Assembly (NCBI GenBank): GCA_002070965.1
Contig: MWEH01000138.1
Span: 20,499 to 84,498, forward strand
Origin: Firmicutes bacterium ADurb.Bin080
GTDB taxonomy: Bacteria > Bacillota > Clostridia > Christensenellales > DTU072
Length of the DNA stretch: 64,000 nucleotides
Direction of reading: 5' to 3'
Numbering within the stretch: the first letter of the stretch is position 1; every line of letters begins with the position of its first letter. Of the stretch, positions 1 to 64,000 are shown one piece after another. The notes under the pieces were generated by a model. That model worked only from the letters and a program-made list of their open reading frames with translations. It made no database searches and had not been told where the DNA came from. The position numbers were made by a program, and so were the translations under genes.

Positions 1-1
1 G

Positions 2-373
2 AGGCAATTGATCTCGGAGGGTCATGTATATTTTGGGATGCCTCCTTTGTATAAGGTAGAAAAACGAGGGGTAATTCAATATGCATACGATGACCAAGAG
101 TTAGACAAGATTTTAGAGGATAATAAAGGCAAGGAAAAATTCAAATTGCAAAGATACAAAGGACTTGGAGAGATGTCAGATGTACAGCTTTGGGATACCA
201 CACTAAATCCTAAAACCAGAACTCTGATGAGGATTACGGTTGATGATGTTGCTGAAGCTGATAGGATGCTATCAACTTGGATGGGAAACGATGCTCTTGC
301 GAGAAAAGAGTACATAAACGAAAATGCAAATTTTAATAAGATAGATAAATTTGCTGAGAAAATAGGAGGCTAA
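2..373 (+). CDS. parE: Type IIA topoisomerase B subunit, C-terminal fragment (ParE/GyrB family; 5' end outside window)
   Basis: The frame is open from the window edge. The translation ...[13 protein letters not shown]...[27 protein letters not shown]...NENA matches the conserved GyrB/ParE C-terminal tail. The TAA stop at 371-373 sits 1 nt before the A-subunit start. ParE versus GyrB cannot be resolved from 121 aa; ParE is chosen only because the partner lacks a GyrA box. Confidence 0.8.
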
Positions 374-374
374 G

Positions 375-2876
375 ATGGCCAGAGAAAAAGATAAGCAATT
401 GTCTTTTGAATTATATAGCAATGTAATTGAAACCCCAATAGAACAGGCTCTGCCTAGATCTATGATGGTTTATTCTGAGCATGTAATTTTGGATAGAGCT
501 TTGCCAAGAATTGAAGATGGATTAAAGCCCGTTCAGAGAAGGATTTTATATACCATGCATGCTCTCGGAATGAAGCCAAATTCTGAGTACAAGAAATCGG
601 CGAGAGTTGTTGGAGATTGTTTGGGTAAATATCATCCCCATGGAGATCAATCTGTTTACGATGCGATGGTGAGGATGGGGCAAGACTTTAACATGAGAAA
701 TGTCTTAATCGATGGGCAGGGAAATTTTGGCTCAATAGATGGGGATTCAGCAGCTGCTATGAGATATACCGAGGTTAGGTTAGCCCCCCTTTCTATGGAA
801 CTGCTAAGAGATTTGGACAAGAGAACAATTGTTGATTGGAATAGAAACTTTGATGATACGTTGGAGGAACCAGATGTTCTGCCGGGCAGATTTCCAAATT
901 TATTGGTTAATGGAGCTTCCGGAATTGCGATAGGACTTGCAACTAACATCCCATCCCACAATTTAACTGAGGTAATCGATGGATGCATTGCTATGCTGGA
1001 AAGACCTCAAATTAAACTTTCTGAGCTTCTTGATATCATTAAAGGCCCTGACTTCCCTACGGGAGGTTTCCTTGTAGCGGGACAGGACATGTATGAAATG
1101 TATGACACTGGAAGAGGAAAAGTTCTTTTAAGAGGAAAACTCGAGATAGAAAATACCGAAGGAGGAAAACAAAATATAGTGATAACTGAGATTCCTTTTT
1201 CGGCGAATAAGAGTGGAATTATTAGCAGAATATATAGCTTAAAGGAAGAAAAAAAGTTTTCCTTGGAAAACATCATTGATGTAGACGATGAGTCAGACAG
1301 AAATGGAATGAGAGTAGTTGTGAGGCTCAAGAAGGGTTCGGACGCTATTAAGATTTTGGATTCATTATATAAAAACACCGATTTGCAGAAAAACTTTAGC
1401 GCAAATATGGTTGCTATTGCGAATGGTAAACCCCGACAAATGGGTTTAATCCCAATTTTGAAATATTATCTTGAGTATCAAAGAAAAGTGATTTACAGAA
1501 GAAGCCAATATGATATCGGAGTTGCAAAAACACGGGAACATATCTTGGAAGGTTTTAGCATTATTATGCCTGCGATAGATGAGGTAATTTCTATTATCAG
1601 AAATTCTTCCAATAAAAATGATGCAAAAAAGAACCTAAGGGATAGATTTGAGCTTTCAAATAATCAAGCAGATGCAATTCTTGCCATTCAATTAGGTAAT
1701 ATTAACAAAATGGATGTTGCAAAGTTTGAAGAAGAATTGAGCGAATTGAGAAAGGAAATTTCAAAATTAACAAGGATCATATCTTCTGTCCGAGAGCAAG
1801 ACAGAGTTGTTATGGAAGAACTTATTGAAATACGCGATAATTATAAGACAAAAAGACTTACAACCATTATAAAAGATATATCTGATATTGACGTCACTGC
1901 TTTCGATCCAACAAAGAGAACTGCAAAAAAGTGTTTTGCCGTAATAGATTCTTTAGGAGGAGTGAAAATTGTTTCGAGCAGGAACTATCTAAGCACTAAC
2001 AGGGAAATTGAGTGTAATAGTTATAAAGCTTTAGCTAAGCAACTTGCATTAATAGAGACTAATGAAGAAGCCCTTATTTTTAGTAACAAGGGTTACTGTT
2101 ACAAGTTTGATTCACAAAAAATTAGAGAGAAGCAGTGGGATGAATTAGGTGATCAGTTATCTGACTATTTTGAGACTCAAAGTACAGATGAAAAAGCTGT
2201 TAGTATCCTAACCTATAAACCTGAAGACGAAGGGGGACTTCAAAGGGATACATTTGCTTTTACGCAAAAGGGTTATGTGAAAAGAAGCTCTTTACAAAGT
2301 TATATAGTGGCCAGAGAAGCATTTCAATACATGAAAATCGCCGAGGATGATTCAGTTATTGGCGTTGAATACGCTATAGATAATAGTACAATTTTCTTCG
2401 TATCCTCTGATGGCCAATGTGTAAACTCTGAAACCTCGGATATTCCATGTCAAGGGAGGATTGCCGGAGGGGTAATAGTAATGAATTTAAATGATGGGGA
2501 AACAGCAGTATTTGCCTCACAGGCAATAGTAGAAAAATCTTATGATCTTAATGGCAACGAAGAGTATATGCCCCTTGGGGAGATAATAATAATTAACGAT
2601 AAAGGATACGGCAAAAGGGTAATATCCGCAGAGTTCGCTCCAATGCGACGCAATAGGAAGGGAGTAAGAATTATGGATATCTATAACGAGAATACCAAGG
2701 TTATTTTTGCCTCAAAAGTTTTAGAACCCTATGATGTTGTGTTTGTGGATGCCGAAAATAATATTAAACATATTAATTCGGAAGAAATAAGAATTGAAAG
2801 TAAGGATACTAAAGGAAGGTCTTTAGTATCCGGAATGAAGATAAGAATGATTTCAGGACATGTTGATAATTTGTAG
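375..2876 (+). CDS. parC: Type IIA topoisomerase A subunit (ParC favoured over GyrA)
   Basis: An AGGAGG SD lies upstream. Motifs seen: [38 protein letters not shown] (catalytic Tyr). The length is 833 aa. I could not find a GyrA-box (QRRGGKG-like) at the start of the C-terminal domain, which favours ParC. Confidence 0.85.
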
Positions 2877-2910
2877 AAGGTGAATCCCTTTTTCAGGTAT
2901 AGGAGAACAT

Positions 2911-4230
2911 ATGAAACCTTTGGTAGCAATAGTTGGAAGACCTAACGTAGGTAAATCGACTTTTTTCAATAAAGTATCTAAAACGCGTTCAGCCATAGTT
3001 AATAACACTCCTGGGGTGACTCGGGATAGGGTTTACGCAGATGCTGATTGGTTGGGGTATAAATTTACTCTGATAGATACTGGCGGAATAGAAATGAAGA
3101 GCGATGATTTAATGTGGCGTGAAATTAGAAAGCAAGCTGAGATAGCAGTAGAATTATGTGATATTATCCTGTTCATGGTGGATGGAAAGATCGGTATTAA
3201 TCCTGGAGATTATGATGTTGCCGATTATCTTAGAAAATCAGGTAAACCAGTGATTCTTGTGGTAAATAAACTTGACGATGGAAAGGATGATGGTATCTAC
3301 GACTTTTACAACCTTAATATAGGTGCGCCTCATGGTATATCGTCTGAACACAGCTTAGGGCTTGGAGACTTACTAGATGAAATAGTGGCATTTTTCCCTG
3401 ATTTGGAAAGAAATATAGAGGAAGATCCCAATATTACGAAGATCGCAATTGTAGGAAAACCTAATGCGGGAAAATCTTCCCTTTTGAATAAAATATTAGG
3501 GTATGAAAGAGCTATTGTGACAGATATTCCGGGAACAACCAGGGATGCTATAGACACTCCATTTGAAAGAGATGGAAAGAGATACATGTTAATAGATACC
3601 GCTGGAATCAGGAAAAAATCTAAAGTGTCTGAAGATGTGGAATATTATAGCGTGGTAAGAAGCATCTCTGCAATTAGGAGAGCGGATATAGTACTGATTG
3701 TTATTGATGGGGTTGAAATGATATCCGAACAGGACACAAAAATATGTGGACTTGTCCATGATGCGGGAAAGCCTAGCATAGTGGTGGTTAATAAGTGGGA
3801 TGCTGTTGAGAAAAACCCTGCGATTACTTTCGAGGTAACGCAAAAGATACTTAAGGAATTAAAATTTATGGACTATTTAAAGATAGCCTTTGTAAGCGCG
3901 CTTACAGGAAAAAATGTGGATAAGCTTTTTGATACAATACATGAAGTATTTGATAATTCCTCAAGAAGAATTGCCACTGGGTTATTGAATGATATTATAG
4001 GGGATGCTATTATGCTTAATCCTCCTCCGACAGATGAAGGAAAACCAGTAAGGATATATTATTCAACGCAGGTTTCAACAAATCCTCCGGTTTTTGTGTT
4101 CTTTGTTAACAATCCAGAAAGAGTTCATTTTTCTTACATTAGATATTTGGAAAATCAGCTTAGAAAAGCCTTTCAATTCGAAGGTACTCCAATAAAACTA
4201 ATTATGAGATCTCAAGATCAGAAGGAATAG
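2911..4230 (+). CDS. der: Ribosome-associated GTPase Der (EngA), two tandem GTPase domains plus KH-like C-terminus
   Basis: There are two P-loops, GRPNVGKSTFFN and GKPNAGKSSLLN, each followed by DTGG/DTAG and NKxD motifs. An AGGAG SD lies upstream. Confidence 0.95.
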   Translation: MKPLVAIVGRPNVGKSTFFNKVSKTRSAIVNNTPGVTRDRVYADADWLGYKFTLIDTGGIEMKSDDLMWREIRKQAEIAVELCDIILFMVDGKIGINPGDYDVADYLRKSGKPVILVVNKLDDGKDDGIYDFYNLNIGAPHGISSEHSLGLGDLLDEIVAFFPDLERNIEEDPNITKIAIVGKPNAGKSSLLNKILGYERAIVTDIPGTTRDAIDTPFERDGKRYMLIDTAGIRKKSKVSEDVEYYSVVRSISAIRRADIVLIVIDGVEMISEQDTKICGLVHDAGKPSIVVVNKWDAVEKNPAITFEVTQKILKELKFMDYLKIAFVSALTGKNVDKLFDTIHEVFDNSSRRIATGLLNDIIGDAIMLNPPPTDEGKPVRIYYSTQVSTNPPVFVFFVNNPERVHFSYIRYLENQLRKAFQFEGTPIKLIMRSQDQKE

Positions 4231-4378
4231 CCCATAGTTAATGTAATATAAAATAAAAATACATTTTTTCATAAGTTTAATACATAAGTTTAATAAATAT
4301 ATAAAATTAGCCATTCATTTAACTTGATTGTCCATTGAAAATACTTTTTTATTTTCTTGTCGCTTTCTCTCAATTCAT

Positions 4379-4408
4379 TTGCATATTTTGGTTTATTTTA
4401 AGTATTAT
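4379..4408 (+). promoter_or_regulatory. Candidate sigma70-type promoter for the aminotransferase gene
   Basis: TTGCAT (4379-4384), 18-nt spacer, TATTAT (4403-4408). AAGGAG SD at 4425-4430. The background is AT-rich, so specificity is low. Confidence 0.3.
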
Positions 4409-4438
4409 TATTAAAACTAACTGATAAGGAGCAATAAC

Positions 4439-5698
4439 ATGGACTTCCAAGGAACAGATTTCTTGAAGAATGAATTAAAAAAAGAACAAGAACTTCTTGA
4501 TATATACAAAGAGAGGAAACTAAACTTGGATATGTCTAGAGGAAAACCATCTACGGCTCAGTTGGATATTTCTTCTTCCTTACTAGATGAATTGACCTCT
4601 ACTTCCAATTTTGGAAAAATCGATTATAGAAATTATGGGATAAATGATGGTATCTCTGAAATAAAAGAAGTGTTTTGCGATTTGTTAGGGATAAAAAGCG
4701 AGGAAATTATTGTATCGGGAAATGCTTCTTTAACTCTAATGTACGATTCATTGCAAAGGGCTTTACAGTTCGGAGTACTAGGGGGAATCCCATGGAATAA
4801 ACAGGGGTTGATTAAATGGTTATGTCCAGTTCCTGGTTATGATAGGCATTTTGCGATTACTGAGTTATTCGGAATACAAATGATAAATATTCCTATGAAG
4901 GAAACTGGCCCTGATATGGATTTAATTGAAGCGCTTATCCATGATGAGTCTGTTAAGGGAATATGGTGCGTCCCAAAATACAGTAATCCACAGGGGATAA
5001 TCTATAGTGACGATACAATAAAAAGATTTGCTAAATTAAAGCCCAAAGCGCAGGACTTTAGGGTTTTTTGGGATAACGCATACAATGTACATGGGTTGTA
5101 TGGATTCGATCAAATGTTGGATGTGTTTGCGGAAGCAAAAAAAGAAGGGAATGAGGATCTGTTCTATATTTTTGGATCGACTTCAAAAATTACGTTCGCA
5201 GGTGCGGGGGTAGCTTATCTTTATGGGAGTCAAAAAAATATGGATAGCATAAGAAAGTTTATAGGGATACAGACTATTGGTCCTGATAAGTTGGTACAGC
5301 TTTCACACGCTCGTTATCTTAAAAACAAAGATAATATTTTGAGATTAATGGATAAGCACGCTGATTTTCTTAGGCCTAAATTCGAAAAGGTTTTAGAAAT
5401 TTTAGATGATTCTTTTGCAGACATGAGTATTGTAAAGTACTCTAGGCCTAGGGGCGGATATTTTATTTCTGTGGACTTACGGGAAGGCACCGCAAAAAGG
5501 ACACTGAAGATTGCCTTGGAGGCAGGAGTAAGGTTTACTAATGCGGGCGCAACCTTTCCTTATGGGAATGACCCTTATGATTGCAACGTAAGAATAGCAC
5601 CCTCTCTTCCTCCGATTAATGAATTAATTACTGCAATGGAAATATTTTGTTGCGCGGCAAAGATAGCGTATTATGAAAAAGAATTAGGTGTATATTAA
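4439..5698 (+). CDS. PLP-dependent aminotransferase (aspartate-aminotransferase-like, fold type I)
   Basis: 419 aa. The N-terminal LNLDMSRGKPSTAQLDIS motif and the overall layout (SKITFAGAG lysine region) resemble the approximately 420-aa 'Asp aminotransferase' family as I recall it. Substrate is unknown. Confidence 0.75.
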   Translation: MDFQGTDFLKNELKKEQELLDIYKERKLNLDMSRGKPSTAQLDISSSLLDELTSTSNFGKIDYRNYGINDGISEIKEVFCDLLGIKSEEIIVSGNASLTLMYDSLQRALQFGVLGGIPWNKQGLIKWLCPVPGYDRHFAITELFGIQMINIPMKETGPDMDLIEALIHDESVKGIWCVPKYSNPQGIIYSDDTIKRFAKLKPKAQDFRVFWDNAYNVHGLYGFDQMLDVFAEAKKEGNEDLFYIFGSTSKITFAGAGVAYLYGSQKNMDSIRKFIGIQTIGPDKLVQLSHARYLKNKDNILRLMDKHADFLRPKFEKVLEILDDSFADMSIVKYSRPRGGYFISVDLREGTAKRTLKIALEAGVRFTNAGATFPYGNDPYDCNVRIAPSLPPINELITAMEIFCCAAKIAYYEKELGVY

Positions 5699-5762
5699 TC
5701 GTGCGTTTCGTTAAGGATTTTCTTTTCTTGCTATTAAAATAATAAAATTTCTACTCTCAATT

Positions 5763-5796
5763 AAAAATGCACCCATATGGGTGCATTTATTATTTT
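5763..5796. terminator. Bidirectional rho-independent terminator between convergent genes
   Basis: A perfect 10-bp stem, AAATGCACCC (5765-5774) / GGGTGCATTT (5779-5788), with an ATAT loop. It is flanked by an A-run upstream and a T-rich run downstream. Confidence 0.8.
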
Positions 5797-5810
5797 AAAC
5801 AATTGAATTT

Positions 5811-7274
<1,464 letters not shown>

Positions 7275-7290
7275 CTAATACCTTTTTGTT

Positions 7291-7319
7291 ATTATATTGT
7301 AAGGCATATATATTGTCAA
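7291..7319 (-). promoter_or_regulatory. Consensus sigma70 promoter for guaB
   Basis: The minus strand reads TTGACA (7319-7314), 17 nt, TATAAT (7296-7291). The leader is too short for a purine riboswitch. Confidence 0.6.
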
Positions 7320-7528
7320 CAAAAACCCTTTCTTAGAGAAGGAATTAACCGCATTTATCCTAGGATCACATATAAATATTTAGCTCCAAATGAACCCCCG
7401 ATTATTGAATTATTCTTAGAATAACAATAATGCATTTAATAGTTTTTTTGGATGTAGGTTGTATGATTGCTTTAATCTATAAAATTGCTTTATAATTACA
7501 TAGTAATTCTAGACTTATGGAGGATATT

Positions 7529-8713
7529 ATGAGTTTCGTTGGTACAGTAAGTAGAGGGATAAAAGCCCCCATCTTTAAAAAAGGTGATAACTTAGTTCAA
7601 ATGGTTGCTGATTCAGTTTTAAAAGCCTCCGAGGTGGAGGGGTTTAAACTGAGAGATCATGATGTAATAGGTGTAACTGAGGCGGTAGTAGCTAGAACTC
7701 AGGGCAATTATGCTTCTGTTGATCAAATAGCGCAAGATGTAAGAGAAAAATTTGGAGATAATCCTGTTGGCCTAATATTCCCAATTCTTTCAAGAAATAG
7801 GTTTTCTATCCTCCTTAAGGGAATTGCTAAGGGGACAAAAAAATTATTTATAGTTCTTTCTTATCCCAAAGATGAGGTAGGTAATCCTTTGATTGACCCT
7901 AATTTGGTCGATGAGAAAGGAGTTAATCCCTATTCGGATGTTTTTACCGAAGATGAATTCAGAGAATTGTTTGGTAAAATAAGCCATCCATTTACTGGAG
8001 TTGACTATATTAAACTTTATAGAGAAACTGCAGGAGGAGAATGTGAGATAATATTATCTAACCGAATTGAAACAATTTTAGATTACACCCCTTATGTGAT
8101 TAATGCTGACATACACACGAGGAGAAGAACAAAGAGAATTCTCTTAGAAAAGGGAGCCAAAAAAGTTGTTAGCCTGGATGAGATTCTCTCTAAAAGTGTT
8201 TCCGGGAGTGGATATAATGAGGATTTTGGAATTTTGGGAAGTAACCTGGCGACAGATGAAACTGTTAAGTTATTCCCTCGAGATGGCCAGATATTTGTGG
8301 ATAAACTCCAACAACTTATGTTCGAAAAGACAGGAAAAAAAGTAGAAGTTATGATATATGGAGATGGAGCTTTTAAAGATCCAGTTGGAGGAATATGGGA
8401 GCTTGCCGATCCAATAGTATCTCCCGCATATACTCTAGGATTAGTTGGACAACCAAGCGAACTGAAATTAAAATATCTTGCTGACACTGTATTGTCAGAA
8501 ATTACTAGTGAGCAAGAAAAAGAAGCCGAATTAAAAAGATTGATTAAAGCTAAAAAGGGCGATTTAGTTAACGAAAAGGTATCTCTTGGAACTACTCCAA
8601 GGAGGTTGACCGATTTATTAGGATCTTTGTGTGACTTGACTAGTGGTAGCGGGGATAAAGGAACCCCCATAATATTAGTGCAAGGTTATTTTGATAATTT
8701 TGCATCCGAATAG
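7529..8713 (+). CDS. CofE-like gamma-glutamyl ligase family protein (F420-0:L-glutamate ligase-like domain)
   Basis: The ORF opens at 7517, but GGAGGA (7519-7524) precedes the ATG at 7529 (MSFVGT...). Motifs GILGSNLATDE and ...SGSGDKGTPIILVQGY resemble CofE-family signatures from memory. The true substrate is unknown. Confidence 0.55.
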   Translation: MSFVGTVSRGIKAPIFKKGDNLVQMVADSVLKASEVEGFKLRDHDVIGVTEAVVARTQGNYASVDQIAQDVREKFGDNPVGLIFPILSRNRFSILLKGIAKGTKKLFIVLSYPKDEVGNPLIDPNLVDEKGVNPYSDVFTEDEFRELFGKISHPFTGVDYIKLYRETAGGECEIILSNRIETILDYTPYVINADIHTRRRTKRILLEKGAKKVVSLDEILSKSVSGSGYNEDFGILGSNLATDETVKLFPRDGQIFVDKLQQLMFEKTGKKVEVMIYGDGAFKDPVGGIWELADPIVSPAYTLGLVGQPSELKLKYLADTVLSEITSEQEKEAELKRLIKAKKGDLVNEKVSLGTTPRRLTDLLGSLCDLTSGSGDKGTPIILVQGYFDNFASE

Positions 8714-8745
8714 TACATTATTATGATGATTTCTGGGAGGAAATT

Positions 8746-11199
8746 ATGCCTGATTTACAAGAACTTCTGAAAGAACTAACTCTTGAGGAAAAAGCAGCTC
8801 TTTGTTCGGGGGTTACAAGTTGGCAAACAACCCCAATAAGAAGATTGGGCATACCGAGTATTTTTATGGCTGATGGCCCTCACGGGATAAGAAGGGAAAT
8901 TGCGGGGAAAAAGGTTGATAATATTTCAGGATCGTCTATTCCTTCAACTTGCTTTCCTCCCGCAGTAACTTTAGCTTCCTCTTGGGATAGAGCCCTTTTA
9001 TGTGAAGTCGGCCAGGCTTTAGCTGAAGAGGCCAAAGAGCAGGGAGTTAGCACTATTTTAGGGCCAGGAATTAACATTAAGAGAACTCCTTTGTGTGGGA
9101 GAAATTTCGAATATTTTTCTGAAGATCCTGTATTGACCGCTGAGATGGCTATTGCCTATGTTAATGGCGTTCAAAACAATGGAGTAGGAGTATCTTTAAA
9201 GCATTTCGCAGCTAATTCACAAGAGTATATGAGACTTTCCGCCTCTAGTGAGATTGACGAACGTACTCTTCGAGAAATTTATTTATATGCGTTTGAAAAA
9301 ACGGTAAAAGAAGCAAAACCTTATACACTAATGTGTTCATATAATCCAGTTAATGGAGAACATGCTTCTCAAAATAAGAAGCTTTTAAAGGATATTCTCA
9401 AGGATGAATGGGGTTTTGAAGGAATTGTTATGTCTGATTGGGGCGCAGTGGATGATAGGGTTAAAGGTATTGATGCTGGGCTTCATTTGGAAATGCCTTC
9501 TTCAAACGGTATAAGAGATAAATGGATTGCGGATGCAGTTAAAGAAGGAAAACTGTCTGAGGACAGGTTGAACACAATAGTATATGAGCTGTTAGAATAT
9601 ATTTTTAAATGTCATGAGAACACAATTAACGCAAAAGGATTTCAAGCGGATTATGAGAAAAACCATGAAATTGCTAGAAAAGCTGCCGCAGAAGGAAGTG
9701 TATTGTTAAAGAATGATGGAATTTTACCCCTAAAAAATTTTTCCAATATAGCTGTTATTGGCGCTTTAGCTGACTCTATAAGAACTCAAGGTACAGGAAG
9801 CAGTAAATTGGAACCAAGAAAAAAAGTCAGCTTTCTTAATGCACTTGATAACGCAAATATTAACTACAGTTATTTTGCTGCCTATGATCCCGATACCGAT
9901 GAAACTGACGAAATGAGTTTGAGATATGCAGCCGAACTCTCTAAGGGAAGTGATTTAGTTTTTCTTTTTATTGGACTCACAGATCAGTATGAATCGGAAG
10001 GATTTGACAGAAATACACTTGATATCCCCTTTTCCCATACAGAACTTCTTGAACGAGTTACCTCAAATAACAAAAATGTAATAGTAATATTAACGGGAGG
10101 CTCCCCTTCAATAATATCGTATGAAAACAAAGTTAGGGCAATCCTAAATGTATATTTGACCGGAGAAGCAGGAGGAGAGGCTGTTTTAGACCTAATAACT
10201 GGGAAAATTAATCCTTGTGGAAAGCTTGCTGAAACATTTCCTATTTCTTTATCAAGCAATTTGGCTTCCAAGTATTTTGCAAAGGAAGTTGCCGAATACA
10301 GAGAGGGTATATTTGTGGGCTATAGATACTATGATTCAGCGAAAAAAGATGTGAAATATCCTTTCGGGTACGGTTTATCTTACACTTCTTATGAGTATGC
10401 TAACTTAGTTATTTCTCCTTACAAAGAAGATCCAAAATTGACCTATTTAATCTCTTTCGATGTTTCAAACACAGGAACAATTGCAGGAAAAGAGATTGCT
10501 CAAATATATGTTAAGAGCAAAAATAGCCATATTTTCAAGGCAGATAAGGAGCTTAAGGGTTTCGAGAAGATTTACATCGAACCAGGTGAAACAAAGACAG
10601 TAAAGGTCTTTCTTCCTAAAGAGGCGTTTCAGTTCTTCAACGTTAATTCTGGGAAATGGGAGATTGAAACAGGAGAATATGAAGTGATGGTGGGGGCATC
10701 TTCAAGAGATATTCGTTTAAGAAGCGATATTTATGTTGATGGATCGGCTATGAATATTCCTGACTATTCGACAATTACCCCATCATATTATTCCCTTTCT
10801 AATATTGATGATATTCCTCTCGATGAGTTTGAGAGTTTGCTTGGAAGGAAGGTTAATAGATACATTAAACCTGGAAAAGGTGAATACACATTTAATACCT
10901 GTGTAAATGAGTTTGATGCAACGTGGTTTTCCAGATGGTTTAAAAAATTCACAGTTAGAAATAGCAAAATACTTCTACCCAGAAACAGTACACCTGCCGA
11001 GAAAAAAATGGTTGTTAATGGAGCACTTGCATTCCCTGTCCGAAACTTATTTGCCATGAGTGGAGGGGTGGTTACCTATAAATCCTCACTTGGAATCTTG
11101 ATGATGTTTAACGGGCACTTTTTTAGGGGGTTGTTTAAATTGATAAGTGGATTTTTCAGAAAAGACATTCCCAAGAAGGAGATTTATCCCTTAGATTAA
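8746..11199 (+). CDS. Glycoside hydrolase family 3 beta-glucosidase
   Basis: GPHGIR, KHFAANSQE, nucleophile motif GIVMSDWGA, a C-terminal Fn3-like region (YPFGYGLSYT). GGGAGG SD. Confidence 0.9.
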   Translation: MPDLQELLKELTLEEKAALCSGVTSWQTTPIRRLGIPSIFMADGPHGIRREIAGKKVDNISGSSIPSTCFPPAVTLASSWDRALLCEVGQALAEEAKEQGVSTILGPGINIKRTPLCGRNFEYFSEDPVLTAEMAIAYVNGVQNNGVGVSLKHFAANSQEYMRLSASSEIDERTLREIYLYAFEKTVKEAKPYTLMCSYNPVNGEHASQNKKLLKDILKDEWGFEGIVMSDWGAVDDRVKGIDAGLHLEMPSSNGIRDKWIADAVKEGKLSEDRLNTIVYELLEYIFKCHENTINAKGFQADYEKNHEIARKAAAEGSVLLKNDGILPLKNFSNIAVIGALADSIRTQGTGSSKLEPRKKVSFLNALDNANINYSYFAAYDPDTDETDEMSLRYAAELSKGSDLVFLFIGLTDQYESEGFDRNTLDIPFSHTELLERVTSNNKNVIVILTGGSPSIISYENKVRAILNVYLTGEAGGEAVLDLITGKINPCGKLAETFPISLSSNLASKYFAKEVAEYREGIFVGYRYYDSAKKDVKYPFGYGLSYTSYEYANLVISPYKEDPKLTYLISFDVSNTGTIAGKEIAQIYVKSKNSHIFKADKELKGFEKIYIEPGETKTVKVFLPKEAFQFFNVNSGKWEIETGEYEVMVGASSRDIRLRSDIYVDGSAMNIPDYSTITPSYYSLSNIDDIPLDEFESLLGRKVNRYIKPGKGEYTFNTCVNEFDATWFSRWFKKFTVRNSKILLPRNSTPAEKKMVVNGALAFPVRNLFAMSGGVVTYKSSLGILMMFNGHFFRGLFKLISGFFRKDIPKKEIYPLD

Positions 11200-11398
11200 T
11201 CTTCTTGATTTGCGTAACTATTTATTCTTATCTTTTGAAATTATCTGTAATTCTCTGTTGATTTTCAAAATAACCTACTTTATTTTTGAAATATAATATA
11301 ATTCTCTAGAAATATAACGCGTTTTCAAGTTGCTTGTTGCTTATCTATTTGCTAAGGAACAAATAGGGGAAGTTTCGACAAGACCGTAAACTCCTAGG

Positions 11399-11640
11399 CT
11401 AACTTCCCTCTCAAATTCCCCCCGAAATTTACTTAGGGAGGTTACTTAATTTTTGAGGGCAACTTTCACCTCAAAATTTTTTTACGCTAACTTCCATTTC
11501 AAATCACACGGTGGAACTCATTTAGAAAGATAACTTGATTTTTCGGGTTAACTTCCACCTCAAATTTTTTCCTAGCCAAATTTCCATTTCAAAATCTACC
11601 CCGAAGCTTACTTTGGGAATTATCTATTTTGATTGTATTT
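11399..11640. repeat. Degenerate tandem repeat, about 2.7 copies of an 88-89-nt unit, each with two copies of a 17-nt core AACTTCCnyyTCAAAt
   Basis: Core copies start at 11401, 11461, 11489, 11550 and 11579. Unit starts (CTAACTTCC / CCAAATTTCC) are at 11399, 11487 and 11576. Units 1 and 3 also share CCCCGAAnnTTACTTnGGGA. Confidence 0.7.
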
Positions 11641-11692
11641 AAACTCTTAACTAATCATTGACTTTTATTTTATTTAAATAAAAATAGTATCA

Positions 11693-11701
11693 TGTTATAA
11701 T
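11693..11701 (+). promoter_or_regulatory. Extended -10 element (TGtTATAAT) directly upstream of rdgB
   Basis: TG at 11693-11694 and TATAAT at 11696-11701. Only 7 nt separate it from the ATG at 11709, and no SD is present. Confidence 0.35.
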
Positions 11702-11708
11702 CATAAAT

Positions 11709-12287
11709 ATGAAAGAAATCGTTGCCGCGACAAATAATCCCGATAAACTTAGAGAGATTAGAGAAATTTTGGGTACCAAATTTTCTATATTATCTTTAAA
11801 AGATGAGGGAGTATCGGTAGAAATAGTTGAGAATGGTTTGAGCTTTTACGATAATGCTTTGATTAAAGCGAAGACTGTGACTGAACTTACAGGTAAACCT
11901 TCACTCGCTGATGACAGCGGACTTATAGTTCCTGCGCTTGGGGGCGCGCCAGGAATTTATTCTGCGCGATATGGGGGAGAAGATTGTGATAGTTTATTAA
12001 ATAGGGCAAAACTTTTAAAGGAAATGAAGGATATTGAGAACAGAGATGCTTCTTTTTATTCTTCCATAGTTCTTTTTTTCCCTGATTCCACTGTTGTGTC
12101 TGCCGAAGGGGAAGCAAAAGGAATGATATTAAAAGAGGAACAGGGTACAAAAGGTTTTGGTTATGATTCCCTATTTTTTTCTTTTGCCTTAAAAAAAAGT
12201 TTTGCCGAAGCAACCCCAGAGGAGAAAAACTCAGTTAGCCACAGAGGGGTTGCCCTGAAAAATTTATTGAAAAAATTGTCTGAATAG
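11709..12287 (+). CDS. rdgB: Non-canonical purine NTP pyrophosphatase (RdgB/HAM1 family)
   Basis: ATNNPDKLREI, ADDSGL, GAPGIYSARY, GFGYDSLF, SHRGVAL motifs. Confidence 0.92.
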   Translation: MKEIVAATNNPDKLREIREILGTKFSILSLKDEGVSVEIVENGLSFYDNALIKAKTVTELTGKPSLADDSGLIVPALGGAPGIYSARYGGEDCDSLLNRAKLLKEMKDIENRDASFYSSIVLFFPDSTVVSAEGEAKGMILKEEQGTKGFGYDSLFFSFALKKSFAEATPEEKNSVSHRGVALKNLLKKLSE

Positions 12288-12309
12288 AAACAAGGAAGTC
12301 TAGCGTATT

Positions 12310-14454
12310 ATGCCAAATAAGGTATCTATAGATACAAAAATATTATTAATTTTTATTGGGATCTTTTCTTTCCTAATAATTTTTTTGTCAAGTATTTTAA
12401 CCTCTTCTCAAGAAATGACGAATCAATTTGAAGCGCGCGGGTACATCAACCAAATCGATCAAAAAGAAATTTATTATGTTAGGCAGGGACCAAACCAAGA
12501 GTTTGGGCTAGGCTATGAGACTCCAGATAAACAAATTTTCCAATATTCTACTTTAACTTCTTTAATTGAGGATGTCCTTTCTCAGCACGCTAAGGCAACC
12601 ATTTTTTTTGAGGAATCTGTCTCGCAAGTTAGCGAGGCAATTATAATAGATAACTCTAACGACAGAATCAATGAAGAGGCTATACACCTTACGATGAAAG
12701 GAACACTGACTAGTATTCTTCCTGGGGGCGCTTTTTATGGAGAAGGAGACAATTCAAATACATACGCTCTTCAGTTTTTAAACTTGGAATCAACGTTTGA
12801 TAGTTTAACCTTTAATACATCTACTATTTCTGTAAAGATTGCTGATTCATCCATTTTGAATATTTACAATAGTATAATCTATGCGAAACCAGAGTATCGG
12901 AATGAATACGATGGAGGCACCATTATAAACAATGGTATTGTCAATATCAAAGAGTCAACAATAGAATGGATCGATATGAGTTCGAACAAACCTAAATTGC
13001 CAGATGGCATTACTCCAAATCCTTCAGCAAAAGGTTACGCTATTTTCAGCTATGGAAAAATAATTGTTGATCAAGGTATTACAGAAAATTACAGCTTGAT
13101 TCGTGGTAACGGGGGTATTTCTATTCAAGAGGGAGGGGAATTGTTGATGTATAATGGATCCCTTCAAAACACTAACTCAGCTTCGGAAGAAGGATATAAA
13201 ACTCTGTTAGTTTTCAATGGAAAAGCAGATATTTATGGGGGAGAGCTTACTGCAACAGAATCTTCACTAGTTGAGCAACCTGTAGTTATAAAACAATCCA
13301 CAGTTTCTTTTTCGGGGGATGTCGTAATCGATAGTGCAATATTTATAGGTTCACAAGATGTTAATTTGGGCAGTACAATTACGATTGGTGATTGTATTAT
13401 AGAAACAGTTCCTGGAGCCTACAACATTTCTATAGAACCTCCAGAAGGAAGCAACCAAATAAACTTAGCTGAAGATGTATCTCAAGTTGAATTAAAGATC
13501 GTTGATGTTGATCCCGAAAGAATAGTATCTGACGGATGGGGGGGAGAAAGTGGAGACACTATCCTTTTGGGTGAGGTCGAAAATTTAGTTTCTGAAGGAG
13601 AATCTATTTCTCCTAATGTCATTTTTATCTACTATGTTTCTTACTCCTATTTAAATATAGGAGGTTCTTTAGAAACAGATGTTGTTATGGTTAATGAAGG
13701 AGACTCGCACACAATATTAGGTAGAAAGAGTGTATACAATGATACTTCCCTAACATTATTGCATTGGTTTGATTCCAATACAAGCGACATATATTATTTG
13801 GAAAGTTTCACTTTGACTAATATTCAAAGGGACTATAACTTAGAGGAAAGATTGTTCTTAAATGATTTTTCCCTAGATGAGTTGAACGATTTGGGGGGTG
13901 ATATACCAGAGAATGGATATTATGTGGTTGCAAATCTTTCGGATTATCAAGATGAGTCTGTTTCATATAATTTTTCCTGGTACTACAAATCTAATGAGTT
14001 GGAAACATATTCTTGCTTAGAGGAAGAAAACAATGACAGACTATTTTTCAACGAAGATACTCCAAACGGATATTATAAAATAGAAGTTTTCGCCTCCCTT
14101 ACTGCCCCAGAAATGTCTGGGATAGGATATATCACTGAAAGTAAGCAATCTGAATTCATTGTTAATTATAACAAGGATCCAGTAGACCCTAACGACCCAG
14201 TTGATCCTAACGACCCAGTTGATCCTAACGACCCAGTTGATCCTAACGATCCGGTTGATCCTAATGATCCTAACGACCCAGTTGATCCAGTCCAACCAAT
14301 AGAATCCCGACCGACAACATTGGAAAGGAACAATTCGATAGCTACTGCTGCAATAGGTCTGACCACAGGTATACTCGCCCTAATTAGCACAGTATTTATT
14401 GCTTTTTCGAAATTTCTTGTACCTATTTTATTAAAAAAAATATCAAAAAGATAA
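12310..14454 (+). CDS. Surface/membrane protein: N-terminal hydrophobic anchor, probable beta-helix-like body, (DPVDPN)n linker, C-terminal hydrophobic segment plus basic tail
   Basis: A 714-aa ORF starting 22 nt after rdgB. The N-terminus is KILLIFIGIFSFLIIFLSSIL. The central region is rich in short G/N/I-patterned segments. The C-terminus is IATAAIGLTTGILALISTVFIAFSKFLVPILLKKISKR. No family was recognised. Confidence 0.8.
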   Translation: MPNKVSIDTKILLIFIGIFSFLIIFLSSILTSSQEMTNQFEARGYINQIDQKEIYYVRQGPNQEFGLGYETPDKQIFQYSTLTSLIEDVLSQHAKATIFFEESVSQVSEAIIIDNSNDRINEEAIHLTMKGTLTSILPGGAFYGEGDNSNTYALQFLNLESTFDSLTFNTSTISVKIADSSILNIYNSIIYAKPEYRNEYDGGTIINNGIVNIKESTIEWIDMSSNKPKLPDGITPNPSAKGYAIFSYGKIIVDQGITENYSLIRGNGGISIQEGGELLMYNGSLQNTNSASEEGYKTLLVFNGKADIYGGELTATESSLVEQPVVIKQSTVSFSGDVVIDSAIFIGSQDVNLGSTITIGDCIIETVPGAYNISIEPPEGSNQINLAEDVSQVELKIVDVDPERIVSDGWGGESGDTILLGEVENLVSEGESISPNVIFIYYVSYSYLNIGGSLETDVVMVNEGDSHTILGRKSVYNDTSLTLLHWFDSNTSDIYYLESFTLTNIQRDYNLEERLFLNDFSLDELNDLGGDIPENGYYVVANLSDYQDESVSYNFSWYYKSNELETYSCLEEENNDRLFFNEDTPNGYYKIEVFASLTAPEMSGIGYITESKQSEFIVNYNKDPVDPNDPVDPNDPVDPNDPVDPNDPVDPNDPNDPVDPVQPIESRPTTLERNNSIATAAIGLTTGILALISTVFIAFSKFLVPILLKKISKR
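14176..14292 (+). repeat. 18-nt in-frame tandem repeat (GACCCAGTTGATCCTAAC)n encoding (DPVDPN)n
   Basis: About 6 near-identical consecutive units are visible in the nucleotide sequence. Confidence 0.9.
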
Positions 14455-14574
14455 TATTATTTTCGTATATTTTCTAAAATAGCTGGTAATAAAAACGCAA
14501 AAATTTTACTTACAAAGAATGATTTTTTACTAAAATTTTATTTTAAAGTTCATATAGTTTTCACTGCCCATCCA

Positions 14575-14603
14575 TTGATGGACATATTATACGCGTGTAT
14601 AAT
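14575..14603 (+). promoter_or_regulatory. Candidate promoter for the giant ORF
   Basis: TTGATG (14575-14580), 17 nt, TATAAT (14598-14603), about 38 nt upstream of the TTG start. A weak AGGT SD lies at 14632-14635. Confidence 0.4.
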
Positions 14604-14640
14604 AAATACATAAAGAGAACCAGTTAAATGTAGGTAAATA

Positions 14641-17600
14641 TTGAACTGTAGAAAATCTATTTTCAAAAAGACTTATACGATTTTGCTAATAGCACCAATC
14701 CTGATGGTGTTGTTTGTTTTTCTTTTTACTGCTAGCTTGCAAAATGTATCTGATTACGAATCTTCTCTGAATATAGTTGCTGAAGCTGCTTTGTATAATT
14801 CATCCGTCTTTAACTCAACGCCTCTCTCCGTTTCAGACTTAGGCGCCACTCAGACTATTCTAGTTGATAGTGCGGCTTCCGATAAGGTTAACATCAACAA
14901 CGCTGCAAAAAATAAGATGGGTGTCCAAAACGAATGGGGAACAACGAGTTGGTCCAGGTTTGAGATTGATTCTAATGGACGTTGGATTCTTGAAGGCGAT
15001 GGGCAAGATGGAAAAAGAGTCTTGGTCTGGGCTAGATTTCAGATAGATGATGATATGATAAATATTAGAAGGTCTGGAAGCCTATATGCTACTTTGTATA
15101 GTGAATACGCTTCTATTGGAACGGGAGACTATTTGCATACTGGTATTGGAAAGGCAGGCTTGACCGATTCAGCTATTTCAACTTCAAGTACTCGAGATAA
15201 TACCTCTGCTTTTTTATCCTCTCAACAAAAACCTGGATGGTCAGCATGGTGGAGTACTGACAATGCTATGCCGGTTGCAGCTGGAACTGTTACAAGCGAT
15301 GGTTCTGCAAATGATGCATATATTTACTTTTTCTTTTATGCTGTTGGAGGCGGAAATGTAGCTTTTGGAATAGAGAATATGCGTTTTGTCCTTTCTTATC
15401 AAACAGGTAATGCGGTTAAAGTAAATGAGAACCATAGCAAAGTCGGAGGAATAACGCCCTCAAACATTGGATCTCTTGGAGACGCAGAATATCTTAAGAA
15501 CGCAACCTCTGGCACTTATACAGATTTAGGTAATTCTGCTACTAATTTCAGTTTTGATAATTATAGTGATTATTATTACATGCGTTCTGACGAGATCGTG
15601 ACAGGATATCGTTTTGCTGGGTGGCTTGAAACGACCTCTAGTTCCCCACCTGTGGCTGATATGGACAGGGCTGATTTTACTTACAACACTACCTTAGCTT
15701 CAGCTAGGACAGAAATACAAAGCAAAATAACTGGTTTTGTTGCATGGCATAATGGGACTTCCGCAAGTGGATATAACTATTTAAAAATCGGGAGAGTGGC
15801 TGGATCTGGAAATACAAGAATTATTGGAGGACGTAATATTACTGCCGTGTATGTTCCTTTGCAATATGAAATTCGATTTACAAAAACTGGTACTACAGAA
15901 GAATACGACCAATGGGTCCCAAGCAGCATTCTTACAAATTTAAGGGTAAACACGATAACCAATGGGGATTCAATATTCTTGGGGTGGAAATCTAACCCTG
16001 GAGCGAACGCTTACGTCGATGAGGCGGCTATAGTTAATTTGATTTCTTGTCCTGAAGCAAATATTAATGCTACAGATTATTTTAGGTGTGACGTTTATAT
16101 AATTATGGAGGCACAGTGGGGAAACTATAGCGTTGGATCTGCGAGCAGTATAACTGTAGCTAGCTATGCCCAAGTTAGTAGAGGGGATTATGTGGACTAT
16201 TACTACAATGTCACCCTTAAAGACACTACTAATAATACTCTTCAGGGAGTTTACGCTACTTACTCAAGCGGTCCGTTATCCGGAAAGAGTGTTGTTCTTG
16301 ACAAAGACCCAAATCCTTCCTACCCGAATGGTTACATCCTTCCTTACGTAGCAGGCCAGGCAACTATACACGGCGATATTTTGCGAAAAATATACACTAT
16401 AACTTATAGTTATTCGGGATGGACATGTTCCCCTACTGTCGAACAGCAAACGTTAATTGCTGGGGTTGGTAAGAGCTTTTTGGATCTTCCGGTTCCCACT
16501 AAAACGGATTATATTTTTGAAGGCTGGACATATAGTGGAACCTTAGTGAGATACAATTCATTAACTGGTGTTACGGGAAATATTACTTTGAGTGTGCAAG
16601 GATACGAAAAGAAGACTACATCGTATAATACGTATACCTCTTCTTCTGGCTCAACTGAAACGCCTACATCTTTAGATAATAATTATTGGAATAGGTCTTT
16701 AGTTGGAAAAGAGGGAGCCATCCAAGATTCAGGTATGAAAGTTTCAATAGATGGAAGTGATTGGATTGGTTTTCGAGATAAGGGTCTTGTCACTGACGGT
16801 GACACCTCTAAATACTATAGGCACGCATCAATGTATATACCTCTGGAAGGAGATGCTTTAAAAGCCTATATGCTTGGAGCGACTATAAAGGTTTCTGCAT
16901 CAGCAGATGGAATCGCTGCGGCAAAGGGCAGATTGGGATATTGGGCAGAAGCAGAAACAAGGATAGCCGTTAATAGCGGATATGTACTTTCGAGTAGTAG
17001 TTCATTTCCTGACAATTCATCCTCCTCAATTATTAAGAGACAAAAAGGGGGTAGCTGGGGAAAATCTACTGGTTCAAAAACAACTCCTAATGTAACTCTA
17101 TCTAGCCCAGGTTTTACAATACAAGTTGCCTCAAGACACAGTGATGAGGCCTCAAGCAATACTAGTTATGAAGCGCAAAGTGGCTGGAAGAATTTCACCT
17201 ATACGGTGGCCATTACCAATCTGCCTGCCACATATTCTGTTCAACTTAATGGGAATAATGGAACTAGAGCTTTCCCCGGAAATTCTTCCGCGACATCTTA
17301 TACGATCAATGTGGCGAATACTGCTAATTTTAAAGCAAACATACCATACAATCTTTTTTCTAGAACAAATTATTTTGGCGATGATACCGGGTGGGCCACT
17401 TCTTCAGGTGGTTCTCCAAGTGGAACATATTGTCCTGGGGCCTCAATTCAGATGAGTTCAAGCCAAACCATTTATACTGTTTGGTATGAGAAGGGGTATA
17501 CTGTTGCCTCGTGGGATGTCTTGACCGGTAATAATTCAGGTGTTGCGTACAGAGTTCGACCTCCGGAATATAGAAAAGCTGGCACGGATTTTACAACAAG

Positions 17601-20600
17601 TAACGTTGCCGCATCTGGGTTGGACTATAATGGGTTCACACGAAGTAGTACTTATGGGTCGAGATATGTAATTAACGACGATGGAGTGTCTGGGGACAGT
17701 GCTCATAATACGGGATCTACCCTTACATCGATTCTTGGGTCTGATGCTGATAGAACAAGTGAAAATGCATATTGTTTGATATGGGTTATGAATGCCCCAA
17801 CTCCTGTTGGGAGCAATTATAACGGTCTTTATGGTCACTCAGTTGAATTGGATCCTTTGGCGAATGTGAGTCTAACATCGATGCCTCAAGGTTCCTCGTA
17901 TAAAATCGCCAGTTCTGTAGGCGCTGCCAATGGTACAGGATGGAAAAAGGGAGGTGGAGCATATATTGCTACCAACCCCGGCTTTTTATACGAACATGTG
18001 GAATCTTCGGCGGCTGATTCTCAGACTTTTAATTGTACAATTTGGTATAGTTGGACTTTTAACGGTAAAACTTTGTGGAGCAAAACAGGGGAAGGGACGG
18101 GATTAAGCTCTAACATTACTGTAAATATCCAACCTATAGTTTTGTCTTTGACTAAAAAAACTGAACCAGTTGGAGGATATGCTTACAATGGGTATGATCA
18201 GATAACGCCTTACGCAATAGCCGCTCATTCGACTCAAATAGTCGGGAGTCAGGCAGATGCAAACTCCGTTTTTGGAACCGAAAACTCTAGTTCCCTAAGT
18301 ATATTTGGTGCTACTGGAAAGGGTCTATCAATGAATTATGTTTATGCAAGAGATCCGTTTATCAGCGTTGCAAATGATTACCCAACTACTTTTAGAAATG
18401 CTGGAACATATACTGTCAATTCTGCTACCATAAAGTACTTTGAAACTAGTAGCGAGAATAAGAATTATGTTTTTAGAATCGCTGCAGGACAAAGTGGAAA
18501 CACCGGATATAACTACGTTTATAGCGGGACTACATATACAAGAAGTCTTAATGATGGAACGAATTCTGTAATAATGCAACAAGCGATACTCGATGTTTCT
18601 TTGTTTTATGCAACTAAAACCTATTCCTCAAACTCCCCAACTAAGAGATTATTGACACAAGATACAATAGGTCAACACAGTACGCTATATTGGGATATAT
18701 ATATTGATGGTTTACTAGGAGCAGATGAGGCCAACTATAACGCACTCCTCTTAGCAAAATTAAGGAGACAAGGAATATCGGGCTATACTCCTTCTTGGGC
18801 TGTTGCTGCGAATGACTTAACTGATCCTGTAAAAAACAATTTAGACCAAAATGTTCAGTACAAGATTGCATTGGAAATTGAAAGATTTAGTAGTGATTAC
18901 TACGTATATGATTCGGGGGATCCCAATGATTCGTATTATGCAACATTTAGCAATAATTATGTTATGGTTCCTGTTTCTGGAAACTCAACTATCATTTCTA
19001 TAGATAAAGTCGGTGGTGGGTCAGTGTATGCGATCGTGGGTACAGTGCCTGGTTCTCCAGATTCGGATGACCCCTGGTTTGAAATCAAAGAAGTCGTTAT
19101 TGACATTACTTGGTCAAATCCTGGTTCGCTGACATATGACGGCACTTTGCAAGGGAAAGTTGGAACGGTGGCTGGTTTAGTAGATGAAACAAATACTTCT
19201 CCGGTTTTTTTCTATTTCTTAGATGCTTTTGGTGATCCGAAATCTCTTAATGGCGTATCAAAGAGTTCCAATCTTATTACTGATTTAAAGGCTATCAACG
19301 CAGGCGAATATAGTGTGACTCTTTACATTGAACAGACTAACTATAAACTCAACAGTGGACAAAGTGTTACTTGGACAATTAGTAAGCGCTCTTTGGATGT
19401 TACACAAACTAAAGGGTATTTGAGCGACTCAGACTCAACTTTCTATGCTAGCGAAAGTACTGCCATTTATGAAAATGGAAAAGATTATGGATATCGATAT
19501 GTTTTTAGCAATTTAATTACCGTCGGTGGAGTTTATGATTCAGTTTATTTTACTCGCGCACTATACTCAACTACGGGCTATGCATCCAACAATAACGCCT
19601 ATAACAGTACAAACGCTTCTCCTTATATTACATATATGACATCAAAAATATTAGGGACTAATTTGGACACTACCTCAGCAAACCCATCCAATATCGGGTC
19701 TTCTACCTTGCTTGATTCTGCCACTGCAGCTACTTTGACCCAATATCTACTTGCTTATAATGTTGGAACTTACTATACCCAAATTGAAACCCCCATTTCT
19801 AATAGTCGAACGGAAACATATTACTATGTTCGTACTGATGGATCTTGGGCTTCAAATTATTATATTTCCAATCTTGCAAGTAATTATGCAAGGTCGACAT
19901 TTACAATAACTAAGAGAACTCTTACTTTAACTTGGTCGGCAAATTTGAATCCTACATATAATGCTACATATCAAGATACAATGACATTTACAGTAAGTGG
20001 AATTCAATCTGGCGATGAGTTAAAAATATCTTTTACTTTACCCGCTCTTATTCAACTTGGAACGGGCTCTTTTACTTCTGTGATTTCTGATTCTCCAGGA
20101 GGAGGATCCGTTTCGTCTAATCCAACTTCAATTGCGGGATCGTATACTACAATAGCAGGGGTATCCAATTCTACATATAAATTTAGGGCAATCAATGCTA
20201 CTTCCTACAATATTTCATTTACTGGAACAGCCGGCACTGCCTCGTCAAACTATGATTATACGACGGCAAGTAAATCGTTTTCTGTTAGCCCTAAAACCTT
20301 AAGCTTTTCATGGACTGACAATTATAATATCTCTGGGGCATATGAATATGATGGCAACTACATTGGGCAAACTCTTAGTATTTCTGGAATATTGTCAAGA
20401 GGAGCAACCTTAGATTCATTGACGTTAGGGATAACTTTACCAGTGGGTGTAAGAATCATTGAAGATACTTCTTCTGTTGATTCAGACTTGATAAACACTG
20501 TTCCAACCGCCACAGCGCAGACATATACTTTGAACAAAAGTGTTCAAAATACTTCAGGTTCTTTGTTATATAGATTTTATGCCAAGAACGCAAATGTGGG

Positions 20601-23600
20601 CTCTTCTATTTATTCTGCTACGATCGCTAACTTATCAGGAACTCATGCCGCGAATTACACTTTGACAGGGTCAGTTACTTTGAGTAGTTCATTTGTGATA
20701 AATCCAAAAGATTTAACTATATCAATTTCTGAACCCCCCGGAAGTCTTGTGTACAATGGACAACTTCAAGGAAGGACTGCGAGTGTTACTGGTTTAGTAG
20801 GCACAGACTCCGTTATATTAACGGTTCCTTCCCAAGGAACATCTGCGGGACAGTATAATTACACTGGAAACAGTGTATTAAAACCGGATTATAGTTATTC
20901 AGGAGGCGTTCATAATTTTCTTTCCACAAATGCAGGAATATATAGAATTGTAATTTTTGGTATTAATAATACCAATTATCGTCCAGTTAATTGGTTAGGT
21001 ACTCCAATTACCGAATCTGTTCCATTGATCACAGATTTTGGAATTGAACAAAGGGTTATTGAGCTTTCTTGGGGACAAACAAGTTTCGAATATAAGAGCG
21101 ATGATTGGACTGTGTCTCTTCCGACAATCAGCAACAAAGTTGGGACAGATAATGTCTCCTTAGCTTGGAATGATTCAGCCCCCACATACATACATATAGC
21201 AACTAACGTTGGGAATTATACTGCGAGGATTGCGAGCACAGTTGGTGGGACTGCTGGAGGGAATTATACACTTGATGGAGTTACTCTTACTAAAGCCTGG
21301 GAAATTACCCCCAAGGCTTTAAGCTTTTCATATTCTGCGGGTAGTGTAACATATAATTCTGTTTACCAAGAAGGTGCTACTATCACAATTGGTGGGATTT
21401 TTGTAGGAGACAATGTCAAATTGACGATTAATTTTCCCGCTGATGTAAAAATGATGATTGGCAGTACTGCTTATTTAAGCCCAGAGACCACAGTATCATC
21501 CGGTAATGTTCAGACTAATGCTTTAGTGGGAGGCTCTTCAGGAAACGTTTATTCATTGATGTCAAAGAACGCAGGGACTTATACTTTTTCGATTGCAACT
21601 TCTGCGTTAGGCGGAACTGATGCGGGTAATTATACGATTACGATAGCAGTAAACAATAGTTGGACAATAAGCACGAAAGAGATTGATATTATAGGATGGT
21701 ATGTTGGAACATTCATTCCAGGAGGAGCAAATACTGCGTATGTAGCTCACACCTCTTTCACTTATGACAATACGAATAAGACTGTTACAGCCGGATACAA
21801 TATTGGGGCAACAACATCAGCGGACAAAAAGGTTTATACCGTCGATACGATTTCTTTCCTATATAACTCAGGTACGCATACGAACGTTCAGAAGAATGCA
21901 GCGACATATAGTACAACAGTAACCCTTTCAACAGGGCTCCCGAACAACAACTACACCCTCTCTTCATCCAACAGAACTCTGTCATGGAAAATCAACCAAA
22001 AGTTGATAACACTTTCTTTTGGAGAGGTCTATACAACCAGAGTATCAGCATACAACTATACATATGATGGAAACGAGCAGGGTATATCTTTGACTATTTC
22101 TGGTATAGCCTCTGGAGACCATATTAAATTGGCCAAAACTGTTGTTGGAACTCTTAGCGTTGAAGGTTTTACCGGTAGTACTGTCCTTGCAAATACCTCA
22201 TATAATCTTACAGCAAAGTATGTAAATTATAGTTCTGGGGTGGTGCCTTACCAGATTAGCATTACAACGATGACTGACTCAAATGGAAATACCGGATCAA
22301 GCTGCAACTATTATATTTCAGGAGGCCTACCTGTTGGGCAAAACTTTACTATAGGACAAAAAACACTAACTTTATCCTGGTTAAATCCTTCGGAAATAGA
22401 ATATACAGGAGAAACGGTTACTTTCCCATTGCCGAGCATCACAAACCTTATCAGCGGAGATACAGTCTCTCTTTCATGGAATGATGCTTCTCCAACTTAT
22501 GTGCACACAGCGATAACCGTTGGGGAGTATACAGCAAGGATTTCTAGCGCTTTAAGTGGAACTTCTGCGAATAATTACACACTAAGCGGAGTGACCTTAA
22601 CTCACGCATGGGAAGTAATAAAGAGAGTAATCAGTTTATCTGTATCATATTCTTCCGCACTTACTTACAACACTGCTTGGCAAACGGGTGGGACAATTAC
22701 TGTTACCGGTCTAAGAGGAGATGATGAAATAGCGCTTAATGTTTATGCAGATGCAAATATGAAGATGCTTATCGCTCCTGGAGGAGTTCCTGGAAATTCA
22801 GTTATTGGAAATTCATCTCCCACGTATTTTACCCCAACGACAGGAAGCTATTCTATGATATCCAACTTGACTTCAGCAGCTGCTACGGAGACAGGGGATA
22901 AGTATGTGCTACAAGCCTTGTACGGAAGAGCAAGCAATTATTCATTTGAAATCTCTGCTACTTTGGGAGGAGCAGATGCTGCAAATTATGATTGTGATGG
23001 GTTATTAGTGTCTTTTGCTGTAAGTAAAAAAGAAATACAAATTTCAAACTGGTACACAACATGGGATTATTCAACTCAAACTGGAACTCTCTATTCCTCA
23101 AACAGCTTTACTTATGATGGAGCATATCACAATGTATATCCGGGCTATGTTGGAGGGGCTACTACCTCAAGTGACTATAAAGTTTATAGCAGTGACTTGG
23201 TAGTGGGGAATGTTTTATCTTTCACTTATTCGGGAAATCCAAACTCAGCAAAAAATGCCGGAAGCTACACCACCACAGTAGCTTTAGCTACCAGCCTTCC
23301 TAGTTCAAATTATGTATTGTATACAGGTGCAGGAAATAAAAATTCACTATCTTGGGTAATAGCACAACGAGTTGTGCAAGTAAGTTGGGCAGGGGACACC
23401 TCAGGGGCTACTTGGGTAGATTTATCTGGAGTACTTACAACAACCTATGATGCACTTTCACACAATATTGAAGCCACTTTTGTGAATAAGGTTACTGGGG
23501 ATACATTAACTCCGACATATTCAGGAGATAGAAATATAACAAACGCGGGGGTTTATTCTACCACTCTTAGTTCGCTAGCAGGGGCATCTTCAGCAAATTA

Positions 23601-26600
23601 CACACTTACTGGGGCATCTGGATTAACCAAATCATGGGAAATAGAAAAGAGAACGGCGACAATTGGATGGAGCGCAACAACTCCCGTATTTACATATAAC
23701 GGAGACTTGCAGGGATTAACAGTAACATTTGGAAATGTTATAAGCGCTGATGTATTGGTTTTTGAAGTCACGACGACTACAAATTCAGATACAATTACAG
23801 GAACTATTGTCAGCGGTGGTTCGATTGTTTATAGTGACCCAGTTTTTAGTATCACTAGCACTTCGGGGAATACGACAACTGTAGCAACATTAAAAGCTAA
23901 ACAATACGGAACCTATCAAGTAACAGGCATTGTCTTATCAGGGACCCCAAGCTCAAACTATGATTTAAGTGGACAGAGTTCAACCAATAGTTTCACCATC
24001 GGAAAACGTCAAATTACTCTAAATTGGACTAGTTCTTCTCCATATATATATAGGTATGGGACTGAGCAAGGATCCTCCCTCCAAGTAAGTGGAATTTATC
24101 CCAATGCCTCTAGGGCAGGTGGATATGATGAAATTAAGTTTTCTCTGAGCATTACCGGGACACTTACCACCAATGATTTAAGTACACAACCCGTCCTTCA
24201 AAACAATTATTCTTATTATTTTGAAGCTATTAACGCGGGTACATATTCAGTAGTGGTTTCAGCATCATTACTTGGGCAAGATAGTCAGAACTATGAAGTT
24301 CCTGCAGCAGCCCTTAGTAGAACATCTACCTTCATTATTAACCAAAAAGGTATCGCTGTGGACTCTTGGTATGTTAACTCCTTTACACCTGCTGGGCCAA
24401 ACACTGCTTATGTAGACCACACATCTTTCACATACAACGGAGTTAATCAAACGATAGTTGCAGGGTATCAGGATGGGGGAGCTTCAGATTTTGATGGCAA
24501 AGTATACAGTCCAGACACTATTGCATTTGTTTATACTACCGGGACAAATTTGAATATACAAAAGAATGTGGCAACATATTCATCTACTGCGACCATGAAT
24601 TCTTCTACACCGAGTTCAAATTATTATATTACATCGGGAGCAACTAAAGAATGGAAGATTAATCCTCTCGCAGTTAATGTTAGCTGGACGGGAGATTCAT
24701 TAGCGACATGGACTTACGCCTCGGGAACATTTTACGTGACTTACGATAGTCAAGCTCATAATGTTATTGCTACCATTAGTAATCGCTATGGGGCTGATGT
24801 TTTGACCATTACCTATTCAGGTGATGTAAATAAGATAAACGCTGGAACTTATTCAGTTTCGGTAAGTGGAGTCGGTAATTCCAACTATACTTTGACTGGT
24901 GGTAGTGGGTTAAGCCAAGGATGGGAGATAGAAAAGAGACAATTAACTGCGACTTGGGACGCCCTTTCTTCTGCTGTTTACAACGGAACTGAACAAGGAC
25001 CAAATATAACGATTTCAAACATTGTGACATCGGATGCTTCAACCTTTACCGTTGCCGGGTCAAGTGCAAGCTTCAATGGAAGTATTGTGAGTGGGGGAGG
25101 AATCAGCGGAACATATCCTTCATTTACTCTTACCTCTGCAACCAATGCTTCAACATTGATTGCTAAGTTTGCTGCACAAAATTATGGGACGTATACTGCA
25201 GAACTAGCTCTTAGTGCTGCTACTGCGCTAAATTATACGATCATTGGAACATTAGAAAAAACATGGTCAATAACAAAGAAATTAATTAGTCTAGTTTGGA
25301 CAAATAATTCGCCCTTTACCTACAATAGTTCAGATCAAGGTGTTAATCTAACGGTTTCAGGCATTTATGCTTTAGATGAGACAGTTGATAGGTATATCGA
25401 ATTCGCACTTACAGTGGTAGGAACCGTAACATTATTGGGTTCTCAATTAGTTTCTGGCAATAAAAAATTCGTTAACGGGTCATATGATTTATATGGAAAG
25501 AATGCAGATTCATATTCAGTTTTAATTTCCGCTACTCTAGGTGGCCCGTCCGCAGCCAACTATTCCTTGCCTTCTTCTGAAGCAGGTAGAAGAGCGGACT
25601 TTGTTATCAATAAGAAAAATGTGGCTATTACTGATTGGTACGTTGGTTCTTTTGATATTGATAATCCTGGCTCGAACGTTGCATACAATGCATCTTCTTT
25701 TGTGTATGATAATACTGATAAAACTATAGTTGCAGGGTTTTCTGCTGGAGCTTCATTGAGTTCTGATGGGAAAGTATATAATTCTGATAAGAACAGTATT
25801 GCTTTCACTTACAGCCCTACGAATATTAGAAGAAACGCGGGTTCATATTCCTCAACTGTGAGTATGGCAGTTGACAGCATAAGCAGTAATTACCAAGTAT
25901 CTTCAAACGGAACTAAAAACTGGGTGATTGGCCAAAAAACATTAACGGTGAGTTTTGCGGGAAGTGCGACATACACTTATAATGGAAATGCGCAGGGAGT
26001 AACAGTATCAGTTTCAGGGATCGCTTCTGGAGATACGGGAGTAAGATTAACGGTATCTAATTCTGTTATGGATAACGTAGGCTTTACTAGTTCCACATAC
26101 CTATCCAATACAAACTATGTATTCTCTGCTAAAAATACAGGTAGTTACTATATTGATATAACCGCGATTGTAGATAGCAATGGTAATACAGGGGCAAGCT
26201 GTAATTATACTGCAGATTTGCCATTTGAGCATGATTGGATAATCAACCAATTGGCTGTTTCTTTGAATTGGGGCGTAACCGAGTTTGAATATAACGCAAC
26301 TACCCAAGGGGTTTCTCTTCCAATTATTTCAAACCTAATATCTCCCGATATAGTTACTCTCTCTTGGAATGACTCAGCTCCCGATTATGTCCATTCTGCA
26401 ACAAACAAAGGTATTTATACTGCTAGGCTTTCTGGAACATTGGGAGGCGCATCTGCAGCAAACTATTCTATATCTGTTGGTCAACTCACAAAGACATGGG
26501 AAATAACAGCATGCCTAATTCATGTCAGTTGGGGAACAACCCTGTTTACATATAATGGAACGAAACAAGGAGTTGAAGTAACCTTAGGCAACATAATGGA

Positions 26601-29600
26601 GGATGATGCAGTTACTTTTCTAGTTGATATTACGGATGGATACTTAGCAACAACTTTCTATGGTGTTGAATTTTCAGGGTATCTGTACGATACGGCTAAT
26701 GGCAGAGATACTTACAAAATACTCTTTGATGAATATTATGATGGGATATCTACAGTTGATATAATAAACGCTGCAGAGTACACTGCTAAGCTTACTGGTC
26801 TGTCTGGAACTAATGGTATGAATTACGAATATCGTATAAGTGATGCAGATTATTCTGATTACACCATCGAAAGCAGGGAGGTTACTCTCTCATTTAGTGA
26901 GAAATACACAGTTGGAAGTAGAATCTCCTCATACAACTATACATATGATGGGAGTTTACAGGGAGCAGTTTTGACCATTGGTAATATAGTATCTGGGGAA
27001 TTAATTAGCTTTGAAATGTCTTTCACCGGGAATAGTTCCAAAAAGTATATGGATTCCGCATTTAGCATAACACATCCTTCCAACATAATAAATGGGGATG
27101 GTGTTGGAACTTCAGATACTATTGGTCTAGCTGGTAAGGATTATGGTACTTTTGTTCCTGGGATAATGGCAGTTATTGATACGAACAGTAATAGTAGTGC
27201 GGTAAAAGGAAATTATTCCCTCCCGTCCTCCGGAAGATCACAATCTTTTTATGTACAAAAACGTACAGTAGGTATTACTTGGCCTGGAATAACTGTATTG
27301 ACATATAACGGGAATATCCAATCTTTAGTAGCAACTGCGACAAATGTAGTATCTGGAGATACAGTTACTTTCTCCTACGACAATACACTTGGACTAAATG
27401 AAGGACGGGTCTTGGCTAATTCCGCAACAAATGTAGATGAATATTTAGCTTCTATAACTGGATTTGTCCTCAATCCAGCCTCCAATTACTCCCTTCCTGT
27501 ATCAGGGCTTACGTGTAATTGGCAAATTGACCCAAGAATCGTCGATTTAAGTTGGCCGGCCGGGGTCACGTTTACTTATGATGGAAGTGCTCATGAGGTA
27601 AAAGCAACTATCTCAAATGTCGCTGGATCGGATTCTGTAGCAGTTGTTTACACTGAAAGTGGTACAACTGTAATAGAACCAACAACATATCAGAACAAAT
27701 CCTCGGCTACTAATGCGAACGATTATATTTCTATTGTCAGTAGTCTCGTCAATAATGAGCTAGGCAATTACAGGTTGCCATCGGACACTGGTGGAGTTGA
27801 TCCTGTAGAAGATGCTCTTTACGATAAACTAACAAAAATTTGGAAGGTAAATAAGAGAACTATATCCTTCACTTTTGGCAGTGGAAGCTTTATCTATGAT
27901 GCTACAGCTCGAGGAATAAATGTCACATTTAGTAATTTGGTTGCTACAGATACTGCCTCAAACAATATAGGCTTGACAGTCCGAGTAGATTCTATATTAT
28001 CCGGAGGGGGGACACCTTATTCTGTTACTACTTCCGGTTCAACAACCTCATTTGTTCACCCTGTGCAAAAAACTAATGCAGATACTTATACAATATATGT
28101 GACCGGGGTAACTAGTACTAATTACACTCTAACCCCGGATAGTGGGGCATTCACCATAGAGAAAGCGACTCTTACCATCGAGTATGAAGAGGTTTATACT
28201 TCTGGAATGCGATTAAGCGAATACTCATATACTTACTCCAAAGCTTCACAAGGAGCAGAGGTTACAGTATCTGGGATTTATCAAACACTTGGGGTATATG
28301 ATGCTATTAGTGTGTCGGTGACATATTCAATTCCAGGAGGAACTACAACAGCTTCACTATCTAATTTGGGAGCTTCAACTGCTGTTGGGACCTATTCAAT
28401 GATTGAGGCGAGAGCATTACAGTACTCAGTATCCCTCGATAGTGTAGATAACACCAATTATAAACTCGGTACGAATGATGAAAGAACTTGGACGATCAGC
28501 GCTAAAGAAATTTCTGTTGATTGGAACATAAATGGTACACCGAATCCTTATCTCTCCGCGTTTTCATACAACGGGGCTTCCCAAGGAGTAGTCGCTGTCC
28601 CATCTGTCACTGGTGTTACTGCCGGGACTTCAGGAGCAGGGGTATATTCGGGTGATACTGTAAGCATGGTTTACACTGGGACTCGTACTGCGACAAACGC
28701 AGGTTCATATGTAGTTACTGCAAATTCATCTACTTCAAGCCCAAGTTCTAATTATTCTTTGAGTCTCGCTTCAAAGTCTAAATCTTGGGCCATAGATCCA
28801 TTAGTTGCAGAACTCTCCTGGACAGGTTCATCTTTAGGAGATTGGGATGGATTAAGTGTTGTTTATGATGGAAATCAACACAATGTTCAAGTTAGCGTTT
28901 CAAATAAATGTGGAACTGATTCATTTACTTTTTCTTATTCTGGTGATACGAATAAAACACTCGCTAATTTAGGTGCAGCTTCATACAATACCGAAGTTAC
29001 TGCTTTGGGTAATGCAAATTATACATTAGTGGGTTCAATTGGAACTGATACAGACTGGTATATTGAGAAGAGAGTTGTTTCGGTGGGATGGGCAGGGAGC
29101 ACTCAGTATGTGTACAACGGAGGTAGTCAGGGAGTTACTCTTACATTAGGAAATATTATTTCTGCAGATACAGTGGAATTCGAAGTTGTAACTTTAATAA
29201 CTGGAAGTGCTGATACGATTTCTTGTTCAATCACATCTGGGGGATCTGTCGATTCAGACATGTTAGTCCCTCCCACTTTCACTATCACAAACTCAGTTGG
29301 GTCATCCTCTACAGTTGCGGTATTTAGAGCCAAACTATACGGTACATATGAAGTAGATTCTATTACAACTACTTCCAACAATAATTATACCTTATCCGGA
29401 GAGGATATTGATTTTGAATGGGTTATAGGAAAGAGAAAAATTAATATAACCTGGGCACATATTGGCTCTGATCCTCACATATACAACACAACCGAAATGG
29501 GTGTTAGTATGTATATTACTGGATTGTATGCAAATTCAGAAAGGTCAGGAGGGTATGATGAAGTAATATTCTCTACTCAAGTAAGTGGTGCACTGACAAC

Positions 29601-32600
29601 AAATGATATTAGCAGTGGCGTGACAATTTTAGAGAATAATGAAGAATATTACTTTAAAGCTCGCAATGCTAGTTCCTATTCAATAACTATTCTAGAAGCT
29701 CTTACTGGCCAAGACAGTCTAAACTATGAGATTAACCCGACAAGTACTAAAACATTCGGGTTTACTATTAACAGGAAAAGCATAGATCTCATTGCGGGGT
29801 GGTTCTCAGGAACATGGGTATATGGTGGTTCAAATACCAGTTATTCTGCATTTACTTATGACAATTCTAATAAAGTAGTCTCTGCTGGTTTTACTGCTGG
29901 GGCAACAAATGACTCAGATGGGTATGTATATACATCTGATGCTGCGTCAGTAGAGTTTGATTATTCTACAGGAACGAATTTAAACATACAAAAGAATGCT
30001 GGGACATATACATCCACTGCGACAACCAAAAACTCAGGAATAAGTAATAATTATTCAGTTTCTACGAACGAAACACTATCTGGATGGGTAATAAACAAGG
30101 CAACGTTAGGGATAAACTGGACTTCATCTGGGTCAAATTATACATACAATGGGCTGGATCAAGGAATCCAAGCAAATATTTCTGGAATAGCATCAAGCGA
30201 TTCAATTAAACTTACTACTTCTTTCAATGGGCCGTTTACAGTACAGGGATTTACTTCATTGAGTAGTATAACTGTGAATGGTTCGTACAGCTTTAAGGCA
30301 AAGAATGCTTTCTATACTCTTGGAGCTCTAGACGAATATGAAGTCTCTATCACCGCTGTAACTGATGCAAATGGAAATTCGAGCACTGGTCCAAACTGTA
30401 ACTATTCAATGTCTCAAACAACAGGTGATTTTACTATTGACAAATTGCCTATTTCGTTGACTTGGGGAACTTTAAGCTTCGAATATGACGGCTTAACTAA
30501 CTCAGTTGACTTACCAGGTGTGTCTAACTTGATATCAGGAGATACTCTTACATTATCTTGGGATATTTCATCTGTCCATTCAGCAATAGATGCAGGAACA
30601 TATTCTGCGGTAGTATCAGCTACTCTTAATGGAGCCTCTGCGGATAATTATACTACTGGCTCTGTGGATCTTTCTGAAAATTGGTTCATTACAAAGAAAA
30701 CAATCGCAATTTCATGGGCAAATGATCCTACCGGGACCTCTGCTGGTGGAGACTATAAATATTACTACACCGGAAGTTTGGTGGGAGTAATCGCTTCTGT
30801 ATCTGGCCTTGTTTCTGGCGATTCAGTTACCTTTGACTATTCAAATATTGGATACTGGGCTGGAGTAAGCCGTCATAACTACGGTACTTTCGGAACAACA
30901 TCTGTCAGTAGTGTATCGCCTACGTGGAACTATAAGTCGATTGATTCTGCTGAGTTGACCTCTCCAAACTATTATGCTGTATCTATTACTGGTTTAAATG
31001 CTTTAGCTACTGATGAAAGTGCCAACTATACTATTTCAGTCGTAAGTACATTAACTAGAAGCTGGGAAATATACAGAAAGCAACTTGGAATTTCATGGGA
31101 TGATTATGGCACTTTCGATTCTCTTGATACTGCTATCTACGATGGTGAGGAGCATGGGAAGACACTTTTAGTTAGCGGGATTGTCACTGGGGATATACTT
31201 ACAGTTTCTTATAATTCAAATGGAACCCTGTATACGGATCCCACTCTAACTTCTGGTGTTACAGAAATAGCAAATACCGAATATGACATATATGCCGTTA
31301 ATGTACGTGTTGGAGCATATTCAGTTACTCTAAACTCACTGGGAGGAAGCTCGAGTGGAAACTACAAGCTACCTTCTTCTGGATTGTCTGCTTCGTTTAC
31401 TATCAATCCCTTAGCTGTAAGCATTTCTTGGGAAACTGATACAAAAGTATTACAGGGGGCAGAGGCATTTGTTGATTTTGACACGGTTTATTGTGGGATA
31501 GAAAGATTCGTTATTGCTTCAGTTTCTAACGCTGTTTCGGGAGATACAGTTAATTACATTTACTCAGGAACCAGAGTTGCCACATATGCTTCTGCTTCTG
31601 ATTATACTGCCTCAATTACTGGCTTGACTGGGGTAGATGCCTCCAATTACACCTTGACGGGAGCTACTGGATCTTTAACTCAAGATTGGTCAATCGCTAG
31701 GAGGACAATTACACTATCCCTAGATTACAATGATGGTGATATTAGATATGATTCGACCGGCGTTAGCGTGGGTGTAGGGACATATGATATTGAAGTTATT
31801 GAAAGTAACAAAGTATCTGGAGATACTATCTCTTACAACGCTAGTACTTTCTCAGATACGTTGGAAGGGTCGTACACGACAACTCAATTTGTGGATGTTG
31901 GACGATACTATGTAAAGGTTAATCCAATACTCAGTTCTGGAGTGGGGTTAAATTATCAGTTATCCTCCACGGATCCTTTAACTTTCAAAATTCTGCCCAG
32001 AATTATCTCAGGTGCTTCTCTCGAGTGGTTATACTATACATACAATTCTTCAACCAGCACATATAGCGCTACATCCTCATACACATGGGGAGATCCAAAG
32101 TCATTTATTTCTTCGGTAACTTACCATAACTTTGAAATTGATGGTAGCGGAGATTCAGTTTTAGATACTGAACTAACAAGTGGAGATGTGTCAATAGATG
32201 TCGCTAATTATTTCGGGCTTTGTACTTGTGGGCTTAGCGCAACAGCTTTCGATACTATTGCTTCTGGAAAGGCATTTTATACTGATCAAGATTTACAAAA
32301 CGAGGCAGGGACTTTAACTTTGTCTCATGAGATTGAATTTGTGAATTCAAATTACTCAACATTTATCGGAGACGGCACTGATGGAACACTGGGACTCACG
32401 TATTATGTTGATTCGTCGGATGCAACCCTAGGTGTACACAGGGCGCATCAATGGCCGGCAAATCATAATAATCCAAATGCAGCGACTCTCCCGACCAGCG
32501 GACCACAACATGCAGGGAAATATTGGATAATACTTGAGATAAGTGGGGTCAATAGCGCAAACTATATTTTTGATAATCTAGATGTAGGCTATTCCAATTT

Positions 32601-35600
32601 AACCTATTTCTATGATGATACCGACGGAGATTATCTTAAATTCCCACAAATTAGCCCAGATACTCCAGTAACACCTGCCTTGCCCGAATTAACAGATAGT
32701 GATCCTACTTTAGGCACCCTAAAAATTAGGTATGTTCTTACTTTCACAATCAGTCAAATCACAACCGGTTTCACTCCGGGAACAGACCCAACTGAATATC
32801 AAGAAACCTTTAATGGAGAAGGATTTGATCCATCTCCAACCTTCACGGGAATTCCGGATACAGATATAATTGTTGAAATAACTGAGGGGATTAATGAACC
32901 ATATACCGTTAGTTATGCGAATTACAAAGCCAATGGACTGAGAGATTCAGGAAAATACAGAATTGATTTTTATGATATGTCGGCTGGGGGTGGAAGCACT
33001 GATTGTGATACTGCCAATGGGACATACACCAGTGTAGTTTACGCGCTAGTTATATTGCCGAAAGTGGTATTCATAAATTCTGTTGGAGTATATGGGACCT
33101 TAACAAAAGTTTATGACGGAACAAACACATATACTGGATGGACGAGCCCATCTTACATTTCCTCCGCATTATCTAAATTTAATGATGGGAAATTCATTAC
33201 GGGTACGGACATTACATTGTACTCATATTACAATAGCGAGAAGGTAGCTACCGCAACAAATGTTACTTTTGCCTTAACTGGCTCAGATACGGCAAACTAT
33301 TTATTACATACCTCGGAATTGTTAGGAGATATTGGGACAGGCATTGATTTTTACAGCGATAACACATTATTGACTCTAGTTGATGAAACTACTACGTCAC
33401 ATGATTTTAATTACCTTGGAGAAAATTATGGTGAATTTGTTGGGGACGGGACGGATGGAACACTTGGCGTCACATATTACTTCGATCCAGCTGACATTGA
33501 CACTTCAGTTTATTTTGGGGAATTTTTATCTATTGTCCCGAGTGGAAAGACTTTTTACTCTGATAATCTTCTTCATACATCGGTCGGGACACTCTCTTCT
33601 GCCCAAATTATTACGTATATAGATGATGTTTGTTGCTCTTTTGTTGGGGATGGGACGGATGGAACACTTGGTGTTACGTATTACGTAGCAACAAGCGATT
33701 GCACTGTTACTTATTCTTTAGATTATCCAAATGTAACTTCCCTTTCCGCGTCTATCACGAAGAGAACTCTGGGTGTGTCTTGGACACAGCAAACTACATA
33801 CACTTATGATTCTTCTCCTCACACTGTCGAGCCTACATTTACCAATATAGCTGCAAGAGATGTAGGCAATATCACTCCTTCTGTTGATGGAACTACGACG
33901 GCGACTGCTGCGGGAGAATATGAAGCTACTGTGGATGGAATCGAGGGCGCAATGGCAGGTAATTACCTATTACCGTCAACAGGACTGTCTCAAGAATGGG
34001 CTATCGAGAAAAAGCTTATCTCGCTAAATTGGACCGATATTGGCGCACTAATTGCTGACTCAGCAGTGTACAACACTACTTCATTTGGCAAATCCCTTGC
34101 AGTATCCGGAATTGTAGCTGGTGATGATGTATACTTTACTGGAAGCATAGAAGGGACACTTTCAGTCTCAGATTTAGTATTTTCTCTTGGAGTGTCTGGT
34201 GCTGTCACCAACACATCATATAGTTTCAGCGATGCAAATGTAGGGGAAAGAGTTATTTCGATTAGCGGACTTGGCACAGGAGGAGATAGTCCAAACTACG
34301 AATTGGCTTCCTCTTCTGCCGACTTTGAGATTACTAAGAAGAATATTACTATTACTTGGGACAAAGATATATTGTCACCTTCTTGGAATGCATATTCAGT
34401 AGTTTACTCCAAACAATTGAGAGAAGTAATCCCCGAGTATACATCTGGAGCGACTATTGATTCTGATGGCTATGTATATACCGCTGATGTATCCAATCTT
34501 TCACTCACTCCTTCTCTAGCGGAAGCAACGGATGCTGGACAATATAATGCATCAGTAGTGCTTGCAGGGAGTGCCTCTATGAACTATCACATATCTGTGG
34601 GAGCTTCTCAGGCTTGGGAAATAACGAAAAAGAGTATCTCAGTTTCAATAGAATCTACCGATGCTAATCCATCCAATTATTTATTCACTTATGATGGGCA
34701 AGATCATGGAGTAAAGATAACTGCTTCAGGGATTATTTCAGGAGATTCAGTACAATTTGATTACACTTATGGTGCGGGAGTCTCATTATCTGGGTCTAAT
34801 CCTTATTATGCACTTGCAAAGAATACGGGGAATTATTCGATTTCAGTTAATGATGTAGTAGTAGGAACAATGAATTATACACTTGCTTCTTCAGAAAATG
34901 AAAATTGGACTATCGAACCAAGGGTTATAACATTGAGCTGGAGTGAAGATTCATTAACATATAACGGAGCCAGTCAATCAATAACCGCGTCAATAACCAA
35001 CATGGTAGTAGGTGACACTCTTGGATTATCTTATGTCAATGATGCAACTAATCGTAACTCTGCAACCCATACTGGAACTTATACTGCGAAAATTGACGCT
35101 ATTATTGGAGTATCCGCTACTAATTACGAACTTCCTGCGTTAATAACAAAAGTTTGGGAGATAGTTGCTAAATCTTTAGCATTTACTTGGATTGATTATA
35201 ACGGGGCTTCGGATACTGTCATTGATGTTGTTTATGACAAGACATATTACGGTAAGACCCTCTCTGTTTCGGGAATTATTGGTGCAGATGTTGTTACGAT
35301 GACATTCTCTGCTACCGAGAATGTATCTTCTACATTTACTAGCGGCAATCAAATAGCCAACAGTACCCCATATAATTTCACTGCAATACTTGCGAGGGAT
35401 GCTGGATACTTAGTTACTATTACAGGCGTTTCTAACTCAAACAACGACTATTCTCTCCCCCAAACGGATATTTCGAGGACATTTACAATCCAAAGAAAGA
35501 CAGTGGGAGTAAGTTTTGATTATACAACTCCGTTTACATATGATAGAACTAATCATACTGTTGAGGCCGAAATTTCTCTGATTGAAATGGGCGATACAGT

Positions 35601-38600
35601 TACTTTATCTTATGACACAACAGGTGCACTTGAGGAAGGGAAAATACTGAAAATTACTGCAAAAAATGCAGGATCTTATAGGTCAAAGATAATTGCTTTA
35701 GACGGCGCGGACAGTTCTAATTATAAGCTTCCTGTTTCGGGGACGTATCAGGATTGGGCAATAGATCCCCTAGTGGTTACTATCTCTTGGACCGAGACTT
35801 TATCATATGTATATAACAGCTACCCAGTAAGCATAGAAGCGACAGTCACCAATAAGGGAGATGATACTGTAGCCTTGACTTTAAGAAATGATGGAGTATT
35901 TGATGGAAGCAGAATGCAATATTACACTGCAGTTAATGTTGGTTTATACAAAGCTGTGATTACAGCTGTAAGCAATCTGAACTACACTCTTACTGGAGTT
36001 TCTGCGAACGACCTATATAGGGATTGGGAGATTACTAAAGCGGATATCACAAATCTATCCCTCACAAATAAATCCGTAACGTACGATGGTAACAGTCAAA
36101 GCATTTCTGTTCCTTATTCAGTAACTCAATACGGAGATCCAATCACAGTAGATTACGAAATTACACCGTGTGGAGGGGCTGCGAGTCCGGGTAATAGTGC
36201 AACTAATGTACATATTTACTTAGGAAATCCGTCTTATTACATTGTTACTGCAACGGTTGATGCAGGGGCTAATTATAATCCTATTACTTCTGCTGATCCG
36301 CTATCTGCAAATCTTACAATTAATCAAAAGGTTTTGGTTTTTGAATGGGGTATATTGGGACTTTTAAATCTCGATTATGAAGTTGAGTACGATGGTGGGT
36401 CACACGGTATTTCTTTGGAGATTAGTGGGATAGTAGGTGCGGATGTAGTAATATTTACCTATTCCATTGAGGACACTCCCGATTATGATGAATTGACCAG
36501 CGGTGTTACCCAAATATCTAATTCAACAGAATATGATATGACCGCAATCAATGTTGGCTATTATGGCAGAAAGGTCACTCTTGTTAGTAATACCAATTAT
36601 AGTTTACCAGCAAACAATGCTGAGTATTTTGAGATTACTCCAATTGTTGTAGATGTAGATTGGACAGGCGTCACAGTTTCTTACACTTACGATGGAAGCG
36701 CTAAGACTGTTCAAGCGACAGTTACGGGTATATTAGTCGCTGATTTAGCTGATGTAAACCCCGTTTATGACGATAGTGGTATTCCAGTAGATGGAGTGGG
36801 TGGAGTAGGTAGAATAAAACACAGCATTGCCACCAATGCAGATGAGTATATTTCTATTCTTACAGGACTTTCAGGAGTAAAGGCAGATAATTATACTTTG
36901 CCAGGGAATGGACTAACAAAAGAATGGGTTATCAACCAACTTGCAGTCACCGTAAGTTGGACAGGCAATGCAACTTATGTTTACAACAAGACTACAAGGC
37001 AAGTCACGGCGACAGTAATAAATAAGGTTGGCGGAGATAATATAACTCTAACTTATATTTCCTCGGGGACAGTAATAGACAATGAATTAAATGAAAGAAC
37101 TTACTCAAATTCTGCTGTAAATGTAAATTTATACCGTGCGGAAATATCCGATTTAGGGAATGATAACTACACACTTACCGGGGGAGTAGATGTTTATTTC
37201 GATTGGGCTATAACAAAAGCTAGTATTACAAATGTATCGCTCAAGAATGTTACTGTAACATATGATGCTTTAACACATCCCATTACACTAAGTATAAGTG
37301 GAAATCCTGACAGAAGTGTCTCTGAAAACTCATACGTGACTGAGACTCAGTTTGGGGATGCGATTACAATATCTTACACGATTACTCCTTACGGAGGTTC
37401 TTCCGTATCAGGGAACAGCGAGACAAATGTTCATATGTATTCAGGATCCCCGTCCTATTATGTTGTTAACGCTTCTGTTCCTGCCAGTACCAACTATGAT
37501 GCCTTCTCTGTAGGTGCAAACCTAACTATTTCTCAAAGAGTAATTCAAACAGTTACTGTCGATGGAGATAAAAATGTAACCTACAAGGGGACTGAGTATA
37601 GCATAGATGCCTCTAAGAGCGATTATACAGATTTAGGAGCAGGAGTTGGTCATACAATTACCTTAACGCAAAAAATTAATGGGGTTGACGGGAATAGCGC
37701 TATAAACGCAGGCATATACACTGTTGTTACTACTGCAAATGTAATGAATGGAATTGATATTAATACTAACTACCAAACACTTTCTGTCAGTTCAGTTCTT
37801 ACGATAAACAAAGCAGTCGCTGTTAATGCATCCGATGGAAGCTCAATTGTATACAATTCTGCGACTGTAACATACAATGGATATTTGAGGTTCTTAAATG
37901 TAAATAATTCTGCTGCTGGAGATGAAACTTCAGTATCTTCCTCAGCTTTAAGCTCACTTAATATTAAGCCTCAAGGAGTGGATCTTAGTCCTGAATTTGA
38001 TGGCGACGAAGTCCCCTTATCTTATATGTATGGTCTGGTACTTGGATCATATGTCAACGTGTATAATGGAGTAAAGGATGCAGATATCTATTACTTAGAG
38101 TTAACAGTTGAAGATCAAAATTACATAACTCAAACATTGACTGCAGTATTAACTATAGAGCAAAAAGATTTATCCGACTTAGATGTGAATCTTTATCTAG
38201 TTGGGTATACTGCGACTTACAATGCGCAATTCAGGAGCCTTGGTGTGAATACAATTAATGAAACCAAGTATTCGGCTGACACTTCGGTTGCACTTCTTGC
38301 TTTTGACACAGGAACAGTCGCGTATGTTTACACCCAAGACCCTCTTGGTTTTGCTTATGAAGGGACTTGGAATACATTCACTAACAGCATTATTAAAAAT
38401 GCAGGGACATATTACGTTAAAGCATCAGTTGCTGGAGGGGCTAACTATATAAGCACTGAAAAAGCAGCAACTGTGATTATTAATCCTGCAACAATTACGG
38501 GAATAACACTTGGTGGCGGGGGTATATTCACATACGATGGAATTAATAAGGTTTTGACTGTGTCAGGCACAACAACTCAATATTCAGAATCAGTTGGGGT

Positions 38601-41600
38601 ATCGTATGAAACTATTCCTTCCGACTATGCAACAAGCGGGATATACAATGGTGCGAGGAATGCAGGTTACTATGTAGTTTATGCTTATGTAAATAAGTTA
38701 GGTGATGCGGGATATAATTCTAACTACAACACACTTAATTTAAATTCATCACTAGAGATAACAAAAGCTACAATGTGGAATGCATCTGATGTGGGAGGAG
38801 CTTTCTATTACAATAACGCATCTATGACCTATGATAGCTATACGCATTTTGTAAATGTTATGTTGACTAACGTGAGTGGTTTATCCCTCAATCAAGTGTC
38901 TTCCCTAGCGATCGCTCCATCCACAAATCTTTTATACAACTCTGATACGGCGAATGTTATTTATAAATATAACACTTTGAATAACGGTACCTACCCCAAC
39001 AACTTCTCTGGAACTAAGAATGCCGGAACTTACTATCTGCAAGCGACTTTAAATAACTCAAATTACAATGATGTGATTTTGACTGCAACATTTACTATTG
39101 ATAAATATCAGACATCGGCGAATTGGACGGGTACAGGCTCAACTTACACTTATAATGGGTTCGATCAAAAAACTTCCATTTCAGCCTCATATACATTGCT
39201 CCCAAACGATGGGACGACTGAGAGTCTTTCTTTAGAATACGGATATTCCACTGATAGTCTCGGACCATTTACGGGTGTAATAGACTTCATGAATGCTGGA
39301 TACTATGAAGTTGCCGCAGTTGGGTGGAATCCTAATTACGACTTATCTAATACAGTGAAGAGCTTGACAATGCTCAAAGCTTCTATTGTGAGGTATCTTG
39401 TTGATAATTCAGTCTCTTATAACAAAACCACAAGGTATATAAGCGCTGGAATAAGTGATTCTGTTCCAGATGTGTCCGCATATGATTCAAATAATACTTC
39501 CGGCATTAGTCTCCTTGGAAGCGATACTTCAACCATATATTATTATAGTCAGGATCCAGCAGGCGCATACGTTATTATTGATGGAGAAGGCGTCGTATAT
39601 GACCCTCTGTCTCATGATGGGATGACAAGATATTCTAACTTTACTGGAGCCTTTAATGCGGGAATTTATTCTCTTAGAGCGGTTATTAGTGCGGGATACA
39701 ATTATAATGTTTGGGACGACACTGCAACCTTAACAATAAGCCCTGTAGAAATTTTGAATATTTCTCTTTCAGGATATACTGGTACTTATGATGGCGGTGA
39801 ACATTCTACAACACTAGTTAACACAAATGGTGCTGGGATAACACAGTATGGAGATGAGATTTCAGTCCAATATACTATGCTTCCTTTGGACGCCGTACTT
39901 TCGTATGGTGGATTGGACCTTGAAAACAGGGCTCTTAGTGCAGGTGAATACGCGGTTAACGCGGAAATAACTGTTTCCGGAGGCAACTACATAGACCTTG
40001 AATTAGATGCTCAGATTTCTATTGCAAAGGCTACCATGTACAATCTAGAGGATACCAGTACGGACTTTTACTTTAATAGTGAAGATGATCCGCTTAATCC
40101 TAGATGCTATGATGGTTTAACTCATTATATCAATGTAATGATGACAGATGTTAGTGGATACAGTACAGTAAAAGTAAGTTCTATTTCGGTATCCCCCGCT
40201 AACAACACTTCACATGTGGGAGATAGTGCTTCAGTAGAATACTATTACTCTTTAGTTTCGGGTGGTCCTTATTTATCAGTATTTAATGGACAGAAAAATG
40301 CGGGAACGTATTATTTAGAAGCCATCATTTCAAACTCCAACTATGTTGAACAATCGTTCGAAGGGACCCTAATTTTACTTCCCTTTGAGGCTACAGTGAC
40401 TTGGGATGGAGAAGATGGGGAGTATACGTATTCTGGTTTTGAGCAAACAAATAGTATTAGCGCTTCCTATGAACTGGTTGTTGCCGATGGTGGGACAGAT
40501 ATGCCACTGAATGTAGATTTTTCTTATTCGATAGATGGCGTAATTCCTTATGCATCAGTAGAAAACTTTAAGAATGCGGGGTATTACAAAGTTTCTGTAA
40601 GTAGCCCAGATCCAAATTATAGCTTTGCCATGTCGATCACTTCGCATGATTTAGAAATGAATAAAGCTTTGATTTTGAGATATATGCTCGATAATGCTGT
40701 TAGCTTTGATAACACTTACCATTTTATTAGCGCTGGAACTAGTGCTTCAGTAGTGGATACTTCCACATATGAAAATGGTACGGAAGTCTTGAATCTGCTC
40801 GCAAGTGACACTGCTTCAGTTGTCTATACCTTTACAACTGACCCATTAGGTTTTGGATATCTTGGAACATGGGATCCTTTCAATGGCGCATATAATGTTG
40901 GAACATATTATCTAAAAGGGACTATTGATGCCGGATATAACTATGAATTATGGACCGAAACAGCAATATTGTCGGTTAATATTGCAAATATCAGCAACAT
41001 TACCCTTTCTGGATTGACCGTTACTTATGATGGACAAGTTCACGTGCTCATTATTTCGGGTGACGAGACACAGCACGGTCTCGCTGTTCCAGTAAGATAC
41101 GCGATGTCCCCTGAAGATCTCGAAAATGGCGGGGTCCTTAATGGGGCAAAGAGTGCTGGAAGTTATACTATATATGCTTACGTAAACGAAGAGGGATTGA
41201 CTGGGTATAATTCGAATTATAACGAGTTGCTACTAAATGCAACTTTATTGATTGAAAAAGCTCAAATGTATAACAATACAGACAGCAGTACTAACTTCTA
41301 CTTCACGGATGAAAGTCTTACTTATGACAGCTATGTATACTACATTAATGTTGTTTTAACCGCTACCGCAGAAAGCCTTTCCACAAGTAATACAACTACT
41401 CTTCCTGTTTCCCCTGCAAATGCAACGGCATTCTCTGGCGATCAGGCTACAGTAAACTACATGTATTCCCTCGTATCAGGTGGACCATATAATTCAGTTT
41501 TTTCGGGGACTAAAAATTCTGGAACATATTACCTTGAGGCGACCATGTCAAATTCGAACTATATTAGCAATGTTTACACCGCAACTCTATCTATTAGCCC

Positions 41601-44600
41601 GCTAAGCAGATCTTTGGTGTGGAGTGGAGACCTAGCCACGTACACATACAATGGGTTTGACCAAATTGCTAATATAGGTGTCTATTATGAGTTGGTTAAC
41701 AATGATATAGTTCTTGGTGACGATGAAAATGAACTAGATCTTTCTTCCTCATTGAAGTACAGTACTGTAACGGGCGGTCCTTATTCGGGCGTGTCGACAT
41801 TCTTAACCGCAGGTTATTACTTGTTTGAAGCAGCTATGGATGACCCAAATTATTCTTTTGCTACTGAAACTAAGGAGATTCGGATATTCAAGGCAGATAT
41901 TGAGCTGTATTTCCTTAGCAATAATGTTACATATAATACACAAACCCATTATATTAGCGCTGGAACTAGCAATTCAGTGGTAAATACATCACCTCCTGAA
42001 CAGATATCCTTATTTGCAAATGATGTTGCAACAGTCACTTATACTTACACTACCGACCCATTAGGCTTTGATTACAGTGGATTATGGGCTTCTTTTGTTG
42101 GGGCAGTAAATGCAGGGATATATTATTTGAAAGCGGAAATTTTAAGCGGAGATATTACTAACGGATATACAAACTATAATGTATGGGATAACAAGCAAGC
42201 AACTTTAACTATCAATACAGCAACAATTACGGGTATTTCTCTTTCCGGGGGAGGAACTTATACTTACGATGGACTTGTACATGAAGTATCGCTAACTGGA
42301 TCCTCCACCCAATATAGTGAATCTGTACCTTATCTATATAGTATGGTCCCGACAGACACTGCTATAGTGTATGGAGGGGCAGTTTATGAAAATAGGGCAA
42401 AGAGTGCAGGTTTCTATGTTATCTCTGCGGTGGTAAATGGATCTTCTCAGGATGGCTATAATCCAAATTATAAGACCCTAAACTTGTCTTCCAATCTCAC
42501 AATAGAAAAAGCTGTTATGTATAACTTTACCGATAGTTCTACTCAATTCTATTTCTTGAATGAGAACATAACATATGATGGAATAACATATTTCATAAAC
42601 GTAAAATACACCAACATATCCGGCCTTGCAACTAGCAATATTACAACCCTAGATATAAGACCCGCAAATTCTACAACTTTCGCTGGAGATACCGCCCTAG
42701 TTGAATATTGGTATACGACTACATTTGGTGGAGCTTATAATACGACATTTAATGGGGTTAAGAATGCAAATACCTATTATTTGAAATCAATTTTAAAGAA
42801 TGATAATTATATTGAACAGGAATATACAGCCACTTTTGTTATTGATCAATTTGATGCCACCGTTGTATGGGAGGGGTTCTTGGATACTTATACGTACAAT
42901 GGTTTAGACCAAATCGGGAGTATCGGGGCCTATTACACCTTGGTTCCCGCTGATGTAAGTGGAGGGGAAAGCCATCACTTTGTAAATTTATCTCTTGAGT
43001 GGTCCTCTTCTGGGAATGTAGGCACTTACGCTAGTATCGCCGCCTTTATGAGAGCTGGTTATTATATTGCATCAGTTCAAAGTGACAATCCAAATTATAA
43101 TTTTGTGCATGGTACTCCTACCCAAGATTTGGATAAAGAAATAGTTATTAATAAGGCAAACGTAAATAGGTTTATGGTAAATAATACTTTGACATATGAT
43201 GGATTTACCCACTATATCAGTGTTGGACCAAGCAGTATTAATCCAAGAGATGAATATGCGACTTCTGGGACCTTATTAGGCGCAGACCAAGCTACATTTA
43301 CTTATAAATACAAAACAGACCCCAACCCGTTGGTTGATTATATTGACGATTTTTCAGGCAAGAGAGATGCTGGAACCTTCTATCTAAAAGCCTTTTTATC
43401 AATCACTGCAAATGACCATGGTGGTTCTGATAACTACATTTCTTGGCCAGATGTTAATAATAGTGAATCGGATATAGCAACATTAACAATTGCGAGAAGA
43501 CAACTTACAATCAGTCCTACAATTGATTGGAGTAAGATTTATGACAGCACCACTAACTCTCCCAGCTTCAGTGCTTCTAATTTTGTTGTAAATGAATTGA
43601 GTGAAGATGAATCCACAACTCATACTGTAACAGGAAGCTACGATAACAAAAATGTGGGAACAAATAAAACAATTATTTTTGATATAAGAGTTATATCCAC
43701 CAATGAAGTAAGCAATAATTATTATGCATCTTCCGTTAATATCGGTGTAATCACAGTTCATACACTAATAGCTACTGATCCTGTTGAAGGATGGACGATG
43801 GTCTATTCTGGATCTAATTATTTCGGAGCTGTTACAAGTTTCGAAGAAACTCCTATTTTCCATGGGATATATGATGGAGATAATCTTACCGTTTCAGCTT
43901 TCTTTAATACAAAGAATGTAAGTTCTGCTGATACAATTAACTTCAGCCTTTCTGGAACAGACCAAAATAACTACTATATGTCCTCTATTAATTCGGGTGT
44001 ATCCATTACTAAACTTGATGTAGATGCTTTCTGGGCAGATACTGAATTGGTATATGATGGAACGGTTCGTTCTTCAACCTCATATTTCAATTTGGTGGGC
44101 AATGACAGAACTATTGAAAACGATGGAAAAGCAAGCTTAATTGTTATTTTCTACTCTGATGTGAATCATACTCCAGGCAATGAAATTTCTGAGTATCGTA
44201 ATGCAGGAACTTATTATGCCTTGGCCACAATTAATCCACTCGATCAAGACTTGGGTGCGGAACCATACGTAAATAACTATAATATTACAATTTCGGAAGC
44301 TGCAGTAACATGCACAATTGCTCCTATAGCTATAGATATAGATTGGTACGGGATAGAAGGAATCGAGTATGTATATAACGGAGAAGATTTGTTGATTTCC
44401 GATATTTACGGAACTATCACAGTAGTAGGAACAGATGTTAATATTGTTGGGAGTGCAACTGCTGAATTATCCCTAGAGGTACTCAAGGGAGGAATTCAAG
44501 TTTATGCTATTAGGAATGCTGGAATATACACCCTTGTCGCCTATTTGGATTATCAATATCCAGGTGGGGTTGAAATGGGTATTAATTATGATTTAGGAGA

Positions 44601-47600
44601 TAACAACAAAGAAGTCACTATTGAAAAAGCTGAAGTAACAAATGTTGTCTTTGGTGATGGGACTGAAACTCTAGAAGATAGTTTTACGTATACGGACGGA
44701 ATTCCCTATAGATATTTTGCAATCCCTTCAGGTGGAAGTGATTACTTCTCCTCGGTTTTTGCAACTTTATATTATGAGTATGATCCAGCAATTGAGTTGG
44801 TGGTGACTTATGGTGGTGGAGACACAACATCAGTTGGTGTGACTGGGAACAATGCAATAAAGAATGTGGGAACTGGAAGTTATTCAATTTCAGGGAATGT
44901 AATTGAGACAGAAAACTATTTGTCTTGGAGTGGAACCATCCAAGTTGAAGTATACAAGGGAGATATAGAGGATGATTTCTTCTTTGAAGATAACATCATT
45001 ACTTATGTTGGGCAATATGTAGCTATTTTTGTTACTAACGCCGAGGGTACTCCAAACATGGAAGAGGGAGATGTCTTTTATGAAGACAGCACTAGCCCAA
45101 TTATCATATATACTTACTTGGTTTTAGATGCTATGGGAGGATATGTTGTTGTTGATGATGTAGTACTTGTATATGATCCTATTGAACATTCTGGATTGGA
45201 TAGATATTCTTATTCAGCCTTTACGAATACAATTGCAAGAAATGCTCAAAAGTATTATATTAATGCTCTGATTTCTGAATCTTCAAACTACTTTGGATGG
45301 GAAGGAAATGCCATACTTGAAATTGAACCACTTCTGAGTAATGTAAAATGGGAATTCGATAACCAACCTATTAATAATGCTGTTATTCAATTTAATGGAT
45401 ATGATCAATTTGAGAAAGTATCGGCGTATATAGACGCAGTTGGAACAGATGGAACAAACAACAGAATTTCACTAGATATTACTAGTTTCTCTTCTCAGGA
45501 CTTGTGGTCATATATCTATGGACAGGGTATCAGCGATTATGAATATAACGGGGGTCTCGCTGATGAGTTTAGAATTGCCGGAGATTATGATGCATCTAGT
45601 TATTTCGACTCAAATGACATAGGCGCTCCAAGATACTACAGCCAAAATTATCGTTTAATGAACGGAACAGATAACGTAACTTTAACTATGCAAAAATATG
45701 AGGTCGGTATTAATTGGTATGAGATGGGTACTACTGATTTGTATGATCCATTAACTCCCTATGTATATGATGGTGAGGAACATGGAGTTGATCCTATAGG
45801 GTATGGACTTTTTGAAATACCCTCAGGAAATACCTATTATTCCGATTCAGGGTTATCAATTTCAGTCGGAACTTTGACCACTGAGCATATAGTTGTTTAT
45901 ATTAATTCTACATATTCAGTATTTATTGGAAACGGAACGGATGGAGTTGATGGAAATACATATTATGTAAGTTCTTCGGATTGTTCGGAAATTTTGATTC
46001 CTATTGTTCTTCAATCTGACCGGCAAACAAACGCAGGTGAATATACCGCACAAGTTAATAGAATTTTGGGTGGATCGGTCGCTGAGATTGTAAATCCTCT
46101 TGCTTGGTCAGAAGGATCTGTCGGTTCCGGATATCTATTTGACTATAATTATATCCTCCCAAGTGAATCGCTTGGTGGGACCTCTAGAATAATGAATTGG
46201 GAAATATTAAAACGTCAGCTGTTCTTGTCAATGGATGATACTGCTTCTCTATATAAATATTACGATGGATCTTCTTTGTTTAGTCTTGGAGAGACCACAG
46301 TTGTCCCGACTATCGAAACAATTGAAGGAATAGATGTTCGAGATGAATTGCGAACAACTATTGCAGGCGATGGTTACTTTGATTGGTTAATTGAAAATAT
46401 TGTAGATGGGGATGAACTGAATATTAATCTTACCTTACAGGCAATCAGAGCTTACTACAGAGAGATAGGTTTTGATGATGTGGAAAAGTCAAACATAAAA
46501 GCAAACGTAATTAATATTCTGTTTGAAACATTTAGCAATGCTAATTATTATCTCTTCGATATTGAGTCTTCTCAAGAGAGCGGAGTAACCTTTGAAGTGG
46601 ATAGAAGTTTAACTTCTACCCCTCTAGATCCAGAAGTAATATTGAAGAGGCCAGTATCCATGGTTAAGAGTGAGACTGCAGGACATATGTACAATGGCCT
46701 AGGGGTTGATATTACATACGATTCTTCTTCTAATACTAGGATTGTCACAGATACGATATTGTTTGCCACAATGATAGATGGGATAACAGCCTTCGAATTA
46801 AATGAGTTGTACGAGGGAAATTACTTTGTAGGAAGGGGTTATATATCGGGCTATGACTACACTGGTTTACAGGCCGTTAGTGGAGTTAATGCGAAAGATG
46901 CTGGTACATACGATATAGTAATACAGGCTGGATTAACATCTGTGGATTCAGAGAGTATGGAAAATTATGACATTTCAATTTCAAATGAACCGCTGGATGG
47001 ATTGTATACAATTACTCCAAGAGAAATAAAGATTTATTATAACTATGACTTACAATGTTTTGAAGAAATCGCTGCTAGTAATATAAGATCTGTAAGCGTA
47101 AACTCTTTGGGAATACCTTTTGATACAGTGGATTTAAGCGAAATCGAATTTAACAATCTTTTGACTTCGGATAATGTATTGACATCATCATTTAGTCTAA
47201 CTAATAGTTGGACAACTGATATCCTTACAAAATCTTTCTACAACAGATACGTTGGAAGTTCTGATAATCCGGAAGAACTTCTATATATTACGATTCCCGA
47301 TCAAAGAGACAGAAATAATTATTCATATAATGTACCAGTTTTGCAAATAACTTCAATTGGACTCACAAATCCAAGTGCTGGATTAAGCGATTATAAATTT
47401 ACAGTAAATGATGCAAATGATGTCTCTGAATTAGGAAGAGACATTGAAGGTTTGATGTATTCAAAGATTACTTACGGAGTTGGATTAGAGGCTGAATTTG
47501 AATATACGCAAACAAATGATATTTATGCAATAAGTGGCAACACAAACTCTTCCACCCAAACACCTAGTGGTTTTGATGGAGTATATTATGGCCAAGGATA

Positions 47601-48693
47601 TACTATCTATGACATTATTATTAGAGGTAATCCTACAACGAAGCAGGCAGGATTATTTGGAGAACTAACTGGTGAAGTGTACGAATTGAACTTAGCTAGA
47701 GCGACAGTTAGCGCAGGTGAATCAACTTTTGCCGGTTCTATTGCGTCGAAAGTAATATCTGGAGGTATCATTTCTAACTCATCATTCCATGGTTCGATAT
47801 ATACGACTTATTCTGATTCTCAAACAGTAGGGGGTATTGCAGGTTTTGTACAAGATGCAACGGTATATAATGTGAAATCTGCGGGATATTCTTATCTCAA
47901 AGTGAATGGAGATATATTTGCAGGTGGTATCTTTGGACAAGTTGTGCAAGGAGATGGAGAGCAATGTGTGATTTTTGGAATGGAGTCCTTTATGGAATTT
48001 AATATCTCAAATCTTGATATAGAAACACCAATAACACAAGTAAGTGGATTGGTTGGACAATTGGATTCGGATACCTCAGTCAATGGTATAGAAGCTGGTA
48101 AATACTATTATTCTGATTCCGCACTAACAATTCAAATTGGAAGCCTAACTATTATTCATTCTGCAATATATATTAACGAAACTTATTCAACATTCTTAGG
48201 TGATGGAACGGATGGAGAGATTGGAGTTACTTACTATGTAAGTTCTACGGATCTTCCAACTAATGCCTTCTTGGAAAATGCTATAAATATTAACGGTGTT
48301 GTTATCGCCGAAAATGAGCCAGTACTACAGGGATATGCACTTACCTACGAGGAAATGATAGCTGATAATACAGATATACTTGGGATGGTCGAAGATTATA
48401 TATATAGGAGTTGCTATGTGGGCTTATTAAATGACGGGTCAATTGCTACCCCGTTTAATATATCAATATATAATCAGCTTTCTCTTGCAAGAGTGTATGG
48501 TTGGGCAAGCTTTAAATTATCTAGAAATGTTTTGATCCCATATAATTATGATCCAGAGTCTTTGGGCGAATGGTATTATGGAGAGGGGATTGACTTAAAT
48601 GGCAAAACAATATATTCCCCTAAGATTCAGGTTGAAACTCCGCTCTTTAATGTAACGACTACGCCTGTGCCATCCATAATATATGGGGAATAA
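14641..48693 (+). CDS. Giant (11,350 aa) N-terminally anchored surface fibre/adhesin: Listeria-Bacteroides-type repeats + about 100 MBG-like repeats + GLUG-like C-terminal region
   Basis: A single stop-free frame of 34,053 nt in an AT-rich genome, with only short antisense ORFs. A TTG start gives a basic N-terminus plus the hydrophobic helix YTILLIAPILMVLFVFLFTAS. The repeats are pervasive (see sub-features). The next gene's SD and ATG follow within 12 nt. Confidence 0.93.
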   Translation: MNCRKSIFKKTYTILLIAPILMVLFVFLFTASLQNVSDYESSLNIVAEAALYNSSVFNSTPLSVSDLGATQTILVDSAASDKVNINNAAKNKMGVQNEWGTTSWSRFEIDSNGRWILEGDGQDGKRVLVWARFQIDDDMINIRRSGSLYATLYSEYASIGTGDYLHTGIGKAGLTDSAISTSSTRDNTSAFLSSQQKPGWSAWWSTDNAMPVAAGTVTSDGSANDAYIYFFFYAVGGGNVAFGIENMRFVLSYQTGNAVKVNENHSKVGGITPSNIGSLGDAEYLKNATSGTYTDLGNSATNFSFDNYSDYYYMRSDEIVTGYRFAGWLETTSSSPPVADMDRADFTYNTTLASARTEIQSKITGFVAWHNGTSASGYNYLKIGRVAGSGNTRIIGGRNITAVYVPLQYEIRFTKTGTTEEYDQWVPSSILTNLRVNTITNGDSIFLGWKSNPGANAYVDEAAIVNLISCPEANINATDYFRCDVYIIMEAQWGNYSVGSASSITVASYAQVSRGDYVDYYYNVTLKDTTNNTLQGVYATYSSGPLSGKSVVLDKDPNPSYPNGYILPYVAGQATIHGDILRKIYTITYSYSGWTCSPTVEQQTLIAGVGKSFLDLPVPTKTDYIFEGWTYSGTLVRYNSLTGVTGNITLSVQGYEKKTTSYNTYTSSSGSTETPTSLDNNYWNRSLVGKEGAIQDSGMKVSIDGSDWIGFRDKGLVTDGDTSKYYRHASMYIPLEGDALKAYMLGATIKVSASADGIAAAKGRLGYWAEAETRIAVNSGYVLSSSSSFPDNSSSSIIKRQKGGSWGKSTGSKTTPNVTLSSPGFTIQVASRHSDEASSNTSYEAQSGWKNFTYTVAITNLPATYSVQLNGNNGTRAFPGNSSATSYTINVANTANFKANIPYNLFSRTNYFGDDTGWATSSGGSPSGTYCPGASIQMSSSQTIYTVWYEKGYTVASWDVLTGNNSGVAYRVRPPEYRKAGTDFTTSNVAASGLDYNGFTRSSTYGSRYVINDDGVSGDSAHNTGSTLTSILGSDADRTSENAYCLIWVMNAPTPVGSNYNGLYGHSVELDPLANVSLTSMPQGSSYKIASSVGAANGTGWKKGGGAYIATNPGFLYEHVESSAADSQTFNCTIWYSWTFNGKTLWSKTGEGTGLSSNITVNIQPIVLSLTKKTEPVGGYAYNGYDQITPYAIAAHSTQIVGSQADANSVFGTENSSSLSIFGATGKGLSMNYVYARDPFISVANDYPTTFRNAGTYTVNSATIKYFETSSENKNYVFRIAAGQSGNTGYNYVYSGTTYTRSLNDGTNSVIMQQAILDVSLFYATKTYSSNSPTKRLLTQDTIGQHSTLYWDIYIDGLLGADEANYNALLLAKLRRQGISGYTPSWAVAANDLTDPVKNNLDQNVQYKIALEIERFSSDYYVYDSGDPNDSYYATFSNNYVMVPVSGNSTIISIDKVGGGSVYAIVGTVPGSPDSDDPWFEIKEVVIDITWSNPGSLTYDGTLQGKVGTVAGLVDETNTSPVFFYFLDAFGDPKSLNGVSKSSNLITDLKAINAGEYSVTLYIEQTNYKLNSGQSVTWTISKRSLDVTQTKGYLSDSDSTFYASESTAIYENGKDYGYRYVFSNLITVGGVYDSVYFTRALYSTTGYASNNNAYNSTNASPYITYMTSKILGTNLDTTSANPSNIGSSTLLDSATAATLTQYLLAYNVGTYYTQIETPISNSRTETYYYVRTDGSWASNYYISNLASNYARSTFTITKRTLTLTWSANLNPTYNATYQDTMTFTVSGIQSGDELKISFTLPALIQLGTGSFTSVISDSPGGGSVSSNPTSIAGSYTTIAGVSNSTYKFRAINATSYNISFTGTAGTASSNYDYTTASKSFSVSPKTLSFSWTDNYNISGAYEYDGNYIGQTLSISGILSRGATLDSLTLGITLPVGVRIIEDTSSVDSDLINTVPTATAQTYTLNKSVQNTSGSLLYRFYAKNANVGSSIYSATIANLSGTHAANYTLTGSVTLSSSFVINPKDLTISISEPPGSLVYNGQLQGRTASVTGLVGTDSVILTVPSQGTSAGQYNYTGNSVLKPDYSYSGGVHNFLSTNAGIYRIVIFGINNTNYRPVNWLGTPITESVPLITDFGIEQRVIELSWGQTSFEYKSDDWTVSLPTISNKVGTDNVSLAWNDSAPTYIHIATNVGNYTARIASTVGGTAGGNYTLDGVTLTKAWEITPKALSFSYSAGSVTYNSVYQEGATITIGGIFVGDNVKLTINFPADVKMMIGSTAYLSPETTVSSGNVQTNALVGGSSGNVYSLMSKNAGTYTFSIATSALGGTDAGNYTITIAVNNSWTISTKEIDIIGWYVGTFIPGGANTAYVAHTSFTYDNTNKTVTAGYNIGATTSADKKVYTVDTISFLYNSGTHTNVQKNAATYSTTVTLSTGLPNNNYTLSSSNRTLSWKINQKLITLSFGEVYTTRVSAYNYTYDGNEQGISLTISGIASGDHIKLAKTVVGTLSVEGFTGSTVLANTSYNLTAKYVNYSSGVVPYQISITTMTDSNGNTGSSCNYYISGGLPVGQNFTIGQKTLTLSWLNPSEIEYTGETVTFPLPSITNLISGDTVSLSWNDASPTYVHTAITVGEYTARISSALSGTSANNYTLSGVTLTHAWEVIKRVISLSVSYSSALTYNTAWQTGGTITVTGLRGDDEIALNVYADANMKMLIAPGGVPGNSVIGNSSPTYFTPTTGSYSMISNLTSAAATETGDKYVLQALYGRASNYSFEISATLGGADAANYDCDGLLVSFAVSKKEIQISNWYTTWDYSTQTGTLYSSNSFTYDGAYHNVYPGYVGGATTSSDYKVYSSDLVVGNVLSFTYSGNPNSAKNAGSYTTTVALATSLPSSNYVLYTGAGNKNSLSWVIAQRVVQVSWAGDTSGATWVDLSGVLTTTYDALSHNIEATFVNKVTGDTLTPTYSGDRNITNAGVYSTTLSSLAGASSANYTLTGASGLTKSWEIEKRTATIGWSATTPVFTYNGDLQGLTVTFGNVISADVLVFEVTTTTNSDTITGTIVSGGSIVYSDPVFSITSTSGNTTTVATLKAKQYGTYQVTGIVLSGTPSSNYDLSGQSSTNSFTIGKRQITLNWTSSSPYIYRYGTEQGSSLQVSGIYPNASRAGGYDEIKFSLSITGTLTTNDLSTQPVLQNNYSYYFEAINAGTYSVVVSASLLGQDSQNYEVPAAALSRTSTFIINQKGIAVDSWYVNSFTPAGPNTAYVDHTSFTYNGVNQTIVAGYQDGGASDFDGKVYSPDTIAFVYTTGTNLNIQKNVATYSSTATMNSSTPSSNYYITSGATKEWKINPLAVNVSWTGDSLATWTYASGTFYVTYDSQAHNVIATISNRYGADVLTITYSGDVNKINAGTYSVSVSGVGNSNYTLTGGSGLSQGWEIEKRQLTATWDALSSAVYNGTEQGPNITISNIVTSDASTFTVAGSSASFNGSIVSGGGISGTYPSFTLTSATNASTLIAKFAAQNYGTYTAELALSAATALNYTIIGTLEKTWSITKKLISLVWTNNSPFTYNSSDQGVNLTVSGIYALDETVDRYIEFALTVVGTVTLLGSQLVSGNKKFVNGSYDLYGKNADSYSVLISATLGGPSAANYSLPSSEAGRRADFVINKKNVAITDWYVGSFDIDNPGSNVAYNASSFVYDNTDKTIVAGFSAGASLSSDGKVYNSDKNSIAFTYSPTNIRRNAGSYSSTVSMAVDSISSNYQVSSNGTKNWVIGQKTLTVSFAGSATYTYNGNAQGVTVSVSGIASGDTGVRLTVSNSVMDNVGFTSSTYLSNTNYVFSAKNTGSYYIDITAIVDSNGNTGASCNYTADLPFEHDWIINQLAVSLNWGVTEFEYNATTQGVSLPIISNLISPDIVTLSWNDSAPDYVHSATNKGIYTARLSGTLGGASAANYSISVGQLTKTWEITACLIHVSWGTTLFTYNGTKQGVEVTLGNIMEDDAVTFLVDITDGYLATTFYGVEFSGYLYDTANGRDTYKILFDEYYDGISTVDIINAAEYTAKLTGLSGTNGMNYEYRISDADYSDYTIESREVTLSFSEKYTVGSRISSYNYTYDGSLQGAVLTIGNIVSGELISFEMSFTGNSSKKYMDSAFSITHPSNIINGDGVGTSDTIGLAGKDYGTFVPGIMAVIDTNSNSSAVKGNYSLPSSGRSQSFYVQKRTVGITWPGITVLTYNGNIQSLVATATNVVSGDTVTFSYDNTLGLNEGRVLANSATNVDEYLASITGFVLNPASNYSLPVSGLTCNWQIDPRIVDLSWPAGVTFTYDGSAHEVKATISNVAGSDSVAVVYTESGTTVIEPTTYQNKSSATNANDYISIVSSLVNNELGNYRLPSDTGGVDPVEDALYDKLTKIWKVNKRTISFTFGSGSFIYDATARGINVTFSNLVATDTASNNIGLTVRVDSILSGGGTPYSVTTSGSTTSFVHPVQKTNADTYTIYVTGVTSTNYTLTPDSGAFTIEKATLTIEYEEVYTSGMRLSEYSYTYSKASQGAEVTVSGIYQTLGVYDAISVSVTYSIPGGTTTASLSNLGASTAVGTYSMIEARALQYSVSLDSVDNTNYKLGTNDERTWTISAKEISVDWNINGTPNPYLSAFSYNGASQGVVAVPSVTGVTAGTSGAGVYSGDTVSMVYTGTRTATNAGSYVVTANSSTSSPSSNYSLSLASKSKSWAIDPLVAELSWTGSSLGDWDGLSVVYDGNQHNVQVSVSNKCGTDSFTFSYSGDTNKTLANLGAASYNTEVTALGNANYTLVGSIGTDTDWYIEKRVVSVGWAGSTQYVYNGGSQGVTLTLGNIISADTVEFEVVTLITGSADTISCSITSGGSVDSDMLVPPTFTITNSVGSSSTVAVFRAKLYGTYEVDSITTTSNNNYTLSGEDIDFEWVIGKRKINITWAHIGSDPHIYNTTEMGVSMYITGLYANSERSGGYDEVIFSTQVSGALTTNDISSGVTILENNEEYYFKARNASSYSITILEALTGQDSLNYEINPTSTKTFGFTINRKSIDLIAGWFSGTWVYGGSNTSYSAFTYDNSNKVVSAGFTAGATNDSDGYVYTSDAASVEFDYSTGTNLNIQKNAGTYTSTATTKNSGISNNYSVSTNETLSGWVINKATLGINWTSSGSNYTYNGLDQGIQANISGIASSDSIKLTTSFNGPFTVQGFTSLSSITVNGSYSFKAKNAFYTLGALDEYEVSITAVTDANGNSSTGPNCNYSMSQTTGDFTIDKLPISLTWGTLSFEYDGLTNSVDLPGVSNLISGDTLTLSWDISSVHSAIDAGTYSAVVSATLNGASADNYTTGSVDLSENWFITKKTIAISWANDPTGTSAGGDYKYYYTGSLVGVIASVSGLVSGDSVTFDYSNIGYWAGVSRHNYGTFGTTSVSSVSPTWNYKSIDSAELTSPNYYAVSITGLNALATDESANYTISVVSTLTRSWEIYRKQLGISWDDYGTFDSLDTAIYDGEEHGKTLLVSGIVTGDILTVSYNSNGTLYTDPTLTSGVTEIANTEYDIYAVNVRVGAYSVTLNSLGGSSSGNYKLPSSGLSASFTINPLAVSISWETDTKVLQGAEAFVDFDTVYCGIERFVIASVSNAVSGDTVNYIYSGTRVATYASASDYTASITGLTGVDASNYTLTGATGSLTQDWSIARRTITLSLDYNDGDIRYDSTGVSVGVGTYDIEVIESNKVSGDTISYNASTFSDTLEGSYTTTQFVDVGRYYVKVNPILSSGVGLNYQLSSTDPLTFKILPRIISGASLEWLYYTYNSSTSTYSATSSYTWGDPKSFISSVTYHNFEIDGSGDSVLDTELTSGDVSIDVANYFGLCTCGLSATAFDTIASGKAFYTDQDLQNEAGTLTLSHEIEFVNSNYSTFIGDGTDGTLGLTYYVDSSDATLGVHRAHQWPANHNNPNAATLPTSGPQHAGKYWIILEISGVNSANYIFDNLDVGYSNLTYFYDDTDGDYLKFPQISPDTPVTPALPELTDSDPTLGTLKIRYVLTFTISQITTGFTPGTDPTEYQETFNGEGFDPSPTFTGIPDTDIIVEITEGINEPYTVSYANYKANGLRDSGKYRIDFYDMSAGGGSTDCDTANGTYTSVVYALVILPKVVFINSVGVYGTLTKVYDGTNTYTGWTSPSYISSALSKFNDGKFITGTDITLYSYYNSEKVATATNVTFALTGSDTANYLLHTSELLGDIGTGIDFYSDNTLLTLVDETTTSHDFNYLGENYGEFVGDGTDGTLGVTYYFDPADIDTSVYFGEFLSIVPSGKTFYSDNLLHTSVGTLSSAQIITYIDDVCCSFVGDGTDGTLGVTYYVATSDCTVTYSLDYPNVTSLSASITKRTLGVSWTQQTTYTYDSSPHTVEPTFTNIAARDVGNITPSVDGTTTATAAGEYEATVDGIEGAMAGNYLLPSTGLSQEWAIEKKLISLNWTDIGALIADSAVYNTTSFGKSLAVSGIVAGDDVYFTGSIEGTLSVSDLVFSLGVSGAVTNTSYSFSDANVGERVISISGLGTGGDSPNYELASSSADFEITKKNITITWDKDILSPSWNAYSVVYSKQLREVIPEYTSGATIDSDGYVYTADVSNLSLTPSLAEATDAGQYNASVVLAGSASMNYHISVGASQAWEITKKSISVSIESTDANPSNYLFTYDGQDHGVKITASGIISGDSVQFDYTYGAGVSLSGSNPYYALAKNTGNYSISVNDVVVGTMNYTLASSENENWTIEPRVITLSWSEDSLTYNGASQSITASITNMVVGDTLGLSYVNDATNRNSATHTGTYTAKIDAIIGVSATNYELPALITKVWEIVAKSLAFTWIDYNGASDTVIDVVYDKTYYGKTLSVSGIIGADVVTMTFSATENVSSTFTSGNQIANSTPYNFTAILARDAGYLVTITGVSNSNNDYSLPQTDISRTFTIQRKTVGVSFDYTTPFTYDRTNHTVEAEISLIEMGDTVTLSYDTTGALEEGKILKITAKNAGSYRSKIIALDGADSSNYKLPVSGTYQDWAIDPLVVTISWTETLSYVYNSYPVSIEATVTNKGDDTVALTLRNDGVFDGSRMQYYTAVNVGLYKAVITAVSNLNYTLTGVSANDLYRDWEITKADITNLSLTNKSVTYDGNSQSISVPYSVTQYGDPITVDYEITPCGGAASPGNSATNVHIYLGNPSYYIVTATVDAGANYNPITSADPLSANLTINQKVLVFEWGILGLLNLDYEVEYDGGSHGISLEISGIVGADVVIFTYSIEDTPDYDELTSGVTQISNSTEYDMTAINVGYYGRKVTLVSNTNYSLPANNAEYFEITPIVVDVDWTGVTVSYTYDGSAKTVQATVTGILVADLADVNPVYDDSGIPVDGVGGVGRIKHSIATNADEYISILTGLSGVKADNYTLPGNGLTKEWVINQLAVTVSWTGNATYVYNKTTRQVTATVINKVGGDNITLTYISSGTVIDNELNERTYSNSAVNVNLYRAEISDLGNDNYTLTGGVDVYFDWAITKASITNVSLKNVTVTYDALTHPITLSISGNPDRSVSENSYVTETQFGDAITISYTITPYGGSSVSGNSETNVHMYSGSPSYYVVNASVPASTNYDAFSVGANLTISQRVIQTVTVDGDKNVTYKGTEYSIDASKSDYTDLGAGVGHTITLTQKINGVDGNSAINAGIYTVVTTANVMNGIDINTNYQTLSVSSVLTINKAVAVNASDGSSIVYNSATVTYNGYLRFLNVNNSAAGDETSVSSSALSSLNIKPQGVDLSPEFDGDEVPLSYMYGLVLGSYVNVYNGVKDADIYYLELTVEDQNYITQTLTAVLTIEQKDLSDLDVNLYLVGYTATYNAQFRSLGVNTINETKYSADTSVALLAFDTGTVAYVYTQDPLGFAYEGTWNTFTNSIIKNAGTYYVKASVAGGANYISTEKAATVIINPATITGITLGGGGIFTYDGINKVLTVSGTTTQYSESVGVSYETIPSDYATSGIYNGARNAGYYVVYAYVNKLGDAGYNSNYNTLNLNSSLEITKATMWNASDVGGAFYYNNASMTYDSYTHFVNVMLTNVSGLSLNQVSSLAIAPSTNLLYNSDTANVIYKYNTLNNGTYPNNFSGTKNAGTYYLQATLNNSNYNDVILTATFTIDKYQTSANWTGTGSTYTYNGFDQKTSISASYTLLPNDGTTESLSLEYGYSTDSLGPFTGVIDFMNAGYYEVAAVGWNPNYDLSNTVKSLTMLKASIVRYLVDNSVSYNKTTRYISAGISDSVPDVSAYDSNNTSGISLLGSDTSTIYYYSQDPAGAYVIIDGEGVVYDPLSHDGMTRYSNFTGAFNAGIYSLRAVISAGYNYNVWDDTATLTISPVEILNISLSGYTGTYDGGEHSTTLVNTNGAGITQYGDEISVQYTMLPLDAVLSYGGLDLENRALSAGEYAVNAEITVSGGNYIDLELDAQISIAKATMYNLEDTSTDFYFNSEDDPLNPRCYDGLTHYINVMMTDVSGYSTVKVSSISVSPANNTSHVGDSASVEYYYSLVSGGPYLSVFNGQKNAGTYYLEAIISNSNYVEQSFEGTLILLPFEATVTWDGEDGEYTYSGFEQTNSISASYELVVADGGTDMPLNVDFSYSIDGVIPYASVENFKNAGYYKVSVSSPDPNYSFAMSITSHDLEMNKALILRYMLDNAVSFDNTYHFISAGTSASVVDTSTYENGTEVLNLLASDTASVVYTFTTDPLGFGYLGTWDPFNGAYNVGTYYLKGTIDAGYNYELWTETAILSVNIANISNITLSGLTVTYDGQVHVLIISGDETQHGLAVPVRYAMSPEDLENGGVLNGAKSAGSYTIYAYVNEEGLTGYNSNYNELLLNATLLIEKAQMYNNTDSSTNFYFTDESLTYDSYVYYINVVLTATAESLSTSNTTTLPVSPANATAFSGDQATVNYMYSLVSGGPYNSVFSGTKNSGTYYLEATMSNSNYISNVYTATLSISPLSRSLVWSGDLATYTYNGFDQIANIGVYYELVNNDIVLGDDENELDLSSSLKYSTVTGGPYSGVSTFLTAGYYLFEAAMDDPNYSFATETKEIRIFKADIELYFLSNNVTYNTQTHYISAGTSNSVVNTSPPEQISLFANDVATVTYTYTTDPLGFDYSGLWASFVGAVNAGIYYLKAEILSGDITNGYTNYNVWDNKQATLTINTATITGISLSGGGTYTYDGLVHEVSLTGSSTQYSESVPYLYSMVPTDTAIVYGGAVYENRAKSAGFYVISAVVNGSSQDGYNPNYKTLNLSSNLTIEKAVMYNFTDSSTQFYFLNENITYDGITYFINVKYTNISGLATSNITTLDIRPANSTTFAGDTALVEYWYTTTFGGAYNTTFNGVKNANTYYLKSILKNDNYIEQEYTATFVIDQFDATVVWEGFLDTYTYNGLDQIGSIGAYYTLVPADVSGGESHHFVNLSLEWSSSGNVGTYASIAAFMRAGYYIASVQSDNPNYNFVHGTPTQDLDKEIVINKANVNRFMVNNTLTYDGFTHYISVGPSSINPRDEYATSGTLLGADQATFTYKYKTDPNPLVDYIDDFSGKRDAGTFYLKAFLSITANDHGGSDNYISWPDVNNSESDIATLTIARRQLTISPTIDWSKIYDSTTNSPSFSASNFVVNELSEDESTTHTVTGSYDNKNVGTNKTIIFDIRVISTNEVSNNYYASSVNIGVITVHTLIATDPVEGWTMVYSGSNYFGAVTSFEETPIFHGIYDGDNLTVSAFFNTKNVSSADTINFSLSGTDQNNYYMSSINSGVSITKLDVDAFWADTELVYDGTVRSSTSYFNLVGNDRTIENDGKASLIVIFYSDVNHTPGNEISEYRNAGTYYALATINPLDQDLGAEPYVNNYNITISEAAVTCTIAPIAIDIDWYGIEGIEYVYNGEDLLISDIYGTITVVGTDVNIVGSATAELSLEVLKGGIQVYAIRNAGIYTLVAYLDYQYPGGVEMGINYDLGDNNKEVTIEKAEVTNVVFGDGTETLEDSFTYTDGIPYRYFAIPSGGSDYFSSVFATLYYEYDPAIELVVTYGGGDTTSVGVTGNNAIKNVGTGSYSISGNVIETENYLSWSGTIQVEVYKGDIEDDFFFEDNIITYVGQYVAIFVTNAEGTPNMEEGDVFYEDSTSPIIIYTYLVLDAMGGYVVVDDVVLVYDPIEHSGLDRYSYSAFTNTIARNAQKYYINALISESSNYFGWEGNAILEIEPLLSNVKWEFDNQPINNAVIQFNGYDQFEKVSAYIDAVGTDGTNNRISLDITSFSSQDLWSYIYGQGISDYEYNGGLADEFRIAGDYDASSYFDSNDIGAPRYYSQNYRLMNGTDNVTLTMQKYEVGINWYEMGTTDLYDPLTPYVYDGEEHGVDPIGYGLFEIPSGNTYYSDSGLSISVGTLTTEHIVVYINSTYSVFIGNGTDGVDGNTYYVSSSDCSEILIPIVLQSDRQTNAGEYTAQVNRILGGSVAEIVNPLAWSEGSVGSGYLFDYNYILPSESLGGTSRIMNWEILKRQLFLSMDDTASLYKYYDGSSLFSLGETTVVPTIETIEGIDVRDELRTTIAGDGYFDWLIENIVDGDELNINLTLQAIRAYYREIGFDDVEKSNIKANVINILFETFSNANYYLFDIESSQESGVTFEVDRSLTSTPLDPEVILKRPVSMVKSETAGHMYNGLGVDITYDSSSNTRIVTDTILFATMIDGITAFELNELYEGNYFVGRGYISGYDYTGLQAVSGVNAKDAGTYDIVIQAGLTSVDSESMENYDISISNEPLDGLYTITPREIKIYYNYDLQCFEEIAASNIRSVSVNSLGIPFDTVDLSEIEFNNLLTSDNVLTSSFSLTNSWTTDILTKSFYNRYVGSSDNPEELLYITIPDQRDRNNYSYNVPVLQITSIGLTNPSAGLSDYKFTVNDANDVSELGRDIEGLMYSKITYGVGLEAEFEYTQTNDIYAISGNTNSSTQTPSGFDGVYYGQGYTIYDIIIRGNPTTKQAGLFGELTGEVYELNLARATVSAGESTFAGSIASKVISGGIISNSSFHGSIYTTYSDSQTVGGIAGFVQDATVYNVKSAGYSYLKVNGDIFAGGIFGQVVQGDGEQCVIFGMESFMEFNISNLDIETPITQVSGLVGQLDSDTSVNGIEAGKYYYSDSALTIQIGSLTIIHSAIYINETYSTFLGDGTDGEIGVTYYVSSTDLPTNAFLENAININGVVIAENEPVLQGYALTYEEMIADNTDILGMVEDYIYRSCYVGLLNDGSIATPFNISIYNQLSLARVYGWASFKLSRNVLIPYNYDPESLGEWYYGEGIDLNGKTIYSPKIQVETPLFNVTTTPVPSIIYGE
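15560..17500 (+). other. N-terminal region with at least 4 Listeria-Bacteroides repeat-like (Flg_new-type) units
   Basis: Hallmark aromatic-GW motifs: GYRFAGW (about 15601), IFLGWKS (about 15972), DYIFEGW (about 16510), GDDTGWATS...TIYTVW (about 17380-17480). Confidence 0.55.
32266..32421 (+). repeat. Copy 1 of the 52-aa FYSD...GDGTDG...TYYV module
   Basis: GKAFYTDQDLQNEAGTLTLSHEIEFVNSNYSTFIGDGTDGTLGLTYYVDSSD. Confidence 0.85.
33340..33495 (+). repeat. Copy 2 of the 52-aa module
   Basis: GIDFYSDNTLLTLVDETTTSHDFNYLGENYGEFVGDGTDGTLGVTYYFDPAD. Confidence 0.85.
33544..33699 (+). repeat. Copy 3 of the 52-aa module
   Basis: GKTFYSDNLLHTSVGTLSSAQIITYIDDVCCSFVGDGTDGTLGVTYYVATSD. Confidence 0.85.
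38485..43480 (+). repeat. Higher-order repeat: 4 tandem units of about 1.24-1.27 kb (about 415 aa, four domains each)
   Basis: Unit starts (P/N-A-T/N-I-T/S-G/N-I-S/T-L) are at about 38485, 39740, 40978 and 42214. The internal landmark KA(T/Q/V)M(W/Y)N is at 38764, 40027, 41257 and 42508. Confidence 0.8.
45826..45981 (+). repeat. Copy 4 of the 52-aa module
   Basis: GNTYYSDSGLSISVGTLTTEHIVVYINSTYSVFIGNGTDGVDGNTYYVSSSD. Confidence 0.85.
47569..48090 (+). other. GLUG-motif-like region near the C-terminus of the giant protein
   Basis: Iterated G-hydrophobic-x-G motifs every 20-30 aa: AGLFGEL, FAGSIAS, VGGIAGFV, FAGGIFGQV, VSGLVGQL. They resemble GLUG repeats (GGLVG) of Gram-positive surface proteins. 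Confidence 0.5.
48097..48252 (+). repeat. Copy 5 of the 52-aa module
   Basis: GKYYYSDSALTIQIGSLTIIHSAIYINETYSTFLGDGTDGEIGVTYYVSSTD. Confidence 0.85.
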
Positions 48694-48705
48694 AATAGGA
48701 GAATT

Positions 48706-49434
48706 ATGATCAAGGGTAAGCTAATAATGATGATAGCAACTGTAGTCCTGCTTCTAGCGGGGCTAGTTAGCGCGTCTCTGAGTTGGTATACTTCACAAGA
48801 GCAAGTTTCTGGTGAAAATGCTTCAGTGGGAGCGGAGGAAAGTATAACCGCGTCAATTAACAGTACTTTAATTGAAGTTAGTCATTATGGTGGGGAGACT
48901 GGGAAGGCTCCAAGCACGCATGAAGATGCTCCTTATTCCATTGATATTTCACTTTCTTTATTTGCTTCTGCTTTAGAAGGCACAACTCACTTAAAGATTA
49001 CTTTAACAAGTCTAATCGTGGGTACCGGGACAATCGAAGAAACGGATAAATACATATTCGAAACTAATACCCCTGAAGATGATATGACCATTAGAGTTCT
49101 TGCAGGCGAAGATATATACAAAATGAATAATGATGGGTATTTGGTCTTAGAAAGCAATACATCAGTTTTTTATGAAGTACAAAATGGAGAAAATATTTTT
49201 ACCGTAACATTGTATTATTTGGATGAAATTAGATATTTACAATGGATACAAGATGAAGAGGATAGTTTAGAAGAATATAATATAGAGAGCCCGGCTATAA
49301 GCTATCATGAATGGCTTGAAACCCAACCTGAGTATTTTGCATATGATGCTTGTTCTTATAGTAACCCTATATACATGTTCACTAATTTCTTCTTAAGCAT
49401 GAACTATATTACCGAAGGCGCATCCGGAGAATAG
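48706..49434 (+). CDS. Secreted/anchored protein (242 aa) with a TasA/camelysin-like (SipW-class-like) N-terminal signal; function unknown
   Basis: AGGAG SD, with the ATG 12 nt after the giant ORF stop. N-terminus KGKLIMMIATVVLLLAGLVSASLSWYTSQE, compared with the camelysin-type ...GGGTFAYFSDKE. The size is close to the TasA family. The body was not recognisably homologous by eye. Confidence 0.75.
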   Translation: MIKGKLIMMIATVVLLLAGLVSASLSWYTSQEQVSGENASVGAEESITASINSTLIEVSHYGGETGKAPSTHEDAPYSIDISLSLFASALEGTTHLKITLTSLIVGTGTIEETDKYIFETNTPEDDMTIRVLAGEDIYKMNNDGYLVLESNTSVFYEVQNGENIFTVTLYYLDEIRYLQWIQDEEDSLEEYNIESPAISYHEWLETQPEYFAYDACSYSNPIYMFTNFFLSMNYITEGASGE

Positions 49435-49435
49435 A

Positions 49436-51880
49436 ATGAAAACTTTATTTACAAAGTCTAACTTAATACAATTGGTTGCAATAGTGATGTCAATCATTTT
49501 TGCTGCTGGGGTAGTGACTTATTCTTGGTATTTACAAGACACTGACACTGAAGACGTATTACAACTCCAAGCTGATGGTGCTCAAGTAATTATGTTTGAG
49601 GCAGAAGTGTCTGAGGCAGCTCTTGAAGGTACATTGTATCCCGCAAAAGCAAAGAAATCTGCTTATATTGATGGGAGCATTCCAGACAATCCGCAAGTAA
49701 TACCTATAGGCGGGCTTCTCCCAGATTATATTGATGAGCCAGCTGGAATTGTTTCATTTGACACCAACCTAACATATTATGCTTTAGGGCTTAGTGGAAA
49801 GATCAGGATGGAGATTTTGTCTTCTACAAAGATTAAAGATGACCCTCTTTCTAGGGATTTACAAACAACAGGAGAGGTAAATGCAAGTTATATTTTCTCT
49901 CTGCAAGATTTCTATCTTTCAGTTGCAGAAGATGGTATATGGAATATCTTAAGCGCATCTTTCCCGTCTGATGGGACTATATATACTAGGGATAACAAAA
50001 AGTATTATGAGTATACTAGTGCGTATACTCCTTTGACAGGGGATGGAATAGTTTATAATAGTAAAAATCTAACTTCGGAGTACAATGTTGTTTCTGAAAA
50101 CGACTTTTTGACCAACAATGGAGTATTGGATCCTGACCTCAGGGTATACAACTATCAGGTTGCCTTTTTAAGAAATGGAAAGAAATACATTGAATCTTAT
50201 TCGAGTTATCAACCCCTTGAAAATGATACGATTATTTATATCAACAAGGTGGATGCCTCTTGCTCGGATAATAAAATCGAAAACGTATTATTGAATGAAG
50301 AATTAGTTTTTTATTCTCGAGCTGGGAAAAACTATATTGAAAAACTTTCAGTATATAACTCTGGCCAAGGGGAGACTGATTCAAATGCTATGAAGACAGG
50401 TGATGTGATATATTACATAAGCATTGAGACACAGACAAGTCCAATTGAACCAGTTTATATTGGAAGTATGGCTAATCCTTCTTATGTGGAATATTATCTT
50501 TCCGGGGCTATTTCAACTAGATATGTGGTTAGCTCTGATTACTGGGATTCTGAGCTTGATGGGGTTAGTGGTTATAACAAAGTAGCTTGGACTGGCCAAA
50601 CAACGGATGGATATAACGGTAACGGAATATCTTTTGATAATAATTTTGTGGTATATCAAAGAGAGTATTCTTCGACAACATATACCTGTATTGATCATAT
50701 CGATTCCTACGCCCCATTAACTGGAGATATAATTTTAAATTATCAAAAAATTGATTCCACTAAAGTAACATTTTCAGACCCGAATTACACTGCAAATCTA
50801 GTTGATATTAGAAATAGTACGGAAATAGATGTGACAGACAGGGATTTGTTATATGTAGATGAAAATGAAAATATTGTTTGGAGTCTTTACTCTGATGCTG
50901 ATTTCTCTTTGTTTTCTGATGATACCCTATTATTTGCTAATATTGTTGATACAACAACAGGAAGAATCGTTGTAAAAAATTATACATATGAAAGTGGCGG
51001 GGATGAGCCTTTAACCTACACTACTGCAGATATTTTGGTGATGAACTCAGTGTCTTTTAATGATTCTTATACCCTGGTAAAAAGATTTGATGAAGTAGAA
51101 TATGTGTATAGCGAAGTAGAAACACTTGATATAAGTACTCCTTTTTATCATATTGAAAAAGATGCGCTATACGAACCGCAAACCTTAGATCTGATTTATT
51201 ATAATATCTATGTTGCAGACGACGTTATGTATGATTCTGGAAGTGGGGAATACACGGTAAATGACTTAGATTTGTTTGATGACGATTTTATCTATAGCAG
51301 AGATGGAGTAAGGTATATTGTTAAGGAAGGGGACTATATTCCGGTTGAGGACGATATTATCATCTATGAAAATGGAAGCGCAGTAGGACAAGAATTATTA
51401 ACTTATGATAATAGTGGATATAGTGCAAACAAGATAGCGCTTGAGAGCGATGATACGGTATATCTTAGGAATGGAAAGATATACGTATGCACAACCCTTT
51501 ATTACTCCTCACAAATTGGAGATATCTCTTTATACGAAGATGGTATAGTAACATTAGAAGGAGAGGATTATATAATCGAAGCAGAGGAAGGAGACATAGT
51601 TGATTATTATGTAGATAATGTTTCCTTATTGGTTAATGATGAGGTGTATGTTAGAGACAACGATTTTCGCTTCATTTATAAAGATGCAGAATCATATTCT
51701 CCTATTGAAGGAGATAATATGATTTTTGATAGTGGATATATGGTTGCTGATGCTCAAACTAGGTTTATGATTAGCGGCTCGGTATATATAACCACTTTAG
51801 ATCAAGAGACTTCAAGAGATTTAATCGGGGCAACAATCACTTTGATGTTATCAATGGAAAGCCCGGATATTTCAGAATAG
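49436..51880 (+). CDS. Acidic, Tyr-rich secreted/anchored repeat protein (814 aa), function unknown
   Basis: It starts 1 nt after the previous stop. N-terminus LIQLVAIVMSIIFAAGVVTYSWYLQDTDTE. It contains 7 copies of a motif I could not assign (see the repeat feature). Confidence 0.8.
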   Translation: MKTLFTKSNLIQLVAIVMSIIFAAGVVTYSWYLQDTDTEDVLQLQADGAQVIMFEAEVSEAALEGTLYPAKAKKSAYIDGSIPDNPQVIPIGGLLPDYIDEPAGIVSFDTNLTYYALGLSGKIRMEILSSTKIKDDPLSRDLQTTGEVNASYIFSLQDFYLSVAEDGIWNILSASFPSDGTIYTRDNKKYYEYTSAYTPLTGDGIVYNSKNLTSEYNVVSENDFLTNNGVLDPDLRVYNYQVAFLRNGKKYIESYSSYQPLENDTIIYINKVDASCSDNKIENVLLNEELVFYSRAGKNYIEKLSVYNSGQGETDSNAMKTGDVIYYISIETQTSPIEPVYIGSMANPSYVEYYLSGAISTRYVVSSDYWDSELDGVSGYNKVAWTGQTTDGYNGNGISFDNNFVVYQREYSSTTYTCIDHIDSYAPLTGDIILNYQKIDSTKVTFSDPNYTANLVDIRNSTEIDVTDRDLLYVDENENIVWSLYSDADFSLFSDDTLLFANIVDTTTGRIVVKNYTYESGGDEPLTYTTADILVMNSVSFNDSYTLVKRFDEVEYVYSEVETLDISTPFYHIEKDALYEPQTLDLIYYNIYVADDVMYDSGSGEYTVNDLDLFDDDFIYSRDGVRYIVKEGDYIPVEDDIIIYENGSAVGQELLTYDNSGYSANKIALESDDTVYLRNGKIYVCTTLYYSSQIGDISLYEDGIVTLEGEDYIIEAEEGDIVDYYVDNVSLLVNDEVYVRDNDFRFIYKDAESYSPIEGDNMIFDSGYMVADAQTRFMISGSVYITTLDQETSRDLIGATITLMLSMESPDISE
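49969..51740 (+). repeat. Seven copies of a roughly 30-aa motif, hydrophobic-(Y/F)-x-R-x-G-K-x-Y-(I/V)...Y-x-P-(L/I/V)-x-G-D-x-I-(I/V)-Y
   Basis: IYTRDNKKYYEYTSAYTPLTGDGIVY (49969-); FLRNGKKYIESYSSYQPLENDTIIY (about 50160-); FYSRAGKNYIEKLSVY...KTGDVIYY (about 50303-); VYQREYSSTTYTCIDHIDSYAPLTGDIILNY (about 50645-); IYSRDGVRYIVKEGDYIPVEDDIIIY (about 51287-); VYLRNGKIYVCTTLYYSSQIGDISLY (about 51455-); VYVRDNDFRFIYKDAESYSPIEGDNMIF (about 51643-). Confidence 0.75.
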
Positions 51881-51893
51881 GGAAAACAAGAAA

Positions 51894-52541
51894 ATGAAAA
51901 AAATTACAAAAATATCAATTATATTATTATGTTTGATGGTTGTATCCTCTTTGTTGGTGGTTAACACTTATGCAAAATGGAAACCAGAGAGAGAAGCTGC
52001 CCAGACAGTAGATATACCGGGTACCGGGTGGAACCCGGCAGAAAGCTATATAGTTTTCGCAGGCCTTGATTCTTCAAATTTAGTAGTTTCTTCCTCAGTG
52101 GACTTTTCGGAAATCATAAACTTTGCAGTTGTGGGATATACAGGTACAGTTGCGGAATTGGTGATCCCAAGCGAAATTACTGTTTCATATAATGAAGTGG
52201 AAATTACGGGGTCAGTAGTTCAGATATTAGCTGGTGGAAGTTCAGGCTTTTACTTCCAAGATGGGGAAGAATATACTGGGGATTATGGGGAAGTGGATTT
52301 AAAGAACAATCAGATTATTACATCATTGTATTTACCAGCTACAATTACATATATTGGAGCCTCGGTTTTTATGGGTTGTGTGAACTTAGAAGAAATAGAA
52401 TTAGAAGGCTCTGAAATAGCGATTAATATGGGAGATTATGCTTTTTCAGATTGCATATCTTTATCTTCGGTGGTCCAAAATACCAGAACAATAGTTGGAG
52501 TTTTGGCCTATGTTTTTTACAATACCCCTTATTTAGAATAA
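51894..52541 (+). CDS. BspA-type leucine-rich-repeat surface protein (215 aa)
   Basis: N-terminus KKITKISIILLCLMVVSSLLVVNTYAKWK. LRR_5-like units: ELVIPSEITV..., ITSLYLPATITYIGASVFMGCVNLEEIEL, INMGDYAFSDCISLSSV. Confidence 0.75.
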   Translation: MKKITKISIILLCLMVVSSLLVVNTYAKWKPEREAAQTVDIPGTGWNPAESYIVFAGLDSSNLVVSSSVDFSEIINFAVVGYTGTVAELVIPSEITVSYNEVEITGSVVQILAGGSSGFYFQDGEEYTGDYGEVDLKNNQIITSLYLPATITYIGASVFMGCVNLEEIELEGSEIAINMGDYAFSDCISLSSVVQNTRTIVGVLAYVFYNTPYLE

Positions 52542-52597
52542 GCCAAATTTCATTTACAAGAAAATAATATTACTTTTTGATTTTCTATGGATAAATA

Positions 52598-52626
52598 GAA
52601 AAGCCCCTGATAAAAAGGGCTTCTTG
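52598..52626. terminator. Hairpin terminator shared by the cassette end (+) and the tRNA-Lys(CTT) unit (-)
   Basis: Stem AAGCCC (52601-52606) / GGGCTT (52617-52622). On the minus strand a T-rich tail (TTCTATTT) follows; the tail is weaker on the plus strand. Confidence 0.55.
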
Positions 52627-52700
52627 GTACACCATCGGGGACTCGAACCCCGGACCCATTGATTAAGAGTCAATTGCTCTACCAGCTGAGCTAATGGTGC
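52625..52700 (-). tRNA. tRNA-Lys (anticodon CTT), CCA encoded
   Basis: The reverse complement folds as a cloverleaf: GCACCAT acceptor, anticodon stem ATTGA/TCAAT with loop CTCTTAA, GGTTCGAGTCC T-arm. Confidence 0.9.
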
Positions 52701-52737
52701 AAAATAAGGCAAGCAGCATTGAAATGCTGCTCGCATG

Positions 52738-52812
52738 TGGAGCGGGAAACGGGATTCGGACCCGCGACTTTCACCTTGGCAAGGTGACACTCTACCACTG
52801 AGTCATTCCCGC
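52738..52812 (-). tRNA. tRNA-Gly (anticodon GCC), CCA encoded
   Basis: The reverse complement is GCGGGAATGACTCAGTGGTAGAGT..., anticodon stem TCACC/GGTGA with loop TTGCCAA. Confidence 0.9.
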
Positions 52813-52825
52813 GAATAACGTGTTT

Positions 52826-52854
52826 ATTATACTATATCTTTTTTTTATTGTAAA
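52826..52854 (-). promoter_or_regulatory. Candidate promoter for the tRNA-Gly(GCC)-tRNA-Lys(CTT) unit
   Basis: The minus strand reads TTTACA (52854-52849), 17 nt, TATAAT (52831-52826), about 14 nt upstream of the tRNA 5' end. Confidence 0.5.
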
Positions 52855-52941
52855 TTAAAAAACAAAGATAATGGAAACGAATTAACCGCTCATTGATTGA
52901 CTAAAATGATATAGTATAAACATAAAATGCGTTATTATAAT

Positions 52942-52969
52942 AAAAAACGCAGACATAACTCTGCGTTTT
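52942..52969 (-). terminator. Rho-independent terminator immediately after tRNA-Leu
   Basis: Stem AACGCAG (52946-52952) / CTGCGTT (52961-52967) with an 8-nt loop. On the minus strand it is followed by a T-run (the complement of the A-run at 52942-52947). Confidence 0.7.
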
Positions 52970-53053
52970 TGGTGCGACCGAAGAGACTTGAACTCCCACC
53001 TGGTTAGAGACTAGATCCTAAGTCTAGCGCGTCTGCCATTCCGCCACGGTCGC
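52970..53053 (-). tRNA. tRNA-Leu (anticodon TAG), long variable arm, CCA encoded
   Basis: The reverse complement is GCGACCGTGGCGGAATGGCAGACGC..., anticodon stem CTAGA/TCTAG with loop CTTAGGA. 84 nt. Confidence 0.9.
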
Positions 53054-53096
53054 AAAGATAAAACAAATATGCGGGCTTATAAGGCCCGCTTCTAAG

Positions 53097-53172
53097 TGGT
53101 GATCCATCGGAGATTCGAACTCCGGACCCTTTGATTAAAAGTCAAATGCTCTACCGACTGAGCTAATGGATC
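53097..53172 (-). tRNA. tRNA-Lys (anticodon TTT), CCA encoded
   Basis: The reverse complement is GATCCATTAGCTCAGTCGGTAGAGC..., anticodon stem TTTGA/TCAAA with loop CTTTTAA. Confidence 0.9.
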
Positions 53173-53176
53173 ATAT

Positions 53177-53251
53177 TGGCAGGGGTGGGAGGATTTGAAC
53201 CTACGAGTGCCAGAGTCAAAGTCTGGTGCCTTACCGCTTGGCTACACCCCT
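53177..53251 (-). tRNA. tRNA-Gln (anticodon TTG), CCA encoded
   Basis: The reverse complement is AGGGGTGTAGCCAAGCGGTAAGGC... (A1:U72), anticodon stem CCAGA/TCTGG with loop CTTTGAC. Confidence 0.9.
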
Positions 53252-53258
53252 TAGTGTT

Positions 53259-53335
53259 TGGGGTGAGTAGTGGGGCTCGAACCCACGGCCTCAAGAGCCA
53301 CAATCTTGCGCGCTTCCAACTGCGCCATACCCACC
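53259..53335 (-). tRNA. tRNA-His (anticodon GTG) with genomically encoded G-1, CCA encoded
   Basis: The reverse complement is G-GTGGGTATGGCGCAGTTGG..., anticodon stem CAAGA/TCTTG with loop TTGTGGC. The extra 5' G lies opposite discriminator C. Confidence 0.9.
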
Positions 53336-53367
53336 ATATAGTTTCGGTGCCTATAAGTTATTTAGTT

Positions 53368-53444
53368 TGGTGAACCAGGGGGGATTCGAACCCTCGACCT
53401 ACGGCTTAGAAGGCCGTTGCTCTATCCGACTGAGCTACTGATCC
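53368..53444 (-). tRNA. tRNA-Arg (anticodon TCT), CCA encoded
   Basis: The reverse complement is GGATCAGTAGCTCAGTCGGATAGAGC..., anticodon stem ACGGC/GCCGT with loop CTTCTAA. Confidence 0.9.
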
Positions 53445-53449
53445 GTGGA

Positions 53450-53523
53450 TGGAGCGGGTGATGGGAATCGGACCCACGCGACAAGCTTGGAAGGCTTGGA
53501 TTCTACCATTGAACTACACCCGC
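53450..53523 (-). tRNA. tRNA-Gly (anticodon TCC), CCA encoded
   Basis: The reverse complement is GCGGGTGTAGTTCAATGGTAGAAT..., anticodon stem CAAGC/GCTTG with loop CTTCCAA. Confidence 0.9.
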
Positions 53524-53592
53524 AGAATCTAAAATATTCTTAAAGAAATAACGATTACTCACCTTATTAGCTATAAAATAACACGCTTAATT

Positions 53593-53621
53593 AGTATAAA
53601 CAAAAACAAATATTGTGTCAA
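53593..53621 (-). promoter_or_regulatory. Near-consensus promoter for the six-tRNA unit
   Basis: The minus strand reads TTGACA (53621-53616), 17 nt, TATACT (53598-53593), about 65 nt upstream of tRNA-Gly(TCC). Confidence 0.55.
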
Positions 53622-53761
53622 TCAATTAAAATAACTTAGTAGTGTATAGTATTCCTGAAAAGCGAAGGATAAATGGTCGATTTAACAATTGAATAAAAAA
53701 ACCGTTTATAGTTAATAATGGATAAAATATTTACAAGAAAAAATAGAATAAATACAGTCTG

Positions 53762-54529
53762 TTACTGGGAAAAAGAAGAGCTTTTAAGACTTATCTCTCC
53801 TGAATTTAGAGTTAGTGTCTCCTCATTAGTTTTCACAATAAGATTTCCACTAAGATTTATGTCTATGGCTTTCCCCGAATAACTTTTATTATTTATAGAA
53901 AAAGCAATTTCTTTTCCAAGGATAAAGCAGTTATCTTTGTAATAGCTTATGATTTCTTGGAAAGTATCTTTTTGGTCGAAAAAGATTTTTGTAATCTCGG
54001 CTATTAATTGGGCTCTAGTTATTCTTTTGTTATCAAGAGATCCTGCAATATTCACTAAATCGGTAGGAAAGTCTGAGGTAAATAAATTAATACCTATTCC
54101 TACAATAATCCAACTAGATTCTCCAATTGATTCAGTTAAAATGCCTCCAATTTTTTTACCATTAAAAAACAAATCATTAACCCACTTAATTAGGACTTTT
54201 TTCTTAGTCAAGTTATAGATGGCTTTGATACAAGTTGTCGCTACGCGAATGGTTACTTCATTCTTATCCATTTGGCCGTAGGTATTAAAGAGAATGCTCA
54301 TGTAAATGCCAGTTTGGGAAGGAGAAAAAAAAGAATTTCCTTGTCGCCCTCTCCCAGCTGTTTGTGTGTTTGCAACAATTAAAGATCTATTAGGTGAATC
54401 CCGCTTAAGTAATAATTTTGCATAGTTGTTAGTTGAATCAATTTCATCAAAATAGAATGTGTCAATATCATACCCAATCAAGGCTTTCTGAAGAGATATA
54501 TTGTTAAGATTATCAATTTTTGTCATCAT
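53762..54529 (-). CDS. birA: Biotin--[acetyl-CoA-carboxylase] ligase, group I (no N-terminal HTH)
   Basis: TQTAGRGRQGNSF motif, KWVNDL, GIGINL. 255 aa, too short to carry a repressor domain. Confidence 0.9.
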   Translation of the reverse strand: MMTKIDNLNNISLQKALIGYDIDTFYFDEIDSTNNYAKLLLKRDSPNRSLIVANTQTAGRGRQGNSFFSPSQTGIYMSILFNTYGQMDKNEVTIRVATTCIKAIYNLTKKKVLIKWVNDLFFNGKKIGGILTESIGESSWIIVGIGINLFTSDFPTDLVNIAGSLDNKRITRAQLIAEITKIFFDQKDTFQEIISYYKDNCFILGKEIAFSINNKSYSGKAIDINLSGNLIVKTNEETLTLNSGEISLKSSSFSQ

Positions 54530-55479
54530 TAATCCTTTGGAAAAAAGAAGGAAATAAACTCATTTTTGTTAAACTTTTCGTCTAAATTCATATTAAGAAT
54601 ACCGTAAATTGATAGATAGGCTCCATTAAGAGCATATTCCAATTTTGAAGATAAGTCAGGAAGCAGTGAGTCGGTATAAACCGTTGCGTTTTTAATGGTG
54701 TTGTCTTTAATAAAAAGATACACATCAAGGTTTCCATAGATAGTTCTCCCATGAAAAACCTTATTGTATGTTGGGCTTTTCCCATACAACCAGCTATCAG
54801 ATGAAAACTTTGAGGTATTTTTTTTGTATAAACTTGGATCAATTGAAAATATTGTTGCTTTTCCATATTCAGTCTCAAAAGATTTTTTTAGTAAGTCTGT
54901 TATAATCGGAGGAGTCAAGTCAGGTTTTATCTCGTTCAAGTTTATTATTCTCGACTTAACGCTTTTAACGCCTTTCGAAATAAGTTTTGTGTCTTTTACA
55001 TTTAAGACCTTTTCGATAAGATCCTTGTTTTCACTTATCAAAATTGTTCCATGGTGAAGAGAGGATTGTTCTCCATTGAAAAATGCATTGCCACTAAATT
55101 TTCTTTCTGAAATAAGAATATCGTTTCTTCCCGAAAAATATGCTTCAATCCCTATTGTTCTTAGCGCGTTAATAATGACGCTAAGTTGCTTTTGAATGTC
55201 ATATTGATCATTTGTCATTATGAAGGAAAAATTAAGATTTCCCGTGTGATGATAGACTGCTCCACCACCAGTTATTCTTCTTGCTAGTGAGACTCCAAGT
55301 TCTTTCATTACCTCAAGATTGCATTCTTCGAAGGCATTTTGATATTTTCCTATAACTACAGTTCTTTCGTTTTGCCATAAATACAAAATAGGGATCCCAT
55401 CGTGGGTCTGAAGAAGATATTCTTCTAATCCTAAATTTTCATATGGATTGAACGAATTTGATATTATTATACGTGACAT
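54529..55479 (-). CDS. lplA: Lipoate--protein ligase A
   Basis: NPYENLGLEEYLL, RRITGGGAVYHHTGNLNFSF, KFSGNAF motifs. Its TAA stop shares one nucleotide with the birA ATG (TAATG). Confidence 0.92.
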   Translation of the reverse strand: MSRIIISNSFNPYENLGLEEYLLQTHDGIPILYLWQNERTVVIGKYQNAFEECNLEVMKELGVSLARRITGGGAVYHHTGNLNFSFIMTNDQYDIQKQLSVIINALRTIGIEAYFSGRNDILISERKFSGNAFFNGEQSSLHHGTILISENKDLIEKVLNVKDTKLISKGVKSVKSRIINLNEIKPDLTPPIITDLLKKSFETEYGKATIFSIDPSLYKKNTSKFSSDSWLYGKSPTYNKVFHGRTIYGNLDVYLFIKDNTIKNATVYTDSLLPDLSSKLEYALNGAYLSIYGILNMNLDEKFNKNEFISFFFPKD

Positions 55480-55614
55480 TAATTATTACCCCTATTTAAT
55501 AATTATAGCATTAGAAGTATCTTACTATGAAATTATTTAGCGAAAAAAAAATCCAATTGTATTGAGAATAAAAGCTTTCTCAAATTATAATTACTTTCTC
55601 GAATAAATCCTCAA

Positions 55615-55643
55615 TTGACAATCTTTATTAAAGTATATAGAAT
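55615..55643 (+). promoter_or_regulatory. Candidate promoter for the fused E1 gene
   Basis: TTGACA (55615-55620), 17 nt, TAGAAT (55638-55643). The ATG lies only 8 nt downstream and there is no clear SD. Confidence 0.45.
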
Positions 55644-55651
55644 TAAGTGAA

Positions 55652-57973
55652 ATGAATAATATAAGAATTAATATTGAATCAGCGCTTGAAGAGGGGAAAC
55701 TAACATTTCCAGAAATTTTTTGCTGTAAGAAATATTCTTTTGAAGAAAAAAGGGCAGGATTAAGCGATTCAGATTTAATCAATATGCTGCTAGATATGTA
55801 TTTGATTCGTTCTTTTGAAAATAAGCTAAAAACAATAAAAAAGACAAAGAAATTTGGGACCAAGGATTTTAGCCTTGCTGGACCGATTCACTTAATTAAT
55901 GGAGAAGAAGCTGCTTGCGTAGGGCAGGCATATGCTCTCGATAAGGAGGACTATTCTTTTGGTTCCCATCGCTCTCATGGCGAACTGTTAGCAAGATCAA
56001 TGTGTGCTATTTCTCATTGTTCGGAAGAAGAATTAAATAAAATAATGATGGGATATCAGCAGGGGTATTTATATGAAAAAACTAAGGATATTTTTGTAAA
56101 TAGCAAAAATATTAAAGATTTAGCGCGCTTTTATATTATATATGGGGCAATATCAGAAATATTTGGGAAAGATACGGGTTTCCAAAAAGGTTGTGCAGGT
56201 TCAATGCACATGTTTTTTCCGCCTTTTGGGGTTTTCCCTGCCAATGCAATTGTTGGGGGCTCAGCCCCAATCGCTACAGGAGCCGCATTGTATAAAAAAA
56301 TTAAGGGGGAAAAAAGTATTTCTATCGCTAACTTAGGAGATGGTGCTGTTGGATGCGGAATAGTTTTTGAGTCGATGAATTTCGCCGCGATGAAGCAATA
56401 TAATCTTTTGTGGAAGAAAAAGGGAGGATTACCGGTTCTTTTCAATTTTTTTAATAATGGTTATGGAATGGGAGGAAGCACTGTTGGGGAAACCATGTCA
56501 TATGATAAGCTTGTACGTATAGGTTCTGGGATCTCTGAGAATGCTATTAACGCTGAAAGAGTGAATGGTATGGACACTCTTGCAGTATATTACGCAACAA
56601 AAAGAAAGAAAAAAGAAATTGTTCAAGGAAATGGCCCAGCGCTACTTGATATAGTAACCTATAGATTTGAAGGACATTCTGAATCTGATAAGGAAGAGAT
56701 TAGAGAAAATGATGAAATTTCTCAATGGAAGAAAATAGACCCGCTGGATACTTTTGCAACCAAATTGATTAATAAAAAGATTATTTCAAAGGAACAAATA
56801 TTATCCTCATATGCCCAAATCGAAGAATTGGTAACATTGGCTTTTGAATCAGCTGTCGATACAAACTTATCTCCAAGAACGATTTTCTCTCGGGAAAAGA
56901 AGCGACATCTCTCACATAATGAAAACAAAATAAATAGTAGTATTGAATCGGATATTTCGTATTTACAAGAAAACAAAAAGATAGAAACGCATACTTACTC
57001 TATATGTGGGGTTAAGGAAGCTCTTCAATATACGGTTAAAGAGGCTTTTGAAAGATTTGATGATCTGGTTTCTTTTGGCGTTAATGCAAGAGATTGGGGA
57101 GGAAGTAACTCGATATATGCTAATATGAAGAACAATTTGGGGTATGAAAGGTTATTTAATTCTCCCGTGAGTGAAGCTTGTATGGTCAGCGTTGCTATTG
57201 GATATTCTATGTCGGGTGGAAGGGCGATTGTAGACATTATGTTTTCGGGGTTCATAGGTAGAGCAGGGGATGAGATTTTCAACCAATTGGCGAAATGGAA
57301 CAGTATAAGTGCCGGATATTTTAGCTTGAAGGTTATTATTAGGGCCACAACAAGCAGGACTTATGGCGCACAGCATTCTCAAGATTGGGCATCGCTCATT
57401 ACTCATATCCCAGGATTATCAGTAATGTATCCTGTTACACCTTATGATGTTAAAGGATTATTTAATATGGCTTTGGAATCACCTCAACCCGTAGTATTTT
57501 TTGAAAACAAAGAATTGTTTGCAGATGAAAATATTAAGATGGAAATCCCGAAAGGGCATTATACCAAACAAATAGGCGAGCCCACTAAGATTATGGAAGG
57601 AAACAGTATTACGATACTTGCCATAGGGCCAGTTCTATATGATGTTTTAGAGGCATTAAAAGAAAAATCTTTAAATGGGATTACCGGGGATGTTTTTTCT
57701 GCAGGAAGCATAGAACCATTTAACTATGAACAAATTTTAAACTCAATAGAAAAAACGGGGAAATGTTTAATAATCGGCCATGAAAACGAAAGGGTTTCGA
57801 TACTTAAGAATTATGCATATGATATATTTAGTTTAGCTGAAAGGAATTTGAAAAAAGCACCAAGCATTCTTGGAGCTTACGATAGTATCACGCCTAGTTA
57901 TGAAAATATGGGCGATTTTTTCCCAAATATAAGTTTAATTGCAAATAAAGTAATGGAAATATGTTTGCATTAA
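55652..57973 (+). CDS. TPP-dependent 2-oxoacid dehydrogenase E1 component, fused alpha+beta subunits
   Basis: Alpha part: MYLIRSFENKL, GPIHLINGEEA, SHRSHGE, GAGSMHMF-like (CAGSMHMF), LGDGAVGCG, YRFEGHSESD. Beta part: SPVSEACMVSVAIGYSMSGGRAIVDIMFSGF. One continuous 773-aa frame. Confidence 0.88.
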   Translation: MNNIRINIESALEEGKLTFPEIFCCKKYSFEEKRAGLSDSDLINMLLDMYLIRSFENKLKTIKKTKKFGTKDFSLAGPIHLINGEEAACVGQAYALDKEDYSFGSHRSHGELLARSMCAISHCSEEELNKIMMGYQQGYLYEKTKDIFVNSKNIKDLARFYIIYGAISEIFGKDTGFQKGCAGSMHMFFPPFGVFPANAIVGGSAPIATGAALYKKIKGEKSISIANLGDGAVGCGIVFESMNFAAMKQYNLLWKKKGGLPVLFNFFNNGYGMGGSTVGETMSYDKLVRIGSGISENAINAERVNGMDTLAVYYATKRKKKEIVQGNGPALLDIVTYRFEGHSESDKEEIRENDEISQWKKIDPLDTFATKLINKKIISKEQILSSYAQIEELVTLAFESAVDTNLSPRTIFSREKKRHLSHNENKINSSIESDISYLQENKKIETHTYSICGVKEALQYTVKEAFERFDDLVSFGVNARDWGGSNSIYANMKNNLGYERLFNSPVSEACMVSVAIGYSMSGGRAIVDIMFSGFIGRAGDEIFNQLAKWNSISAGYFSLKVIIRATTSRTYGAQHSQDWASLITHIPGLSVMYPVTPYDVKGLFNMALESPQPVVFFENKELFADENIKMEIPKGHYTKQIGEPTKIMEGNSITILAIGPVLYDVLEALKEKSLNGITGDVFSAGSIEPFNYEQILNSIEKTGKCLIIGHENERVSILKNYAYDIFSLAERNLKKAPSILGAYDSITPSYENMGDFFPNISLIANKVMEICLH

Positions 57974-58012
57974 TTAGTCCAAAAGATTGATAGAACTAAT
58001 GAGATATTCCTA

Positions 58013-58111
58013 TTAAGAACCATACTTTGCGTACAGAATAATAATTATTACTGCAAGCATTATTATTCCCATTATCCAACCAATTAATTTTTGCCGAAAA
58101 TATCTTTTCAT
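58013..58111 (-). CDS. Unannotated small hydrophobic peptide (32 aa): MKRYFRQKLIGWIMGIIMLAVIIIILYAKYGS
   Basis: It is below the ORF-track cutoff. GAGGTGG SD (58123-58117) lies 5 nt before the ATG (58111-58109), and a consensus promoter lies directly upstream. It has a basic N-terminus, a single TM-like core and a TAA stop. Confidence 0.5.
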   Translation of the reverse strand: MKRYFRQKLIGWIMGIIMLAVIIIILYAKYGS

Positions 58112-58128
58112 TAATCCACCTCGCAATC

Positions 58129-58157
58129 ATTATATTGGAAATATTGGAATATGTCAA
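58129..58157 (-). promoter_or_regulatory. Perfect-consensus sigma70 promoter driving the small peptide gene
   Basis: The minus strand reads TTGACA (58157-58152), 17 nt, TATAAT (58134-58129). Confidence 0.6.
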
Positions 58158-58283
58158 AAAAGATATAAGGAATCAATTTTTACAAAAGACAAAATAATTA
58201 AATCAATATTTATTAAAACTTAAGAATTTTGATGTTTTCTAGAATTAAGTAAGGTCATAAAAATTTATGTTGGAAGTACTATA

Positions 58284-58312
58284 TTGTCGCAAAAACGGGT
58301 ATATGCTAAAAT
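58284..58312 (+). promoter_or_regulatory. Candidate promoter with extended -10 for the FAD oxidoreductase gene
   Basis: TTGTCG (58284-58289), 17 nt ending in TG (58304-58305), TAAAAT (58307-58312). A GGGGGA SD precedes the ATG at 58334. Confidence 0.4.
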
Positions 58313-58333
58313 TGTAAAAAGGGGGAAAATCAC

Positions 58334-59647
58334 ATGAAGATTATTATAGCCGGGGCTGGACATGGGGGACTGGTGGCAGGAGCGCTTCTTGCAAAAGCTG
58401 GTCATCAAGTGGAATTATATGAAAAAAATTCTCAAGAAAATTTGGGACACGATTGGGAAGACCGATTTGATGTCAAAGTACTCTATGATTTTGTGAATAA
58501 AGAAGTTCCTTGGGAAAAACTAAGAAAGAGAAGCGATTCTACGTTTTATAGCCCAGATCAAAAAACTCCGGTCGTTGTTAGATTTAAGGATATTTCTAGA
58601 CCCAGAATGATGTGGAGAAAGGATATTTTATCTGAGCTATTTGAGTATTTTTATAAATGTGGTGGAAAGGCATTTTTTGGGAAAGAAATATTATCTGCAA
58701 TTGTTGAGAATGACACTATTAAAGGAGTTTTTCTGTCAGATGGCCCGGTTTATTCAGATCTCGTTATAGATAGTCTAGGAACGTTGTCGAAGATAAGGTT
58801 AAATTTACCCGAACAACTAGGTATAGAAAAAAAGTTTGTTTATGGAGAAATATTTTACGCCTTTAGGGCTTATTATTTTAGAGAAGCTTCAGCTCTTGAT
58901 AAGGATGCCCCATTTGAAACATTTATTTCTCACTTGGGAGAACAGGGAATATCCTGGTATGATGGAGAAGGAAGTTGCGCTGATATTTTGATTGGAAGAA
59001 TTAACCCCTTATCGGACGATGATATAGAATATTCTCTTGACTCATTCCATAGATCAGATTTTTCTTTAACCAAAAAAATATTACATGGGGGACAAAAGGG
59101 AATTATTCCAGTTAGAAGACCTTTGCCACTTTTTGTTTCTAATGGATACGCTGCGGTTGGTGACAGTGCATACATGACAACTCCTATGAATGGAATGGGG
59201 ATAGAATTGAGCCTATATGCTGGCAGGATATTAGCTGATACTATTATTAAGAATAAAGATGTTTCCATTTCAGGTTTGTGGGATTTTAATCGACAATATA
59301 TAACATCAAAAGGAGGAGCTCAAGCCTCTAATGAAATATTGAAGAATACTTTATTAAATTTATTACCCGAAGAAGTTGATTTTTTATTTAGAGAAAGAAT
59401 AATTACTTCAGCAGAACTATCTGGCGCAGGAGCCGACACTAGACTTAATGTATTGATAGGAAAATTGTTCCGTGGGTTAAAAAGACCTAAAACTTTCTTC
59501 AAAGTATTGAGCGCTGTTGGTCTTGGAAAAAAGGCACAAAAACATTATTCGAGATTCCCAAAATTATATAATGATGGGACAGAATACAGAATATGGAAAG
59601 AAGGCTTATCCAGATTTATTGTTCCTGTTTGTAAAAGATCTAAATAA
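58334..59647 (+). CDS. FAD/NAD(P)-binding oxidoreductase (geranylgeranyl-reductase/FixC-like family)
   Basis: N-terminal Rossmann motif KIIIAGAGHGGLVAGALLAKAGHQVELYEK, plus a downstream AAVGDSAYMTTPMNGMG (GD-type FAD motif). Substrate is unknown. Confidence 0.75.
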   Translation: MKIIIAGAGHGGLVAGALLAKAGHQVELYEKNSQENLGHDWEDRFDVKVLYDFVNKEVPWEKLRKRSDSTFYSPDQKTPVVVRFKDISRPRMMWRKDILSELFEYFYKCGGKAFFGKEILSAIVENDTIKGVFLSDGPVYSDLVIDSLGTLSKIRLNLPEQLGIEKKFVYGEIFYAFRAYYFREASALDKDAPFETFISHLGEQGISWYDGEGSCADILIGRINPLSDDDIEYSLDSFHRSDFSLTKKILHGGQKGIIPVRRPLPLFVSNGYAAVGDSAYMTTPMNGMGIELSLYAGRILADTIIKNKDVSISGLWDFNRQYITSKGGAQASNEILKNTLLNLLPEEVDFLFRERIITSAELSGAGADTRLNVLIGKLFRGLKRPKTFFKVLSAVGLGKKAQKHYSRFPKLYNDGTEYRIWKEGLSRFIVPVCKRSK

Positions 59648-59669
59648 TTTATTGAGGGAACTTATTGGT

Positions 59670-60536
59670 ATGAAATACGAAAGATATTTAATCGATGAAA
59701 ATGAAAGGAAAAGAATAGGCGGAGAATATGCAATTCTAAGCGATGGCCACACCCATTATGAGCTGAAGGGTGAGGGAGCACCCGTAGTCTTGGTTCATGG
59801 GTTTTCGACACCTCTATACATATATGATAAGATTTTTATTTCTTTGACAAAAATGGGATATAAGGTCTTAAGATATGATTTATATGGAAGGGGTTTTTCT
59901 GATAGACCGAACAAAAAGAATTCTTTAGATTTACTTGTAAAACAACTAGAAGAGCTAATTGATTTATTTTTTCCAGGGGAAAAAATATTTTTAATGGGAA
60001 CCTCTATGGGCGGGTCTGTTGTGGCTGCATATGCAAAAAGACATCCCTCAAGAATCGAGAAGTTATTTTTATTTGCACCTGCTGGTATGCCATTTAGACC
60101 TCCGTTATATATGAAATTATCAAAAATACCCGTATTAGGAGATTTAGTATTTAAGACAATGGCTACCCCAATAATGGTAAAAGGTATTACTAACGAATTA
60201 ATTTATTCAATTAATGAAAAAGAGTACTATCAAAAAGAGTTTTTGAAGTCTGTAATGTATAAAGGTTTTTCTAGAGCGTTATTATCTAGTTTAAGAAACA
60301 TTGTTTTAAAACCAAAAATGACCTTACCAGGGTTTGAATCTTTGGATATTAACAATGTTAAAGTTGTAGCAATATGGGGTACTGCGGACAAAACCATGCC
60401 ATATTACCAAGCAGAAACATTAAAAAAAGTCGTTAAATCATTAACGTTTTATGAATTTGAGGGATCAGGGCATCTATTCATTTTTGACGAAGGAGAAAGA
60501 ACAATGGCAATTATTGAAAAAGAATTGTCAGACTAA
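59670..60536 (+). CDS. Alpha/beta-fold hydrolase
   Basis: The ATG at 59670 (MKYERYL...) follows a GAGGGA SD and avoids overlap with the upstream gene. HGFSTP oxyanion region, nucleophile elbow GTSMGG, C-terminal GSGHL. Confidence 0.85.
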   Translation: MKYERYLIDENERKRIGGEYAILSDGHTHYELKGEGAPVVLVHGFSTPLYIYDKIFISLTKMGYKVLRYDLYGRGFSDRPNKKNSLDLLVKQLEELIDLFFPGEKIFLMGTSMGGSVVAAYAKRHPSRIEKLFLFAPAGMPFRPPLYMKLSKIPVLGDLVFKTMATPIMVKGITNELIYSINEKEYYQKEFLKSVMYKGFSRALLSSLRNIVLKPKMTLPGFESLDINNVKVVAIWGTADKTMPYYQAETLKKVVKSLTFYEFEGSGHLFIFDEGERTMAIIEKELSD

Positions 60537-60646
60537 TAATAGTTTTTCCGTTTTTTGTCGGTTGTTAAGAAATGAAAAGATTATGATATAATTGGTAAAA
60601 CAAGAATAAATTTTTTAAAGTAAGACATTTAAGGTAAAAGTAATCT

Positions 60647-61450
60647 GTGGAAAAAGAAAAAATAATTGCTTTTTGTTATGATTTTGACAAAACCCTTACC
60701 CCTGATGATATGCAATCGCAAGGGTTTATTCAGTCACTTGGGGCCACTCCCTATGATTTTTGGGAGGAAACTGCTAAAACCACAATTAAAGGCAATATGG
60801 ATTCAAACTTGTCATATATGTATATGATGCTCAAAAAGTATAATGAGAGGTCGGGCCCTTTGACAAGGGAGGAGCTAAAGAGTTATGGAGTTGGATTAAG
60901 GTTTTTCCCTGGGGTAATGAACTGGTTCTTGCTAATTAATAGATTCGCTGAGACATTAGGAGTAAAAGTAGAGCATTATGTAATTTCCTCTGGCATAAAG
61001 GAAATGATTGAAGGATGTGCCATTGCAAAGTTTTTTAAAAAAATATATGCATCTTCTTTTTATTACGAATCAAATATCGCTGTTTGGCCCGCAATGGTAG
61101 TAAATTACACTAATAAAACTCAATTTTTATTTAGAATCAGCAAGGGGTATTTAGATGAAACAGATGAAAGAGTAAATGATTCAATTTCTCCTGAAAATTA
61201 TAGAATTCCTTTCAAAAGGATTATATATCTTGGTGATAGTGTAACAGATATTCCTTGTATGAAAGTTGTTACAAGCTATGGAGGATATTCTTTGGGCATA
61301 TACGATTCGGAACTGTCTAATTCTAAAAGAGTTGAGAGAATGCTTCAGGAAAAACGCATATGCAATTTTTTTCAATCTGATTACAGAGAAAACTCCCCTT
61401 TGTTTCAAGCTTGTTGTGATATCATCAAAAAGATTAAAGAAGATGATTAG
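60647..61450 (+). CDS. HAD-superfamily hydrolase (subfamily IB-like)
   Basis: GTG start. Motif I YDFDKTLTP near the N-terminus, ISSG (motif II-like), YLGDSVTDIPCM (motif IV). An extended -10 (TGATATAAT) lies at 60584-60592. Confidence 0.7.
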   Translation: MEKEKIIAFCYDFDKTLTPDDMQSQGFIQSLGATPYDFWEETAKTTIKGNMDSNLSYMYMMLKKYNERSGPLTREELKSYGVGLRFFPGVMNWFLLINRFAETLGVKVEHYVISSGIKEMIEGCAIAKFFKKIYASSFYYESNIAVWPAMVVNYTNKTQFLFRISKGYLDETDERVNDSISPENYRIPFKRIIYLGDSVTDIPCMKVVTSYGGYSLGIYDSELSNSKRVERMLQEKRICNFFQSDYRENSPLFQACCDIIKKIKEDD

Positions 61451-61547
61451 ATCTTTTTTAGAATGTAATTTAGACAAAATCTAATTGATTTTGAGATTCT
61501 AATAGTAGAATATATGTGTAATTATTTAGGTACATTTTGGAGGAATA

Positions 61548-62999
61548 ATGGAAGAAATACTTGAAAAGACAGATCAGAATAATGAAGCAGTACATGAAAT
61601 TGTTCCCAAAAAAGAAAAACTTTCTTATGCTTTAACAAACACAGGGCAAACAATGATCTATGGACTTTTCAGTATGCTTTTGTTGTTTATGACAGATTAT
61701 TTGGGAATAACTCCAGCTATTGCAGGACTAATTATTACTCTCACGAGAATATTTGATGCAATTAATGATCCAATAATGGGCCAGATTGTTGATAGAACAA
61801 AAACAAAATGGGGAAAATGCAGACCCTATATGCTTTTTACACCAATTCCTGTGGCATTAGTTGCTTTATTGTTGTTTTTGCCTTTAGGTTTGTCCGGGGG
61901 AGCAGCAATTGCTTATGCGACTGTTGTATATTTAATTTTTACGGTTGTTTATACGGCCAACGATATACCTTATTGGAGCATGTCATCAGTTATTACAACT
62001 GATCCCAAGCAACGTGTACAGATAGTTACATTAACAAGGTTAATCGGCGGAATCGGATCTGGTCTTGCGATAGGTGGTTTTTGGTATGTAAATAAGTTGT
62101 TTGTTGATTTTGCAGGAGCAGGAAAAAATATGGGCTTTTTCTTAGCTTCTGCAGTCTTTTGTGTTTTTGGAACTATATTAATGCTTCAAGGTTTTTTTAA
62201 CACAAAAGAAAGAGTTGTTGAAGTTGCTAACAAGAAAGAATCTTTTTTTGAAAATCTTAAGCTTATCCCTAAATCAAGTCCTCTGGTTATTAATATCATA
62301 GCTGGTGCATTGTATTCAATTGTTACAGTAGGGTCAACGGCAATGACGACATATTTTGTGAAATGGAATGTAAAGGAAATTTATCCTGATTTGGCATCAA
62401 CCGATATTATGAGTATTTTTACGCCTGTTATAGGAATTTTGCCAGCCATAGCCTCTGTTATTGGATTGTTAATAGCGCCCATTTTAATTAAAAAATTTGA
62501 AAAGAAAAATGTTTTAATAGCCTCTTGTTTTCTTGGCGTAGTTGTAAACATAGTTTCATATTTCATAGGTTATTCCAATCTTTATGTATTTATACTGATG
62601 AGGTTTGTGGCTTTTCTTCCCACTGGTATTTGGTCTACCATCACTACCTTATTTATTGGAGATAGTGTTGATTATATTGAATATAAAACCGGTAAGAGGG
62701 TGGAGGGAACTTGTTTTTCGCTACTCACTTTTTTGGGTAAGTTTCAAAATAGCATTAGTGTTGCTATTACTGGGGCAATCCTTACTTTTGTCGGATATAA
62801 TGGACTTCTTGATCCAGATAGCCAATCACAAAGTACTTTTGCACTTCAGGGAATATTTTTTATGGTTACGATTGTTGCAGCGATAGGTTATTTACTTTCC
62901 TTGATACCGTATTTCTTTTATAAATTGGATAGAAAAACCCATCAAATGATGGTAGAGGCAAACATGAAAAAGAAGAGTCAAAAAACGCAAAGCGAATAA
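61548..62999 (+). CDS. Glycoside-pentoside-hexuronide (GPH):cation symporter family transporter
   Basis: GGAGG SD. EKLSYALTNTGQTMIY..., the signature R(I)FDAINDPIMGQIVDRTKTKWGKCRPY, and about 12 predicted hydrophobic segments. Confidence 0.9.
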   Translation: MEEILEKTDQNNEAVHEIVPKKEKLSYALTNTGQTMIYGLFSMLLLFMTDYLGITPAIAGLIITLTRIFDAINDPIMGQIVDRTKTKWGKCRPYMLFTPIPVALVALLLFLPLGLSGGAAIAYATVVYLIFTVVYTANDIPYWSMSSVITTDPKQRVQIVTLTRLIGGIGSGLAIGGFWYVNKLFVDFAGAGKNMGFFLASAVFCVFGTILMLQGFFNTKERVVEVANKKESFFENLKLIPKSSPLVINIIAGALYSIVTVGSTAMTTYFVKWNVKEIYPDLASTDIMSIFTPVIGILPAIASVIGLLIAPILIKKFEKKNVLIASCFLGVVVNIVSYFIGYSNLYVFILMRFVAFLPTGIWSTITTLFIGDSVDYIEYKTGKRVEGTCFSLLTFLGKFQNSISVAITGAILTFVGYNGLLDPDSQSQSTFALQGIFFMVTIVAAIGYLLSLIPYFFYKLDRKTHQMMVEANMKKKSQKTQSE

Positions 63000-63091
63000 T
63001 TTGAAGAAAATAGCCGTTTGATTCAATGCAGATTTCAGGGATTATTGAGTTAGAAAGATGGAATTTCACTTTTCATATATTAATTGATAGA

Positions 63092-63664
63092 TTACTTTTT
63101 AATTCTGTAGGTAATAGGTATCCTTCTTAATCTTTCGTAATGTTTAAGCTTTTTAAAAATATCACTGACGCTGAAGAAAAGGGTATGGAAAATTTCCCAA
63201 ACCGCTACCCAAGCCCCAATAATTAGCCCCTCGGATACTATTTCCGCAGCTATTCGTTCGGGAATAACCGCGTTAATTACATTCCCTGCAGTAAGTAAAG
63301 CTGTTCCAACTAGTATTAGCACAAACAATTTTTTCAGGCTATCCATCATTTCTGATTTAATTTTTCTTATTTGATAATTAAAATATCTTCTGAATCCCTC
63401 GATGCTTTTTTGTTCTTTTTCATCGCTAACAATATTATCAGGAACATAGAAATCTAGAGCCATATTTTTCTTTAATCCGATTTCATAGGAACATTCCATA
63501 ATATATCTTAAGAGACTTCCATCAAGTTCACGGTTGTTAAATGGAGAATAATCCCATTCAGAATATATATCACGATATGTATCAAGGTCGATAACCACAT
63601 GATATGAGTTATCAGTTTCATAATATTTGTATACATCTTTTAAATATTGGATTTTATCTTTCAT
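63092..63664 (-). CDS. Hypothetical protein with two C-terminal hydrophobic segments
   Basis: The ORF opens at 63679 (TTG), but GAGGAA precedes the ATG at 63664 (MKDKIQYL...). No family was recognised. Confidence 0.6.
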   Translation of the reverse strand: MKDKIQYLKDVYKYYETDNSYHVVIDLDTYRDIYSEWDYSPFNNRELDGSLLRYIMECSYEIGLKKNMALDFYVPDNIVSDEKEQKSIEGFRRYFNYQIRKIKSEMMDSLKKLFVLILVGTALLTAGNVINAVIPERIAAEIVSEGLIIGAWVAVWEIFHTLFFSVSDIFKKLKHYERLRRIPITYRIKK

Positions 63665-63756
63665 AGTACTTTTCCTCAATAGTAATATTATACATTAAAT
63701 GAATGAATTAAGGAAATCTAACGGATTAAGAATAATTAAAAAAGGTTTTCAGTCAG

Positions 63757-63818
63757 TTCTCAAAGTAAGTGCAACAGTAAGTGCAACATTCGGGATTTTG
63801 TCTCAAAGTAAGTGCAAC
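63757..63818 (+). repeat. Three direct copies of AGTAAGTGCAAC (two extended to TCTCAAAGTAAGTGCAAC) upstream of the IS30-like transposase start
   Basis: The copies end at 63775, 63787 and 63818. Confidence 0.8.
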
Positions 63819-63886
63819 TTCACAAAAAAGGTTGTTTGGCATAGAATGTATCCATGCAGTTTTGCAAATACCCTAGAGGAGGAATC

Positions 63887-64000
63887 ATGTCAAATGAAAA
63901 AAAGAATTACTCTCATCTAACATACAGAGACAGAACCATTATCTCTCATGCACTAAGCAACAAAGCTTCTTTTACCACCATCGCTAAAACTTTAGGAAAA
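63887..64000 (+). CDS. IS30-family transposase, N-terminal HTH fragment (continues beyond window)
   Basis: GGAGGA SD (63877-63882). MSNEKKNYSHLTYRDRTIISHALSNKASFTTIAKTLGK matches the hLTxxeRxxIxxxLxxxxSxxxIAxxLGr pattern at IS30 transposase N-termini. Confidence 0.65.
   Translation, partial: MSNEKKNYSHLTYRDRTIISHALSNKASFTTIAKTLGK

Follow-up and report, generated by a model that had tools for sequence, protein, structure and literature searches.

Giant surface proteins are common in Clostridia of the gut and of digesters, and how those without sortase signals are exported, attached to the cell and made to function is, to our knowledge, largely unknown. The locus analysed here poses this question for a protein of 11,350 aa whose gene lies, in the 64-kb stretch of DNA that was analysed (the window), in a row with four smaller genes: do the neighbours belong to the giant, and what could they do for it? 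All five ORFs are on the plus strand, and their order, lengths and intergenic gaps (186, 12, 1 and 13 nt in the ORF list of the window) are those reported in an earlier note on this DNA. The first gene (12310-14454; ORF list and reading of termini) encodes P714, a membrane-anchored surface protein of 714 aa, and the second (14641-48693; ORF list, Pfam and a self-built HMM) encodes the giant surface protein from a TTG start. These are followed by the genes of three partners: A, of 242 aa (48706-49434; BLAST orthologs), B, of 814 aa (49436-51880; homolog searches), and C, of 215 aa (51894-52541; PF13306).

The limits of transcription are less clear than the gene order. A pattern scan of the region from 48 to 54 kb gave no terminator-like site on the plus strand, which agrees with the earlier claim that there is no terminator before 52.6 kb. 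The first terminator-like structure past the cassette, and the sole one after the last gene, is a GC-rich hairpin (52599-52624) between the end of C and a convergent tRNA-Lys gene; it was scored on the minus strand and belongs to the minus-strand tRNA-Lys, and its use on the plus strand is presumed. A sigma-70-like promoter match by consensus only (TTGATG-17-TATAAT, 14575-14603, plus strand) is located in the 186-nt gap before the giant, where no Rfam element or riboswitch was found. Because of this site, and because the P714 gene starts only 22 nt past rdgB, a single five-gene operon is not established. The genes around the cassette in the window are housekeeping genes, and a phage origin was rejected on these neighbours and on the lack of relatives in viral contigs.

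From the given TTG start, the giant begins with a basic and hydrophobic N-terminal leader. Automated callers place the start 21 codons further on, at an ATG, for a product of 11,329 aa that would lack the basic n-region and roughly half of the hydrophobic segment of the leader. The N-terminal ~1,480 aa lie outside the repeat array and include a Listeria-Bacteroides repeat. The array comprises repeats of ~85 aa, at least 47 in number, that follow the MBG/YDG-type pattern 'Y.Y(D/N)G...NAG.Y' (self-built HMM), and beyond these the protein carries a second repeat class and then a conserved C-terminal head. Pfam matched YDG (PF18657, 46.2 bits against a cutoff of 25) in two stretches, and also Flg_new; the YDG domains are in tandem, the arrangement by which an MBG/YDG-repeat giant adhesin is recognised. 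The 'MBG' label given to the giant earlier is thus borne out in part, by YDG and the MBG/YDG-type repeats, but not by Pfam MBG_2 (PF18676), which was not detected. Clostridia proteins of 10,000-30,000 aa with MBG/YDG-type, Listeria-Bacteroides and GLUG repeats are described in the part of a preprint that was available (bioRxiv 10.1101/2023.11.21.568195), and the giant here likewise has YDG, Flg_new and, in a sub-threshold match, GLUG-type motifs together with its Ig-like repeats, the at least 47 counted above. That part of the preprint mentions no conserved partner trio, whereas here the head and three partners are a conserved unit.

The head, with its putative GLUG-type motifs, comprises the last 600 aa of the giant (46891-48690, plus strand; BLAST and Pfam). 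It is the sole part of the giant that was compared across lineages and, like A, B and C, is conserved in all of them, with colinear BLAST matches to the giants of seven other lineages at 25-42% identity (E 1e-19 to 1e-156). GLUG (PF07581) was the sole Pfam family matched in the heads, in four of five, and scored 14.5 bits in the head of the window against a cutoff of 20.5, and 21.1 bits in the ortholog of lineage L014. Called giants range from more than 2,700 to ~11,500 aa, and complete genes encode about 8,000-11,500 aa.

Reading of the termini showed, as had been noted before, that all five products begin with a short basic stretch and a hydrophobic segment of ~20 residues, and that none has LPXTG at its C-terminus; P714 ends in a TM helix and a basic tail but lacks the motif. 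Neither reading of the termini nor Pfam revealed a sortase signal, an SLH domain or another wall-anchor domain in any of the products. The leader shared by A, B and C is basic at its N-terminus; from the last basic residue to P1 there are about 20-24 residues (~23), and the junction then reads [ST]-[YFL]-[AS]/[W/x]-[FYW], which is SLS/WY in A, TYS/WY in B and TYA/KW in C. Among 35 such proteins, P3 was always S, T, A or G, P1 always A, S, G or T, and P2' always F, Y or W (35/35 each), and P1' was W in 24. Comparison by hhalign aligned the leaders only (A-B 92%, B-C 88%, A-C 55%), and homology among the mature parts was rejected on this basis; A, B and C differ in their mature folds and share one leader class. 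The register of the junction (small P3 and P1, aromatic P2') agrees with that of TasA (GTWA/AF, sequence checked against PDB 8AUR), whose leader extends 21 residues past the basic stretch. According to the part of PMC10269814 that was available, LepB copes poorly with an aromatic P2', and SipW is the peptidase that cleaves TasA.

The TasA/camelysin-like character claimed for these signal junctions holds for the junction itself in 35/35 proteins, but not for the mature parts. The mature parts of A, B and C gave no TasA/camelysin (Peptidase_M73) similarity in Pfam, in hhalign against TasA, which aligned nothing past the leader, or in Foldseek of a low-confidence model of A. TIGR04088 was the top match of A at 15.8 bits, below its 19-bit cutoff, and matched 4 of 28 leaders (best E 0.0044), all below threshold, with matches to a FliL-type anchor just as frequent. 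No SipW-type peptidase gene was found in the 64-kb window or in the other fetched flanks except that of L014. There, a gene 4.6 kb downstream of C on the same strand encodes a signal peptidase of archaeal type (TIGR02228, 75.3 bits; cutoff 51.85), and it adjoins the gene of a 491-aa protein with a TLA/WF leader.

The explanation that we prefer, and for which the chances of being right and wrong appear evenly balanced, is that the locus encodes a sortase-independent giant adhesin together with three partners that a SipW-type peptidase cleaves and that form an accessory complex equimolar with it. A function as a surface system is what we infer. An archaeal/ER (SipW) type I signal peptidase would cut the leaders after [ST]-[YFL]-[AS], leaving an aromatic P2' as in TasA. 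The giant and A, B and C would be synthesised in a ratio of roughly 1:1:1:1 because their genes are translationally coupled, and stop/start codon overlaps of 4 or 8 nt were seen in lineages L012, L015 and L018. Once exported, A, B and C would join the C-terminal head of the giant, its one invariant part, to make a small accessory complex in which A and B may dock via conserved mature N-terminal segments and the LRR protein C could be an adaptor or tip binder.

The leaders themselves allow another reading, in which the N-terminal segments are uncleaved and A, B, C, the giant and P714 are all signal-anchored, their helices and an interfacial belt of aromatic residues (W, F or Y) making up a membrane platform for the base of the fibre. 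Aromatic residues at the end of a helix are typical of membrane interfaces, a stretch of 20-24 residues from the last basic residue to P1 is of transmembrane length, generic anchor models (FliL) match the leaders as often as TIGR04088 does, and clear C-terminal TM anchors are present on P714 and on ~1,245-aa proteins of two other lineages. The length, however, is also that of the TasA leader. Small residues at -3 and -1 in all 35 proteins, after a polar, small c-region, are expected of a peptidase site, and an anchor does not require them. In an alignment of 28 leaders no position of the hydrophobic cores is conserved, and the protein encoded beside the SipW-type peptidase gene of L014 has the same junction. 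We consider uncleaved anchors unlikely, although they are the likeliest of the alternatives.

The mature parts of the partners bear on what a complex of this kind could be. The orthologs of A in the distant cassettes L009, L012, L014, L015 and L018 are 24-32% identical to it (BLAST, E 1e-11 to 1e-39), and the match of the L017 ortholog is restricted to the N-terminal ~80 residues (E 3e-6, BLAST). Library and profile searches gave no Pfam, NCBIfam or PDB-sequence family for A. The AF2 model of A has a pLDDT of 56 and a pTM of 0.56, and Foldseek of this low-confidence model returned no significant PDB fold match; mature A is a new beta-rich family. In B, a conserved N-domain (residues ~33-180; BLAST E 1e-7 to 1e-14 across distant cassettes) is accompanied by some 7-8 copies of the repeat 'Y.R.GK.Y....Y.P..GD.I.Y' and by the C-terminal strand 'TTLDQET..DLIGATI', which is also conserved. 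The B family ranges from 219 to 832 aa overall, with a single-repeat form of 219-280 aa in most lineages. It likewise had no match in Pfam, NCBIfam or PDB sequences by library and profile searches, and its AF2 model was unusable (pLDDT 40). C scored 39.7 bits with LRR_5 (PF13306, cutoff 27.7), in keeping with the BspA-type LRR label given to it before, and besides LRR_5 it carries a conserved segment, 'EA.QTV.VP...WN.S.KY..F.GLD'. Its orthologs in distant cassettes are 33-36% identical. In 10 fetched loci the C ortholog has a precomputed LRR_5 match, which is weak in L004, L005, L015, L016, L017, L030 and L031; none is recorded for the orthologs of L012 or L014. As A and B match nothing in these libraries, the view that the three small proteins are not housekeeping families was upheld. 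C shares its PF13306 domain with BspA-type LRR (LRR_5) proteins and differs from others of that type in being short (about 190-230 aa), in its specific N-segment, and in its shared leader and linkage to A, B and a giant.

A leader class in common with the fibre subunits TasA and TapA could also mean that at least one of A, B and C polymerises, like TasA or BsaA, into a sortase-independent fibre or sheath, with the giant as cargo or matrix partner. A conserved segment past the junction would suit such a subunit, and the conserved C-terminal strand of B could join in strand exchange. We regard polymerisation as improbable, since the stop/start overlaps with a gene for 8,000-11,000 aa argue for equimolar, low-copy synthesis, TasA/camelysin homology is absent, and a length that varies from 219 to 832 aa through repeat insertions, as in B, is unusual in a packing subunit. 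The role of a 'polymerising sheath' suggested for the partners in the earlier note fits poorly for the same reason, as the overlaps suggest synthesis equimolar with the giant.

Whether the genes belong together at all was judged from their distribution. In close relatives, birA, lplA and the E1 dehydrogenase gene downstream and GH3 and rdgB upstream are all shared, and adjacency there is not independent evidence since the whole region is syntenic. Word-indexed homolog searches reached close relatives only, the distant family being reached solely by exhaustive profile search; the genome scan for A used a 4-sequence alignment, and all cassette genomes are MAGs. The core of giant, A, B and C was found in at least nine divergent lineages of 30-54% GC with differing flanking genes: the window clade, the 41%-identity clades L003 and L004, the P0015 clade (L009, L022 and L023), and L012, L014 and L015, in the last three of which BLAST identified the third gene (215-221 aa) as C (E 1e-26 to 1e-30). 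The module is rearranged in two lineages, L017 and L030, with the A-B pair inverted, and a 2-kb fragment, L018, retains only an overlapping A-B pair. Of the nine members of the B family listed by the exhaustive search (E <= 0.001), all of which were checked, eight lie in a locus with giant, A, B and C and the ninth on the 2-kb A-B fragment; C (about 190-230 aa) is always linked to A, B and a giant. Gene order and homology thus identify the module as a unit that is conserved among uncultured Clostridia of different lineages, which are Christensenellaceae-like MAGs of anaerobic digesters. Conservation of the trio beside a giant repeat protein had been put forward before as a check, and it was found in distant lineages, with other flanks, changed order and coupled starts. 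No paper describing the giant with A, B and C was found in the literature searched, in line with the earlier impression that the combination is not a described system; its recurrence in many distant relatives makes it look like a real, undescribed surface system.

This distribution speaks against the view that there is no dedicated system and that independent surface proteins are adjacent through vertical inheritance or co-regulation. The synteny of the whole region in close relatives is in keeping with such a view, but the module persists with unrelated flanks, across 30-54% GC, through the A-B inversion and with coupled starts, and the B family keeps to giant loci in eight of nine cases and to an A-B fragment in the other; the lack of a dedicated system is accordingly rated as quite improbable. 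A pilin-like nature of A, B and C, with class III signal peptides and a minor-pilin-type tip complex that presents the giant, as minor pilins present PilY1, is very improbable. In its favour, A has a weak Pfam Pilin_N match (E 0.0016, 19.7 bits against a cutoff of 25.2), some leaders weakly match a prepilin-dependent pilin model, and Omnitrophota are reported, in the available part of the source, to have small genes with class III-like signals near giant genes. All matches are below threshold, however, and no flank has PilB, PilC or PilD genes. Prepilin-type processing was rejected on 28 aligned leaders and the table of 35, which lack both Glu5 and a conserved G or A where a prepilin would be cut, ahead of the hydrophobic stretch.

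P714 stands apart from this core. Its ectodomain, which had no match in family libraries, lies between an N-terminal signal or TM segment and a Pro-rich PVDPND stalk, and the protein closes with a C-terminal TM helix and a KKISKR tail; the description 'beta-helix-like' is without library support. In L024 the giant is preceded by a homolog of 40% identity, but the GH3-rdgB flank there is the same, and the ~1,245-aa protein encoded between the giant and C in L017 and L030 gave a weak P714 profile match (hhalign 78.8%, E 1.7e-5) and shares with P714 the clear C-terminal TM anchor. A metagenome scan with P714 found nothing. P714 is thus weakly tied to the module, through same-flank close relatives and a weak profile match in two distant lineages, and of the five-gene set first proposed the conserved core comprises four genes, those of giant, A, B and C. 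P714 is a possible fifth component, and proteins of its type may serve as the anchor on the membrane side, given their Pro-rich stalk and C-terminal TM anchor.

With such an anchor included, the accessory-complex explanation can be extended, tentatively and with more doubt than confidence, to a mode, not recognised before, in which Gram-positive Clostridia attach a megadalton fibre independently of sortase. The three SipW-released partners (two new families and a short LRR protein) would assemble on the head of the giant as a tip or anchor complex, possibly by donating their conserved N-terminal strands, and the TM-anchored stalk protein would be the membrane base. A giant surface protein whose gene stands in a row with those of a few small proteins that it requires to be secreted, mounted or functional is known from sprCDBF of Flavobacterium and gli123-gli349-gli521 of Mycoplasma mobile; these have no sequence relation to the cassette and use other export routes (T9SS and wall-less membrane machinery, respectively), and are an analogy only.

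Sortase-independent surface systems of Gram-positive bacteria with which the cassette can be compared are TapA-SipW-TasA of B. subtilis, CapP/TasA/CalY of B. cereus and SipW-BsaA of Clostridium perfringens (PMC10269814, in the part available, PMC9674648 and PMC13082335). They have in common with the cassette several co-encoded proteins with a special leader and, in one lineage only (L014), a SipW-type peptidase gene nearby. Unlike them, the cassette has no sipW in its operon or in the 64-kb window, its mature proteins have no TasA/camelysin (Peptidase_M73) similarity, its main product is a single giant polypeptide and not a polymer of small subunits, and its partners appear equimolar with the giant. 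If the explanation is true, the SipW/TasA sorting type reaches beyond the subunits of biofilm fibres. The conserved partner set, the sharp leader signature and the two new families are handles for finding such systems in genomes, and multimer modelling and heterologous tests have concrete targets in the 600-aa head of the giant and in A, B and C. A pairing of the B repeats with 'GDGTDG' inserts of the giant was also considered and rejected, as the inserts are confined to the window and the L006 clade and long forms of B occur also in L003, L004 and L009.

Five forward-strand genes make up the cassette and encode, in order, a 714-aa protein (P714, 12310-14454), a giant protein of 11,350 aa (14641-48693), and three partners designated A (242 aa, 48706-49434), B (814 aa, 49436-51880) and C (215 aa, 51894-52541), with intergenic gaps of 186, 12, 1 and 13 nt in the open reading frame (ORF) list. 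These ORFs, lengths and spacings agree exactly with the earlier note, and its statements on the termini also hold: each of the five products has at its N-terminus a short basic stretch followed by a hydrophobic segment (about 20 residues), none ends in LPXTG, and no sortase or known wall-anchor signals were found in the cassette products. Read from its TTG start (14641-14703 region), the giant has an ordinary leader, basic and then hydrophobic; with the ATG that automated callers choose 21 codons downstream (11,329 aa) it loses the basic n-region together with roughly half the hydrophobic segment, and the public annotation is probably a miscall. A single hairpin lies 3' of gene C (52599-52624). 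The reading of the cassette as one operon is weakened because P714 starts 22 nt after rdgB and a good sigma-70-like match, a promoter candidate, lies in the 186-nt gap ahead of the giant (14575-14603). No Rfam elements were found upstream of the giant.

Close relatives, in which B is 85-41% identical, retain both the order giant-A-B-C and the flanking genes, so their synteny is not independent evidence. An exhaustive search with a B profile (E <= 0.001) was decisive and listed nine proteins: P0005 and P0007, close relatives of the window B (P0007 in locus L003), P0015 (747 aa), and six proteins of 219-280 aa (P0016-P0021) matching the N-domain of B. All seven distant matches (P0015-P0021) were traced to their loci, every one of which is of this same kind. 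A giant of more than 6,693 aa is followed by proteins of 260, 747 and 233 aa (the last an LRR_5 protein) at the P0015 locus, one of more than 3,917 aa by 255, 280 and 215 aa at the P0016 locus (L012), one of 9,004 aa by 239, 268 and 218 aa at the P0017 locus (L014), and one of 8,070 aa by 246, 261 and 221 aa at the P0018 locus (L015). The P0019 locus (L018) is a 2-kb fragment in which A and B overlap, and at the rearranged P0021 and P0020 loci (L017 and L030) A-B lie on one strand, convergent with the giant, a protein of ~1,245 aa and C on the other.

The distant loci have a GC content of 30-54% and unrelated flanks, among them EAL, tocopherol cyclase/Rieske, ABC/Wzy and MFS genes. Identities are 24-32% for A orthologs (E 1e-11 to 1e-39; in L017 the match is confined to an N-terminal stretch), 33-36% for C (E 1e-23 to 1e-30) and 25-42% for the colinearly aligned heads, the last 600 aa of the giants (E 1e-19 to 1e-156), and the N-domain of B gives E values of 1e-7 to 1e-14. 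Judged from these alignments, orthology of A, the B N-domain, C and the giant ends across loci is clear. In L012, L015 and L018 gene ends overlap the following starts by 4 or 8 nt, implying translational coupling. The recurrent loci, unrelated flanks, orthology and overlapping genes mark the giant, A, B and C as a conserved functional unit. The earlier note had named a lack of synteny in relatives as evidence against its proposal, and the opposite was found: the trio is conserved next to the giant far afield.

The same note had counted five genes, of which the giant, A, B and C recur as a module, and P714 is weakly tied to it. The C-terminal part of P714 consists of a stalk of perfect PVDPND hexapeptide repeats (14180-14300), directly followed by the transmembrane anchor helix and a terminal KKISKR. 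In L024, a near relative with the same GH3-rdgB flanking genes and a giant N-terminus 66% identical to that of the window, the giant is preceded by an 860-aa homolog (40% identity) with the same C-terminal anchor, which lacks the PVDPND stalk and instead has a duplicated ectodomain module of ~200 aa. The ~1,245-aa protein between the giant and C in L017 and L030 has an N-terminal transmembrane segment and a C-terminal transmembrane anchor; its similarity to P714 is marginal by direct BLAST (E 0.002), and profile-profile comparison gave 78.8% probability (E 1.7e-5, about 490 columns). P714 is a possible rather than an established fifth component.

C is a BspA-type LRR_5 protein, and A and B had no matches in Pfam, NCBIfam or PDB sequences. 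B ranges from 219 to 832 aa through an internal beta-hairpin-like repeat of ~50 aa, present in 1 to about 8 copies, while the N-domain and C-terminal strand are fixed; the unit 'Y.R.GK.Y....Y.P..GD.I.Y' occurs about 7-8 times in the window B, and most of P0016-P0021 keep a single copy and the C-terminal 'TT.DE.T..DL' segment. AF2 models were weak for both A (a beta-sandwich, pLDDT 56) and B (pLDDT 40), and a Foldseek search with the low-confidence A model gave no significant match. In hhalign comparisons (A-B 92%, B-C 88%, A-C 55% probability) only the leaders aligned, and the mature parts are mutually unrelated. Pfam matches in the giant are limited to Flg_new and YDG; a self-trained HMM found at least 47 repeats of ~85 aa with the consensus '..LSW...YTYNG..QGV...VSGIVSGD.V......NAGNYTV'. 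GLUG is the sole match in its last 500 aa, with a sub-threshold score in the window and one ortholog that exceeds the threshold. A ~60-aa insert, 'G.(F/Y)YSD..L...GTL....I.Y....Y..F(I/V)G(D/N)GTDG..G.TYY', occurs five times in the giant (aa ~5870-5935, 6230-6290, 6300-6360, 10390-10455 and 11150-11210; forward strand, approx. 32250-48270), was seen in no giants but those of the window clade and its 85% relative; the C-terminal ~1,900-3,300 aa available for search in more distant giants lacked it.

A table of leaders covers 35 proteins at 12 loci. All 35 have S, T, A or G at P3, A, S, G or T at P1, and F, Y or W at P2'; 34 have Y, F, L or I at P2, and 24 have W at P1'. The last basic residue lies 20-24 residues (median 23) from P1, and the hydrophobic cores have no conserved positions. 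The TasA-like junctions that the earlier note assigned to the three partners are thus seen throughout the table. By sequence, the A/B/C junction follows the classical type I signal peptidase -3/-1 rule with an aromatic P2' added. TasA is cleaved at GGGTWA|AFND (checked against PDB 8AUR, chain start A28), and PMC10269814 describes an aromatic P2' as making a poor LepB substrate and TasA as processed by the archaeal-like peptidase SipW. HMM backing for a SipW-class leader is weak: TIGR04088 was the best match for A, below cutoff, and was matched by 4/28 leaders, no more than generic anchor models. No archaeal-type signal peptidase gene was found within the 64-kb window or the flanks of the other loci except L014, where C is followed on the same strand by an EAL gene, a 299-aa ORF, a 491-aa protein with a cassette-type TLA|WF leader and a 253-aa protein (the pair at L014:14410-16872, Logan SRR29082275). 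The 253-aa protein scores 75.3 bits with the archaeal-type signal peptidase model TIGR02228, above its cutoff of 51.85, and 79 bits with the SipW model, lending independent support to the SipW-type reading. The EAL gene (c-di-GMP phosphodiesterase) stands between C and the pair, and the whole may be an extended matrix or adhesion locus.

The loci establish a giant-A/B/C module with a common peptidase-type junction, coupled genes and a conserved head. A, B and C would be made in numbers roughly equal to the giant, pass through Sec and be processed by a SipW-type peptidase. They would then join into a discrete accessory complex whose most plausible partner is the head, the part of the giant seen to be conserved. 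The LRR of C would offer a surface for interaction, and proteins of the P714 type may serve as tethers, with a Pro-rich stalk spanning the wall and a transmembrane anchor. Alternatively, the N-terminal segments of A, B and C could stay uncleaved as anchors of a membrane platform, or one partner could polymerise as TasA does. Mere co-inheritance of adjacent genes is hard to reconcile with the rearranged, flank-independent conservation, and a pilin-like tip complex was rejected, the leaders lacking a prepilin site. The closest described systems, TapA-SipW-TasA, CapP-TasA-CalY and SipW-BsaA, share the leader logic and sortase independence of the cassette, but differ in subunit family and operon content and are not dominated by one giant polypeptide. 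Clostridia are already noted to have giant repeat proteins (bioRxiv 10.1101/2023.11.21.568195), and a term search of that preprint located no mention of the partner trio. Families A and B and the module had no description in Pfam, NCBIfam, PDB sequences or the literature searched, in line with the unrecognised combination first proposed. The module combines known kinds, giant Gram-positive adhesins and SipW-class sorting, and there is a fair chance that it is a distinct assembly system.

Near the rearranged cassette, L017:1-6664 (GCA_965346345.1) encodes another large protein with MBG_2 (2,102 aa), a Big_2 protein of 1,079 aa, a membrane protein of 568 aa, an ABC ATPase and Wzy_C; these genes may constitute a second cluster for surface proteins or export. 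The window cassette lies among housekeeping genes, with gyrB/gyrA-type topoisomerase genes, der, aminotransferase, IMPDH, GH3 and rdgB upstream and birA, lplA and E1 dehydrogenase downstream; no mobile-element signs were found around it, and no relatives in the viral contigs searched. Upstream, an F420-0:gamma-glutamyl ligase-family gene (PF01996, 7517-8713) is present in this Clostridia MAG. Eight minus-strand tRNA genes (52625-53523; Lys-CTT, Gly-GCC, Leu-TAG, Lys-TTT, Gln, His, Arg-TCT and Gly-TCC) follow the cassette and converge on it, and the E1 dehydrogenase (55652-57973), adjoining lplA and birA, is a fused 773-aa protein with alpha and beta parts in one ORF.
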